From positions 1,426,001 to 1,490,000 of the forward strand of contig CM121341.1 in assembly GCA_051530055.1 (NCBI GenBank): a stretch of 64,000 bases of DNA, read 5' to 3'. Source of the stretch: Neoechinorhynchus agilis. Its lineage: Eukaryota > Animalia > Acanthocephala. This document shows, piece by piece, positions 1 to 64,000 of this stretch. The notes below the pieces were generated by a model, which did no database searches, was not told the DNA's origin, and saw only the letters and a program-made list of their open reading frames with translations. The position numbers and the translations under genes are program-made. Numbering within the stretch: position 1 is the stretch's first letter; each line of letters starts with the position of its first letter.

Positions 1-3000
1 TTTTCCTCAAGTCATCAAGAACGGAAAAGTTTATTCCCAAAACTATTGTAAAAGCTGCGGTGGAACGGAGGAACGTACTTTGCACTGAGCGATCCTTCTT
101 CCAATCCATGGAGGTTAAATTTACTTCAGACGAGATTTCGCATTACGACGACTATTACTATCCTCGGTGCAGTGGGTGTCAATGTTGTGGACATTGGGAG
201 AAGAGGTGCCCGCCCAAGGTCACGCGATGCGCTTTTTGTGGCCAAGACGACCACAGTACCAAATGTGACAAAAAGAAAAGGCACTGCTCAAACTGCGATC
301 GAGATGGACATTGTGCGTTCTCGAAGAATTGTGAAGCATTTAAGGAATATGTTGGGTGGGCGAGACTGCTTGGATTCAACGGAAATAATTCATCCGACAC
401 TCGAGTTGCCCAGAATAGTTGAAATGCGACAAAGGACAAACCCATAAGAGGATCTGCAACAACCATTACAACCATAAAAACATACCCAAGGCAACAACTG
501 GGTACATCCAAAGATGTTAATAATCTACGAACGACTTATGATGACACCTTGGAAAAGAAGTTGGCTGATTTCTCCGCTAAAATCCTCGACATGGTCGATC
601 TACGAATCACCGCGGCCATTCAGGGTCTTGAGAGGAGACTGTCTGCCCAGTTAAACGGTCTCATCGAAACTCTCTCGACAAAATTCAAAGATATTCAGAT
701 CGCGACCGGGGTAGCTCCAGCACCCTGCAAACGCAGTCGAGCACTGGTTTCAAGTAGCAACGGTGTAGACGATGTGGATATGTACGAGGCCGAGGAGTTC
801 GTGAGCAACATCATAAGCGAACAAACCCAGGTTTGTGCTGACGGGGTCCAAAATCTCATCAAGGGTAGGTCTCAATGGAATTGAGAATTGCGCAGTGGAA
901 CGCAGGCGGGCTTCTAGGTATTCCTGACCTTTTGTCTGAAGCACGGAGAAGTGATATTACTTTTATCCAAGGAACTAAGTCGCTGTACTCTCGTAATAAC
1001 CTCCCGAATAGTTTTAATATTTTATCTAGTGAATACTCTTTATTTTGTACAAAATCCCTTTTAAACCACTCTCAAGGCTTATTATCCATTTTTAAACCTT
1101 GCCTCCAACCAACCCTAATTTCCGAGTTTACTTCCCCAGATTTGTCTTACGCTTTATTTTCAATACGTTTCTTGGGGAGGAAATTGCTCTTAGGTAATTT
1201 CTATGTTAAACCTAGGAAAATACACCTCACTCATAATAAAGATCTTATAAAAAATGTTTTAGCATCCGGAATTGACTTTTGCTTCGTAGATTTCAACGAC
1301 CCTTCTCACAAATGGATAAAGGCCATTTTACGTTCGGATGATACCCATGACCATATTGTCCCTGCGGATCCCACGTTTACGGACGGCAGGTCTCATTCTT
1401 TTCTAGATTTGTGTCTTGCTCGAAGTAACTCATTCGTTAAACCCAAACTGGTTTCTCAATCATCAATTTTCCGTATTGCTGGACATGATATCTTAGTGTG
1501 GGAATTGGGACGAAATATTCTGTTGAGCCGTAGATTTAAATTTTTAACGCTGCCATAAATTTTGCTTTCACTTTTGGCGCTTTTGAACGGCTCAAGGACT
1601 TAAATGAATTTGTGGTCACTGCTAGTGACTCGATTTTAACAACGGTCTCGAGAAGTATCGGGTCGGAAATGCAGAAACCAAGATTATTCTCCCTGTATGG
1701 CAGACAACTTTTTTTGCTAACACAATCGATGATCGGGAGTCGATTAAGTTTTGGTCCTCTTTATACTGGCCCTGTAGAACTCGATTTCAAATAGCTTGCG
1801 ACAATAAGCGAATTAGCTATTTTATGCCTTATTCCTCTCCTTGGTAGCATGTCGTTGCACCAAAAAGATTTTGTCCGTGGAAAAGGGCCGCAGCGAGTTG
1901 GATTAAAACCTCGGGGTGGGACAATGTTATTTGCGCACTTTGTATTGAACATTGTAATGGAGCAAGTAATGTCCCAGTCTTCAATAATTCTATTCAAATT
2001 AAGCCTCGTAGTTTTGATTTATGCTGGAATGATTTTATCATTTGATGGGGTTCAAGAAATCTTACATCGACTGGAGCTTGCGACATAAGCGAATTAGCTA
2101 TTTTATGCCTTATTCCTCTCCTTGGTAGCATGTCGTTGCACCAAAAAGATTTTGTCGTGGAAAAGGGCCGCAGCGAGTTGGATTAAAACCTCGGGGTGGG
2201 ACAATGTTATTAGCGCACTTTGTATTGACATTGAATGGAGCAAGTAATGTCCCAGTCTTCAATAATTTTATTCAAATTAAGCCTCGTGTTTTGATTTATG
2301 CCGGAATGATTTTATCATTTGATGGGGTTCAAGAAATCTTACATCGAACATTGGAGCTTGCGACAGTAAGCGAATTAGCTATTTTATGCTACCTCTCCTT
2401 GGTAGATGTCGTTGCACCAAAAAATTTTGTCCGTGAAAAGGGCCGCAGGATGGATTAAAACGGGGTGGGACAATGTTATTTGCGCACTTTGTATTGAATT
2501 GAATGAGCAAGTAATGTCCCAGTCTTCAATAATTTTATTCAAATTAAGCCTCGTCGTTTTGATTTATGCCGGAATGATTTTATCATTTGATGGGGTTCAA
2601 GAAATCTTACATTATTTTATGCCCTATTCCTCTCCTTGGTAGCATGTCGTTGCACCAAAAAGATTTTGTCCGTGGAAAAGGGCCGCAGCGAGTTGGATTA
2701 AAACCTCGGGGTGGGACAATGTTATTTGCGCACTTTGTATTGAACATTGTAATGGAGCAAGTAATGTCCCAGTCTTCAATAATTCTATTCAAATTAAGCC
2801 TCGTAGTTTTGATTTATGCTGGAATGATTTTATCATTTGGTGGGGTTCAAGAAATCTTACATCCAACAATGGTTCTTCCCCTGTTTCAAAGCCACCAACG
2901 TTCTCAATCAATCATCACTTCGTTCGCTGAGCACATGTTGGCAGCATCCCCTGATGAATGGTCTCAGATAAACATAGCGAAAAGAATATTTCTCTGTAAA

Positions 3001-3900
3001 AAAGGTAGGGCTGTTTCTTTACCTAGTGATGTGAGACCTCTCTCCATTCAGAATTCGTTTGTTTCCATATACGAGCGAGTTTTGGCCAAAATTATAATGG
3101 ATTTTTCTTTTAAACATAACCTTATTGATGAGCGCTGTCATGGTTTCCTCCCAGGGAAATCTGTTCATACTGCAATTGCTCAAATAATAGATAACCTTTT
3201 TAGTCACCCCAAGTCAACAAACATTCTTATCTCTTTCGATATTTCTAAAGCTTTTGATAATATTGACATTGCTTTTATGGTGAATATTTTAAAAAAAATT
3301 GTTTTCCTTTTAATATAATTGCTAGGATGAACAACATCCTGAAATGTAAACGATTTTTCTTTGAAGATGACCCATCAAGGTCTATATTCTATCAATCCAA
3401 AGGGATTCCTCAAGGCTCACCTTTATCACCCATACTTTTTTGCTTGGCAACTCAATTTTTGATTAAAAATTGCACGATTTGTCGTAGCGTCACTATGTAC
3501 GCCGATGACCTTACTGTAGTTATCAAAGAGTTAAATTATATGAGAGCACGTGCGAAACTGGTTGCCGTGCTGAACTTTTTAAAATCCCACCTACCTCAAA
3601 TGGGTCTCTCTTTGAATGAAAAGAAGACGAAATTTTTAATCAAATCTAAATCTCGAGTGGGCAAGAAGCACATCCGGGATTATATCAAGGGCTTAGAGCC
3701 AAGATATGTAAAGTAATATGTTGCTCTTGGGCTATTTCAGGCCTAGCTTTTTATTCCAGAGGAAGGCCTCCAGAACAACGCCAAAAATTCCGCTGTGTAT
3801 TCTTGAAAATCCTGTCGAGACTACCCCTTGAGTGGATTTCCTCAGCAGACTGGGCCAACAAATCCATGCAGTGGATCGGATTGTGACTTCCAAAAAAACG
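1..3900 (+). mobile_element. Degraded non-LTR retrotransposon (APE-RT LINE with zinc-knuckle ORF1; clade not resolved)
   Basis: ORF1 piece 60-422 has three CCHC-type knuckles (CQCCGHWEKRC, CAFCGQDDHSTKC, CSNCDRDGH). 875-1558 has APE motifs (QWNAGGL, DFN, PTF..GRSHSFLDL, GHD). RT motifs lie in 2860-3716 (RPLSI, GFLPGKS, DISKAFD, GIPQGSPLSP, YADD). Split by stops and frameshifts. Confidence 0.9.
1793..2863 (+). repeat. About 280-bp tandem repeat, roughly 4 copies, inside LINE ORF2
   Basis: Unit agcttgcgac...ggggttcaagaaatcttacat recurs near 1793, 2074, 2354 and about 2610. Middle copies carry many small indels. Confidence 0.9.
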
Positions 3901-4149
3901 GATAGTAACTAGTATAGAATGTTGCTTCAGTTATTCAGCGACAGCGTTCGATCCATGGTTTGCCTTTGCCGAATAAATTTTTTTTAAAGCTACTTGCGAA
4001 TTTTGTGAAGACGAGCAGCTGTCAGAATTATTTATGGTCAAACCGGAGCGTTTCATCGCTCACAAAAAATCGCTCTTCTTGAAAAAAGAGCGCAACGATC
4101 CTGTAAATCGCAAACGATATCAATGAGATTGTAGAGAATCGATGTTTTC

Positions 4150-5924
4150 TCAGTGACACTTGCATTCGTTTGGTATGATTTACTCAAGGTCTCAGCTCCA
4201 TATAACATGGCTGGTCAGATAGCGGTCTTGTAGACCCTAACTTTTTAGCAGCAGCGGCACTTTGTCATCGCACAAAATGCCGGTTAAGCTCCTCCATTTC
4301 ATCCATCCACTATTGATTCTGGATGAAATCTCCGCGGCGTTTTCGTTTCCCGTAGTCACTGTATAGTGTCGAGGTATATGAATTTATTTGATTTCCGCAG
4401 CAGGGCCCCTTGCAGCGAAACGTCCCAAGGCCCATGTAGACTGACTTCGTTCTCGAAATTCTCAGACCGTGACTTTCCATAGCATCCCTCCCTTTCTTTT
4501 TCGTGGCATTTCTCATACAAATGTCGTAGGGCGAACGCAGCTTCAGCAGAACTCCTGCGCCGATATAGAAGTTTCGCACCGTAGGCATCGATCGATTATC
4601 CGGTGGTACAACTTCATCGTATGGCTCATCAATTTGATCTATTTATAACTTGAACAAGCTCTTATATCCCCTTTCGGCTTGTATATCGGCACCAGTTTAC
4701 TCTTTCTCCATTCGTCTGACATTTTTCAGTAGAGAATATGCACTGGAACAGATTCCTTAATAGAGAAAATACGTCGACTCCGAGAACCTTCCAGACCTCT
4801 TTGGGTATTAGATCGGGGCTCGTCGATTTCCCGTTTTTCATTTTGGAAAATCCTGTTTTCACTCCGAACTCTCATATTGCGCTCAATAATCCTTCGCTAG
4901 GCTCGTGCTCCTTCACTCTCTCTGCTCCATTTTCATGATTTAGCATTTGATCGGAGGGTTACCTCCACCTTCTTTGGCCGCTCTCTCTTCGAAAACAATT
5001 TTCCCGTCCTTATCCTTTATCTGCTTAGCAATTGTAATACCATTCGATCGCTTATCTTTTATCGTCACCACTTTGAAGAAGTATGATCTACCCTTGTCTT
5101 CATGTAGCTTCAAATAGAAGACCGAATCTGCTTCTTGCCTTCGCTATAGCCACAGCTTTCTTAGCTTCGTTTTTGGCTTTGTTATATAGCTGCTTATTTG
5201 CCACGGATCGATCTGTATCCATTTCCTTCTTTGCTCTCTTTTTATCGGGGATCGCCCTTTGAACCTCATCGTTCCACCACCGTGTCTCTTGTTCCTTTCC
5301 TTTTCTACCCGTGGTCAACCCGAGAATTTCCCTGCCTGCTCTACCAAATTAACCCCGCCGACTCGGCTCACCATCTATCCGCGTCATTGATCTCAGGATT
5401 TAGACTGTTGACAATCTCTTCCCTGAATTTCTCGCGATACAGAGGTTGATCCAGTCGCCACCATTTGATTTTGGAGGAATCCTGTAATTGGGCGGCCTGA
5501 TATTCTTGATCTCCAGTCCTATGTACAATAATCGATGTTCGGAAGCTCAAGTTTCGCTGGGTATAGCTTTGACGGTCCACACTTCTCTCCATTTCTCTTC
5601 TGGACAAAGGATGTCGTCGATCTTTATCCGCCTTCCACCGCTGTTGTAGGTCACCAGTTGTCGTTCCAATTTCTTGAAGTAGGTGTCTGCTATTCCGAGA
5701 TTTTTTGCCAACGCAAAGTCCATAATACTTTCGCCCTCTGCATTACTGTTTCCAAAGCCTATCCCACCATGCACCAGCCTCCAGCTCGAATTTTCCGCTC
5801 CGACATGACCGTTGAAATCTCCACATACTACACATCGTTTCTCCTTGATTTCGTTCATCACATCATACATATCTTCCAAAAACTGGACTTTTTCTTGCTG
5901 CGTAAGGCCTGCTTGCGGAGCATA
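4150..5924 (-). mobile_element. RTE-clade non-LTR retrotransposon, family 1, copy A (5'-truncated, internal deletions)
   Basis: Near-identical reverse complement of 10625-12750. APE motifs YAPQ, GDFNGHVG. RT-region fragments. Confidence 0.9.
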
Positions 5925-6700
5925 AATGTAAGAAAATTGCGAATATTCGCTCAATCTCATTTCTTGTGATACGTTCATCAGAATTAGATTCGTAGCTTTT
6001 GTAAGATTTTATATTGCTCAAAGGTGATGGGATTGCAAAAACACTTTTTATTTCTCTGTTTTTGAAGAAAAAACCATGAACCACGCAGGCCTGCTGATAA
6101 TAAATTATACGATCTATTTTGTTTGAAACTTATATTCTTATTTTCGTTTATCAACTCTTGCAAATATAAATTTATAAAACATAAACGTTAAATGTCAAAT
6201 TTGAGTACGAAGACTCGTGAAAGGAGCTCTTTTAAGCCAATCAATAACCTCGTCTTTCAATGTAATCTACGTAGCTCGTTCTGTTAGGAATTACTAATAA
6301 GGACATCGAGAGAATATTTGTTAGCGCAAACTATGGATTGCGATTTTTTTCCATAAAATTAAAAAACCATTATAACGGATTTTTTTCTGAATGTCAATGA
6401 AGCTACGTAGCAATAATGATCTTACATTTTTTAAAAAATGTTTTTGTCCCAAAAAACTTACAAGCATTCTAGATCTGACTGAAGAAGGCCAACGAAAAGG
6501 CCGAAAATTTTCAATATAAATCAATTTTCTGAGTGAATATCGCTAGGTGAAATTGAAACATAATAATAACCTCGATATTTCGGAAAATGGCACAAAAACA
6601 TCGTGGGCATAAAATCGATATCTGAAATAAAAATATTCAAATTTATTTTAGTAGGTGACGCTGCCCAGTCCCTTGGAGATGCATTTGCACGCTTTTTACA
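5925..6700. repeat. Unclassified AT-rich interspersed repeat; direct copy at about 40170-40872
   Basis: Long co-linear match between the two loci. This copy has an extra insert of about 100 bp containing a Penelope 3'-end/hammerhead fragment at about 6468-6560. Confidence 0.8.
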
Positions 6701-6812
6701 ATGCTCTAAGTGGTTCAGAAAATAATGTTTGTGAATTTGCAAAATAATCGAACGTGTATGCATCAATTGCGCGTGAGCTTGGAAACGAAATAAAAGTTTA
6801 AAAGACGACTGA

Positions 6813-7270
6813 GGCGCAGAGGCGATTGTTCATTCACTCTGCACGCTCATCACCGAAAACTCAAAGCCATGTGTGGTCTTGAAATGCTATTTCAAAAATG
6901 CATTCAACACAGTTTACCGAGCAGATTTGCTCAGAGTAGTTACAAATCGGACTCCAACTCCCTCAACAACCACGTTTTGTTGTCAGAAAGCGGAGTTCAA
7001 CAAGGGATCCTTTGGGCGCAATAGAATTCTTACTTGCAGTCAATCCCGTCGCGCACTCACTCCAGTCCAGCTTTAACGGCTGGTACTTGGACGATGAAGC
7101 GCTCGGAGATAACCCCTCTGTTGTACTGCACGATTTGGAGACACTCGTGTAGGAGACGGCGAAATTTGGCATTAAATTGAACGCTGCGAAATGCGAGATT
7201 TTAGTGATGAACGTGGAAGATGAGGCGTCCAGACAAACTATCCTTAATTGGAAGTAGAAGGAGTGATTTA
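6813..7270 (+). mobile_element. CRE-like (REL-type) non-LTR RT fragment
   Basis: Near-identical to 37645-37975. Motifs VLKCYFKNAFNTV and NGWYLDD. Confidence 0.7.
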
Positions 7271-7654
7271 AGCCCAAGGAAAGCTCTTTGTTCGAATTCG
7301 CTTTGAGAAGCAAATACAAGAAAAGTGCTAACATCTTTTGCCTTTTGAGAGACGGTTGCGGGAGTACCATCCTGCGCGCTGTCGTCGTCACATTCCCCAT
7401 AACACAATCAAAGTGTATCTATAGCCGTTAGAAATCGTTCAGATAAAACCTAAAGGTAAATTCACGTTGTCGTCTCGTTTGAAATTTTAGCTTGTTGTTT
7501 TAAAATTTTTTATCGCACTATAGAGGTTTTTGTTCGTGATAAAAAAGTCACATACTCAAGCGATCGCCCAAGACAATTGTATATTTCGACCGATTGAATC
7601 AAATTTAAAATGAATGATTCAAATCTAAAAATAAGGACGCAAGGTCAAAATCAG

Positions 7655-7770
7655 ACGACACGAGTGTTCGTTTAACACTGGAACCTGGGATGTTCTCAAC
7701 ACCGCAGGCGGCATTTTGGCTAACCAAAAGGTCCGGGTTCCCAAGTCAAACGATCACTCCGTCGTGCACT
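7655..7770. repeat. Small fold-back (MITE-like) element downstream of the importin-4 stop
   Basis: Imperfect inverted arms of about 30 bp ending in GGAACC/GGTTCC enclose three short hairpins (TGTT/AACA, CCG/CGG, TTTTGG/CCAAAA). Confidence 0.55.
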
Positions 7771-7897
7771 TCAAGACAATCTTTCCATGCAGTAAAAAAC
7801 CGATTCAAATTTGTTCGTTTATTTTTTGCCGATGTGCGAATGTCTTCTTAATTCCGTTAATGTGTTTTTCTGACTAACGCGCACATATTCGTTAGTC

Positions 7898-10220
7898 TTA
7901 CTGCTCCTGTCGCAATTTCGACTCCAAGATCACCTTTTGCTCGTCGCTATAGTTTTCTAGAGCCTTTAAGACAATCGCTTTTTTGTATTCTGTTTGCCAA
8001 ACTAAATATTTAATCACAGCAAGTTTCCCCTCTTGTGACAGATCCGAGTCGTCATCCTTTACAATAAGACTAAAAGCGATTCTAACCAACCGGTCAACCA
8101 AATCGTCAGTGTCCGCAAAACTCGCCTTAATAATGACTGGTTGAATAAGAGCTTCATACAGAGGTCCATAATTCTCAAGATCCTTCCGTAATGGCAACAT
8201 ACTTATTGCGAATTCGAACACGGCACGCATGGACGCTTCGTCGTTTGGCGAATATTGGGCGATTGTGTTCAATATTTGGCCCGTACAACCGCATAAATTG
8301 TCTCTTAGTGATGATTTCTTTGATTCTCCTTGTGTAGCGATTGGCGCGCGATTCTTCACAATCTCGTGTAGTTTGTTAAGAATGTTAGAGAAATGCGGAG
8401 CACAGAATTCCGGCTTCTTAGAAACTAACACACGTATACCGTATATGCAATTTTGGACGAGTTCTTCATGATTATCATTTAAGAAAGTGTCGAATACCTC
8501 AAGGGCCAACTGAGGCTCCATGAATATTCGGTCCTGATTGTTAAGAGTACAGGCCAAAGTAGCTAAGATGAACGATTTACGAGTTGAATTGCCTTGCTTG
8601 AGCTGGTTCAATAAATGACCAATGCAACTTGTGAAGACTCGTTCAAATGTCTCACATGTGTGTTGGTCTTGATTAAGAGCATTTGCGCACGTTGGAAGGA
8701 GATCGCCGGCTGCTTCGGTCACAAGTGAGTCCAATTCTGGTTCCTCCCCGTCTGATTCAGGATCAGCTGTATCTTTAAAGCATTCCACCTTAAGGAGATT
8801 ACACAGGTCGTTACAGAAAAATCAGAACAATTTTAATGAATTGTAAGAGATGCGTTTTAGAAGAAAAACCCCAGAAACCTGTCTAAATCTCCAATGTACG
8901 CATTAGAACGCTTTCAATGAGGTTTGCAACGTGATCGACGGGAATAACCGAGAAAAATGACTTATCGAAACCACCAACCAAAATTTGAATTGCATTGAGA
9001 GCACTGGAGGCAAATGAGTGTTGATTGGCAGTTCGAACCTTTTCTTCAAGTTCTTGGTAGGTCTTTTTTAGAAGCGTTTCAATTCTTTGTTCATTGACAG
9101 CACCGGCAGGCAATGGCTTTCCTTCTTTAACAGTTTTTGAAGCGACATTATAGCACATTACGAGAAGACAGCATGCACATCGGGCTGCACTGTTTTGTAT
9201 ATCCTCTTCCGGATGGTCAAGCTGACGATGAACCAAAGTCCAAAGGCGATCAAAATGACCGACTAGTTTTAGTTCTGCATTAATAGCCAAATCGGATATC
9301 ATTCCAAGAGCACTTGATCGCTCATCAGCGTAATCGCGTTCAAAAAGTTCAAACTCGTCATCATCGCTGGAATCATCTTCATCGTCATCGTCGTCGTCAT
9401 CATCGTCGTCGTCGTCCATATCGGAATCGTCTAAATGAAGACCGTTTTCATGATCACCACCGATATCAATATCGTCCGAATTGCTGCTAGCTCCGTTTCG
9501 TAAACTTGGTAATTTAATATCGCCATCAATCGCAAACGTCTTTCCTGTGCATTCGACGAGACTATGAACGAGTTGGTCGCTGATGTTCTCCTTGTAAATA
9601 TTCGTAAGAGCAGCCAAAACGTCATAGGCACCACTTCGTTCAGCAGCATCGGCATCCTCATTATGAAGAAGAGCTGATGCGAATTCAGCGGCGCTGTCGG
9701 AATGAGCTCGAACTTGAGGAGTATTGGCGTATCGAAATACAGTTGATAATGCCGACAATGCTTCAGTGAACGCCGGTTGTTCATTTGTGACGTCTCTGGG
9801 TTTTAGACACTGACTAAGAACGGCAAGAAGGTCATTGACCCATGGTTCAATCAATTGATCAACGGCAGATACAGCAAAACTGAGACTTTCGAACACAAAC
9901 TCTTGCAATCGTACTGATTGATTGTTCTTTTGAATATAGAAAAGTCGATGGAAGAGATCGTTGAGATAATCGACCAAATCATTGTCTAAACATTCACATG
10001 CTTCTTCAATGGAATAAAATAGTCGACTGATGAACAATTGAGTGTCGGCATCAGCTTGTTCGTAATTAATATCCTTTACTTTTGTAAGAGCTTCTAGTAT
10101 AACTGGCATGAAAATAGGTCCATATTGATTTGCATTTCCTTCGACATATGACAAAAGTTCTCCGAGTGCAAAAAGAGCACTTAGACTCACAATGCTTTCG
10201 AAATTCCGCACGAAACTCAC
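7898..10220 (-). CDS. IPO4: Importin-4 (karyopherin beta family), C-terminal about 738 aa; predicted exons 10220-8896 and 8789-7898; N-terminus not found in window
   Basis: HEAT-repeat protein with SALFALG, an acidic loop followed by DERSSALG, ELDSLVTEAAGDLLP and LRDNLCG, matching remembered IPO4 motifs. Confidence 0.8.
8790..8895 (-). other. Predicted non-canonical hairpin intron (106 nt) in IPO4
   Basis: Inverted repeats at 8794-8808 and 8877-8892. Removal after exonic TAC gives VLMRT-VECFKD, compared with remembered human VLQRKTACQD. Confidence 0.65.
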
Positions 10221-12850
10221 ACCAGAAACATGATCAGGCAGACTAAAAAACGTACAGGGATTAAGGCGTTCCCTGTATGCGACGCACAGAGAACCCGTCC
10301 AATCTCCGTCGATAAGTTATCAAATGGACAAAGATTGAACAAACCGAGAGTTGTATCGTTAAATGTGGGGACGATGACAGGTAAAGCGATGGAGGTGGTT
10401 GATATGCTGAAGAGATGGAGGATCTAAATCCTATGTGTCCGGGAACTGAGATGCAAAGGAGTCAAGGAGCGCGACCTAGGTGATGGTTTCAAGCTATTCT
10501 ATAATGGGTCGAAATGGAATTGGTATTGTCCGGGGCAATAAACATACTGATGGAGTTATCGAGGTATACGATAATGTGGATGAGGATGGAACTGGGAGAA
10601 CAATGCTTGATGATCGTCTCTTGCTATGCTCCGCAAGCAGGCCTTACGCAGCAAGAAAAAGTCCAGTTTTTGGAAGATATGTATGATGTGATGAACGAAA
10701 TCAAGGAGAAACGATGTGTAGTATGTGGAGATTTCAACGGTCATGTCGGAGCGGAAAATTCGAGCTGGAGGCTGGTGCATGGTGGGATAGGCTTTGGAAA
10801 CAGTAATGCAGAGGGCGAAAGTATTATGGACTTTGCGTTGGCAAAAAATCTCGGAATAGCAGACACCTACTTCAAGAAATTGGAACGACAACTGGTGACC
10901 TACAACAGCGGTGGAAGGCGGATAAAGATCGACGACATCCTTTGTCCAGAAGAGAAATGGAGAGAAGTGTGGACCGTCAAAGCTATACCCAGCGAAACTT
11001 GAGCTTCCGAACATCGATTATTGTACATAGGACTGGAGATCAAGAATATCAGGCCGCCCAATTACAGGATTCCTCCAAAATCAAATGGTGGCGACTGGAT
11101 CAACCTCAAGAGATTGTCAACAGTCTAAATCCTGAGATCAATGACGCGGATAGATGGTGAGCCGAGTCGGCGGGGTTAATTTGGTAGAGCAGGCAGGGAA
11201 ATTCTCGGGTTGACCACGGGTAGAAAAGGAAAGAAACAAGAGACACGGTGGTGGAACGATGAGGTTCAAAGGGCGATCCCCGATAAAAAGAGAGCAAAGA
11301 AGGAAATGGATACAGATCGATCCGTGGCAAATAAGCAGCTATATAACAAAGCCAAAAACGAAGCTAAGAAAGCTGTGGCTATAGCGAAGCAAGAAGCAGA
11401 TTCGGTCTTCTATTCGAAGCTACATGAAGACAAGGGTAGATCATACTTCTTCAAAGTGGGGAAGATAAAAGATAAGCGATCGAATGATATTACAATTGCT
11501 AAGCAGATAAAGGATAAGGACGGGAAAATTGTTTTCGAAGAGAGAGCGGTCAAAGAAGGTGGAGGGAACCCTTCGATCAAATGCTAAATCATGAAAATGG
11601 AGCAGAGAGAGTCAAGGAGCACGAGCCTAGCGAAGGATTATTGAGCGCAATATCAGAGTACGAAGTGAAAACAGGACTTTCCAAAATGAAAAACGGGAAA
11701 TCGACGAGCCCGGATCTAATACTCATAGAGGTCTGGAAGGTCCTCAGAGTCGACGTATTTTCTCTATTAAGGAATCTGTTCCAGTGCATATTCTCTACTG
11801 AAAAATGTCGGACAAATGGAGAAAGGGTAAACTGGTGCCGATATACAAGCCGAAAAGGGATATAAGAGCTTGTTCAAGTTATAAATAGATCAAATTGATG
11901 AGCCATACGATGAAGTTGTACCACCGGATAATCGATCGACGCCTACGGTGCGAAACTTCTATATCGGCGCAACAGTTTGGATTTATGCCTGGTAGGAGTT
12001 CTGCTGAAGCTGTGTTCGCCCTACGACATTTGTATGAGAAATGTCACGAAAAAGAAAGGAAAGTGCACAGCGTCTTCATCGATCTCGAAGAAGGCTACGA
12101 CACTGTCCCGATGCAATTGGTATGGAATTAGCTGAGAAGAAAGCTCTGTCCCGAGAAATATGTGAGAGCGATACAGGACATGTACAGGAAGAGCAACATC
12201 GGCATCAGGACGCCAGTCGGAAATACGGATAGCCTCCGCGTAAATGCAGGATTGTATCAAGGTTCAGCACTGAGTCCTTATTTGTTGGTATTGATTATGG
12301 ACGAGATCAGCAAATCGATCAGTAAAGGCTCGCCGTGGAATATGCTTTTCGCATACGACATTGTCCTCTCCTGTTATACTGCCCAGGAAATTGACAATGA
12401 CCGGGAGAAATGGAGGGATGCTATGGAAAGTCACGGTCTGAGAATTTCGAGAACGAAGTCAGTCTACATGGGGCCTGGGGACGTTTCGCTGCAAGGGGCC
12501 CTGCTGCGGAAATCAAATAAATTCATATACCTCGACACTCTACAGTGACTACGGAAAACGAAAACGCCGCGGAGATTTCATCCAGAATCAATAGTGGATG
12601 GATGAAATTGAGGAGCATAACCGGCATTTTGTGCGATGACAAAGTGCCGCTGCTGCTAAAAAGTTAGGGTCCACAAGACCGCTATCCGACCAGCCATGTT
12701 ATATGGAGCTGAGACCTTGAGTAAATCATATCAAACGAATGCAAGTGTCTGAAATGAACATGCTCCGGCGGATGTCAGGTTATAGTAGGCGTGACACGAT
12801 CCCAAATCTGGCGATTCGTGGCTACACAAAAGTTCAAGATGTCAAGGAAA
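10207..12850 (+). mobile_element. RTE-clade non-LTR retrotransposon, family 1, copy B (degraded, most of ORF)
   Basis: APE motifs (LNVGTMTG, YAPQ, GDFNGHVG) and RT motifs (QQFGFMPGRSS, FIDLEEGYD, GLYQGSALSPYL, FAYDIVL, GLRISRTKS). Confidence 0.92.
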
Positions 12851-14169
12851 TGGAAAATTACGAGAGCTCTTGAATTATGCGAAAAAACTGGCCTATCTAA
12901 AAAATATATTAGATAATCGATTAAAATAGGGCTCAATGGGTAGATTTTTTAAATTACGGTGTTTGCGGTTATGCTCACAGATAACTATGATAAATCTTGA
13001 ATTATACATCTGAACGAAATCCGACGCCTGATTTTAGTTCATTGAATAAAACCGTCGAGAAGGATCCCCTTCTGAAATCTGTTGTCTTTGTAATTTTGAT
13101 TACTTCTATTAGGTAAAATCTTAAAAATTTATAATTGCTGAGAATAAACGCTGTTCGCGGTCAATTTGGCAAATTGATTCTGCGAAGAATACTATAGCGC
13201 CCATGTTTCAGTGTTGTAAGAAAGATCTGGACATCTCGAGATTTTAATCTCAGGCGCAATTTCGTGCCATTGCTTTTGATAAACAAAAATTAGCTATATT
13301 TGATTCCTAGTTGAGATGAGTGCTGATCTTCGTTTCGCGTTGAAATCATTCAATTGCTAGATTAGATTTTTCCACAAACATTCCAAAATCAAATAATAAG
13401 ACTTCACGAATGGCACGTTTTGGCAAAATTTAACTTTAAGTATTCTTATTTTAAATCGACAGAGACAATTTTTATAACTCCTAAGTTTTTTCAAATCCAA
13501 ACCTTTCAGTATTGAGTCATGCAATGAAATGGGACAAAATATCGCAGTCTGTATATTAAATGAACAATTAATTTAATAGCTTATTTTCTTCATCGATTTA
13601 TTGCAATATCGTTTTTCATCTTTGACGAGGATATGGTTTTATCTTTTGCGAGAGTTGGGCGATTTGGCTATGCTCGTACATTGTAAGTTTTTACCATAAT
13701 CTCCCTTTTGTCATTTTAACGAATAATTCGTATAATCGCTTTTGGCACAAAAATAAACGATCAATTTATAGACTCAGCCCGTTAGGATCGCTTTTAAAGG
13801 TTTAAAATCTTCTTAACAAAGAAAGATGTAAATGATATACAAAACGATAATTCAAGCTAAAACTGATCGTTGGAATATCAACCTTCTTGTTATTATATTC
13901 ATGCTTTCCAGCATAAGTGCATGATTTTTCTAAATTTATATTTTCACGAGTTGGCAAACGAAAATAAGAATTCTATCCAATTGTTCCTCCGAGTGGATGT
14001 GTATTCCAAATGGCGAATTGTAACACACTCGATCTTTATTATTGAACTCTCTATTGCGAACGAAGTGTCCTTGAATTGTGTCCAGATTTCATACCAACAA
14101 CAAGAGTCAAGGACATAGATATTGGATGTATCACTGAGGCAATGAATAAAAGAGTGAATGACTACATGC

Positions 14170-15930
14170 TCTGTGATATCGTTCACTACGGCAAAATGGC
14201 TTTGCGAGAGAATAAGAATAACTGAAACAAGGACAATATGTCAAAGTAGGAAATGCATGCGTTGAAATTATTGAAAGAGGACAAAACTATAAGAGCATGT
14301 CGAGCGGACAAAGGGAAAGCATTAGTCGTGCTAAACACAACGGACTATATCAAGGCGGGTATGGATATATTGAAAGCAGACCAATTCCAATAACTTAAGA
14401 AGGACCCAACTGCGATAAGAGAACGTGGATTTAACAGTTACTTGAACGGTTTTAAGTTGGCCAGGAAAATTTAGAGAATAAGACCTACTAACGCGGAGCC
14501 GGGTTTCATGCACCTGCTAACAAAAGTTCATAAACCATTTCTGAAGGTAAGACCGATCATTGGGTATTTGGAAACTCCAGCATCATACGTTAAAGATGAC
14601 CCGTCATTTGTTGAAACAATCGGAAAATACGATCAAGGGAACCACTTCCTTTGGACTACTACTTTCGAATGTGCCGATAAAGGAAACAACTATCTTAGCC
14701 GTGGATTTACTTTCTAAACGATGATTTGATCCCAAGCTGGATATGGACGTTTGGTCAGTACTGATTGATCATTGCACGACGAAGTCTGATTTCTCATTCG
14801 AAAAAAATTCTAGTACCAGACGAACGGAGTGGCAATGGGATCACCGTTAGGACCAGCGTTGGCCAACATCTATATGATAGAATATGAGAAGTAACTGAGA
14901 TCGAAGTCTCCTGAGATTGTGGCGTGGTGGAGGTACATTGAAGATGTGTTTGCGGGGACTAACAAGGATCCTATTAAAATGAACTTAGAGGAACAAATTG
15001 GACGGAATACATCCGTCGATAAAGTGGAGCATCACCCCAGAGGACGACCAGGATCAGCTTCTTAGATGTGTTGATACAACGACAAGGAGCTTTAATCACG
15101 ACGTCGTTATTCCATAAGCCAGGTATACCTTGGGGACGAACCATTGGAGAAACCACGGAACTACCAAGTACAAAATCAATGCTGCAGCAAACAGTTTCAA
15201 GCGAGTCATAAAAATCGCAAACAATGCCCATGGGATGAGGAAGGGCATAGAGAGCATCTTTGTAAAACCTCAGGACCTTGAGTACCCGGCATACGCTATA
15301 AGGATGGCATTGGCTAGAGCGAAGAGCACGGCGGAAAGTGATGGTAGAGACGGTTTGGAGAGGAAAATCATTCGAGCTAAGCTCATCTCAACGAGGACGG
15401 GTAACACGCTGACATACTTGTTCAGAAAATCGAACTCGACGAACCTGGTTCCCTACTATCCGTCAGGACTAAAACTGAGCGAGATATTGAAAGTGAAACC
15501 ATCACAGCTTATGGAAAATCGATGCGTGGTATATTCGATACCCTGTAAGGATTGTGACCAGGTCTATGTTGGACAGACAAAACAGGGAATGCGAAAAAGA
15601 GTCAAGCAACATGAGTATCCCCTACGACGAAGTGACATGTCGTCACCTTTATTCAATCAAGCTATCAAATACGACCACAGAATCGATTTTGAAAACGCGT
15701 GTACAAGGATGGCCGAGAGGAACCTACAAAGCAGGTTGATAAAAGAGTCTCTGCTCATTAACATGGAGGAAACAATGGAAGGGAACAAGAACAATAATTC
15801 TCTAAGATTTCCGACCAGGAATCCCCATGGGTCTTTTGCGCAGGTTGGGGTGAAACATCACCTCAGGAATCGACGGTCCCGCGCACCCGAGTCAACGCTA
15901 CCAACTTAAGTACCCTCACCACATCCTCGT
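14170..15930 (+). mobile_element. Penelope-like element 1 (RT plus GIY-YIG), degraded
   Basis: VRPII, GVAMGSPLGPALANIYM and FLDVLI RT motifs. GIY-YIG motif VVYSIPCKDCDQVYVGQT...RVKQH. Confidence 0.9.
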
Positions 15931-18240
15931 GAACTTTTTGGTTACCTCTTCAGTTATATTGCTTGTAAGTTTTCTACAATTTCAGCCCAACTTACAAGCG
16001 GTGTGCATCGTAACTCGACTGAGGCATATAAAGGCAAGAAACGAAAAAATAAAATGATAATTGTCTCGAAACGCGATACTTTGATAAAAATTCCGAATTC
16101 TCTTCATTGAACCGAACATTTAGTTTCACCAATGGATCCCGCAGTATGTGACATTCTTCAAGGCTTTCTTGACCGAGTGGAAAACCTGCTACAAAATCCA
16201 ATATCCGGAGTCGATCCTTCAAACGTTCAAATATCTACGAGTACTCATATCACAAGCAGCTTGGAGTAACAAATGGGAGCGAGGGATTCAGTGATAGTCG
16301 ACTCAATCCACCAGCAAATCAAAGTGAATTGGCCGATTTTCTTGGCGTTCGCAATGATTCACCGAGAATAACAAACCAGTTTCCTGCGAGTGTTCCAGCT
16401 CCACAAGTGAACCTGATGAACGAGCATATGGCCAGCATGAGATCAGTCGCTCCAATAATCGTTGCTTTCCTTCCAGTGTTATTTGATTTTGTGAATCGAT
16501 CTTCGGGCAATGCTCAAAACAATAATCATAGAACAGCTTCTACGGCGACGCAAAACGCTCCAGGATTTATTGGACGAAATGTGCCTAAAATTCAACAATA
16601 ACCAATATTCAGTGAACAATCCTGACTTGTAAAACAGCTTGACAACATGATTCGAAGGGAATCTACAAATTGCAATAACGCCGGGATACTTGGACTTGAA
16701 ATTGTTAATGGGGTTTTAGATTCAGAGCACGGCTTAGAAAACATTCCTTCGCGTTTGCTTAAAAGCAAAACAATAACACCTTGTCTTCTTTGTGGCACCA
16801 ATGAATGTGTTTCCTGGTATTACAAAAGAGAAAAAGTCTCGTGTGGCAAATGTGCAAATACCCTTTTCGGAACAGCCGAAGATTCAAATAAAAAAGGTGG
16901 TGGTAATCGCGTTCAAAATGCAAACACTTAAAACATATCGGCTTGTCTGAGTTCTTCAAAGTATCGACAGTCAACAAATGAGCAAATTAGTTGTCAAAAA
17001 TGCTATAGAGCGAAAGGTTCTTCTTGGTACCGCCTCAAACCCAAGACTTAAAATAACAACAACATTCAACGGGAATTCAACCCAGCCGAAACAGTTCCAA
17101 TACCGTAAACGCTGATCGCGTACAGCAACAGAACTCCCGCGATGACAAAATCTGTTTTTTGTGCAAGATAAACCAAAGTTCGAGATGGCAAAAGTTCGGG
17201 GAATTGTGCATTTGCCAAAAAAACATGGATTTGTCTACATCCCAATTATGGCACAATTGGCAAACATTCAAGCTGTAGCTGGGCAACAAACAAGCGCTTC
17301 TTTGGGAGCAGCGCAAACGAATGCTTTAAACCAAAATATTGTTCAAGCGCCAACACAAGCGACGAATCCTACGTTCAGTGATGCTCAAGAATTAACTTCA
17401 AATGAAAATCCTGTTCCAGAGAGTTCGAAACATCATTATTCCACCAGCGACAGGCGTTGCGATTTGGCTTGGAACAGATCAAAGTTCAATCTGGTACACT
17501 TATGAACATATGAGTATGTGTCAAGAATGCATTGGATCCGTCGTTCCTTCGATTAAAAATCTGTAAGGATCGTATGATCCACATCGCCGCTGCAATGATT
17601 CGTATTGCTCAAAATGTTCAGTGAAAGAGAGCATCGAATGGTACAGCTACGGGCGATTTAAATTCTGCGAAACGTGTATAGGAACTATCGTTCCTATATC
17701 CAAGCTTCGACCGGAAAACGTTCAATCAACTGATGTTCAAACATTGCTAAACGAACCAGCTCGTGAGACTCCGACGAGAAATCCGAAAACCAATTTGTAG
17801 ATAATACCGAAACTCGGCAAGCAAATGATGAGTTAAGCTGCCATCTTTGCGGTGCGAAAATCACCGAAGGAACATCTTTGCATCCTGGGACTGAAATATG
17901 CGAAATTTGCTAGTTTGTCCGCAAAAGCAATCGAGGAATCCTTGAATACTATCCCGATTCCGGAGACATTCCCGAAACAATCTCAGGTTGAGACGCCACA
18001 TCCAGCAAATTATTCCAGTTTAAAGCAATTGATCGAAATGGTGCACAGTGGATCAATTGTACCACAACCCGGGATCGCTGAAAGCTCATCGATGTATAAT
18101 TCTGATGGATTGTGTCAAGCGAGAACGTCGAAATCCTAACGACTTTATATCCAAACACTTAAACAAACGTCGACTTTGTTGTCGATGCAAAGATATTACA
18201 AAAACACTTCGGTATCGTGGCAAATGTCCACCAACTTTCA
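15930..18240 (+). repeat. Degenerate copy of the Cys-rich (GATA-like finger) element
   Basis: Homologous to 24490-25900 and broken by stops. Contains CLLC-x16-CGKC. Confidence 0.8.
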
Positions 18241-18734
18241 GTCGTTGGTGGAGAGTGGCCTATACTCTACAGATTTTCACGAATCGTGCGACCTTCATAG
18301 CTCATAATATCGGTTGCTTGAACTCTAAGGAAAGCATCAAAGAATTTAAAGACAAGTTTCACGTCCTATTAAAATTCCAATTCAAGTAAAAGAAACAGGC
18401 AAACCTATTCCTGTGGCAGTGGTAGAAGCGGACGTGAACCAAGTGCAAGTGTTATGTGCTAAACGATGGATTTTCCAATGTATGGAAATTTCCTTCACAA
18501 GAAACGCAACCACCAAAACAATTTACACATTTCGGCAATGTAACATTTGTATACAATGGGAAGTTGGTTTTGTTCAGAACTCCATCATATGTCCGTCTCG
18601 AATAACAAAACGGTCAAGTGCGGGGATTGTGGTGGTGAGGAACGTCAAAGCTATACCCAGCGAAACTTGAGCTTCCGAACATCGATTATTGTTGTAAAGA
18701 AATTAATCATTATTGTTTCAATTTCACTTAGCGA

Positions 18735-19344
18735 TATTCACTCAGAAAATTGATTTATATTGAAAATTTTCGGCCTTTTCGTTGGCCTTCTTCAGTCAGA
18801 TCTACAACTTAAAAGGAACGTTATCAATTAGTTTATCCGGTGGGACTCGTAGATTGAGTTTGTAGTCAGCTTTGTTGCCAACAAAAGTACCTGTTTGCTG
18901 GATCATGATGGCTTCCATGGTCACTCTGTCGCGTCTTACGTCACTCCTCGCAAGAACTTCGACGCCGTCAAAATTCATCTCATGCTTATTGCCATTGATG
19001 TGGGACACTATCGCCGAGCTCACATCAGACTTTTTAAGAGCTGCTCTTGTGTGTTCAGCAATCCTTCTTTTTAGATTGTTCGTTTGTCCCACATATGACA
19101 GACTGCAATTCGAACATGGGATCTTATAAACACATCCAGCAGGAAGATCTTCATTCTTCGGTCGGAGTATTCCTTGCCGAGTCCTTCCCTTCCTACTATA
19201 TGTACTGAACACCTTGTCCCTATCGATTCGTTTTATTAGGGTTTCTATTTTAGAGTTCCATTGATCACTGATAAATGGCGTCTCAATAAATTGCTTCTTT
19301 TCATGAAACTTCTGGAAAATGAACCTTGAATCCAGAAGTTTCAT
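18735..19344 (-). mobile_element. Penelope-like element 2, 3' end (GIY-YIG domain plus hammerhead motif)
   Basis: CVYKIPCSNCSLSYVGQTNNLKRRIAEH. The stop is followed immediately by CTGAAGAAGGCC-AACGAAAA-GGCCGAAAATTTTC. Confidence 0.9.
18762..18805 (-). ncRNA. Minimal type I hammerhead ribozyme motif of Penelope-like element 2 (also at about 6470, 27400, 47150 and 12 times in 27.7-32.5 kb)
   Basis: CUGAAGA core, GGCC/GGCC stem II, GAAA, and palindromic GAAAAUUUUC in place of helix III. Confidence 0.7.
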
Positions 19345-19774
19345 CTTCGTATTTTTAAGTGTGACATTGTTTTAAGTTCTTATAAGCGAGCCTTTTTCCC
19401 GGACTTCGTTCATTTCACGTTTAAGAGAAATTGACTTAGATCCCTGCGTTTTCAAAAACAATAACCAAGCACAATTTTGTTTCTTTTAATATATAAACAC
19501 GAACCGTACACTTTAAAGCGAGCAAAAAAGCATCAATTCCGATGGGTGAGCGCTTTTAAAAAAATGGGAAAGGGAGCTTTCCGAGCGCGATTCCAAAGAG
19601 GGTGCAAATTCGTATCGTTTTTAAAGAAAGTGGTTTCTCGAAAAAGAAACTAAGCCTGAGACTGCAACACAACATGAAACTCTCATAATTGTTTTGTATA
19701 TTTTTTTAATGTCGTTAATTTCATTAATAACATTTTAGTAAAGGTTAACAATCTGTTTGAAACACACTCACCAC

Positions 19775-19975
19775 CTCCCGCCAAATTCCAGCTTTTGTCC
19801 TTCCTCGACCGTCGCCATCACGCTGGCAGCATTGCCTCGTTGTACTGCCAGCGAGATATTTTGTCGAAGGAATACGCCTGCTCTTGAGTCTCCGGTTGCC
19901 TCTCAATTTCTTCGAGAGATCCTTTTCAAATTACTTGCCAAATGCATTTTAACCTTTGCGACCTTAAGAAGCTTC
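19775..19975 (-). mobile_element. CRE-like element C-terminal REL endonuclease fragment
   Basis: Minus-strand translation TGDSRAGVFLRQNISLAVQRGNAASVMAT, a typical CRE-clade C-terminus. Confidence 0.7.
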
Positions 19976-21100
19976 CAAATTTTTGATTTCAGTGAAGAAC
20001 ACCGCATTTTATGCCAATCACAACGATTCGAGAGTTTAATTATCTTTCATTTCTTCAATGTCCCCTCTGAGATGCAATCGCATCTTTGGTCGTCATTGGG
20101 CTTTGGCTGCTCGCCAATACTTACTGCTTGTAAGTTTTTAAATATTCGAGTTCGTGTGAAATTCTTCTAAACTATTCGCGTTGTGAGCTCGCTCTTTTAT
20201 GAGAAAACGAAACTTTTTAGGTAAATACCTCACCAAAATAGTGCCATTTTTTGCCCAGACTACGATGATGTAACTTAGAGTTTTATTTCTAAATTCAAAG
20301 AAGTTTATCGAATGGGTCCTAATTTTGTAGATGGTCATTGTATAGGAATTTTCGTCGTAAAAAACGATGAGCATCAACGTTTAAAGTTGGTGAGCGTAAT
20401 CCCGGTTAAAGATTCCTTTATTATTCGGAAATATTTCGAAAGCGGAAACCTCGCCTCATCAGTCATCTAAAAAGGTTTGTGTAACAGTTCTTTTTATTTG
20501 TTTGGCCTTTTTAGCTCGGGTTGAGAATATGTCCGCTCGTATTCCCTGCATTGTGTAGCGCTTTTAATTCATTTTCATCAGGTAACTGATAGCCAATTTT
20601 AAACTGAAGCTCGAATTGTTACCTTCCGTGGTGTCGGTTGCCGAGATGTATGTAAGGCCTCTCAACATTCTTTTATTTTCTTATTAGTTCATCGAACATT
20701 TTTCAGCTTTTTCAGAGCACTTTACGTTTTTTGAACAAAACATTATTGATTATAACACATTCGCAACCAAGCCATCGGGGAAACTCGGTGCCGGTCCCAA
20801 GCCCGGACAAATGGGGAGGGTTGACGTCAGGAAGGGCATCCGGCCTTAAAACCCTGTGCCAAAACTATCTATGCCAATGTCAAGTTCTTTAATTTCGAAC
20901 GATCTGACAAGGGCATACCCCTTATGCGACGCGCAGACTCGGCGCCCGGAGGATGCGAAAAATGAATTAGGGTTATCGGGTAAGCGACGGGCCTGGCTAA
21001 AGAAACGAGTCGTCATAAAAATGGGAATTCGTTAAATGACAGGGAGATACCGAGAAGTTGTAGATTTGATGAGCAGAAGAAAAATTCAGAATACTCGGGA
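19969..21100. repeat. Dispersed repeat of about 1.1 kb, inverted relative to about 36330-37490 (upstream flank plus RTE family 2 5' end)
   Basis: Reverse-complement co-linearity with scattered substitutions and indels. Confidence 0.85.
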
Positions 21101-21900
21101 TTGTCCTAGGAAATGAGGAGATGAAGATGAACGCGCCCTGGACGACATTATTAGCAGATGATCTGCTGCTCACGGCGAGGGACTCGGTGACACTCGAGAA
21201 AATATTGAAGAGTCGGCGACAGCTCTTAGAAAGCAATGGCCTGAAAATTAGCAGGAGCAAAACGATATGGGACCAGGCGAAGTAGGCATGCAGGAAGTTA
21301 ACGTCGAAAAGAGGAACAACTTCAAATATCTGGGCAGCCTGCTAAGCATGTCCTGTGAACATGCGCCAGAGATCGGACAAAGATTTCAATGCGGGTGGAA
21401 TAACTGGAAAAGAGTAACGGGCATCCTGTGCGATAAACGTCTCCTGAACAAGCTCAAACGGAGCGTGTACAAAGTCGTGGGAAGACTTGCAATGGTATAC
21501 GCAGCGGAGACTTGGGCTACAAAAAAGGAGAATATACAAAGATTGACCGTAAATGAAATGAGGACGCTGAGATGGTCAGCTGGAGTAACACGCAGAGATA
21601 AAATACCCCAAGGCCGAGATTAGAAAAATGTTCCACGTCGAGCCGGTGCAGGAAGTGATATCCAAAAGAAGAATGCGATGGTTCCATCATGTCGAGCAAC
21701 GAGCGGAAGACGATTGGATAAAGAGCGCCGGACATACTGAGACCAAGGGGAAGAGGAAACGGGGAAGGCCGAAAAAAGATGGATAGTGTGATGGAGGACC
21801 TAAGACGATTGGATGAAGTTTGATTTTTAAGGATAAGCTAACAAAGCGACCTCTCTAGTATGAGAGAAAGCTATAAGGAGTGTGGGTGTGTGAGTATAAC
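20760..21900 (+). mobile_element. RTE family 2 copy with a large internal deletion
   Basis: 5' UTR and APE start are fused to late RT (ADDLLL, GLKISRSKT, FKYLGS, MLRW-like, RGRPKKRW-like 3' region). Ends in a TG-rich tail. Confidence 0.85.
20763..20826 (+). ncRNA. Twister ribozyme (P1 type) at the 5' end of RTE family 2
   Basis: Core GCCGGTCCCAAGCCCGGA...GGAGGG. P1 CAACC/GGTTG, P2 CCAT/ATGG, extra GNRA hairpin CGGG-GAAA-CTCG. Confidence 0.75.
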
Positions 21901-22039
21901 AGATTCACATCATATTCCTATGATTGTAATAATAACTAACATTCAGCCTTAGTCATCAATTCATAATCGCAGTTTTATTTTACGTTTCCCTTCGATTCCT
22001 AACCCACTTTAAAATAAAACCAACATTTTTGCCAGTTTT

Positions 22040-22400
22040 GCAAAATACGGGATAACCGCAGGTGAGGCATGGTAAGCTAAAGCAGAAGTAAAACCTGTAG
22101 AGATCGGGTGAAGGTATTCCTAAATGTCGGAGGCGTTTGAGAGGATAAATTTTAAAGGCGCTGCGATTGAGAGAGACTGATCTGTGAGTCCCATTTCAAA
22201 TTTGATTGAAATTGGATACCCATAATTCTTAGGGAGGTAACTCGTAGGATGTCATTTAGAAGCTCAGGGGACGATGTGGAGTTGCAGGGGAGAGAGGGGA
22301 CCATTTCGAAGCATTTAGAGAAATTAAGATGGAGTTTGTAATTAATGCAGAAATCTTTTGTGTGTGATTTCTTTAGAGGTTAAGGAAACCTCTCCTTCTT
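22040..22400 (-). mobile_element. L2/CR1-like RT C-terminal fragment
   Basis: Minus-strand translation LRVTSLRIMGIQFQSNLKWDSQI and ILKRLRHLGIP. Confidence 0.6.
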
Positions 22401-24551
22401 AGTAAATACGGATTGCTCAACACAAATATGCGTGCAAACGATTTGACCATTCATCCGCAATCGCTAATCACACGTAGAGGATGCAGCACAGGATAGCCTT
22501 TGATGAAGCCAGCTTTATCTCTTCCCAACCTGTCCTACTAAAACGTCTTATAATGAAAGCAATGATGATTGCTTCGACGAAAAATACGATGGAGGGCACT
22601 AAGTCGAACTTTAGTTTCAAACTACCTCCATTGCACAATCTCAGGGGCTTCAGAGGACCAAAACAACAGTCCGGAAACACGGGTCTGGCACTTTCGGGAT
22701 CCCTAGCTACTGCATCCACTACGAATCAAGGGCGCGAAAATGCGATCACGTAACCAAACGATTCTTGATTTTTGAAGTTGGATTAATGCTTGAGAATGCT
22801 GGATTTGCCCAACGAAATATCACAATAAATCAATATCTTTATTGTCCGGAGAGTAGGAATCACCTCAGCAACAATATAATACCTCCGAGGAGCCTTTTAC
22901 ATCAGAATAATTTTTTATCTAACCGATGAAATATTTCGTCATTCATTAATACTTAAAAACTGAGAACCCTAATCACTTTCAAAATAACGAGCAATAACTG
23001 CGGAATTCACGACCGTTTTTGGTCATTGTTGAGTTTCGAAAAATAGGAGAATTTATATGCTTAAGGAAAGCTTAATTAACACCGCATTTTTATTTTATTG
23101 AATTATCGTATCTTTTTCAATCTTCGCTTACATAAAGAATTTTTAATTACCATTAATTTTTTATAAGATTGTTCGTCCAATTCCATTATCAACGATTAAA
23201 ATGTGTGTTCAGAATTAAGTTGTAAATCATATCTTTTTATCACCTGAAGTGAATCTACAAGGTTAGAAGCGTTGAAAGTCAATAAATCTTTTGTCTGTTT
23301 AGATGCCGTCGATTTTTTTACAACAGCAAAAAAACGCCAATTACATTTTTAAACTGCAACAACTGAAAGGCTAACGTCCTCGACTACAGAATCAATGATA
23401 CATTCAACCCGACGATTGGAAATTGATTATTGGTGCAATTGTATTGTCGACTTTTGTTATCATTGTTTTTATGGTTTGCATCGTAAGTCGCCTCAGATAT
23501 AGAAAAGCAAGAAATGAAAAGTAAAATGAAAATTGTCTCGAACGGATTTTATTTGAAACTGCCTTCCTAGAAAAATAAAAAGTTCGATCGATTCTTTTAG
23601 CAGAATTATAAAATTGAACATGTAAGAAGGTATTACGGATTCACACGCCTCAAAACAGTATAAACTATTTATATTTTCGTTACCCTCATTTGGCATTTTA
23701 GTAGAAACATTACTGGTGCCTGAAGCATAAAATGCTTTTCGGCCGCCAATGAGATCACAGCATAGTTACAAGCAACGATTGTTCCTTCCGTTGGGCCTCA
23801 ATCCTTTATTTTTAAAATAAAGTTAGTACATTGAACGAAACAATAGTTAGAAAAATCGTTCAGTGATATTTAAATTTAGATACAAATACACAAAAGTTTG
23901 TCGTACAAAAAACCAGAAAAGCAATGCATGAAATCGGGGTTTGCGCTTTACAGTAATGTTATGGTAAGAAACCACTTGTATTGAATTTGAAGGAAATTTA
24001 CAATTGCGTTAAAAAATTTATTTTAGACTACGCTTTCAATCGAAAAATATATGCGTTTTTCAAAAACAAACAATATTTTTATCATTCATGCGGCTTGAAA
24101 ATCAAGTAGTATTTCACAAGGCTAACGTTCAAAGCAAATAATATTTCATATTTCAGAACGTTTTGAGCTGGAAAGCAAGCTGTTCAAGAAGGTAGTATTT
24201 TAAGTTCCTAAACGAACACACCCGGCCTTCAAAAGTTCTAACTTTTTATGTTTTTTTACGTCTGTTAGTTTACAATATTATTAGTTTTTGTTTGCAAAAC
24301 ATTTGCTGATTACAAAGTCACGACACACAAAAAGGTTAATACCTGCATATTCTAAGGGGAGAAAACATTATGGAAAACACATCCAAGAAGCTCCCATGAA
24401 ACTGTATGAGCGACGAGTACAAAACAAGCTCATTCGTCAAATCATTGTTTCTCTGAAAAATCTCGGATCATTCGTCTTAGTTAAGATAGAACGCGACACT
24501 TTTATAAAAATTCCGAATTCTCGTCATTAAACCGAACATTTAGTTTCACCA

Positions 24552-26243
24552 ATGGATCCCGCAGTATATGACATTCTTCGATGCCTCCTTGACCGAGTGG
24601 AAAACCTGCTACAAAATCCAGGCTCGGGAGTCGATCCTTCAAACGTTCACATACCTTCGAGTTCTCGTGTCACAGGGAGATTAGGGCAACAAATTGGAGC
24701 GAGAGATTCAAGTGATAGTCGACTCAATCCACCAACAAATCAAAATGAATTGGCCGACCTTCTTGGTCTGCGCAATGATACACCGAGAATTACAAACCAG
24801 TTTCTTGCGAGTGTTCCAGTTCCACAAGTGAACTTCATCAACGAGCCAATGGTCGCCATGAGATCAGTCGCTCCAATAATCACTGCTTCCCAAGCGCCAA
24901 CACAAACGACGAATCCTTCGTTCAGTGATGCTCAAGAATTGACCTCAAACGAAAATCCTGCACCGGAGAGTTCGCAACATCATCATTGCACCAACGATCG
25001 GCGCTGCCATTGCTGTTTAACAGATCAAAGTTCAAGCTGGTACACTTATGGACATATGAGTATATGTCAAGAATGCATTGGATCCGTCGTTCCATCGACT
25101 GATAATCTTCAAGAATCGTATAATCCACATGGCCGCTGCAATGATTCATCTTGCTCAAAATGTTCAGCGAATGAGAGCACCGAATGGTACAGCTATGGGC
25201 AATTTAAATTCTGCGAAACGTGCATCGGAACTATCATTCCTGGATCCAAGCTTCCACCGGAAAACGTTCAATCAACTGATGTTCAAACATTACCAAACGA
25301 ACCAGCTCATGAGACTCCGACGAGAAATCCGGAAAATGAATTTGTCGGTAATACCGAAACTCAGCAAGCGAATGATGAGTTAAGCTGCCATCTTTGCTGT
25401 GCGAAAATCACCGAAGGAACATCTTTGCATCCTGGGACTGAAATATGCGAAATTTGCTACAGTTTGTCCGCAAAAGCAATCGAGGAATCCTTGAATACTA
25501 CCCGAATTCCGGAAACATCCCCGAAACAATCTCAGGTTGAGCCGCCACATCCAGCAAATGACTCGCGTTTAAACCAATTGATCGAAATGGTGCACAGTGG
25601 ATCAATTGTACCAGAACCCGGAATCGCTGAAAGCTCATCGATGTATGATTCTGATGGATTGTGTCAATGCGAGACTTGTATGAAATTTAAAAACCCGGTT
25701 AATCAAAGTGCGGCAAGCAGCATCGGTCGACAAATTGACAAATCTGAAACTGTGAATGCGCCAATCGCTGTAACGGAAAAGGCAGTAACGAAGTCAGATA
25801 AGCAAGAACGTCGGAATCCTAACGATTCCAGGTTCAAGCACTTAAACCAACGTCTATTTTGTTGTCGGTGCAAGAAAATCACAAAACCACTCCGGTATCG
25901 TCGCGGTAATTTATTTTACTGCCAACGATGTTTTCAACTTGAACAAACCGCGGCGTCTGGATCCATAGCGAATCCTTTAGCTGGTTCATCTTTCGCCGCA
26001 CCAGTTGCACATTTTATAGCGGTAACGCGAGCCGAGGAAGATAGCATTGAACGCTTTATTGATCATCAAACAGCATTTTGCCTCGAAGCGCCATCAATCA
26101 AAACGGATTATTTGGAAAACAGTAAATCTACAGCAACGACTCAAGCGAGTGTTCGATTGGCTAGGCAATCACAAGAACGAGATGATGATCAAAGTGCAGA
26201 ATCAAAAAAATGTGAACAATGCAATCAACGCTTCATCCCTTGA
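24552..26243 (+). CDS. Intact 563-aa Cys-rich ORF with four C-x2-C-x16-C-x2-C GATA-like fingers, part of a multi-copy element (about 22940-26250)
   Basis: CHCC-x16-CQEC, CSKC-x16-CETC, CHLC-x16-CEIC and CCRC-x16-CQRC. The first two have Trp 8 residues after the second Cys, as in GATA fingers. Confidence 0.75.
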   Translation: MDPAVYDILRCLLDRVENLLQNPGSGVDPSNVHIPSSSRVTGRLGQQIGARDSSDSRLNPPTNQNELADLLGLRNDTPRITNQFLASVPVPQVNFINEPMVAMRSVAPIITASQAPTQTTNPSFSDAQELTSNENPAPESSQHHHCTNDRRCHCCLTDQSSSWYTYGHMSICQECIGSVVPSTDNLQESYNPHGRCNDSSCSKCSANESTEWYSYGQFKFCETCIGTIIPGSKLPPENVQSTDVQTLPNEPAHETPTRNPENEFVGNTETQQANDELSCHLCCAKITEGTSLHPGTEICEICYSLSAKAIEESLNTTRIPETSPKQSQVEPPHPANDSRLNQLIEMVHSGSIVPEPGIAESSSMYDSDGLCQCETCMKFKNPVNQSAASSIGRQIDKSETVNAPIAVTEKAVTKSDKQERRNPNDSRFKHLNQRLFCCRCKKITKPLRYRRGNLFYCQRCFQLEQTAASGSIANPLAGSSFAAPVAHFIAVTRAEEDSIERFIDHQTAFCLEAPSIKTDYLENSKSTATTQASVRLARQSQERDDDQSAESKKCEQCNQRFIP

Positions 26244-26532
26244 TCCCCAAACAGAATAAATTGTATTGCATTTTATTGAAAAAACATCGATTCTCTATAA
26301 TCTCATTGATATTTATTTGCGATTTACGGAATCGTTGCGCTTTTTGTTTGAAGAAGAACGATTTTTTGTGAGAGATGAAAAACTCCAGTTGGGCTACCCG
26401 GATGCGTCGAGTGTAATGGAGCCAATTTGGTATGCAATAACAATCAAATTTTAAAATGCTGACATGTTAGATACCGGATTATATGACTAGAATGATTGTT
26501 TAGGTATTCACCTGGTAAACAACTTTTATTAA

Positions 26533-26568
26533 AAACGTTTCGAACCTGGTCGGTATCATCATCAGTTA
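26533..26568 (-). ncRNA. Orphan minimal hammerhead-like motif; related copy at 48058-48100
   Basis: CTGATGA-T-GATACC..GGTTC-GAAACGTTT followed by AATAAA. Palindromic AACGTT in the helix III position. Confidence 0.5.
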
Positions 26569-27051
26569 ATTTGATGATGAACAACGTGCTTCTTGTTGAT
26601 TGTTTTGTTGCAATTATCAGCTGTGAAGACCGAGTTTGTAATCTCGTTCGTCATTCATATCCCAGTTCTGTTCTTTAATTAAGAAGGCTTCCTTAATTAA
26701 GCGTCAAAAGTTATTATGTTCACTTGCTAAAAAGCATTGTCTGGTCATAATTGACCAGTGGCCAGTATGCACCTCGTTCAACGTGACATTCGACGATACA
26801 ACCTTCTAATTCTTGGACAATTTATGTTCCTCGTCTTCAGATTCATAGGCAACAGCCTACTTTTCTACCTCTTGGTATTTGCGGCAAATGAGCTTTCCCA
26901 TCTGCACAGAAGGCCGGAAATAAAATTTGCATTTTATCGGCAGACCGCTGTTTTCAATTATCCTCAAGATTTTTTTCGCCGACAGTGGGTTGGTGGGCGT
27001 ATGTTCGGCACTCCAAGTGCATATGTCCATTCTATTCGGGCCCATGGCTGG

Positions 27052-27615
27052 ATCGAAATGGTGCACAGTGGATCAATTGTACCACAACCCGGGATCGCTG
27101 AAAGCTCATCGATGTATAATTCTGATGGATTGTGTCAAGCGAGAACGTCGAAATCCTAACGACTTTATATCCAAACACTTAAACAAACGTCGACTTTGTT
27201 GTCGATGCAAAGACATTACAAAAACACTTCGGTATCGTGGCAAATGTCCACCAACTTTCAGTCGTTGGTGGAGAGTGGCCTATACTCTACAGATTTTCAC
27301 GAATCGTGCGACCTTCATAGCTCATAATATCGGTTGCTTGAACTCTAAGGAAAGCATCAAAGAATTTAAAGACATATTCACTCAGAAAATTGATTTATAT
27401 TGAAAATTTTCGGCCTTTTCGTTGGCCTTCTTCAGTCAGATCTACAACTTAAAAGGAACGTTATCAATTAGTTTATCCGGTGGGACTCGTAGATTGAGTT
27501 TGTAGTCAGCTTTGTTGCCAACAAAAGTATCTGTTTGCTGGATCATGATGGCTTCCATGGTCACTCTGTCGCGTCTTACGTCACTCCTCGCAAGAACTTC
27601 GACGCCGTCAAAATT
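27052..27615. repeat. Direct copy of about 18030-18975 with the 18353-18734 segment deleted; ends in an inverted Penelope 3' end
   Basis: Sequence identity to both flanking segments of the 18-kb locus. Confidence 0.85.
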
Positions 27616-30600
27616 TGGCAACAAAGCTGACTATAAACTCAATCTACGAATCCCACCGGATAAACTAATTGATAATGTTTCTTTTAAATTGTAGATCTGA
27701 CTGAAGAAGGCCAACGAAAAGGCCGAAAATTTTCAAATACTCCGACCGAAGAATGAAGATCTTCCAGCTGGATGTGTCTATAAGATCCCATGTTCGAATT
27801 GCAGTCTGTCATATGTGGGACAAACAAACAATCTAAAAAGAAGGATTGCTGAACACTGTGGGACAAACAATCTATCAAAAATCTGATGTGAGCTCGGCAA
27901 TAGTGTCCCACATCAATGACAATGGGCATGAGATCAATTTTGACGGCGTCGAAGTTCTTGCGAGGAGTGACGTAAGACGCGACAGAGTGACCATGGAAGC
28001 CATCATGATCCAGCAAACAGGTACTTTGTTGGCAACAAAGCTGACTATAAACTCAATCTACGAATCCCACCGGATAAACTAAATTGATAATGTTTCTTTT
28101 AAATTGTAGATCTGACTGAAGAAGGCCAACGAAAAGGCCGAAAATTTTCAAATACTCCGACCGAAGAATGAAGATCTTCCAGCTGGATGTGTCTATAAGA
28201 TCCCATGTTCGAATTGCAGTCTGTCATATGTGGGACAAACCCTGAACAATCTAAAAAGAAGGATTGCTGAACACAGAAGAGCAGCTATCAAAAAGTCTGA
28301 TGTGAGCTCGGCAATAGTGTCCCACATCAATGACAATGGGCATGAGATCAATTTTGACGGCGTCGAAGTTCTTGCGAGAGACGCGACAGAGTGACCATGG
28401 AAGCCATCATGATCCAGCAAACAGGTACTTTGATCCAGCAAACAACAAAGCTGACTATAAACTCAATCTACGAATCCCACCGGATAAACAATTTTGATTG
28501 ATAATGTTTCTTTTAAATTGTAGATCTGACTGAAGAAGGCCAACGAAAAGGCCGAAAATTTTCAAATACTCCGACCGAAGAATGAAGATCTTCCAGCTGG
28601 ATGTGTCTATAAGATCCCATGTTCGAATTGCAGTCTGTCATATGTGGGACAAACAAACAATCTAAAAAGAAGGATTGCTGAACACAGAAGAGCAGCTATC
28701 AAAAATCTGATGTGAGCTCGGCAATAGTGTCCCACATCAATGACAATGGGCATGAGATCAATTTTGACGGCGTCGAAGTTCTTGCGAGGCGTGACGTAAG
28801 ACGCGACAGAGTGACCATGGAAGCCATCATGATCCAGCAAACAGGTTTTGTACAACAAAGCTGACTATAATTGGTTGGCAACAAAGCTGACTATAAACTC
28901 AATCTACGAATCCCACCGGATAAACCAATTGATAATGTTTCTTTTAAATTGTAGATCTGACTGAAGAAGGCCAACGAAAAGGCCGAAAATTTTCAAATAC
29001 TCCGACCGAAGAATGAAGATCTTCCAGCTGGATGTGTCTATAAGATCCCATGTTCGAATTGCAGTCTGTCATATGTGGGACAAACAAACAATCTAAAAAG
29101 AAGGATTGCTGCAACACAGAAGAGCAGCTATCAAAAAGGGTCTGATGTGAGCTTTAATAGTGTCCCACGTCAATGACAATGGGCATGATCAATTTTGACG
29201 GCGTCGAAGTTCTTGCGAGGAGTGACGTAAGACGCGACAGAGTGACCACGTGGAAATGGAAGCCAATTGATGATCCAACAAACAAATTGATAATGTTTTG
29301 TTGGCAACAAAGCTGATGAAGAACTCAATCTACGAATCCCACCGGATAAACATAATTGATAATGTTTTTTTAGATGTGTTCATCAGACTGAAGAAGGCCA
29401 ACGAAAAGGCCGAAAAGTGTCACAAATGTTCAGACATATTGAAGGCCAAGAAAAGGACTTGAAAATTTCATACTCCGACCGAAGAATGAAGATCTTCCAG
29501 CTGGATGTGTCTATAAGATCCCATGTTCGAATTGCAGTCTGTCATATGTGGGACAAACGAACAATCTAAAAAGAAGGATTGCTGAACACAGAAGAGCAGC
29601 TATCAAAAAGTCTGATGTGAGCTCGGCAATAGTGTCCCACATCAATGAATGGGCATGAGATCAATTTTGACGGCGTCGAAGTTCTTGCGAGGAGTGACGT
29701 AAGACGCGACAGAGTGACCATGGAAGCCATCATGATCCAGCAAACAGATACTTTTGTTGGCAACAAAGCTGACTATAAACTCAATCTACGAATCCCACCG
29801 GATAAACTAATTGATAATGTTTCTTTTAAATTGTAGATCTGACTGAAGAAGGCCAACGAAAAGGCCGAAAATTTTCAAATACTCCGACCGAAGAATGAAG
29901 ATCTTCCAGCTGGATGTGTCTATAAGATTCGCCAGATCAATTTTGACGGCGTCAAAGTTTTGCTGAGAAGAATGAAGATCTTCCTAGCTGGAAACAATAA
30001 TGATCTTCAATAACAGTCTGTCATATGTGGGACAAACAAACAATCTAAAAAGAAGGATTGCTGCAACAGAAGAGCAGCTATCAAAAAGTTCTTTGTGAGC
30101 TCGGCAATAGTGTCCCACATCAATGACAATGGGCATGAGATCAATTTTGACGGCGTCGAAGTTCTTGACTACGTAAGACGCGACAGAGTGACCATGGAAG
30201 CCATCATGATCCAGCAAACAGGTACTTTGTGTTGGCAACAAAGCTGACTATAAACTCAATCTACGAATCCCACCGGATAAACTAAAATTGATAATGTTTC
30301 TTTTAAATTGTAGATCTGACTGAAGAAGGCCAACGAAAAGGCCGAAAATTTTCAAATACTCCGACCGAAGAATGAAGATCTTCCAGCTGGATGTGTCTAT
30401 AAGATCCCATGTTCGAATTGCAGTCTGTCATATGTGGGACAAACAAACAATCTAAAAAGAAGGATTGCTTGAAGAGCAGCTGAACTCAGCTATCAAAAAG
30501 TTTATCCCGCACCAATAGTGTCCCACATCAATGACAATGGGCATGAGATCAATTTTGATTAAAATTTCGAAGTTCTTGCGAGGAGTGACGTAAGACGCGA

Positions 30601-32530
30601 CAGAGTGACCATGGAAGCCATCATGATCCAGCAAACGGTACTTTTGTTGGCAACAAAGCTGATTATAAACTCAATCTACGAATCCCACCGGATAAACTAA
30701 TTGATAATGTTTCTTTTAAATTGTAGATCTGACTGAAGAAGGCCAACGAAAAGGCGTTCGAAGAAGTTTCAAATACTGTCCGACCGACAGAAGAATGAAG
30801 ATCTTCCAGCTGGATTTGTCTCTAAAGATGACATGTTCGAATTGCAGTCTGTCATATGTGGGACAAACAAACAATCTAAAAATTGAAGGATCCTGAACAC
30901 AATAGTGAAGAGCAGCTATCAAAAAGTTTATTTGTGAGCTCGGCAATAGTGGAATACTGAATTTGGCAATGTTTGGAAAGACAAAACGTGTCCCACATCA
31001 AAGCGCGGGCCGAGATCAATTTTGACGGCGTCTCCTCCTATAGTTAAAGTTGTCCAAGAAATGACCATGGAAGCCATGATCCAGAAACAGGTACTTTTGT
31101 TGGCAACAAAGCTGAATCGGGAAGATTTCAATCTACGAATCCCAGATATAAAACGAATTGATGGTCTCATGTTTCTTTTAAATTGTAAGATCTGACTGAA
31201 GAAGGCCAACGAAAAGGCACGAAAATTTGTTGGTTCAAAACTCCGACCGAGAATGAAGATCTTCCAGCTGGATGTGTCTATAAGATCCCATGTTCGAATT
31301 TTAATTTCTGTACATATGTGGGACAAACGTTCTAAAATGAAAATTGCTGACCAGAAGAGCAGCTATCCAAAAAGTCTGATGTGAGCTCCACTGTCCCCAA
31401 TAGTGTCCCACTATCATATGACAATGGGCAAGATCAATTTTGACGGCTCGAAGTTCTTGCGAAGGCAGCTATCAAAGTCTGATGTGCTTGTCTAGTGTCC
31501 CACATCAATGACAATGTGGATGATTTTGACGTTCATTATCCTAGATCCCAAGCCATCATGATCCAGCAAACAGGTACTTTACAACTGGCAACAAAGCTGA
31601 CTATAAACTCAATCTACGAATCCCACCGGATAAACAATTGATAATGTTTCTTTTAAATTGTAGATCTGACTGAAGAAGGCCAACGAAAAGGCCGAAAATT
31701 TTCAAATACTCCGACCGATAGAATGAAGATCTTCCAGCTGGATGTGTCTATAAGATCCCATGTTCGAATTGCAGTCTGTCATATGTGGGACAAACAAACA
31801 ATCTAAAAAGAAGGATTGCTGAACACAGAAGAGCAGCTATCAAAAGTCTGATGTGAGCTCGGCAATAGTGTCCCACATCAATGACAATGGGCATGAGATC
31901 AATTTTGACGGCGTCGAAGTTCTTGCGAGGAGTGACGTAAGACGCGACAGAGTGACCATGGAAGCCATCATGATCCAGCAAACAGGTACTTTTGTTGGCA
32001 ACAATCAGCTGACTATAAACTCTAAAATACGAATCCCACCGGATAAACGAATTGATAATGTTTCTTTTAAATTGTAGATCTGACTAAGAAGGCCAACGAA
32101 AAGGCCGAAAACTCTCAAATACTCCGACCGAAGAATGAAGATCTTCCAGCTGGATGTGTCTATAAGATCCCATGTTCGAATTGCAGTCTGTCATATGTGG
32201 GACAAACGAACAATCTAAAAAGAAGGATTGCTGAACACAGAAGAGCAGCTATCAAAAAGTCTGATGTGAGCTCGGCAATAGTGTCCCACATCAATGACAA
32301 TGGGCATGAGATCAATTTTGACGGCGTCGAAGTTCTTGCGAGGAGTGACGTAAGACGCGACAGAGTGACCATGGAAGCCATCATGATCCAGCAAACAGGT
32401 ACTTTTGTTGGCAACAAAGCTGACTATAAACTCAATCTACGAATCCCACCGGATAAACTAATTGATAATGTTTCTTTTAAATTGTAGATCTGACTGAAGA
32501 AGGCCAACGAAAAGGCCGAAAATTTTCAAT
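27616..32530 (+). repeat. Tandem array of about 12 units of about 410 bp, each a Penelope GIY-YIG 3' end plus hammerhead motif
   Basis: Hammerhead core positions near 27701, 28116, 28530, 28961, 29388, 29843, 30320, 30733, 31196, 31670, 32084 and 32494. Central units are scrambled. Confidence 0.95.
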
Positions 32531-32562
32531 GAAATTGAAACAATAATGATTAATTTCTTTAC

Positions 32563-35016
32563 TTGGTGGACATTTGCCACGATACCGAAGTGTTTTTGTA
32601 ATGTCTTTGCATCGACAACAAAGTCGACGTTTGTTTAAGTGTTTGGATATAAAGTCGTTAGGATTTCGACGTTCTCGCTTGACACAATCCATCAGAATTA
32701 TACATCGATGAGCTTTCAGCGATCCCGGGTTGTGGTACAATTGATCCACTGTGCACCATTTCGATCAATTGCTTTAAACTGGAATAATTTGCTGGATGTG
32801 GCGTCTCAACCTGAGATTGTTTCGGGAATGTCTCCGGAATCGGGATAGTATTCAAGGATTCCTCGATTGCTTTTGCGGACAAACTAGCAAATTTCGCATA
32901 TTTCAGTCCCAGGATGCAAAGATGTTCCTTCGGTGATTTTCGCACCGCAAAGATGGCAGCTTAACTCATCATTTGCTTGCCGAGTTTCGGTATTATCTAC
33001 AAATTGGTTTTCGGATTTCTCGTCGGAGTCTCACGAGCTGATTCGTTTAGCAATGTTTGAACATCAGTTGATTGAACGTTTTCCGGTCGAAGCTTGGATA
33101 TAGGAACGATAGTTCCTATACACGTTTCGCAGAATTTAAATCGCCCGTAGCTGTACCATTCGATGCTCTCTTTCACTGAACATTTTGAGCAATACGAATC
33201 ATTGCAGCGGCGATGTGGATCATACGATCCTTACAGATTTTTAATCGAAGGAACGACGGATCCAATGCATTCTTGACACATACTCATATGTTCATAAGTG
33301 TACCAGATTGAACTTTGATCTGTTCCAAGCCAAATCGCAACGCCTGTCGCTGGTGGAATAATGATGTTTCGAACTCTCTGGAACAGGATTTTCATTTGAA
33401 GTTAATTCTTGAGCATCACTGAACGTAGGATTCGTCGCTTGTGTTGGCGCTTGAACAATATTTTGGTTTAAAGCATTCGTTTGCGCTGCTCCCAAAGAAG
33501 CGCTTGTTTGTTGCCCAGCTACAGCTTGAATGTTTGCCAATTGTGCCATTAATTGGGAATGTAGACAAATCCATGTTTTTTTGGCAAATGCACAATTCCC
33601 CGAACTTTTGCCATCTCGAACTTTGGTTTATCTTGCACAAAAAACAGATTTTGTCATCGCGGGAGTTCTGTTGCTGTACGCGATCAGCGTTTACGGTATT
33701 GGAACTGTTTCGGCTGGGTTGAATTCCCGTTGAATGTTGTTGTTATTTTAAGTCTTGGGTTTGAGGCGGTACCAAGAAGAACCTTTCGCTCTATAGCATT
33801 TTTGACAACTAATTTGCTCATTTGTTGACTGTCGATACTTTGAAGAACTCAGACAAGCCGATATGTTTTAAGTGTTTGCATTTTGAACGCGATTACCACC
33901 ACCTTTTTTATTTGAATCTTCGGCTGTTCCGAAAAGGGTATTTGCACATTTGCCACACGAGACTTTTTCTCTTTTGTAATACCAGGAAACACATTCATTG
34001 GTGCCACAAAGAAGACAAGGTGTTATTGTTTTGCTTTTAAGCAAACGCGAAGGAATGTTTTCTAAGCCGTGCTCTGAATCTAAAACCCCATTAACAATTT
34101 CAAGTCCAAGTATCCCGGCGTTATTGCAATTTGTAGATTCCCTTCGAATCATGTTGTCAAGCTGTTTTACAAGTCAGGATTGTTCACTGAATATTGGTTA
34201 TTGTTGAATTTTAGGCACATTTCGTCCAATAAATCCTGGAGCGTTTTGCGTCGCCGTAGAAGCTGTTCTATGATTATTGTTTTGAGCATTGCCCGAAGAT
34301 CGATTCACAAAATCAAATAACACTGGAAGGAAAGCAACGATTATTGGAGCGACTGATCTCATGCTGGCCATATGCTCGTTCATCAGGTTCACTTGTGGAG
34401 CTGGAACACTCGCAGGAAACTGGTTTGTTATTCTCGGTGAATCATTGCGAACGCCAAGAAAATCGGCCAATTCACTTTGATTTGCTGGTGGATTGAGTCG
34501 ACTATCACTGAATCCCTCGCTCCCATTTGTTACTCCAAGCTGCTTGTGATATGAGTACTCGTAGATATTTGAACGTTTGAAGGATCGACTCCGGATATTG
34601 GATTTTGTAGCAGGTTTTCCACTCGGTCAAGAAAGCCTTGAAGAATGTCACATACTGCGGGATCCATTGGTGAAACTAAATGTTCGGTTCAATGAAGAGA
34701 ATTCGGAATTTTTATCAAAGTATCGCGTTTCGAGACAATTATCATTTTATTTTTTCGTTTCTTGCCTTTATATGCCTCAGTCGAGTTACGATGCACACCG
34801 CTTGTAAGTTGGGCTGAAATTGTAGAAAACTTACAAGCAATATAACTGAAGAGGTAACCAAAAAGTTCACGAGGATGTGGTGAGGGTACTTAAGTTGGTA
34901 GCGTTGACTCGGGTGCGCGGGACCGTCGATTCCTGAGGTGATGTTTCACCCCAACCTGCGCAAAAGACCCATGGGGATTCCTGGTCGGAAATCTTAGAGA
35001 ATTATTGTTCTTGTTC
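32563..35016 (-). repeat. Near-identical 2.45-kb inverted duplicate of 15783-18233
   Basis: The same ORF set appears on the opposite strand. Only a few single-base indels were seen. Confidence 0.95.
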
Positions 35017-35029
35017 GCAGAATATTTCC

Positions 35030-36700
35030 TTTACCCTTAAAAATCAGCACAAGTATGCTTCATTGCCATGCTGACGGAATGAATCTTTTGCTCTGCATCT
35101 ATCTTTCGAAAGAGTCTAGTAAGCAGTTTGAGTCCGAAGGCGTCCAAACATTTCCATAACTCAATCGGGATGTTTTCTGGACCGGCACTCTTACCAATCT
35201 TCATCCTTCTGATCTGCGATGCGGCAATCATTTATTCTCTGTGTTCAGGAGAGATCCGAAGTACTCCTTCCATCTGCTCAAAATATCGTTGTTTTGATCG
35301 AGCATCCTATCCTCGCTGCCGTTGATCATTTTGTGTCGTACGATGTCCCTTGACCTTTTGTCCCGGATTTTGGTCAACTTGAAGAAAATATCCCTCCCAT
35401 TATCTCTCCAGCTGGTCATATAGCTCTTGATCGGCTCCCCTCTTTGCTTTGAAGCATTCTCGGACAGCCTTCCTTTTTTGCGTTTTTGTATGCGTCTTTA
35501 TTATGGGTTGAAGAATCTAATATTTTCCTCGCTGCTCTTTTGACTGATTACGTCCTTGACCGTTTGACTCCACCACCACGCCTCGTTGTTCGGAAGTGGA
35601 GGTTTCCCCGACGTCATTCCCAAGATGATTTTGGCTTCCCGAAGGATAACTTCAGCCGTCTCATCCCACCAGGTTTCTACTTAGACTACGTCCTCGCTTG
35701 GTTTCTGGGGGAGCACAATCACAATCTTTTCTTTGAGGGCAGGATCTTTTAGCTTCCACGACTTGATGTTTGCCTTTTACCCTAATCCTAAGGTCGGCCA
35801 CGAGTAATCTATGTTGCATCGCACACTCCTCTCCTAGTATTATCTTGACATTCCAGACTTCGCCCCACTTCGCTATCGGGTACAAAATAAAATTGATTTG
35901 ATCTTCCACCGTTTGAGTATGTGTAAAGGTGCCGTGGGTCTTTTTTGAAGTATGTATTCTAAATACGCAACTCCAACGCCGTTGTATAATCCAACAGTCT
36001 TACACCCTCGGCGTTCCTTGATCCTACACTGTGTCCTCCATGAATTCGCTCGTAGCCATCTCTCGGTCCCACGTGTCCGTGATAGATCCAGCCAAAATTC
36101 ATCTTTCTCCTCCTCGCTGCAATCGACCTGCGGGGCGTATGCAGCCACTACTGTCGTGATTTCACCACTCCCGTTTCTCCTCACCACCATAACTCGATCA
36201 CTTGTTCTTTTCACTTCCATTACATCGTCGACTATGTCTTTAGCGATTACAATACTGACCCCATTTCTACCACTTGTTCCGCCACTATAAATTAGTTTAT
36301 AACCTTCTCCAACTTCTTTAGCCTTGCGTATTTTCCATCGTAGTTCTTCTATCCCGAGTATCTGAAATTTTCTTCTGCTCATCAAATCGACCACTTCTCG
36401 ACTTCTCCCTGTCATAAAACCGATTCCCATTTTTATGACTACTCGTTTCTTTAGCCAGGCCCGTCGCTAACTCGGTAACCCTAATTCATTTTTCGCATCC
36501 TCCGGGCGCCGAGTCTGCGCGTCGCATAAGGGGTATGCCCTTGTCAGATCGTTCGAAATTAAAGAACTTCACATTGGCATAGATAGTTTTGGCACAGGGT
36601 TTTAAGGCCGGATGCACTTACTGACGCCAACCCTCCTCATTTATCCAGGCTTGGGACCGGCACCGATTTTCCCCGATGGCTTGGTTGCGAATGTGTTATA
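35030..36700 (-). mobile_element. RTE family 2 copy (5' UTR, APE and linker; 3'-truncated)
   Basis: GIEELRW, SGGTSGRNGVSI, VAAYAPQ. The 5' UTR is identical in layout to the 20760 copy. Confidence 0.88.
36625..36690 (-). ncRNA. Twister ribozyme, second copy
   Basis: GCCGGTCCCAAGCCTGGATAAATGAGGAGGGTTGGC. P4 is kept by a G-U pair and P2 has one mismatch. Confidence 0.7.
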
Positions 36701-37499
36701 ATCAATAATGTTTTGTTCAAAAAACGCAAAGTGCTCTGAAAAAGCTGAAGAATGTTCCATGAACTAATAAGAAAATAAAAGAATGTTGAGAGGCTTTACA
36801 TACATCTCGGCAACCGACACCACGGAAGGTAACAATTCGAGCTTCAGTTTAAAATTGGCTATCAGTTACCTGATGAAAATGAATTAAAAGCGCTACACAA
36901 TGCAGGGAATACGAGCGGACATATTCTCAACCCGAGCTAAAAAGGCCAAACAAATAAAAAGAACTGTTACACAAACTTTTTTAGATGACTGATGAGGCGA
37001 GGTTTCCTCTATCGAAATATTTCCGAATAATAAAGGAATCTTTAACCGGGATTACGCTCACCAACTTTAAACGTTGATGCTCATCGTTTTTTACGGCGAA
37101 AATTCCTATACAATGACCATCTACCTTAAAAAAAACTTTCGTAAAAAAAACAAAAAATGTGGAAATAAAACTCTAAGTTACATCATCGTAGCCTCTGGGC
37201 AAAAAATGACATTATTTTGGTGAGGTATTTACCTAAAAAGTTTCGTTTTCTCATAAAAGAGCGAGCGCACAACGCGAATAATTCAGAGGAATTTCACACG
37301 AACTCGAATATTTAAAAACTTACAAGCAGTAAGTATTGGCGAGCAGCCAAAGCCCAATGACGACCAAAGATGCGATTGCATCTCAGAGGGCACATTGAAG
37401 AAATGAAAGATAATTAAACTCTCGAATCGTTGTGATTGGCATAAAATGCGGTGGTTACTGAAATCAAAAATTTGGAAGCTGCGGTCGCAGAGATAAGGA

Positions 37500-39470
37500 T
37501 CTCTGAGTAATTTTTCAGCGCATCTTTGTGTGCCCTCGCGAAAAAGGAAGGTGGGATTCGTTACATTGCAATTGGAACAACCCTGCGCAGTTTAACATCA
37601 AAAATTTTAAATAAAAGGATCGCAGAAAAAGTTGGGATGCTGCTTGAGGCGATTGTTCATTCACTCTGCACGCTCATCACCGAAAACTCAAAGCCATGCG
37701 TGGTCTTGAAATGCTATTTCAAAAATGCATTCAACACAGTTTACCGAGCAGATTTGCTCAGAGTAGTTACAAATCGGACTCCAACTCCCTCAACAACCAC
37801 GTTTTGTTGTCAGAAAGCGGAGTTCAACAAGGGATCCTTTGGGCGCAATAGAATTCTTACTTGCAGTCAATCCCGTCGCGCACTCACTCCAGTCCAGCTT
37901 TAACGGCTGGTACTTGGACGATGAAGCGCTCGGAGATAACCCCTCTGTTGTACTGCACGATTTGGAGACACTCTCTGTTTCTGATCAAGAACGCCTTTTA
38001 TTCAAAACTGTTGAGCTGCGCAGCACCTTTTTTAGACATAAGATAAGCTGCAAAATTAGACGAGACGGTGAAAGCCTTCCGAGGAAATTTAAATACTCAG
38101 CTGTCGGACGAGGCCTTGCTGTAGCGTCTTGCCTGTGTGTCCGCGGGTTTGTATCCGAAAAGTATTTATATTTGTCTGCCACTTATTTGGGATCGTATGA
38201 AGCAAGCTCAAAGTAGTTAAATCCGTTCTTGGTGAGAATTACACTTTGGATGAGATTTCGTGGAGGCGTGTAGGAGACGGCTGCCTTGTGATGAGCGGTA
38301 AATATTTTTATATTTTTTAATTTAAATCTATCGATTATTTTAAATTTTAATATTGATCACAATGACACCAATTAATTACAACATCGCCAGTATTAAATCG
38401 CTGTTTAATCGTGCCTATAACTATTGCTAACCGCGATCAATAATCGATGACTAAGGCTGAATGTTGATTATTACAATCATAGAGTCAAAGATTTCAAAGC
38501 TTGGTACTTGGTTGACGCTACACTGGGAGGTGATCCCTCCGTTGTATTGCGCGATTTGGAGACGCTGATTAGGTAGACCTCGAAGATGGGCATTGAGCTC
38601 AATGCTGGAAAGTGTGAGCTCCTAGTATTAAATATCGAAGACGCCGCCAGAGGCCGTAGCTCTAGGTCTGAAACTTGTGACTCCAGAGCAACTCAGCCTC
38701 CTGGGTAGTTGCGTCTTTGATTCAAATGTGGAAGTTGAGATCAGTCGTATCATACCGAAACTTTCGTTGCTGTGCGATAGGGTGAGCGCTCTCTCGGCTC
38801 ACGAAGCGTTATTTATGATAAAGAACGCACTCTTTATCCCTCAAACATAAGGAAGGATTGGCTAAGCTCGACGACAAGGTGAGGGCTTGCCTCGAACGTA
38901 TTTTAAATGTTCAGCGCTCTGATGGGGTGTGGCGACAAGCATCATTGCCTGTGTCATCTGGAGGATTGGGCATTTGGGCGCTAGCAGACCTTGCCTTGCC
39001 AGCCCTTTTCTTGGATCGTATGAGGGGAGTCAACCGATAGCGAAGAAAATTTTGAAGGAAAAGTTCTGTCTTGACCGGGATTTCGTGGTGGCGGTTGAGG
39101 AATGGTGCCAGCAGACAGGCGCTAACCATGTTCCCGTGAATGGCCTCAGACAGACGATCTGGGACAGACCTCTCGTCGCGAGAGCCCACAGCTCTCTACT
39201 TTCAGGTTCTCGTTATGGGGTCGTCCGAGCTAGATTGTTGGCAGTTTCGACACGAGAGTCGAGGGCGTGGTTTGAGACTGTTCCTCTGACATCTGTGGGA
39301 ACTCTTCTCACTGATGAGGTAAAGAGGATCGCGGTGTTCTTAAGACTTGGTCTTCCGATATGCACGCCCCATCGCTGTCGATGTGGGTCTTTGGTTGATG
39401 CTTTCGGGCGACAAGGTCTCGTTTGCCGAAAGTCAGGTGGAAGGTTCTCATAAAATTATTGTAAGAGGAA
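37500..39470 (+). mobile_element. CRE-like non-LTR retrotransposon fragments (RT and pre-REL zinc knuckle)
   Basis: KEGGIRYIAIGTTLR, WYLDD, WRQASLPVSSGGLG, RLGLPICTPHRCRCG...GLVCRKSGGR. Confidence 0.8.
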
Positions 39471-39489
39471 CAAATTGGACGGATGTTTC

Positions 39490-40130
39490 AATTAAACGCT
39501 TACTCGTCTGCGGGATCTATTGGTGAAACTAAATGTTCGGTTTAATGAAGAGAATTCGGAATTTTAATCAAAGTATCGCGTTTCGAGACAATTATTATTT
39601 TATTTTTTCGTTTCTTGCCTTTATACGCCTCAGTGGAGTTACGATGCACACCGCTTGTAAGTTGGGCTGAAATTGTAGAAAACTTACAAGCAATATAACT
39701 GAAGAGGTATTTTAAATAAATGATCAACACTAACAACAATCCGGGGAAACATCGCCAAACTCGAATAAAATTCACCCCGACGACAATTCTCTATGATACA
39801 AATTTCAATCGTTGTTAATGGAATTTGACGAACAATCTGACAAAAAATTGAAGGCAATTAAAAATTCTTTGTCAGTGAAGATTAAAAGATATACGATAAA
39901 TTGATGAAATAAAAATGTGATGTAAATTAAGCTTTGTTTAAACATATAAAATCTCCAGTGTTTTTCGGAACTCAAAAATGACCAAAAACGGTCGTTAATT
40001 CAGCAGTCATTGCTCGTTATTTCGAAAGTGATTATTGTCCTCAGTTATAAGTATTAATGAAAAACGAAATATTTTTTCGGTTAGATAAAAAATTATTGTA
40101 AGAGGAATAAAATTGGACGGATGTTTCAAT
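39490..40130 (-). repeat. 5' part of the Cys-rich element (upstream module and start codon region)
   Basis: Reverse complement matches 15940-16140 and 22940-23230. Confidence 0.75.
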
Positions 40131-40169
40131 TAAACGCTTACTCGTAATGGGGTTTAAAAACCCAAAAAT

Positions 40170-40872
40170 ATAAGAAAATTGCGAATATTCGCTCAATCTC
40201 ATTTCTTGTGATACGTTCATCAGAATTAGATTCGTAGCTTTTGTAAGATTTTATATTGCTCAAAGGTGATGGGATTGCAAAAACACTTTTTATTTCTCTG
40301 TTTTTGAAGAAAAAAACATGAACCACGCAGACCTGCTGCTAATAAATTATACGATCTATTTTGTTTGAAACTTATATTCTTATTTTCGTTTAGAGTCAAC
40401 CAATCCCAAGAAGTTAATTGAAGACACTTTCTAAACGCAAAAAAGAGGGGCCAATAGCAAAAAAAACTCTTGCAAATATAAATTTATAAAACATAAACGT
40501 TAAATGTCAAATTTGAGTACGAATACTCGTGAAAGGAGCTCTTTTAAGCCAATCAATAACCTCGTCTTTCAATGTAATCTACGTAGCTCGTTCTGTTAGG
40601 AATTACTAATAAGGACATCGAGAGAATATTTGTTAGCGCAAACTATGGATTGCGATTTTTTTCCATAAAATTAAAAAACCATTATAACGGATTTTTTTCT
40701 GAATGTCAATGAAGCTACGCAGCAATAATGGTCTCACATTTTTGAAAAATGCTTTTGTCCCATATCATAATAATAACCTCGATATTTCGGAAAATGGCAC
40801 AAAAACATCGTGGACATAAAATCGATATCTGAAATAAAAATATTCAAATTTATTTTAGTAGGTGACGCTGCC
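40170..40872. repeat. Second copy of the unclassified AT-rich repeat (see 5925-6700), without the Penelope insert
   Basis: Direct co-linear match. Confidence 0.8.
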
Positions 40873-40874
40873 CG

Positions 40875-41995
40875 AGCCGGTCGCTGGTGGAATAATGATG
40901 CTGCGAACTCTCTGGAACAGGATTTTCATTTGAAGTTAATTCTTGAGCATCACTGAACGTAGGATTCGTCGCTTGTGTTGGCGCTTGAACAATATTTTGG
41001 TTTAAAGCATTCGTTTGCGCTGCTCCCAAAGAAGCGCTTGTTTGTTGCCCAGCTGCAACTTGAATGTTTGCCAATTGTGCCATAATTGGGAATGTAGACA
41101 AATTCATGCATTTTTGGCAAATGCACAATTCCTCGAACTTTTGTCATCTCGAACTTTGGTTTATCTTACACAAAACACAGATTTTGTCATCGCGAGAGTT
41201 CTGTTGCTTGCGCGATCAGCGTTTACGGTATTGGAACTGTTTCGATAACGTTGATGTTATTTTAAGTCCTTGGTTTGTCTATCACGAGACCTTATAAAAG
41301 CCTTCCTGACCATTTGAGGTACACAATTCCTGCACAAAAGAAGATTATAGCAGCGGTACCAAGAAGAACCTTTCGCTCTATAGCATTTTTGACAACTAAT
41401 TTGCTCATTTGTTGACTGTCGATACTTTGAAGAACTCAGACAAGCCGATATGTTTTAAGTGTTTGCATTTTGAACGCGATTACCACCACCTTTTTTATTT
41501 GAATCTTCGGCTGTTCCGAAAAGGGTATTTGCACATTTGCCACACGAGACTTTTTCTCTTTTGTAATACCAGGAAACACATTCATTGGTGCCACAGCAAA
41601 CGCGAAGGAATGTTTTCTAAGCCGCGTTGTGAATGTAAAAACTCATTGACAATTTCAAGTCCAAGTATCCCGGCGTTATTGTAATTTGTAGCTTCCCGTC
41701 GAATCATGTTGTCAAGCTCTTTTACAAGCCAGGATTGTTCACCGTATCCTGATGGTTGTTCAATTCTGGGCACATTTCGTCCAATAAATCCTTGAGCGTC
41801 TTGCGTCGCCGTAGAAGCTATTCTTCGATCATTGTTTTGAGCATTGCCCGAAGATCGATTCACAAAATCAGGAAGGAAAGCAACGATTATTGGAGCGACT
41901 GATCTCATGCTGGCCATATGCTCGTTCATCAGGTTCACTTGTGGAGCTGGAACACTCGCAGGAAACTGGTTTGTTATTCTCGGTGAATCATTCCG
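40875..41995 (-). repeat. Degenerate, rearranged copy of the Cys-rich element
   Basis: Matches 16350-17460 on the opposite strand with substitutions. Confidence 0.8.
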
Positions 41996-42561
41996 CAGCT
42001 TGGTGTAGATGCAACACTCCATGTCCTTTTAGACATGGAGTGTTGCATCTAAAGATTTTCAACCCAACCACTACGATTTCTGCCGCTTTTCGTCCCTTTT
42101 TCACCAAGGCACAGCACTCGCAATCCCAACTCGTTTCATCTTTTCTCTCCAAAGAGTCCAATCTTCTCGTATATCGTAACCTGAAATGAACATGAGGAAC
42201 CGGAATCGTAACCCACTCCAAAATCAATGGTCAGATTCATTGAACAAATCAGAACTCGAGTGTTCATGAGGATCCAAAGGGAGATTCGGGTCCTATTCTT
42301 TGTGCATTACCAAATAAACGTGTTATTGCTATAACAGTGAGCGACTTGTAGCTTTATGACGTAATGTTCGCTAAAAGGTGACATTTTGGCTTTAAATTCT
42401 TTCGTGGAAATCAGTGGGAATAAAAACGGTAGAAGGACATTTTTCTCACTGTGTGTTTAAAGAAACCGTCCGCATTGTTTCATCATGACACAATTTTTCA
42501 AGTTCAAACGCGCACATTTCTCTAACATCATACACTCGCATTCTTTTTTTCGATCTATAAC

Positions 42562-45500
42562 TTATCGTAATGCGAATCGCCTTTCGAGTTCGATTTGGAT
42601 CATCCTCAATTCGTTTTCATGTTGTGCTGTATGGTAATGTTTGAGCAAATGTTTGACGATCCGCAACGCAGCTCCCGTAGCTTGATTGTTAGTTCGATGA
42701 ACAGTTGACGAACAGAATCCTCTAAGGCAATTAATGGTCACATCGACAACTCGTTCTTCACTGAACCTCCAATCACTGTAATCACTGTGTCCAACAGCGC
42801 TTCCACTAGCACACGAAACGAAATTCTCATATGCCGGCAACAGATAAACAATTCCTATTCCGCCTGCGTGCGTCAAGTGTTCAAGCACCCATTCTGGATT
42901 CATTTTACATTTTGCGCTACACTTCTCAAGCTCACATACGATGAAATCAATAGGAACAATGCTTCGGTCTTCTACAGCGTGTGGAGAAATTAGACCCAAA
43001 GCAAGACAGAGTCCACGATCAGGGGTGGAGACATTGGAAAGTTCTGCTTGGCATAACTTCCTCCATAGTGATGTGATCACTTGCAAACGCCGACTTTCAT
43101 CGACCATGTCACTCTTTTGAGCACTTAGTTCAGATAAAATTGCGATCTGGTGCTCAGTTTTGTGGTGAGGCTCAGCGTAGCGTTGGTATCACAGTGGTTC
43201 ACCTCTTTTAAAAGAGAAAAAGGAAATTCTTGCGGTTTAAACCCTGAGCGAAAAGATATCGGTGGGCCGTGTAAGTCGGGGGGATGGCAATGTTCACTTC
43301 AAATACTTAGAGAAATAAACTCAAGTTTTAAAAAATGGCTGAGTTTGTTGTCGAGGTGGTCGTCTAGTGGAATCCACGATCGCTAATGAATCATCATAAC
43401 CAAAGGAATGGAAAAAATGAAACTCACTGATGAGTCCCGTCTCCGCGAAAGGAAACTCACTTAAAACAGGTTGACTTAATTTACACTGATAAAATGTGAC
43501 CGGCTGAGCCAAACGTGCGCTAGAATGGATAAAATGATGACTGGTGATCCAATCGGTCGAACGAATATAAGCCTAATTTGAGACTCACAAAATCTTCTAA
43601 AAAGAGAAGAACCACTGTGGTAGAGTTCAGTCATATCAAGCAAATCTCCAAACATGAGTTCTCGTGATAACATCGAGTCCATGTGTTCAGCGAGATTGGC
43701 TTGAAGTCTTGCTCCATTTAGCCATCGAGTTAGTTGAGTCACGAGCTGAGGTTGCTGCGAATGAACGCGTGTGCTTTTCGCAATTAGGATCGCCTGACTT
43801 AGATGATCAATTCGGTCGTTGATTGACATATCTGGTGCCTTTGCCGATGGTAAAGTAGCAAGATGGCATAAGACGCTACAAGCTTCTTGGTTTTCTCCCG
43901 CTTTTTGATAAAGCTTACAAAGAGTAATGGAAGCAAACACGGTCAGGTTGCTCGTCCCGAAAAGCTGCTTTAGAAACTTCTCGAGGCTTCGACTTGGTCC
44001 GAGTTCGAGAAGGGCATCCTGTGACCGAGTTCCGTAAATCTCCATTATGTTTTGATAGACCGCCACGTGCGCCAATAGATCTTGGGATCGAAGAAGAGTT
44101 TGGATCAAATCACTTTCCATGAGTTGAGTGATTTGACAGGCGTTCAACACGATTCTATATGCGTCCATTCTTTGCGCAAAAATACGTTCATCTTCCTCGT
44201 TCGTGGCGGCACATTCGTCGTATGCTTGCAGGGCGCGATTGGTTGGATCAATGTATCGATTTGCGATAGTGAGAGTGAGGCGAGCAAGGTCTCCATGGAA
44301 ATCTCGGTATCGACACAGAATAGGAGCCCAGACTCCAAGGTCAACGTCGGCGCCAGCTCGATCAAGATTGTTGTATATTTCAGTGATGAGACGTCGTCGG
44401 CTATCAGCTGGGATATCAAGTTTAGCTAGTCGATGAACCCGTTCATATGCGTAGCCAAGATAAGATGTCCCGGGCGAGAATATCCTTGAAGACAATCGAG
44501 AAAGTCTTTGCATCAGACTATCGGTGGCTGCACTATCGTCCACGTAAAGATTGATAAGGCCACGTAACGTGTCGTTGAGAATTTGTCCGTTATCGTCACG
44601 AAGGAGTTCATTCAAAGTTGTCGTCAAAAGTCTATTCCGCAATTCTGTTCTTTTATCCTGATCCACTTGTTCGACGACGAGATGTAGTTGATGTTCTGAA
44701 CTAACGAACCTCCAAGCGTGGATGAGATCTCTCAGTTCCATTAGAAACTCGATCAGACACCTTTGGCGTGGATGTTTTGAAGACAAGTGCTCAGTGAGGC
44801 GATCAAGGATGACCGAAAGATAAATGACGTCATCGCATGGAATCTGAGTAGCCGGAACATCTTTTACGAGTACGGCCAAAGGTTTATTCCAGTATGGAAA
44901 AATAAGATCTGCGACGAGTTCGGCTAAGACTTTCGAAATGTCCTGGTATGCGTACATGGTATCTTCTTGATTTACAGCAGCGGTCAACAGACTCAGAGCG
45001 TCGTTCCGATTCCGGATATTTCGTTTAGAATCTCGACCACATGAACTTGGACCGGGTTTATGGAGTGTAAGAAGAACAGTAGATCCAGTCAATAAAAAAT
45101 CGAGATCCGGTTGAAGCAATCGGCTATAGGAAACTGGAATGCGACCAGTTGGAGCTTCGAAATTGTTACGACAGTCATAAACAAAAATCGGCAAGCCTGA
45201 CGAATCAAATATGGGTTCATAGGCGCCTTGTCGACCGATGAACACATCAGGTGACGTGTCCAAGTGGCTGTCCAATAGAGGTTCTTGTTGACAAATGACG
45301 ATTCCAGTCAGTGGGTCAATAAAAGCACTTCGAACTTTTCCCGACGGTACGATTGCCTGGTCCATGACATTCGCTTTGTTCAATTCTTGATCAATTAGAA
45401 TGCGAGCCCCGTCGAAGGTAACCACTAAGAGATTCGGGTTTTCAAACGGTACGAAACGTGCTAGGATTACGAAATTCGAAATAGTACTATTGAGCTCAAT

Positions 45501-46835
45501 GTGCCTGAGAATGTTTTCGTTGAAGAAGTATCCATAAATTCGACTGTCGTAACCTGGTCCCGCCATAAGGGCATAGACGGCTGTATTGAGCTGAATCATC
45601 GGGGAAGTTTGGAGACGCAGGAAGCAAATAAAACGCAGCAAACATTAAAAAATAAAGACAAACTAATCGCTTGCGGACATCGTTTCAGTTTTGAGCAATA
45701 AAAATCTCTAGGATGAGAGTTTAAAACTTGACTCTCATTGTTTCCACACGCACATAAAAAAGTGGGTGGGCATGGACGATGATAGGCTAAAAGCGAACAA
45801 TTTCTACCCTTTCTGTTATGCAAAAAAACGTTAGGATAATGCCATTCTTTTGTTCTTCTATTCTATTGATCACAAAAACCTTCAATTTCGAATGATTCAG
45901 CTTGTTGTATTGTTAGAAACGATTCGTTTTACACAAAGAGGATCGTGTTTGAGGACGGGAAACAGATAGGAAAAAACGCTTCGTTGTATAAGAGAGCAGA
46001 TTCGTTTGGCTCCAATGTATTGGATTGGTTTTTTTTGTCCAGTGGCAATACCCCATACCCACTTAAGACTCGCAAGTCCGCTTGATTGTCTGCTGGAAGG
46101 AATCTCAAGTTCATAAAGTTGACTTTCTTGGGTTCCAAAGAATATGCGTCCATCGGATGAACTACAATCGATGGCCGTGATTTCAATTTCCGCATTATCA
46201 TATAAAAGACAAACACAATCGTCGTCTGATTGATTGGCAATGGTGACTTCTTTACTAACGGGATCGATTTCGAGTTTGTACAAAGTTATAGTGGTTTTTG
46301 AGGCAACAACGAGGTAGTGAATATGTAGCTGAGTGTAGAGTGTAGACGAACACGGAATCGAAACCATATCAACGTGAGTGATAGACTCGGCCAAATCAAG
46401 AGGAAGAAGATCAACATAGTCAGAGTCGATTTCTCGTTTGGCGTCGGGTAAAGCCCAAAGATACAATTCCGAATCAATGGCAGCGTATACGCGATTCAAT
46501 GGATGCCTGATCAATCCAATCAAGAGATCTCCACGGACATTACGAAGACGGTCGCGTAGGTCATCCGGGAATGAACAAGCCGTCAATGTTCTCTCGATTT
46601 TCGAACTCTCGCCGGTCTCTGCGTCGCCTGTAAATTTCGTTAAAACGAGATCCGGCTGATCAGAGTGCTCATGAGCCAAACGACGAACGTAACTGTCAAC
46701 CAAATCAATAAATGTCGATGGACAACTCTGGTGACTCGCATCAGCCAACAAAAATGACGACTGAATTGGAGAAAATTGAGAAAAACTCCGAGTCACCCCA
46801 GATTCGCTCAGCGTTGAATTCAACATCACCATCAT
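42562..46835 (-). CDS. NUP155: Nucleoporin Nup155/Nup170; predicted exons 46835-45907, 45582-43620 and 43185-42562 (1171 aa)
   Basis: RVYAAIDSELYLW, DGRIFFG...LYEL, SVFSYLFP, DMTELY-QRYAEP and VPIDFIVCELEK match remembered Nup155 motifs. Exon lengths sum to a multiple of 3. Confidence 0.85.
43186..43619 (-). other. Predicted non-canonical intron (434 nt): DNA-transposon-like element with CACAGTGGTTC termini
   Basis: Perfect 11-bp TIR at 43190-43200 and 43609-43619, extending imperfectly to about 25 bp. Flanks CTAC/ATAC. Confidence 0.8.
45583..45906 (-). other. Predicted non-canonical intron (324 nt) with AGCTGAATCAT inverted repeats
   Basis: Perfect 11-bp IR at 45589-45599 and 45892-45902. 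Direct repeat CAATACA at both junctions. Confidence 0.7.
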
Positions 46836-49179
46836 CCACTAATATCGAAAAAGCTTTCTTCCATTAGGCGGCCGATAATTGGTCACTGTCAAACGCGTAC
46901 GAAAGAATCAAAGAGCGATGTGATGATGTCATTTTTTAAGTATTTTTCACATTAATTCTTGCCGCTATCATGCTGTTTGACATTAAATTATCCTAATTTG
47001 TATTTATGACGACTGAAGAAAATAAATACGGTTGTTTTTGGACACTTTTCATTGAATTTTTCTGTCATAAATATATTTCAAAAGATTGTAAAGAAATTAT
47101 TCATTTTAACGTTTCAATTAGCGATGCTTGATTTAGAAATAGATTTATATTGAAAATTTTCGGCCTTTTCGTTTTCTTCAGTCTATTGCTTGAAGTTTTT
47201 ATAAAATTTCGAGATAAAATCCGAATTGTGATAAAGATAGCCGCTTTCGCTTTTCGAAAGGGAAAGTCTCGTGAGCATACTCCTTTATTTATTTGAAATA
47301 TTTCACGAGGTAAATTCAGATTTATTTTATTAATGATATAAATCATAGTATTGCTTTGCCAAGATTTCGAATTTATAGCCTTCATAATATTTTTGGCATT
47401 TATGAATTTTATTTGAGTAAAGGCGAAATAGAGAAAATTGATTTAATATTTCGTCCTCTACGACTTCAGAATTATTTTTCTTTATTTCACTTTGACCAAA
47501 ACTATTTACGGATAACATCTTTGCATTTAGGAATTTTGAGTTAGAATGAGAAATTATGCTTTTGCAAGGAAACTGAACCTCTTTTATTAGATGAAACTTC
47601 TTGTTTTAATTTAAACTAAATTCTGATGAACAAAGCTACCGATCAGCAGCATTTTAGATGCGAGATTATGAAATACTTTTCGCCTAATTTTGCTTCCAAA
47701 TTATTAAAGATGCTTTATTGTTAGCCTTCTTTGTTTTCAAATTTCTTAGAATCGACATTACAGCCTACATTGAAATGCCGATAATCCGAAACGTCAATTT
47801 TATCCCGATTGCCTCCTTCGAGAAAAAAACGAAGGCGGTCAATGGTTTACAGAGATCAAATAATTATGCAATTTTACCTTAGTTTTTAACCACTTCTCCT
47901 ACATGTTAATAAAACTATAATATTTGTCGCCGAGCTTTAAAAACTGGATAAATCACATTGGATTTTAGGTTATCTCAAACAAAATCTCTGATCCGTATGG
48001 TATCTTAAAATTGTTATGTGAGGTACCGGGGAATGTGATTGGAATTAACGGTCTTTATTAAATACGTTTCGAACCTCGTCGGGTTCATCATCATCAGTTT
48101 GTTCGTCTATTTCTAACAGGCAAAATGATGATGAACCTGACGACGTTCGCCCGTCTGTGAAGACTTCTAAGTAATAATTCAGAAATAACGTATTGTTTTG
48201 CTAAAGACCAAATCGGGTTTCCAAATTTTATTCGCTTACATCATTTCGTCTTCTTGAATTTAAAAAATTGATCGAATTCCTGGTAGTTTGTGAAGCTGAA
48301 GGTTCAAAAATCAAGAATCTGACATTTATTGCTCCAAAATCTTCAGTGATTATTTTAGCAAAACAATTATAACTTTGTTTCGATAAGCATTCAAACCCAT
48401 GTCAGTCTTATTAGGCACCAATAATATATCAAACATATTTTTAACAACGAATAAGACGAAAAGTAAAAACACTTAATAAATATCACAAAGAAATGTCATA
48501 GGTATGAATGTAAGAAGCTTTCGCTGTTTGGAAAATGCGTGCCCAATTATTCGATTTTCATTTTCTCTTTATTGAATCGCCTCTATTAAAACGAACACAA
48601 GCGGTCATTAAATATTCGTTCTAATAACTCGGCACAGTCATCTCCTTATTGTTGCTTTAAAAAGGTCAATATTTATTATGTGAGTAAAATTGTGAGAAAG
48701 ATATGTGAGGATCGCAAAGAAATGATCTGGCGAAATCCTAAATCCTGGCGTTAAACGCTTACTGTCCGACGTAGAAAATTCGATTTTCAGAGGTGGTAGT
48801 TTTCTTGCATTCAATTCGTCAATCTCATGAGATTTTCGTTTAAAATTCATTTCTCAGAAACGTAGCAGAACTCGAGAAGGTATTCTTAACAATTTTGTAA
48901 GCTTTTCAACAGTACATCGATTTGTTTACAGATAAATTCACAGAGCTTTGCAAATATCGCCTCGTTTATTAATTTTATATCGTTTTGAGAAAAAAGAGAA
49001 GACGGGAATCTTCCCTGGGTTTATTATTCACAATTAGGTTAAAATTCGGATGCTTAGTACGAAATTCCTCTATTTGGCGATATTGTCGCCTTTCGACACG
49101 GTCATGATTTCTATTCTACGATTTTAGTTTCCTGCATTTCACTTATTGTAAATTTTTATTTATTTTTAGAAATGTATCA

Positions 49180-51901
49180 TCATTCGCTGCCTCTAAAGTC
49201 CTTTTCGGCTTCCAAACTTCTTTTTTCTATGAGTGTTTTAAGGCGCTCTACAAAATCTTCGACTTTCATTTCTCCGGCAATGTCACTGTCCCTAGTTCGA
49301 ACATTTACTGTTTTAGCTTCTCGTTCCTTTGGTCCCACAACTATAATTTAAAAAGTTAATTTAAAGTTTATAAAACCCGTAGAGGTTTTGAAAAATAAAA
49401 GAAACAGTAAGGCAGATATTGAGCCCGAAGAGAAATAAAGTTCAATCTTTTGTAAAACCAAATACAAAAGTAGTTTGAAAGGATTGTTCATTGTGATTAT
49501 TTAACTGAATCATGAGAATTTTCAAGCTTTCAAGACCCTGGCTATTCCTCAGCAAAAAAATGATTAGGTACCAAAAATTCTGAAGCGGGTCAATTAAGGA
49601 ATCAGCTCTATCGTAACAGCCTCGTAAATTTCATCTAAGCTAATTGGGATTTCAAACAACCAAGGGGCTAACTTAAGCATGAAATTAGATTTCAACGTTT
49701 TTCTGATTAGTCAATATCAGATCCGATCGACATTTTAATTTACATGAAATATTAAAAACTGAAACTTGATAGTAAGGGGATGCATTTTAATGCAGTGTTC
49801 ATTTATAAAAAAATCGATCTTACCTAGAATAAAATTGAACTGTTCAATTTCTGCCATTCGGATTTTCTTGTTAAAAGAATCGGAAGCGTAATGCTTGCAT
49901 TCGCTCATTAAGCCAGCCGACACCATTTTTTTGTCGACCTAAATTGAACTTTTATTTCGATTGACTGTCGGAACAATTTTACCTCAAGTGCATAATTGTT
50001 TTCATTCATTGAGACTGGTACGATTGCCACTTGTCTAGGGCTGAGCCATAATGGCCATTTCCCTCCGAAATGTTCGGTCACAATAGCCATCATTCGTTCC
50101 ACTGAGCCAAGAATAGCTCTGTGGATAATAATTGGCCGGTCACGGGAATGGGCATCCTCTCCCGACATAAACTCTAAGTTGAACCTTTCAGGTAATTGAA
50201 AATCGAGTTGAATAGTTGCACATTGGTGCCAACGTTTAAGAGCGTCCGCTATGTTAACGTCGATTTTTGGACCGTAGAAAGCGCCATCTCCAGAATTGAG
50301 TTCCCATGGATCTCCCGATTCTGTTAATGCCTTTTTTAATTGCTCTTCCGCATAATTCCACGTCTCGATTTCTCCAAGAAACTTCCCAGGCCTTGTGGAT
50401 AATTGCAGCTTGAATTCGAATCCGAACACAGCGTAGACATCTCGCATGAATTCGAGACAGTTACTGATTTCGTCTTTTAGTTGAAATTTTCCGCAAAATA
50501 TATGAGCATCGTCCTGTTGGAACCTCCTTACACGGGTCAATCCCGATAAAGAGCCGGAAAATTCATTTCGATGAAGAGCACCAAAATCGGCATATCTAAT
50601 TGGAAGTTCTCGCCACGATCTAAGACGCGATTGAAACATTAGGCAATGTCCAGGACAGTTCATTGGTTTTAGAGCAAATTGTAAACCTTCAGATTCGAAG
50701 GAAAACATGTTTTCGATGTAATGTTCCCAATGCCCTGATTGGATAAATAGTTCATGATTGAATATGTTAGGCGTTATTACTTCCTTAAAGCCTCGTTCAC
50801 TATAATGCTCGCGTATCAAATCCATTAGTTTGTTGTAGATAAATGCACCTTTTGGATAAAAGAAACAAGAGCCCGGACTCATTTCGTGAAAGAAGAACAA
50901 TTCTTGTTCCCGGCCGATTTTCTTATGGTTTCTTCGTGCCGCCTCTTCTTGAAACAGAGTCCATTCGCCCATTTCCCTTCGATTCGCAAACGCTATACCA
51001 TACAAGCGTTGAAGCTGTTCTTTTTCCGAATCTGATTCCCAGTAAGAACTACTATTGTTCAATATCTTAATTATACATAAAAGTTAAGTATTCGGAACAT
51101 GAGGTCCTTTGCATATTTCTACGAGCGTCCCGCATCGATATACACTAATTGCTTTCTCCTCCTCCTCCATTTTCTCCTTAATTATCTTTTGTTTAAATGG
51201 ATTTTCTTCAAATAATTCTAGGAGCTGATGTTTGGTCAACACTAAACGTTCAAATGGCTTGTGTGCTTCGATTATTTTCTCACATTCTTTTTCAATAGCG
51301 GGCAAGTCCTTATTAGGTCAATGTCAATGGTAGCAAACAACTTAATCCCAATTTACTGTACATTGATCATCGACGCTTTACCGGAAATAGTGCCACCGTC
51401 TCTTATAAACATATCATAATAGAATCCTGTTTCGATAGTTTGTTCATAACATAAATCACCGCCATACGCTAATTCCATCGCTTGTCCTAAAATGTGAGCT
51501 GAAGAGTGCAAGCAAACTTCTTTTCCTTTGGAGTCTTTATACGTGTGAGCCTCAATGGTACAGTCATCTTCAAATGGACGTTGAACGTCCCACAACTCAT
51601 TGCCATCGACAGTCACTACTACAACTTCTTTAGAAAGTTTCGGCGCATGACTTCTTAGAACATCTAATGGACAATTATGAGTATTTGCACTGACTTGCAG
51701 AGGCTCGTCACTTGCATTGGTAATTGTAACTGTTATTTTCTTAGCCTCCAGTGAGACCTGCTCAGATTTAAGACGATCCCATACTTTTAGGCGGTGTTGG
51801 ATATAATCCGCTCTGCACCTTCGAATGACCCCCATTTCTTCACTGAGCTTTGGTGCATCTGAACCGTTTCCAGTCGAGCGTTTTAAACTAGAGGATTCCA
51901 T
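49180..51901 (-). CDS. TARS1: Cytosolic threonyl-tRNA synthetase; predicted exons 51901-51378, 51309-49983, 49938-49824 and 49340-49180; contains an unexplained in-frame TAA at 51086-51084
   Basis: TGS domain, [67 protein letters not shown]...NVRTRD. Canonical GT-AG introns at 49982-49939 (44 nt) and 49823-49341 (483 nt). Confidence 0.95.
51310..51377 (-). other. Hairpin intron in ThrRS (68 nt); boundaries uncertain
   Basis: IR at 51317-51332 and 51359-51374. TAA direct repeat. A canonical 53-nt GT-AG alternative (51361-51309) also keeps the frame. Confidence 0.5.
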
Positions 51902-53421
51902 TTATCTTAAAATGGTGGGCGTTTAGCAGTGTAAGTTTAAGTGAAATAGAATTTAAGATACTTGTAGGTTGGGACCTCCATTTGTCCATTTATACCTTCA
52001 CGAGTACTCTACAAAAAAGTATTAAGTGTTTATAACATCCTTTCCTCGGCTTATTTTTCCTTTAGGCACACAATCAACCGCAATCTTGGATTTGGGAAGG
52101 TATTGAATCACTTAGACTCTGACCTATACGGTCTCACTAATGAGCCCGCTTCCTCGAAAGGAAACTCCGAGGATCCGGACGGGAATGTACAAAATCATAA
52201 TCGTATGGTTCAGGATATCAAGTGATCCAATCACTTCCCTGGTGTAAGAGATCGGTTTAACTGTATAAAATAAGACAAGGAAGTGATGCTCTAGCAAAAC
52301 CGAAATCAATAAAACCGGCTTGCCAGTAGACATAAGAGAACAAAAAAGGATGATGCTTTTGAGAAAGAAGGAGGATGTGTCTGAAGTTGGCAGTTTTCAT
52401 TGTTATTGTGGCCCACAAGGGGTTTCCCGGAGCTTTAGCTCTAACATTCTGTTTTCGTGAAGGTAAAGAAGCAGTGAGCGGCACCTTGGAATGGGGTTTT
52501 GACGTCGTAAAAACAATATATTGCTCCAAAATGCAATATTAGAATCTGTTTTGAATATAAATATTGATTTTTTAAACCTCAGCCAAAGTAGTCTTTTAGG
52601 AGCACCCAAAATCTAGAAAATATAGATATTAATTTATTAATCTCTATTTTCTCAATCAACGAAATATATCCATGAACAACTTGTGATAGAAAACTGGTGT
52701 TCAATTTCATTAAAATTAACATTGAAGTATTGTTTAATATAAACCATTTTCCTTCTTCTCCTGATGTAATATGCGAAATGGTACATTACATCGTACAAAG
52801 ATCCATACGGAATGCCCATTGCCGGCGATATTTTCGTGAAACACGACCAACATCCGTCGGATCAAAAAAAGAAGATAGCAAAAACACAATCAGTTCATTT
52901 TCTACGCATTTGTAAAGTGCAATTGAATGGTACAGAATCGTTATGTATGAATTTATGCCTAATATTCAGCTTATAGAAAATATGTGGTGAGTGTACATTT
53001 TTATCCTAAATTTCCTTCAATATATGTTATTGCACAAGGATTCACTTTTTATTTATTCTCCAAATTTTCGTTCATTTGCACATCTTTTTCACATTTTAGA
53101 CTTTAATGAATTAAAAATGCATGAGTGCTTGCAGTCCACTAATTCAAGTCTTGTCGCATTAAATGAATTCGAACCAGTATTTTACTGTAAATAATTTTTT
53201 AAGTATACGTTATTTTTTGTGGTCTATGCGCTCTATACATCTCGTACATTTTCTCAATCCTCACACCTTGAAGTCCTCATAAATGAAATAAATCTTTTTT
53301 GTACGAAGCAACTTTAAATTCGTAGTACAGGAATTAAATCTTGGGGACAAACTCATTTAAGCTCGCACAGACAATCGGTTTTTGTAGTAATCTTTATGTC
53401 TTGGATTATTATCTTCTGGGG

Positions 53422-53665
53422 AAGATACTTTCTTTTCTTAGTTTTGCAACCCTGGATTCAAAAATTCACCGATGATTTATTTCCCCGATATTTCACGTCG
53501 GATAATTCCAACATTTCGTCAAAGTTTGCCATTTGGAGTGTCTTTTAATAACTAACAATGACAAACCCTGAGGAAATGTTTGAATTGTCCGACGTGAAAT
53601 GTCGGAGATAAATCAGTGAATTTTTTAATCCAGGGTTGCAAAACTAAGAAAAAGAAGGTCATCTT
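53422..53665. mobile_element. Intergenic MITE-like fold-back element (about 245 bp, arms of about 90 bp)
   Basis: tagttttgcaaccctggatt...cacgtcgga...aacattt mirrored by aaatgttt...tccgacgtg...aatccagggttgcaaaacta. Confidence 0.85.
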
Positions 53666-54005
53666 TATATTCAAGTTAATGTAATATTTAGTACTTTCTT
53701 CGTTCTTGAGCAGTACTTTATTTTCATGCAAACGGTTAGGTATTATTTATCGAATGATTTTCAACCATACTGTTTATGCGTTTTCTTAACCGCGAAGACT
53801 CATCAATCTTTCACAGTTTTTAATCATTTTAAAAGTGTCAAAAGAACCATTTTGTAGCGCAGTTATTAATTCTATTTGGAGCTTCTATAAACATGCCAAC
53901 GCGTCTAAACTTTTAAAATTATTTTTATTTAAACGCGCCAAATTCCGAAATCGATTTTTCGTTCTCCTTGTTAACTTTTTAAACGAAAATTTAAATCAGT
54001 TTTAG

Positions 54006-55473
54006 ATGTCCACTCGTGCTGTCGGCTGCTTCACAAGCAAATTAAAAGTTTCTATTCTCGCCGCCACTTCCGCCGCAGCATTTGGACTCGTTTCTTATTA
54101 CTTTTATCTTCGTTCAAAACGAAATAGAAGTGTATTAGCTGTCTTTGCCAAATCAGTTTCTTCGGGTGAAGAAAAGTATGAACCGTTAGTAAACGGAGAT
54201 GTTGACTCGTGCCCTACTCAAAATCTATCCAACGGAAACCAGCACTCAATGATGAATTCAGGTCAATGTGTATCCAAAAGTCCGGAAAGCGGACCATCAA
54301 TCGATGAAATATTGGGATTATCTTCTGGTGAACTTAATCCGATCCTCGTAAACTCTATATCGCGCGTACTTAGCGAAGAGTTAGAGAAATTAATGACTAA
54401 CAGTGGTTATGTGTTAAACGAAAAATCAACAACCCGAATAGTTAATATTTTTATCACCCTATCGAACGTTTGTGCTTTCCGAAATTCCTTGCTTAGTATT
54501 TATAGCTCGACGATCCCTGATTTGACTGTGAAACTATTGACTTTTCTGTCCACAAAAAGGTACGCACTCCCGAATGAAGATCTATTAAGACTGAAAATAG
54601 TTTCAAAATCTCTCGTGTTCTTTGCCAATCTCTTAAGGGATTTCCCCAATGGAACAGTGGGATTCGGCCGCACTTATCTGATCAAAAAAGTGCTCAATCA
54701 AATATTTTAGGCCTGTATTGAGCATTTGTCGTTGATGTTCAATTCTGGCATCTATATTAGAAAGTGAACCCGATTGCCAAGTCAAAAAGAAATGTCTTAG
54801 GGTTGTTCTAAACTTGGCGATCTTGCCAGAAAATCATGACTTTATATTCCCCAAAATCGAATCCATTCTTCCATTTTGTTCAATGTGGACCAGCCATTCT
54901 AAAGATGAATCTCGTTTATGTCTGATATCATGGAAGATACTGGTAAATCTTTCCGGGACTAAAATGCTCTATCTACAGGGTGTTTATGAAAAAGGATTTG
55001 AGTTGCCTAAATCAAACGACGAGATTAAACTGATTGGCGATAGTTATCAGCATGAAATCGCCGAGCAAATGGTTCAACTTTATTCTAATCTCACTCATGA
55101 AGTCGTTAGACAGTCGCATAAATTAGGAACTGCTTATCTCCCTCATGCGGCTCTTGTACGACATTTGATGAACCCAAAATGTTTTGGCTTGACTATGGAA
55201 AAGTTTACTTTTTTGATGCAACAAAAATACGGGTTCCTAGATAGTTTATTGGAAATATGTGCCGATATTGCTGATTCGATCGATTTTATTAAGACATTCC
55301 GAAAAAATACTTTATGTTGGAGAGTGTTGCCCGGCGGTAGAACGGTGTCGTGTACTGGCATCAATAGCTTTAATGTTGACTATCCTGCTGATGATGAAGT
55401 TGATGATTGGAATAGTGAATCATTAGAAACATCGAATTTGGAGGATACAAAGGAAGAGATTCTGGAGGAATGA
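54006..55473 (+). CDS. Armadillo-repeat protein with N-terminal membrane anchor (ARMC10/ARMCX-like); predicted exons 54006-54676 and 54744-55473 (466 aa)
   Basis: Hydrophobic N-terminal segment followed by basic residues (AAAFGLVSYYFYLRSKR). ARM-like LSNVCAF and KCLRVVLNLAILPEN. Family assignment from pattern only. Confidence 0.5.
54677..54743 (+). other. Predicted non-canonical hairpin intron (67 nt)
   Basis: IR AAA(G)TGCTCAAT/ATTGAGCATTT. TCTG direct repeat. Nearby AG acceptors are followed by an in-frame TGA. Confidence 0.65.
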
Positions 55474-56189
55474 TTTTTAGAGATAGCCGTACAAAGCGAT
55501 TAAACGCAATAAATGCTCAGCTTGTGAATCTTTCTAAAATTTAAACTCGTTCAATTTTTTAAAATCTGTCATCGATTTTGTAAGTAACTTCCCGCTTCCC
55601 CCTTTTCTTGTGCGAATGTTTGATTGCTCTAACTAACACTTATCAATATCAAAAACTTCAATAGTATAGGAGAATGTCTTGCAAATTCTATTCGTTAAAT
55701 AAGAATTTTCCGATAATTTCAATGCTCCAAGATCATTATTTGCGTCAATTTTTATTGCAGTTTTAAAAATTGCTTCATCCGGCTTTCAAACTTCGTGGTT
55801 TTAAATCATACGTATCATCTTGCTTTATTCTTGAAAAGGCTTATTAAAAAATCAATATCCTATTCTCTTTAATAAGTTTGCTTATATATATCTATCATTA
55901 TCTCCATTTTTCAGAAGGCTGCTGCACTTCCTTCCATCCTAAAGATTCTTCTAATTATAGTCGATATTTCCATATAATTTTCTGTACCTGAATAACTCGA
56001 ATTATTTAAAGAAATTACTAACCAGATATCTTCGTCGTCACATAGGTTGCAGAGGGGTAGTGAAGCGGCCACGAAGGAGAATACGGTTTTGCTAGATTCC
56101 ATCACTATGCTAAACTCAAACGATGATTCGTTGGAGACGAGTGGTGTTTTTTAAAATATTGCGAATACTTCAACAATTATTAGGGACTT

Positions 56190-58430
56190 GGCACCACCTT
56201 TAGAGGATATTCAGCCTAAAGTACTTTATGATTCTACAATTACTGTGGACGAGTATGATATTAGGGCTTCGATAAAACATAGCGATAAGAAACGCGAGAA
56301 CGATTCACCTTCAGTAACTACTAAGAAAGCTACGGTTGAACAAAAGGTTGAAGAAACATCTGAACGAGTAGGAAGAAGAGCAAAAGGAGGAACAAATAAC
56401 TATAAGGATATAAGGTTGACACCAACACCATCACAATCAATCAAACCTACGATTCACTTCTGTAATGATACGTTTCCCCCCCCCCCCAAGCCCTTCATTC
56501 TTTGCCGATCTGAACTCGATCCATCGTGTTATGCACTCCTCCTTCAAGGATATAAATCGCATTATTTTGATTACTGCTATGCCGGAATTCCCTGTTGCAT
56601 ATCCTGTCGCCGATTATGCACACAATTGTCACAATATTCTTCGTATCACTCAACTCTTTTCCCACTTGCATTCTGCATTTCCCAACTCAAACAACTGCTG
56701 TGCGCATTCCCTCTAAAAATCCAATTAGCCAGCGCTCACCTCTTCTTAATGTAACCTTCAATTCAACACTCATAGCCTCCCTCTTCCTTAACACAAGATA
56801 AGAGCTCCTTACTTCAAAACTTTATTCTCTCCAAACTCAACCCAGATCTCATCGTCCCAGGATGATCCTTCGCATTGAACGAACATCATAGAACATCTTT
56901 CACATCCTAACAACTGTAAGTGTAAGCGATTTCCCAACTTGTTTGACTACGTGCTTCTCCACCGGCGCCCAGAAAACCATAAGGGATAACTACTGAGTCC
57001 TCCCACTTTAAACACGGTTTCCCTTTCGAAACAAGTAAAAAATTATCACTCAATGTCCACACGGATATACTACAAATCGGCATATCCAATCGTGGCTGAT
57101 CCACATCAATTCTCAAATCAAAACTTGTTCATAATATTGCTAATCTCTCCCCCACTTCTCCCTTTGAGATAATAAATCCTTTGAGATCGAAAACTTGTAT
57201 CAGTTCCTCCATTAATTTATCACCCACGACGACAATAGCAACCTCAATCTCCGCCAACACCCACAATTCAGTTCCCCATCCTATTCTAACACTCGAAGCC
57301 TTCTTCCCAAACTAGATGATGTATCACACTTCTCATCTTCTTCAGCCATCCTTCCCGGGTACTCTTCCTTCCATACATACCGCGAGGACCGTCCAGGGGG
57401 GGTCCCAATTTTAGTACTACACTCACTACCATACTCGTCATCTCGGCTTTCAGCAAAACTAAAAATCTAGAATTCATTGCAGTCCATTTCATAGCTCCTC
57501 TGAGAAACGGCCTTAGAGAATTCACAATTGCTGGCGTCTATCACCCTCCGGCCTCTCATCCTGAGTCCTCTTTGCGCCAACTTGATTCCATGATGGAGCT
57601 CATAAACTCCACAAATTCGCACCATTTCTTAATTGCAGGGGACTTCAATAATCTATTTCCTCTTCTACCCTTCTCCGAGCTGCGTCGACTTATTGACTTC
57701 CCAACTCGTCTTGACGCTCATCTCGACAAAGTGTTCACAAATATCGACGCCTATTCATCCGCCTCTAAACTCCCTCCCCCCGCGAACTCTGACCACTCTT
57801 CTGCCCTTATTACTCCCTCCACCCCACCTCAGCGTTTAAAATCACATCGCTTGCCCGTATGGGATAAATGGGATCATAACATTTACAACTTTATCAAATT
57901 GATAATTCTATGACTCACATCCTCTACTCTGACAACACTAATGACCCCTAACTGGTCATGTCCTCCCTAACCTCAATCATAAAAAATTCCTTAAGTACGG
58001 CAATAGTCAAAAATTCATTGGAATCTCCAAAATTTACCAACCATTGAAACCCCGCCATCTTGAATCTTCGTCAAAAGCAAGCATCTAAGTTCCACCTCAA
58101 TAACTCTCCAAACTTTCCCCGTTTACAAGTAGCTCCAATTAAAAATTTTTTTGCCCGCAAAAACTTTCTTTCCTCCAAAATTCGTTCAGGTGGCAATTCA
58201 ACATGGTGGCCGACCGTCAAGGACTCTTGGTCTACGCCAACCAGATCCCTTTCCTTATTTGTCTTCCACTGAATTAAACAGGTTCAAGATTCCATTAATC
58301 GAAAGCTCTGCCCTCACTCAATTTACAGTCACTGCTCAACATCAGACTCCAAACAATCTTTCACGCCCACACCTGAAACTTTTGTCAACTCTCCGATACT
58401 CCCCTTAGTTTCATCATATGAAGTGCTACA
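56190..58430 (+). mobile_element. L2/CR1-group LINE, degraded 5' half (ORF1 remnant plus APE)
   Basis: SNTRSLLPKLDD, AGVYHPP, LIAGDFN, FPTRLDAHLDKVFTN, NSDH. Confidence 0.75.
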
Positions 58431-59272
58431 GCATTACTTTTTTGTGGTGAGTAACAATTTAACAGTTTTGATGCCAAAGTTATTATTTTAACTCACCATT
58501 AAACTCTTTATCGGTGTATTTGGTTCACATTTTAATGACCCTAGTTGTGAAATAATCCGGAACCTTATTGATCCCGCACTCTCATTAAAGTTTGAAGGTT
58601 GAATTATACATGTTTGTTTATTGCGAAAAATTGAAGGTTGAATTATACATGTTTGTTTATTGCGAAAAATTGAAGGAATTTTATTAAATCGGATATTTCG
58701 GCACAATCTCGTGCCTTTATCAATTTTGTTTGCTGAAACTCTTGTAGCTTCGTATGTATTTTTTGTGATAAGAAGAATATAGATTTGTTTGTTATTATTC
58801 CTCAGCAAACAACCTTAATAGAGGCACAATATTATGCCGAAATATCGGACTTAGCCATAATTCTTTTAATTTTTCGGCCACAAACAAACATTCTCTTTAA
58901 AACCCATGTACAAATGATAACTGTAAATCATCTCATGTTTATCCAAAAGAGGTAATTTCTCAATGTCATTATCGGAGAAAGCAAAATCTTTTCGTTTTTT
59001 CATCAGCGCTTTTAGTGAACTGAAGCACTAGATCAATTGTTAAAAGTTGCGCGATGGTAGTAGACTTAGCGAAATATTATCAAAAGAAAACGAAATCAGT
59101 TGCTTATTCAATGTGAGATAATTCTGAAGTTGAGAACCCACAATTAATAAAAATTCTTGCAGCTTTTTTGCTTTTAGAACAACAGTGCATTCTCGAGCAT
59201 CCAAAGCAAAAAAGGCAACTTTCTCTGTTCGTCGATGTGACTTTGAGTTATTTTCTTTTTTAGACACTTTTT

Positions 59273-62200
59273 TCATTTAATTCGATTTTTACCTTTTTCA
59301 CTTTCAATGTTTTGAATTTGTTTTTCAAGCTTCCGGATTTGTTCCTCGTTCGTTGATTTTATTAGGTTATAAAACACTTTATTGATATTTTCATTGTTCT
59401 TGGAACGAATAACCTCAGAGAAAAAATCAATATCATCTTTAGACATGTCCTAAAATCAATCGATATATTTTTATGTTCGATTTCTAAATTTAAACCTTTA
59501 GATGTTTTTCTAAGAGTGGCTTAAATCGTGAATCAGAACAGGATTTTTTGTATGGGCTCCGATCAACCCCTCTTGTTCCGACCCACCTATTCATTAAGGA
59601 TCGCAATGTGCCACTCTCAGACTCATATGGACTATCTTTAACAGTTTGAACAATGGAAATATCTTTCGGTACGACTGAAACAACTGGTTTTGTTGAACTA
59701 TTGGACGTCCAAATTGTGTCATATACATCGTTCTTTATTGGTACGGATTGTAAAAGATCCAATGAAGTTCCTACTGCCGCTGATTCATCTTTATCCCGTT
59801 GTGCTTCCACAGATTCCTTCATTGGTTTTTGCTTTTCATGACCCTCTTTTTCAATGGAATTGATCAATTCATTGTTTGCAGATATAAGCAATTGGTAATA
59901 AATTTTATTTAAGCGGTCCTTGTCTTTTAGACGGATCACTTCACGAACAAATATATAATCATCGTTGCTCATTTCCTAAAGCAGCATGTTAGCACGATTC
60001 CGTAAATATTTTAATTCAATACCTTCAAGTGTTTGTCCAGTATAGGTCGAAACCGTGAATCAGAGCATGATTTCTTTAATGGATTTCGATTAATTCCTCT
60101 TGCACGAACCCACTTATGCATTAAAGAGTGTAATGTATTATTTTTTGATTCATTTGCATCTTTTTTCTCAATTGATTCTTCAATAGGATTAGCCAAGATT
60201 TTTTCTTTATTTTGTTTAACAAGCAGGATTGTATCCGCATTTATATGTTCAATCTTCGAGAGGCCCGCTAAAGGATTAGGGATTGTCTGCGAAACGTCCC
60301 GACTATTCAAAAGTAGTTCTCGTCTCAATAAATTCTCATTTCTGTCGATATTCAAGGATTCCTTTGCTATACTAGTTTTATGAATACTTTGATTTTCAAA
60401 CGACTTTATGATTTCCTCGTCAGTCGTTCTAATCAATTGGTAATATATCTGATTTTTACGATCACGAGTTTTTGACCGTATGACACCTTCTAAAAACGAC
60501 AGATCATCCTTGCTCAAATCCTAAACAGCTCACGATCTACATACTAAATTGTCTCTTACAAACTCACCTTTAAGCGCTTTTCCAGAAGTTTCCTAAATCT
60601 GAAGTCCGCACATGAAGTCTTTAATGGGTCACTGTTCAATCCTCGGGCTGCAACCCATTTTTCCATTAATTTATTCAAAGAACTGTTTTTCTTCTCGTCA
60701 AAATCCATTTTTTTTGAAAATGCGGTTTCCCATGCGATTGAGGGAATCTTCTTTCTAGACAAGCTTATGGTTTTCCTCTTCTGTTCTCCTCCTTGTTTCT
60801 GTTTCTGCATTTCTGTATATGTTCGAGTTTCATCTGGGAAAAACTTTGATTCCTTTTGCGATTTATCCTCTATTACCTTCTCTTTTGAGGCATCGGCATT
60901 TCTATGACATTCTATTTTGTAGATTAACTGTTCTATTTCTTTTTCGGGAGTTTCAAGCGATCCCAATGCAGTTTGGTTTTTTTGCGATTCGTCCTCTATT
61001 ACCTTCTCTTTTGAGGCATCGGTATTTCTATGACATTCTATTTTGTAGATTAATTGTTCTATTTCTTTTTCGGGAGTTTCAAGCGATCCCAATGCAGTTT
61101 GGTTTTTTTGCGATTCGTCCTCTATTACCTTCTCTTTTGAGGCATCGGGATTTCTATGGCATTCTATTTTGTAGATTAACTGTTCGATTTCTTTTTGAGA
61201 GGTTTCAAGCGCTCCCAATGCAGCGTTGTTTTTTCGAGCTTCTTCATTTCCATTTTCACCATGAGCTTTACCCACCTCTAAACTATCCTCACTGCTCGCA
61301 AATAACTCTTTTGCTGCTTGTGAATCAATCAGCAGAAGATCCACGTTTCCTATTTCATTTGAATAATCTTTATCATCGAACGTTTGTTCGATGTTCGAAT
61401 GCAGTAGACCTTCTTTTTCTTCGTCTGATGAGCGAGCAAGATTCTCGCCAAACGCAGATTTCTCCTTCAATTCGCGATCTTTTCCTTGATCACGTGCAAG
61501 ATCTTCTTTAGTTTTGGGACTATAATCCTGATTTGATTCCCGACCTTTCCACTGTTCTGCGCAGTCCTTCACACTAAGATACGAAAAGTCCGTATAAGTC
61601 ATTCGATCCTTTTCCACTGTCGCAAAATCGGTATTGATTATACTTTCTCTACCTACCCAGTCATCTTTCTCGTAATCTTTAAGAATTTCGTCTTCAATTG
61701 CTTCCCAAGTCTCATCTCCCACCGATATAACGGTGCAAACCCGTTCATCATCCTTCTTCGAATTTCCATCATTATCCAAATTCGTTTCTGCAAAATCATC
61801 ACCACCATCTTTTTCGATAAGTTCATCGCCTTTTCCTTGCCAATTTTCTGCGCCTAAAGCAACATTTGCATTTCCTATCACTTTCTGGTCGTTTGAAAGA
61901 AAAAATGAACCGCCACCTTCTGGATCATCACTGTGTTCGCATTTAATAATGTCTACTTGTGACAAATCATCTCTAGACTCCACTTGCTTCCTTGTATTTC
62001 TCCAAATCTCATCCAGTAAAATTTTCCGAGCATCAACATTATCTCCATCTACTCCCAATAAATCTTCTTTTCTTTGCGATGAATGAGGATTGAAAATTAC
62101 ACCTTTAATATCAACCGAACGTTTCATACTACTTTCTTGTGCCTTCTGGTAACAATCCAGAATCTTCACCACATTTTCAGGCTTTGAAGAATGTTCATTT

Positions 62201-63618
62201 TCTGGGTCATTAGATTCATTTTCACAATCCACCTCTGTCACCAAATTTACAGTTTCGCTTAATTTATTATCTTCTAATTCGGTAAATGTTTCACCATTTT
62301 CGGTCTCATCAGCATTTTTAGTTGTGCATTGAACAATCTTCACATCACTCGAGTGATCGCTCACTGTAGCTCCTAATACTTCCAATGCTTTTCGTGAAGT
62401 TACTTCTTTTAAATTCAAACAATCGGTTATCGTCACGTCTATTGTCCCGTCCTCTAAGTACTCGTTCGTACTTTCTAACCTTAGTTCAAATATTCTATAC
62501 GTTAAAGTAGGCCAAATCATCTCATTTTCCTTTATCAACAATTGAGTTTCCTGAGCTTCATCTTGAGGAACAGCTGCATCTTCGTTGCTTTTGTAATTAG
62601 ACAAATAGTCGTCTGTGCATTTGATCATCAGAATATCTTCTTCGGATTGATCTTGAACGCCTTTCCCCGTATGAAATAGTTGAGTAGCCTTATCTAATTT
62701 TGTACTCGTTTTATTAACAACTGCGCTTTTATTATCCTCTGGGTCCTGAGGTTTTATGAACGTTGTGTCACAAATACTTTTATTTCGGATCAAATGTTCG
62801 TCCCCTGTGCTTATGCATTTCGCGGGGATTTCCAGTAGCATTTCACTTTGTCTCATATTTTTTAGGTCCATATTTATTTCATCTAGAATGTCCATTGTGG
62901 ATTTATCATCGTAAAAGTAATTAGGCATTCGAACATCACGAACGAAAATCGGCTTCCTTGCGGATTTTTCTTTATGTACACGTTTCAAAGATTTATGGGT
63001 TTCGTGGTGCTTTTGTTTTACTTTGCGGTTTTCTCTTATATATACGATATCTTTGGCTCCTATAATGTCTTGTTCGACACTCACCGGCGGGATACTAACC
63101 ATTTCCCCCTCAAACGACATATTCGGTGTTTCATTGTAATTTAAAGCACTTAGAATATTTGCTATACCGTCCTTTAGTTCACTATTTACCTCATAATTGA
63201 AACATACATCTTCGCCATATAAAAGTTTTTTAGACTCACACCAACTAGCGCTCTCCATAAAGATAAAAGGTCCGTTAAAAATGCTTCCAGTGTACAGCCA
63301 AATTGGAATTTGATTGGACCTGTTTTCTTTTAATCCATCCGATACGTCTCCTGACATCATCAAAAGGAAAAACTTAAGAATTTTAACAGGTTCTTGTGTA
63401 AACGTTTGTTTCAAAACTCCCATAATACCGTTAGTTAATTCCGAAAACGTATAGGTATCCGCTCTTGACACAATCTCCGTATCCATCATAATGTCGTATA
63501 CTAATGCATATCCTGCTCCACTCATTTCATATAAATCTTTCAGTATTAACCCTAGTATTTTTCGATTTACAGACGACGAACGAGTATTTATATAAAGCTT
63601 TCTTTTAACTGCATCCAT
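59273..63618 (-). CDS. Uncharacterised acidic protein of about 1400 aa with three copies of a C-terminal domain of about 80 aa; exons 63618-60568, 60520-60023, 59975-59496 and 59449-59273
   Basis: Three phase-0 GT-AG introns (47, 47 and 46 nt) join the ORFs at the same motif, LK|[DE][LM]S. The last exon end is uncertain. Confidence 0.7.
60852..61229 (-). repeat. Coding tandem repeat, 3 x 126 bp (42 aa)
   Basis: KN[NQ][AT]ALG[AS]LET..KEIEQLIYKIECHRN.DASKEKVIED.SQ three times. Confidence 0.95.
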
Positions 63619-63654
63619 TATTCACATCCAACACTCTTCTGCAAAAGATAAACC

Positions 63655-64000
63655 CTACAAAAGAGCATGTTGATTCTGTGGTATGGATGTCACCGTTTTG
63701 AGAACAATGTTTATATCGATAAATTCCTCAATGTTTAAAGGGGGATGCAATTTTGAAAACACATAACTGCAATACAAATCAAGATTTATCTCTATTCCAT
63801 TTAATATTTTATCCAAAAGGGATTCAGGCGGATATGCGGTTGACATCGCTTTTATAGTTGAAGTCAGAAACTCGGTTGTTTTCGGAATGTCATATTGTTT
63901 TGAGATATTGCTATTAGCACGAACCTTATTCGTCCAATCTCGAATGAGGGAAGCGTAGAGGTTTTGAGCATGCAGTGATTTTCGCGAGGTTAAATCGTCT
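63655..64000 (-). CDS. Open frame running off the window end; either an upstream exon of the 63618 gene or a separate upstream gene
   Basis: The frame is open from 63999 to the TAG at 63655. No family recognised. Confidence 0.5.
   Translation of the reverse strand, partial: DDLTSRKSLHAQNLYASLIRDWTNKVRANSNISKQYDIPKTTEFLTSTIKAMSTAYPPESLLDKILNGIEINLDLYCSYVFSKLHPPLNIEEFIDINIVLKTVTSIPQNQHALL

Follow-up and report, generated by a model that had tools for sequence, protein, structure and literature searches.

Non-canonical introns of Fritillaria borealis reportedly derive from transposons. Like the elements described here, they are of the non-GT-AG type, lie in conserved genes of a metazoan and coexist with canonical introns (Henriet et al. 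2019; Soo et al. 2026, PMC13326754). In these introns a YAY triplet is frequent just before the 5' splice site and again makes up the final three intron bases (PMC13326754). RNA evidence, U2 dependence and a U2AF duplication are established for Fritillaria, whereas the elements considered below are known from DNA alone. A precedent at least as close, left out of the original prediction, is provided by the introner elements of Amoebophrya (Farhat et al. 2021, PMC7789003), whose ends are paired through inverted repeats of 8-20 nt and whose exon/intron boundaries coincide with direct repeats of 3-5 nt; terminal dinucleotides are not conserved, and the hairpin does not fix where splicing takes place. 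Our elements share these traits, but Amoebophrya is a dinoflagellate protist, and its introners form repeated genome-wide families validated by RNA-seq. Like the host studied here, it is a parasite with a fast-evolving proteome. U1 was not detected in it, nor was U5 in one strain (PMC7789003).

Other systems share part of this anatomy. The nonconventional introns of euglenids have non-GT-AG borders and paired ends and occur alongside conventional introns. Their pairing is short and lies a few bases inside each end, and they are not known to have target-site-like direct repeats, unlike the elements studied here. The exon-inserted transposons Tc1 of C. elegans and Ds/dSpm of maize, which have terminal inverted repeats, are removed from pre-mRNA, sometimes at non-consensus sites near their ends, mostly imprecisely and in mutant alleles; by contrast, our elements would be fixed in the wild-type form of essential genes. 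Ciliate IESs, too, interrupt coding sequence as short non-coding stretches whose ends are weakly inverted and carry a short direct repeat; they are removed precisely from DNA and bounded by TA, whereas the boundaries here are not constant, and DNA elimination has no support in the phylum. Canonical introners reportedly carry or create GT-AG sites, which our elements do not. Those of Micromonas, Aureococcus and others resemble our elements as exon insertions with inverted repeats and target-site duplications (Gozashti et al. 2022; PMC11282704).

The window analyzed here is a stretch of 64,000 nucleotides of chromosome CM121341.1 of Neoechinorhynchus agilis (Acanthocephala); positions below are window coordinates. 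In it, coding genes of a thorny-headed worm are cut by hairpin-ended segments without normal splice signals. The five predicted breaks in four genes, one in IPO4, two in Nup155, one in ThrRS and one in an unnamed gene, are real and filled by inserted segments. ThrRS is 100% identical to the N. agilis protein KAL7673971.1 and 62-69% identical to vertebrate ThrRS; Nup155 and IPO4 match human NUP155 (E=4e-19) and importin-4 (E=1.9e-23), respectively. The name ARMC10-like, given earlier to the fourth gene, is unsupported, a Pfam search having found no match. The host, as the original prediction had allowed, is not Fritillaria, and its phylum belongs to Spiralia rather than Chordata. No paper on non-canonical introns in Acanthocephala or rotifers was found in a literature search, in line with the idea of an undescribed system, and hairpin-ended non-GT-AG insertions in essential genes seem to be new for Acanthocephala.

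The Nup155 gene (42562..46835, minus strand) has exons 46835..45906, 45581..43620 and 43185..42562, which encode 1170 aa once joined. Its element A (45582..45905, minus strand, 324 nt) has a perfect 11-bp inverted repeat, AGCTGAATCAT (45902..45892) and ATGATTCAGCT (45599..45589), and the 7-bp direct repeat CAATACA at 45912..45906 and 45588..45582. Because an initial placement of the junction gave no pairing and was then adjusted, its end-pairing p-value of 0.009 is somewhat post hoc. Removal of the 324 nt leaves no gap against nine orthologues across the EEDPLVQIEIDDSRHILY motif, whereas in the orthologue alignment the GT-AG options of 342 nt (GTAAAACG...TTCAG) and 330 nt (GTTTCT...TTCAG) produce gaps within this length-invariant motif. 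Element B (43186..43619, minus strand, 434 nt) has arms CACAGTGGTTC... (43619..43597) and ...GAACCACTGTG (43212..43190), a 23-nt inverted repeat at 87%, with end pairing of -26.5 kcal/mol (p=0.0003). Its 5-bp direct repeat TACCA permits registers from TA..GA through CA..CA, among them TAC^CA...AC^CA (^, cut). Its removal yields ...LLDMTELY^QRYAEPHH..., gap-free against human and Pomphorhynchus laevis, with QRYAE aligned to QTYAD of P. laevis and GEFAD of human. The nearby in-frame GT-AG pairs add 19-43 residues and lose QRYAE, and none is credible. Only these two elements have junctions fixed by a direct repeat plus orthologues. Since Nup155 of P. laevis is one unbroken ORF (1126 aa), both are, judging from this comparison, insertions gained in the N. 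agilis lineage. An exhaustive profile search of the protein collection revealed no second Nup155 copy.

The ThrRS gene (49183..51901, minus strand; exons 51901..51383, 51311..49983, 49938..49824 and 49340..49183) contains two canonical GT-AG introns, 49982..49939 (44 nt) and 49823..49341 (483 nt), on the same strand. Ordinary introns had been expected in all the interrupted genes; elsewhere only a canonical-looking 3' site in IPO4 was seen. The ThrRS element (51312..51382, minus strand, 71 nt, GG...AT; p=0.0067) has arms GTCGATGATCAATGT (51374..51360) and ACCATTGACATTGAC (51331..51317). The frame-restoring 71-nt class has no direct repeat; other readings are a 74-nt TAT^TT...TAA^ register and a 65-nt element with a TAA target-site duplication. 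Spacing between the FYYD and FERL motifs is 32-35 among 71 ThrRS orthologs (mode 33), and removal of 71 nt gives 33. A weak alternative, the 68-nt GC-AG intron GCGTCG...ATAAG (51376..51309), gives 34. It had been named as the one exception among sliding positions; in-frame GT-AG pairs that went unlisted also lie nearby: GTACAG...ATAAG (53 nt) and GTAAAG...AAAAG (95 nt), with spacings of 39 or 25, unseen in the 71 orthologs. An in-frame TAA at 51086..51084 is unexplained. No second ThrRS copy turned up in a protein search.

The IPO4 coding part (7898..10241, minus strand) comprises two exons with the C-terminal ~740 codons. Near 10242 the sequence TTTTTTAG looks like a canonical 3' splice site, adjoined upstream by a LINE, and the N-terminal ~400 residues were not found within the window. 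The element (8792..8888, minus strand, about 97 nt; p=0.002) has arms GGAGATTTAGACAGGT (8892..8877) and ACCTGTGTAATCTCC (8808..8794) and a 3-bp direct repeat, GTA; the frame is also restored by 94 or 100 nt, and the TAC^AT...TAA^ register corresponds to 8895..8799. The predicted gap-free alignment holds for both Nup155 elements and ThrRS, whereas human importin-4 aligns without a gap at the IPO4 junction itself and with small gaps a few residues to each side. The GT-AG alternatives (121 or 127 nt) delete 8-10 residues. In the unnamed gene, a 57-nt hairpin (54681..54737, plus strand; p=0.0103) lies between ORFs 54006..54710 and 54736..55473, and the frame is restored by removing 54681..54735 (55 nt) or 54677/81..54743/47 (67-nt class, with the 4-bp direct repeat TCTG).

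Compared with 3000 random intervals of equal length each, the five elements have end-to-end pairing at p from 0.0003 to 0.0103 (Fisher combined 1.3e-8), and the two canonical ThrRS introns give p=0.57 and 0.98. Terminal pairing is thus significant in four to five elements, which bears out the inverted-repeat ends of the original prediction, and each element does have its own distinct repeat. All five contain stop codons in all three frames and are non-coding. Of the junction direct repeats ascribed to every element, those of 3-7 bp in four elements were recovered; the ThrRS 71-nt class has none, and a search of that extent also yields repeats of up to 5 bp by chance. As had been claimed, no register inside the repeats gives GT-AG, though in-frame GT-AG pairs do occur near the breaks. 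No GT-AG boundaries fit the orthologs of either Nup155 element or of ThrRS, which keeps the weak GC-AG option.

The proposed weak sequence cue was not substantiated: a TAY^...TAM^ register similar to the Fritillaria rule, chosen post hoc, is possible in four of the five elements (TAC^...TAC^ in both Nup155 elements, TAC^...TAA^ in IPO4, TAT^...TAA^ in ThrRS). No terminal dinucleotide pair is shared by the five beyond chance; the candidate termini CA/AC, AA/AC, AT/AA and GG/AT do not include AG/AC and AG/AT, dominant in Fritillaria. Removed length differs from inverted-repeat span by values between about -2 and +10 nt, with no consistent geometry between cut site and stem. The suggested DNA-transposon origin likewise lacks backing, as no element has a second copy within the window and the sole family link, a weak one, is to an intergenic fold-back, through 36 nt matching at 86% and an 11-mer colinear with them. 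Recently active elements and fold-backs abound in the window.

In the public BRAKER annotation, ThrRS is split at its break into two genes (182 and 421 aa), Nup155 into three (311, 707 and 181 aa) and the unnamed gene into two (237 and 196 aa), and the N. agilis protein collection contains only split models, each a singleton. BRAKER presumably keeps only canonical splice hints by default; it was run with RNA-seq hints, yet left the nearby in-frame GT-AG pairs unused. The splits therefore suggest that canonical junction reads are absent at the breaks. BUSCO eukaryota completeness is 71.0% for the transcriptome versus 58.4% for the genome (fragmented, 7.5% versus 13.7%), which fits interruptions missing from mRNA. 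For sequencing, DNA was taken from several worms pooled together, whole animals full of germ cells.

We suggest, with a probability of roughly 0.55, that these segments are introns of recent origin, fold-back exon insertions precisely removed from pre-mRNA without GT-AG ends. Apart from the breaks, the frames are open (1170 codons in Nup155, ~740 in IPO4, ~700 with one TAA in ThrRS), and for these essential genes the protein collections showed no further copy, so a product would need the interruptions removed. In support, repeat-bounded removal gives gap-free alignment for both Nup155 elements, as 71 nt does for ThrRS; the ends pair in five elements and not in two GT-AG introns; and precedents of the same anatomy, in Fritillaria and Amoebophrya, act on RNA, which by analogy would favor the RNA level here. 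Two weak hints point the same way: in every one of the five elements the final 40 nt equal or exceed the opening 40 in pyrimidine content, and in four of the five the sense strand gives the more stable end duplex. Short fold-back insertions, at least some of them resembling miniature inverted-repeat transposons with target-site duplications, would have entered exons of N. agilis genes. The most likely agent would be the major spliceosome with relaxed terminal-dinucleotide requirements; end pairing would draw the splice sites together, and a short junction cue may assist, possibly a TAY/TAM triplet preceding each cut, as in Fritillaria. Against this, the ThrRS N-terminal part could be decaying, given its TAA, and the insertion then need not go; the IPO4 copy might be truncated; the cut sites have neither consistent stem geometry nor shared dinucleotides; and the junction in the unnamed gene is a candidate placed without homology.

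Ordinary splicing at nearby cryptic GT-AG, GC-AG or AT-AC sites, leaving small indels in the proteins and calling for no novel splicing chemistry, is unlikely. In-frame pairs do lie near most breaks (Nup155-A, ThrRS, IPO4), the ThrRS GC-AG spacing occurs in 13 of the 71 orthologues, and Ds/dSpm and Tc1 insertions are removed in this way; but the GT-AG products have lengths absent from orthologues (39 or 25 versus 32-35 in ThrRS, gaps in Nup155), no such site keeps QRYAE in Nup155-B, BRAKER used none despite its RNA-seq hints, and most donors are poor against the local GTAAGA/GTAAAA pattern. Donors that fit it are those of the Nup155-A 342-nt (GTAAAA) and ThrRS 95-nt (GTAAAG) options. It is also unlikely that the insertions simply stay, in non-functional or segregating alleles, in decaying or duplicated copies, or with fragments expressed. 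The extra ThrRS stop, the LINE next to an IPO4 without its N-terminal part, the many recently active elements and fold-backs around and the pooling of worms would agree with this, which requires, however, four to five disabling hits in four neighboring genes, of which three are essential, while ~9 kb of coding sequence shows a single stop and is otherwise free of frameshifts. Searches for Nup155 and ThrRS yielded no further copy, complete BUSCOs are more numerous for the transcriptome than for the genome, and the insertions are probably of some age, since their inverted-repeat arms have already become imperfect.

Removal might instead occur in DNA, by precise excision in the manner of ciliate IESs or of somatic transposon excision, the assembly representing the germline form and mRNAs coming from repaired genes of somatic nuclei. 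The anatomy fits ciliate IESs equally, acanthocephalan somatic nuclei are unusual, fixed and giant, and germ-cell-rich whole worms were sequenced. Yet programmed DNA elimination has not been reported for Acanthocephala, and the words 'diminution' and 'elimination' are absent from a recent review; the boundaries are not uniform, with no constant TA or TTAA; in both of the nearest precedents, one metazoan and one protist, removal takes place on RNA; and an excised form would be expected among reads or k-mers, of which the authors report none, a weak argument. We regard this as improbable. Still more so, to the point of being very improbable, is removal from RNA independently of the spliceosome, by an endonuclease that is guided by structure to the hairpin base and a ligase, as in tRNA splicing or the IRE1/RtcB pathway: the hairpin is the sole shared feature, with no common terminal dinucleotides, and euglenid nonconventional introns are also structure-defined, but cut offsets from the stem base vary between elements, a bulge-helix-bulge pattern is absent, and the U2 spliceosome of Fritillaria copes with such introns.

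The largest open frame of the ThrRS gene is 100% identical to a Neoechinorhynchus agilis protein, the next matches being at most 69% identical, and it lies on the N. agilis chromosome CM121341.1 of assembly GCA_051530055.1, where the window spans roughly 1,426,001-1,490,000. This places the host among the eoacanthocephalans, parasites related to rotifers, and excludes the larvacean Fritillaria, the one host for which the original prediction had not claimed an independent system. ThrRS shares 62% identity with vertebrate ThrRS over 443 residues. The three minus-strand frames of Nup155 (42562-46835), when joined, match human NUP155 with E=4e-19, and the two frames of IPO4 (7898-10220) match residues 408-1043 of human importin-4 with E=1.9e-23. 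The remaining gene, initially called ARMC10-like, has zero Pfam matches and hence no Pfam support for that name, and the comparison of junctions with orthologues covers the other three genes; it is left unnamed here. Apart from an in-frame TAA in ThrRS, the frames are otherwise intact over ~9 kb of coding sequence. Intact uninterrupted paralogues, which would have spoken against the original prediction, were not seen: an exhaustive Nup155 profile search and a ThrRS search of the protein collections returned no second copy of either gene.

The breaks in these genes are real and statistically sound. They are filled by five segments, in IPO4 (8888..8792, minus strand), Nup155 (A, 45905..45582, and B, 43619..43186, both minus strand), ThrRS (51382..51312, minus strand), and the unnamed gene (54681..54735, plus strand), all of which contain stop codons in every frame. 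The public N. agilis annotation was produced by BRAKER with RNA-seq hints, and its models break ThrRS up into pieces of 182 and 421 aa, Nup155 into 311, 707, and 181 aa, and the unnamed gene into 237 and 196 aa. In the annotation of the segment 39180-60972, these splits into two, three, and two "genes", respectively, fall exactly at the hairpin elements, and the in-frame GT-AG pairs available near the breaks are left unused. With default settings, BRAKER is understood to keep canonical splice hints alone.

End pairing was measured as the best duplex between the first and the last 30 nt, including 8 flanking bases, with 3000 random window intervals of the same length as a control for each segment. 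It exceeds chance in all five segments (IPO4, p=0.002; Nup155-A, p=0.009, a value that is somewhat post hoc, the junction having been refined after an unpaired 339-nt choice; Nup155-B, p=0.0003; ThrRS, p=0.0067; the unnamed gene, p=0.0103; combined, p=1.3e-8), in agreement with the inverted-repeat ends described originally; the two GT-AG introns of ThrRS gave p=0.57 and 0.98 in the same test. The stems are 11-23 nt long, and inverted repeats of the Amoebophrya type (8-20 nt, pairing the intron ends) are found in five of five segments. Folding of the whole segments closes four of them end to end. As weak hints, in four of the five elements the sense strand forms the more stable end duplex, and pyrimidines are at least as abundant at the 3' ends as at the 5' ends. 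Direct repeats are of 7 bp in Nup155-A, 5 bp in Nup155-B, 4 bp in the unnamed gene, and 3 bp in IPO4. Since repeats of 3-6 bp arise by chance among frame-preserving pairs in the same search space, the short ones are not significant alone. Of the direct repeats reported at the junctions, only the 7-bp repeat of Nup155-A, adjoining the inverted repeat, stands out, and the 71-nt frame-restoring class of ThrRS has none.

Perfect inverted repeats of at least 12 bp within 600 nt are abundant in the window as a whole (19 versus 2.6 in dinucleotide shuffles, ~7-fold). Large intergenic fold-backs, with arms of 25-122 nt that are 75-99% complementary, are located at 53428-53657, 48070-48149, 52031-52293, 58610-58891, and 27400-28082, two of them a short distance upstream of where ThrRS and the unnamed gene start. 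A sixth candidate element was rejected. It is a perfect palindrome of 20 bp around a loop of 6 nt (42006-42051), and taking it out would put two open frames in phase, but homology to paralogues ends there and the frame upstream bears no relation to their family, which marks the site as a truncation boundary rather than an insertion.

Nup155-B, the clearest of the five breaks, is a segment of 434 nt that begins with CACAGTGGTTC and ends with GAACCACTGTGATAC; its 23-nt arms are 87% complementary, and the 5-nt repeat TACCA is present at both junctions. Its removal yields ...LLDMTELY/QRYAEPHHKTEHQIAIL..., which aligns without gaps with the human protein and with ...LLDLTTLFQTYADPFNLYDCQLALL... of Pomphorhynchus laevis. 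In Nup155-A, the duplex scan identified a perfect 11-bp inverted repeat, AGCTGAATCAT/ATGATTCAGCT, adjoining the 7-bp direct repeat CAATACA, and once 324 nt are removed the motif EEDPLVQIEIDDSRHILY, which is of invariant length, aligns gap-free with that of nine orthologues, while GT-AG alternatives of 330 and 342 nt require gaps. The junction of 339 nt, which has no end pairing, was replaced by this 324-nt class on the basis of the duplex scan and the orthologue alignment. Terminal inverted repeats combined with a target-site duplication, as in MITEs, are clear in Nup155-A (AGCTGAATCAT with CAATACA) and Nup155-B (CACAGTGG... with TAC), and ambiguous in the IPO4, ThrRS, and unnamed-gene elements. 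With its CAC... terminus and 3-bp duplication, Nup155-B resembles a transposon of the CACTA/Chapaev kind. Its interior has one weak match to the intergenic fold-back 52031-52293 upstream of ThrRS (36 nt at 86% plus a colinear 11-mer).

Among 1.84 billion library representatives searched for Nup155 relatives, the closest is a 1126-aa protein of the acanthocephalan P. laevis. It is encoded by one uninterrupted ORF (3001-6381 of the P. laevis locus L002) that covers both N. agilis element sites and has an empty site at each. Therefore Nup155-A and Nup155-B entered a gene that was continuous at those sites. No further copies of the elements were found in the 64-kb window.

For ThrRS, the spacing between the FYYD and FERL motifs was compared in 71 orthologues, where it is 33 residues in 55 cases, 34 in 13, 32 in two, and 35 in one. 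Removal of 71 nt leaves the modal 33 residues, a weak GC-AG option of 68 nt leaves 34, and the in-frame GT-AG options leave 39 or 25. Exon 2 of this gene contains an in-frame TAA (51084-51086, minus strand) at the conserved Gly of HTGKIKA, in a region that aligns without gaps with human RHTGKIKALKIHKNSS. The codon sits in a small hairpin, AATACTTAA...TTAAGATATT, between TTAA repeats; removal of 15 nt, TAC/TT...TAT/ (slashes mark the cuts), would keep the frame and delete five residues, and the annotated 421-aa gene begins downstream. Possible explanations are a null allele, an error, readthrough or editing, or a micro-element.

In IPO4, removal of ~97 nt restores the alignment with the human protein without a gap at the junction; removal of 94 or 100 nt is also possible because of small alignment gaps nearby. 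The GT-AG options would eliminate 8-10 residues. In front of the exon is a 3' splice site of canonical appearance (CCCTGTACGTTTTTTAG), directly adjoined by an antisense LINE (10225-10480; 10230-13000). Open frames on the IPO4 strand up to 42 kb contain no recognisable match to its ~400 N-terminal residues. The unnamed gene has a 57-nt hairpin precisely at the boundary between its two frames, and the frame is restored by removing 55 nt, or 67 nt with a TCTG repeat. Its TGAT direct repeat was discarded, as the corresponding removal, 54 nt, leaves the frame broken. Gap-free alignment after removal, claimed for three genes, stands for both Nup155 elements and for the modal spacing of ThrRS, and in IPO4 for the junction itself but not for its surroundings. 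Ordinary GT-AG introns in the same genes were seen in ThrRS (n=2), IPO4 offering the canonical-looking 3' splice site only.

No GT-AG pair is compatible with both the frame and the orthologue alignments: in-frame pairs, which the original prediction did not list, do exist near the breaks, but they produce indels beyond the orthologue range. Neither is there a constant boundary dinucleotide across the elements, nor the TA boundary of ciliate internal eliminated sequences, which are absent from somatic DNA and have constant TA ends. U12-type introns, defined by the 5' site /RTATCCTT and a branch site, TTCCTTRAY, near the 3' end, were rejected: none of the five elements starts with RTATCC, and TCCTTAAG in IPO4 is at the junction itself, with an unfit matching 5' site, GTACAT. 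The allowed registers, written as the exon end and the last intron bases, include TAC/...TAC/ in both Nup155 elements, TAC/...TAA/ in IPO4, and TAT/...TAA/ in ThrRS. An exon-end YAY with an intron-end YA[C/T/A] is thus possible in four of five elements, a pattern picked after seeing the data that fails in the unnamed gene.

We suggest that the five elements are most likely introns removed from RNA. The indirect evidence consists of frames that are otherwise intact, with no second copy in the searches, of an annotation that splits the genes and leaves the GT-AG pairs aside, and of the better BUSCO scores of the transcriptome; systems of like anatomy, too, are known to undergo removal at the RNA level. 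In Fritillaria borealis, non-GT-AG introns account for more than 90% of the total, and the U2 spliceosome is required; a YAY triplet precedes the 5' site and occurs at the intron 3' end, and U2AF subunits are duplicated and divergent (Henriet et al. 2019; Soo et al. 2026, PMC13326754). The TAC/ and TAT/ registers of four N. agilis elements, chosen post hoc, echo this rule. In Amoebophrya, non-canonical introns make up more than 60% of the total, many of them combining 8-20-nt inverted repeats with direct repeats of 3-5 nt over the boundaries (Farhat et al. 2021, PMC7789003), compared to 3-7 bp in four of the five N. agilis elements and none in the 71-nt class of ThrRS. N. agilis RNA-seq is public (PRJNA1223661), and the present evidence comes from DNA and protein collections. 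No transcript-derived protein spanning the junctions was found in the latter: a chimeric query of the five junctions matched one window-encoded fragment only, and the exhaustive profile search with joined Nup155 recovered nothing beyond the three split models, each forming a singleton cluster. No snRNA genes or other Rfam families were detected in the window.

Cryptic canonical splicing near the elements, conceivable for ThrRS (GC-AG) and IPO4, is rather unlikely, as it is disfavoured by the orthologue spacing and by the annotation, in which the in-frame GT-AG pairs are passed over. That the insertions stay in place, in dead or segregating alleles, would fit the additional TAA of ThrRS and the lack of the 5' half of IPO4 in the window; this is nevertheless unlikely, since four or five independent events would be needed in neighbouring, otherwise clean genes. 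Assembly artefacts were rejected, the inserts being unique, their stems short and imperfect without long perfect palindromes, and the surrounding frames clean. Translational bypassing (T4 gene 60, mitochondrial 'byp') was rejected as well, given the lack of matching take-off and landing codons and the implausible gaps of 324-434 nt.

It is similarly improbable that conventional spliceosomal recognition is dispensed with, either by structure-guided cutting and rejoining of RNA at the hairpin or by precise DNA excision in somatic nuclei. The anatomy of the elements fits somatic excision, but it has no precedent in the phylum and the boundaries are not uniform, making it a distinctly poor candidate; a non-spliceosomal endonuclease acting at the hairpin is more doubtful still, because the distance between stem and cut varies among the elements. 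If either pathway were true, hairpin-ended interruptions would outnumber ordinary introns genome-wide (here they make up five of the seven intervening segments in the genes examined) and much of the reported acanthocephalan "gene loss" would be an annotation artefact; in the case of somatic excision, intragenic DNA elimination of the IES kind would be recorded for the first time in a bilaterian.

Nothing relevant on non-canonical introns or introners in Acanthocephala, rotifers, Pomphorhynchus, or Neoechinorhynchus was found in the literature searched, which agrees with the assumption that the system is probably undescribed. Introns are unmentioned in the N. agilis genome paper, a comparison of rotiferan parasites including N. 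agilis, and the P. laevis genome paper, and the Seison paper gives intron spans only. If RNA confirms removal of the elements as introns, Acanthocephala would be a further independent lineage with non-GT-AG fold-back introns after euglenids, Amoebophrya, and Fritillaria, and the first in Spiralia: a known kind of intron with a new independent member in a new phylum, and with direct consequences for parasite gene annotation. That would mean that tolerance of non-canonical introns can evolve repeatedly in fast-evolving, often parasitic genomes. N. agilis, with the Nup155 elements, and P. laevis, without them, form a tractable pair that could reveal enabling spliceosome changes. The N. agilis genome has only 47% completeness for metazoan BUSCO markers, the transcriptome having more complete and fewer fragmented markers than the genome. 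Gene counts and BUSCO-based "gene loss" in N. agilis may be affected by splits at hairpin elements, and claims of massive gene loss and model-based drug-target lists for these parasites may be distorted by introns invisible to gene finders.

The window also contains mobile elements and lineage-specific genes. Two LINE copies (5547-5978, minus strand; 10514-11002, plus strand) have identical endonuclease segments, which suggests recent LINE activity, and Penelope-like elements with GIY-YIG domains are at 15130-15909 (plus) and 18802-19344 (minus). These ORFs are absent from the public gene set, a search for homologs of the LINE protein brought up none from N. agilis, and the closest database LINE proteins are only ~40% identical. 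A Cys-rich lineage-specific family with CxxC...CxxC repeats and no Pfam match forms a local cluster (24552-26243, 26927-27403, ~32000-34630, and 41582-42022), in which some copies are truncated and tandem repeats are interleaved at 27.4-32.4 kb. Three consecutive minus-strand ORFs of 1020, 168, and 160 aa (59273-63618), also without a Pfam match, are annotated as one 1401-aa gene, though each has its own stop codon; they share a C-terminal motif (...SC.D.RF+.LLEK+LKV), and within the 1020-aa ORF a 41-residue unit is repeated in tandem three times, almost without change.
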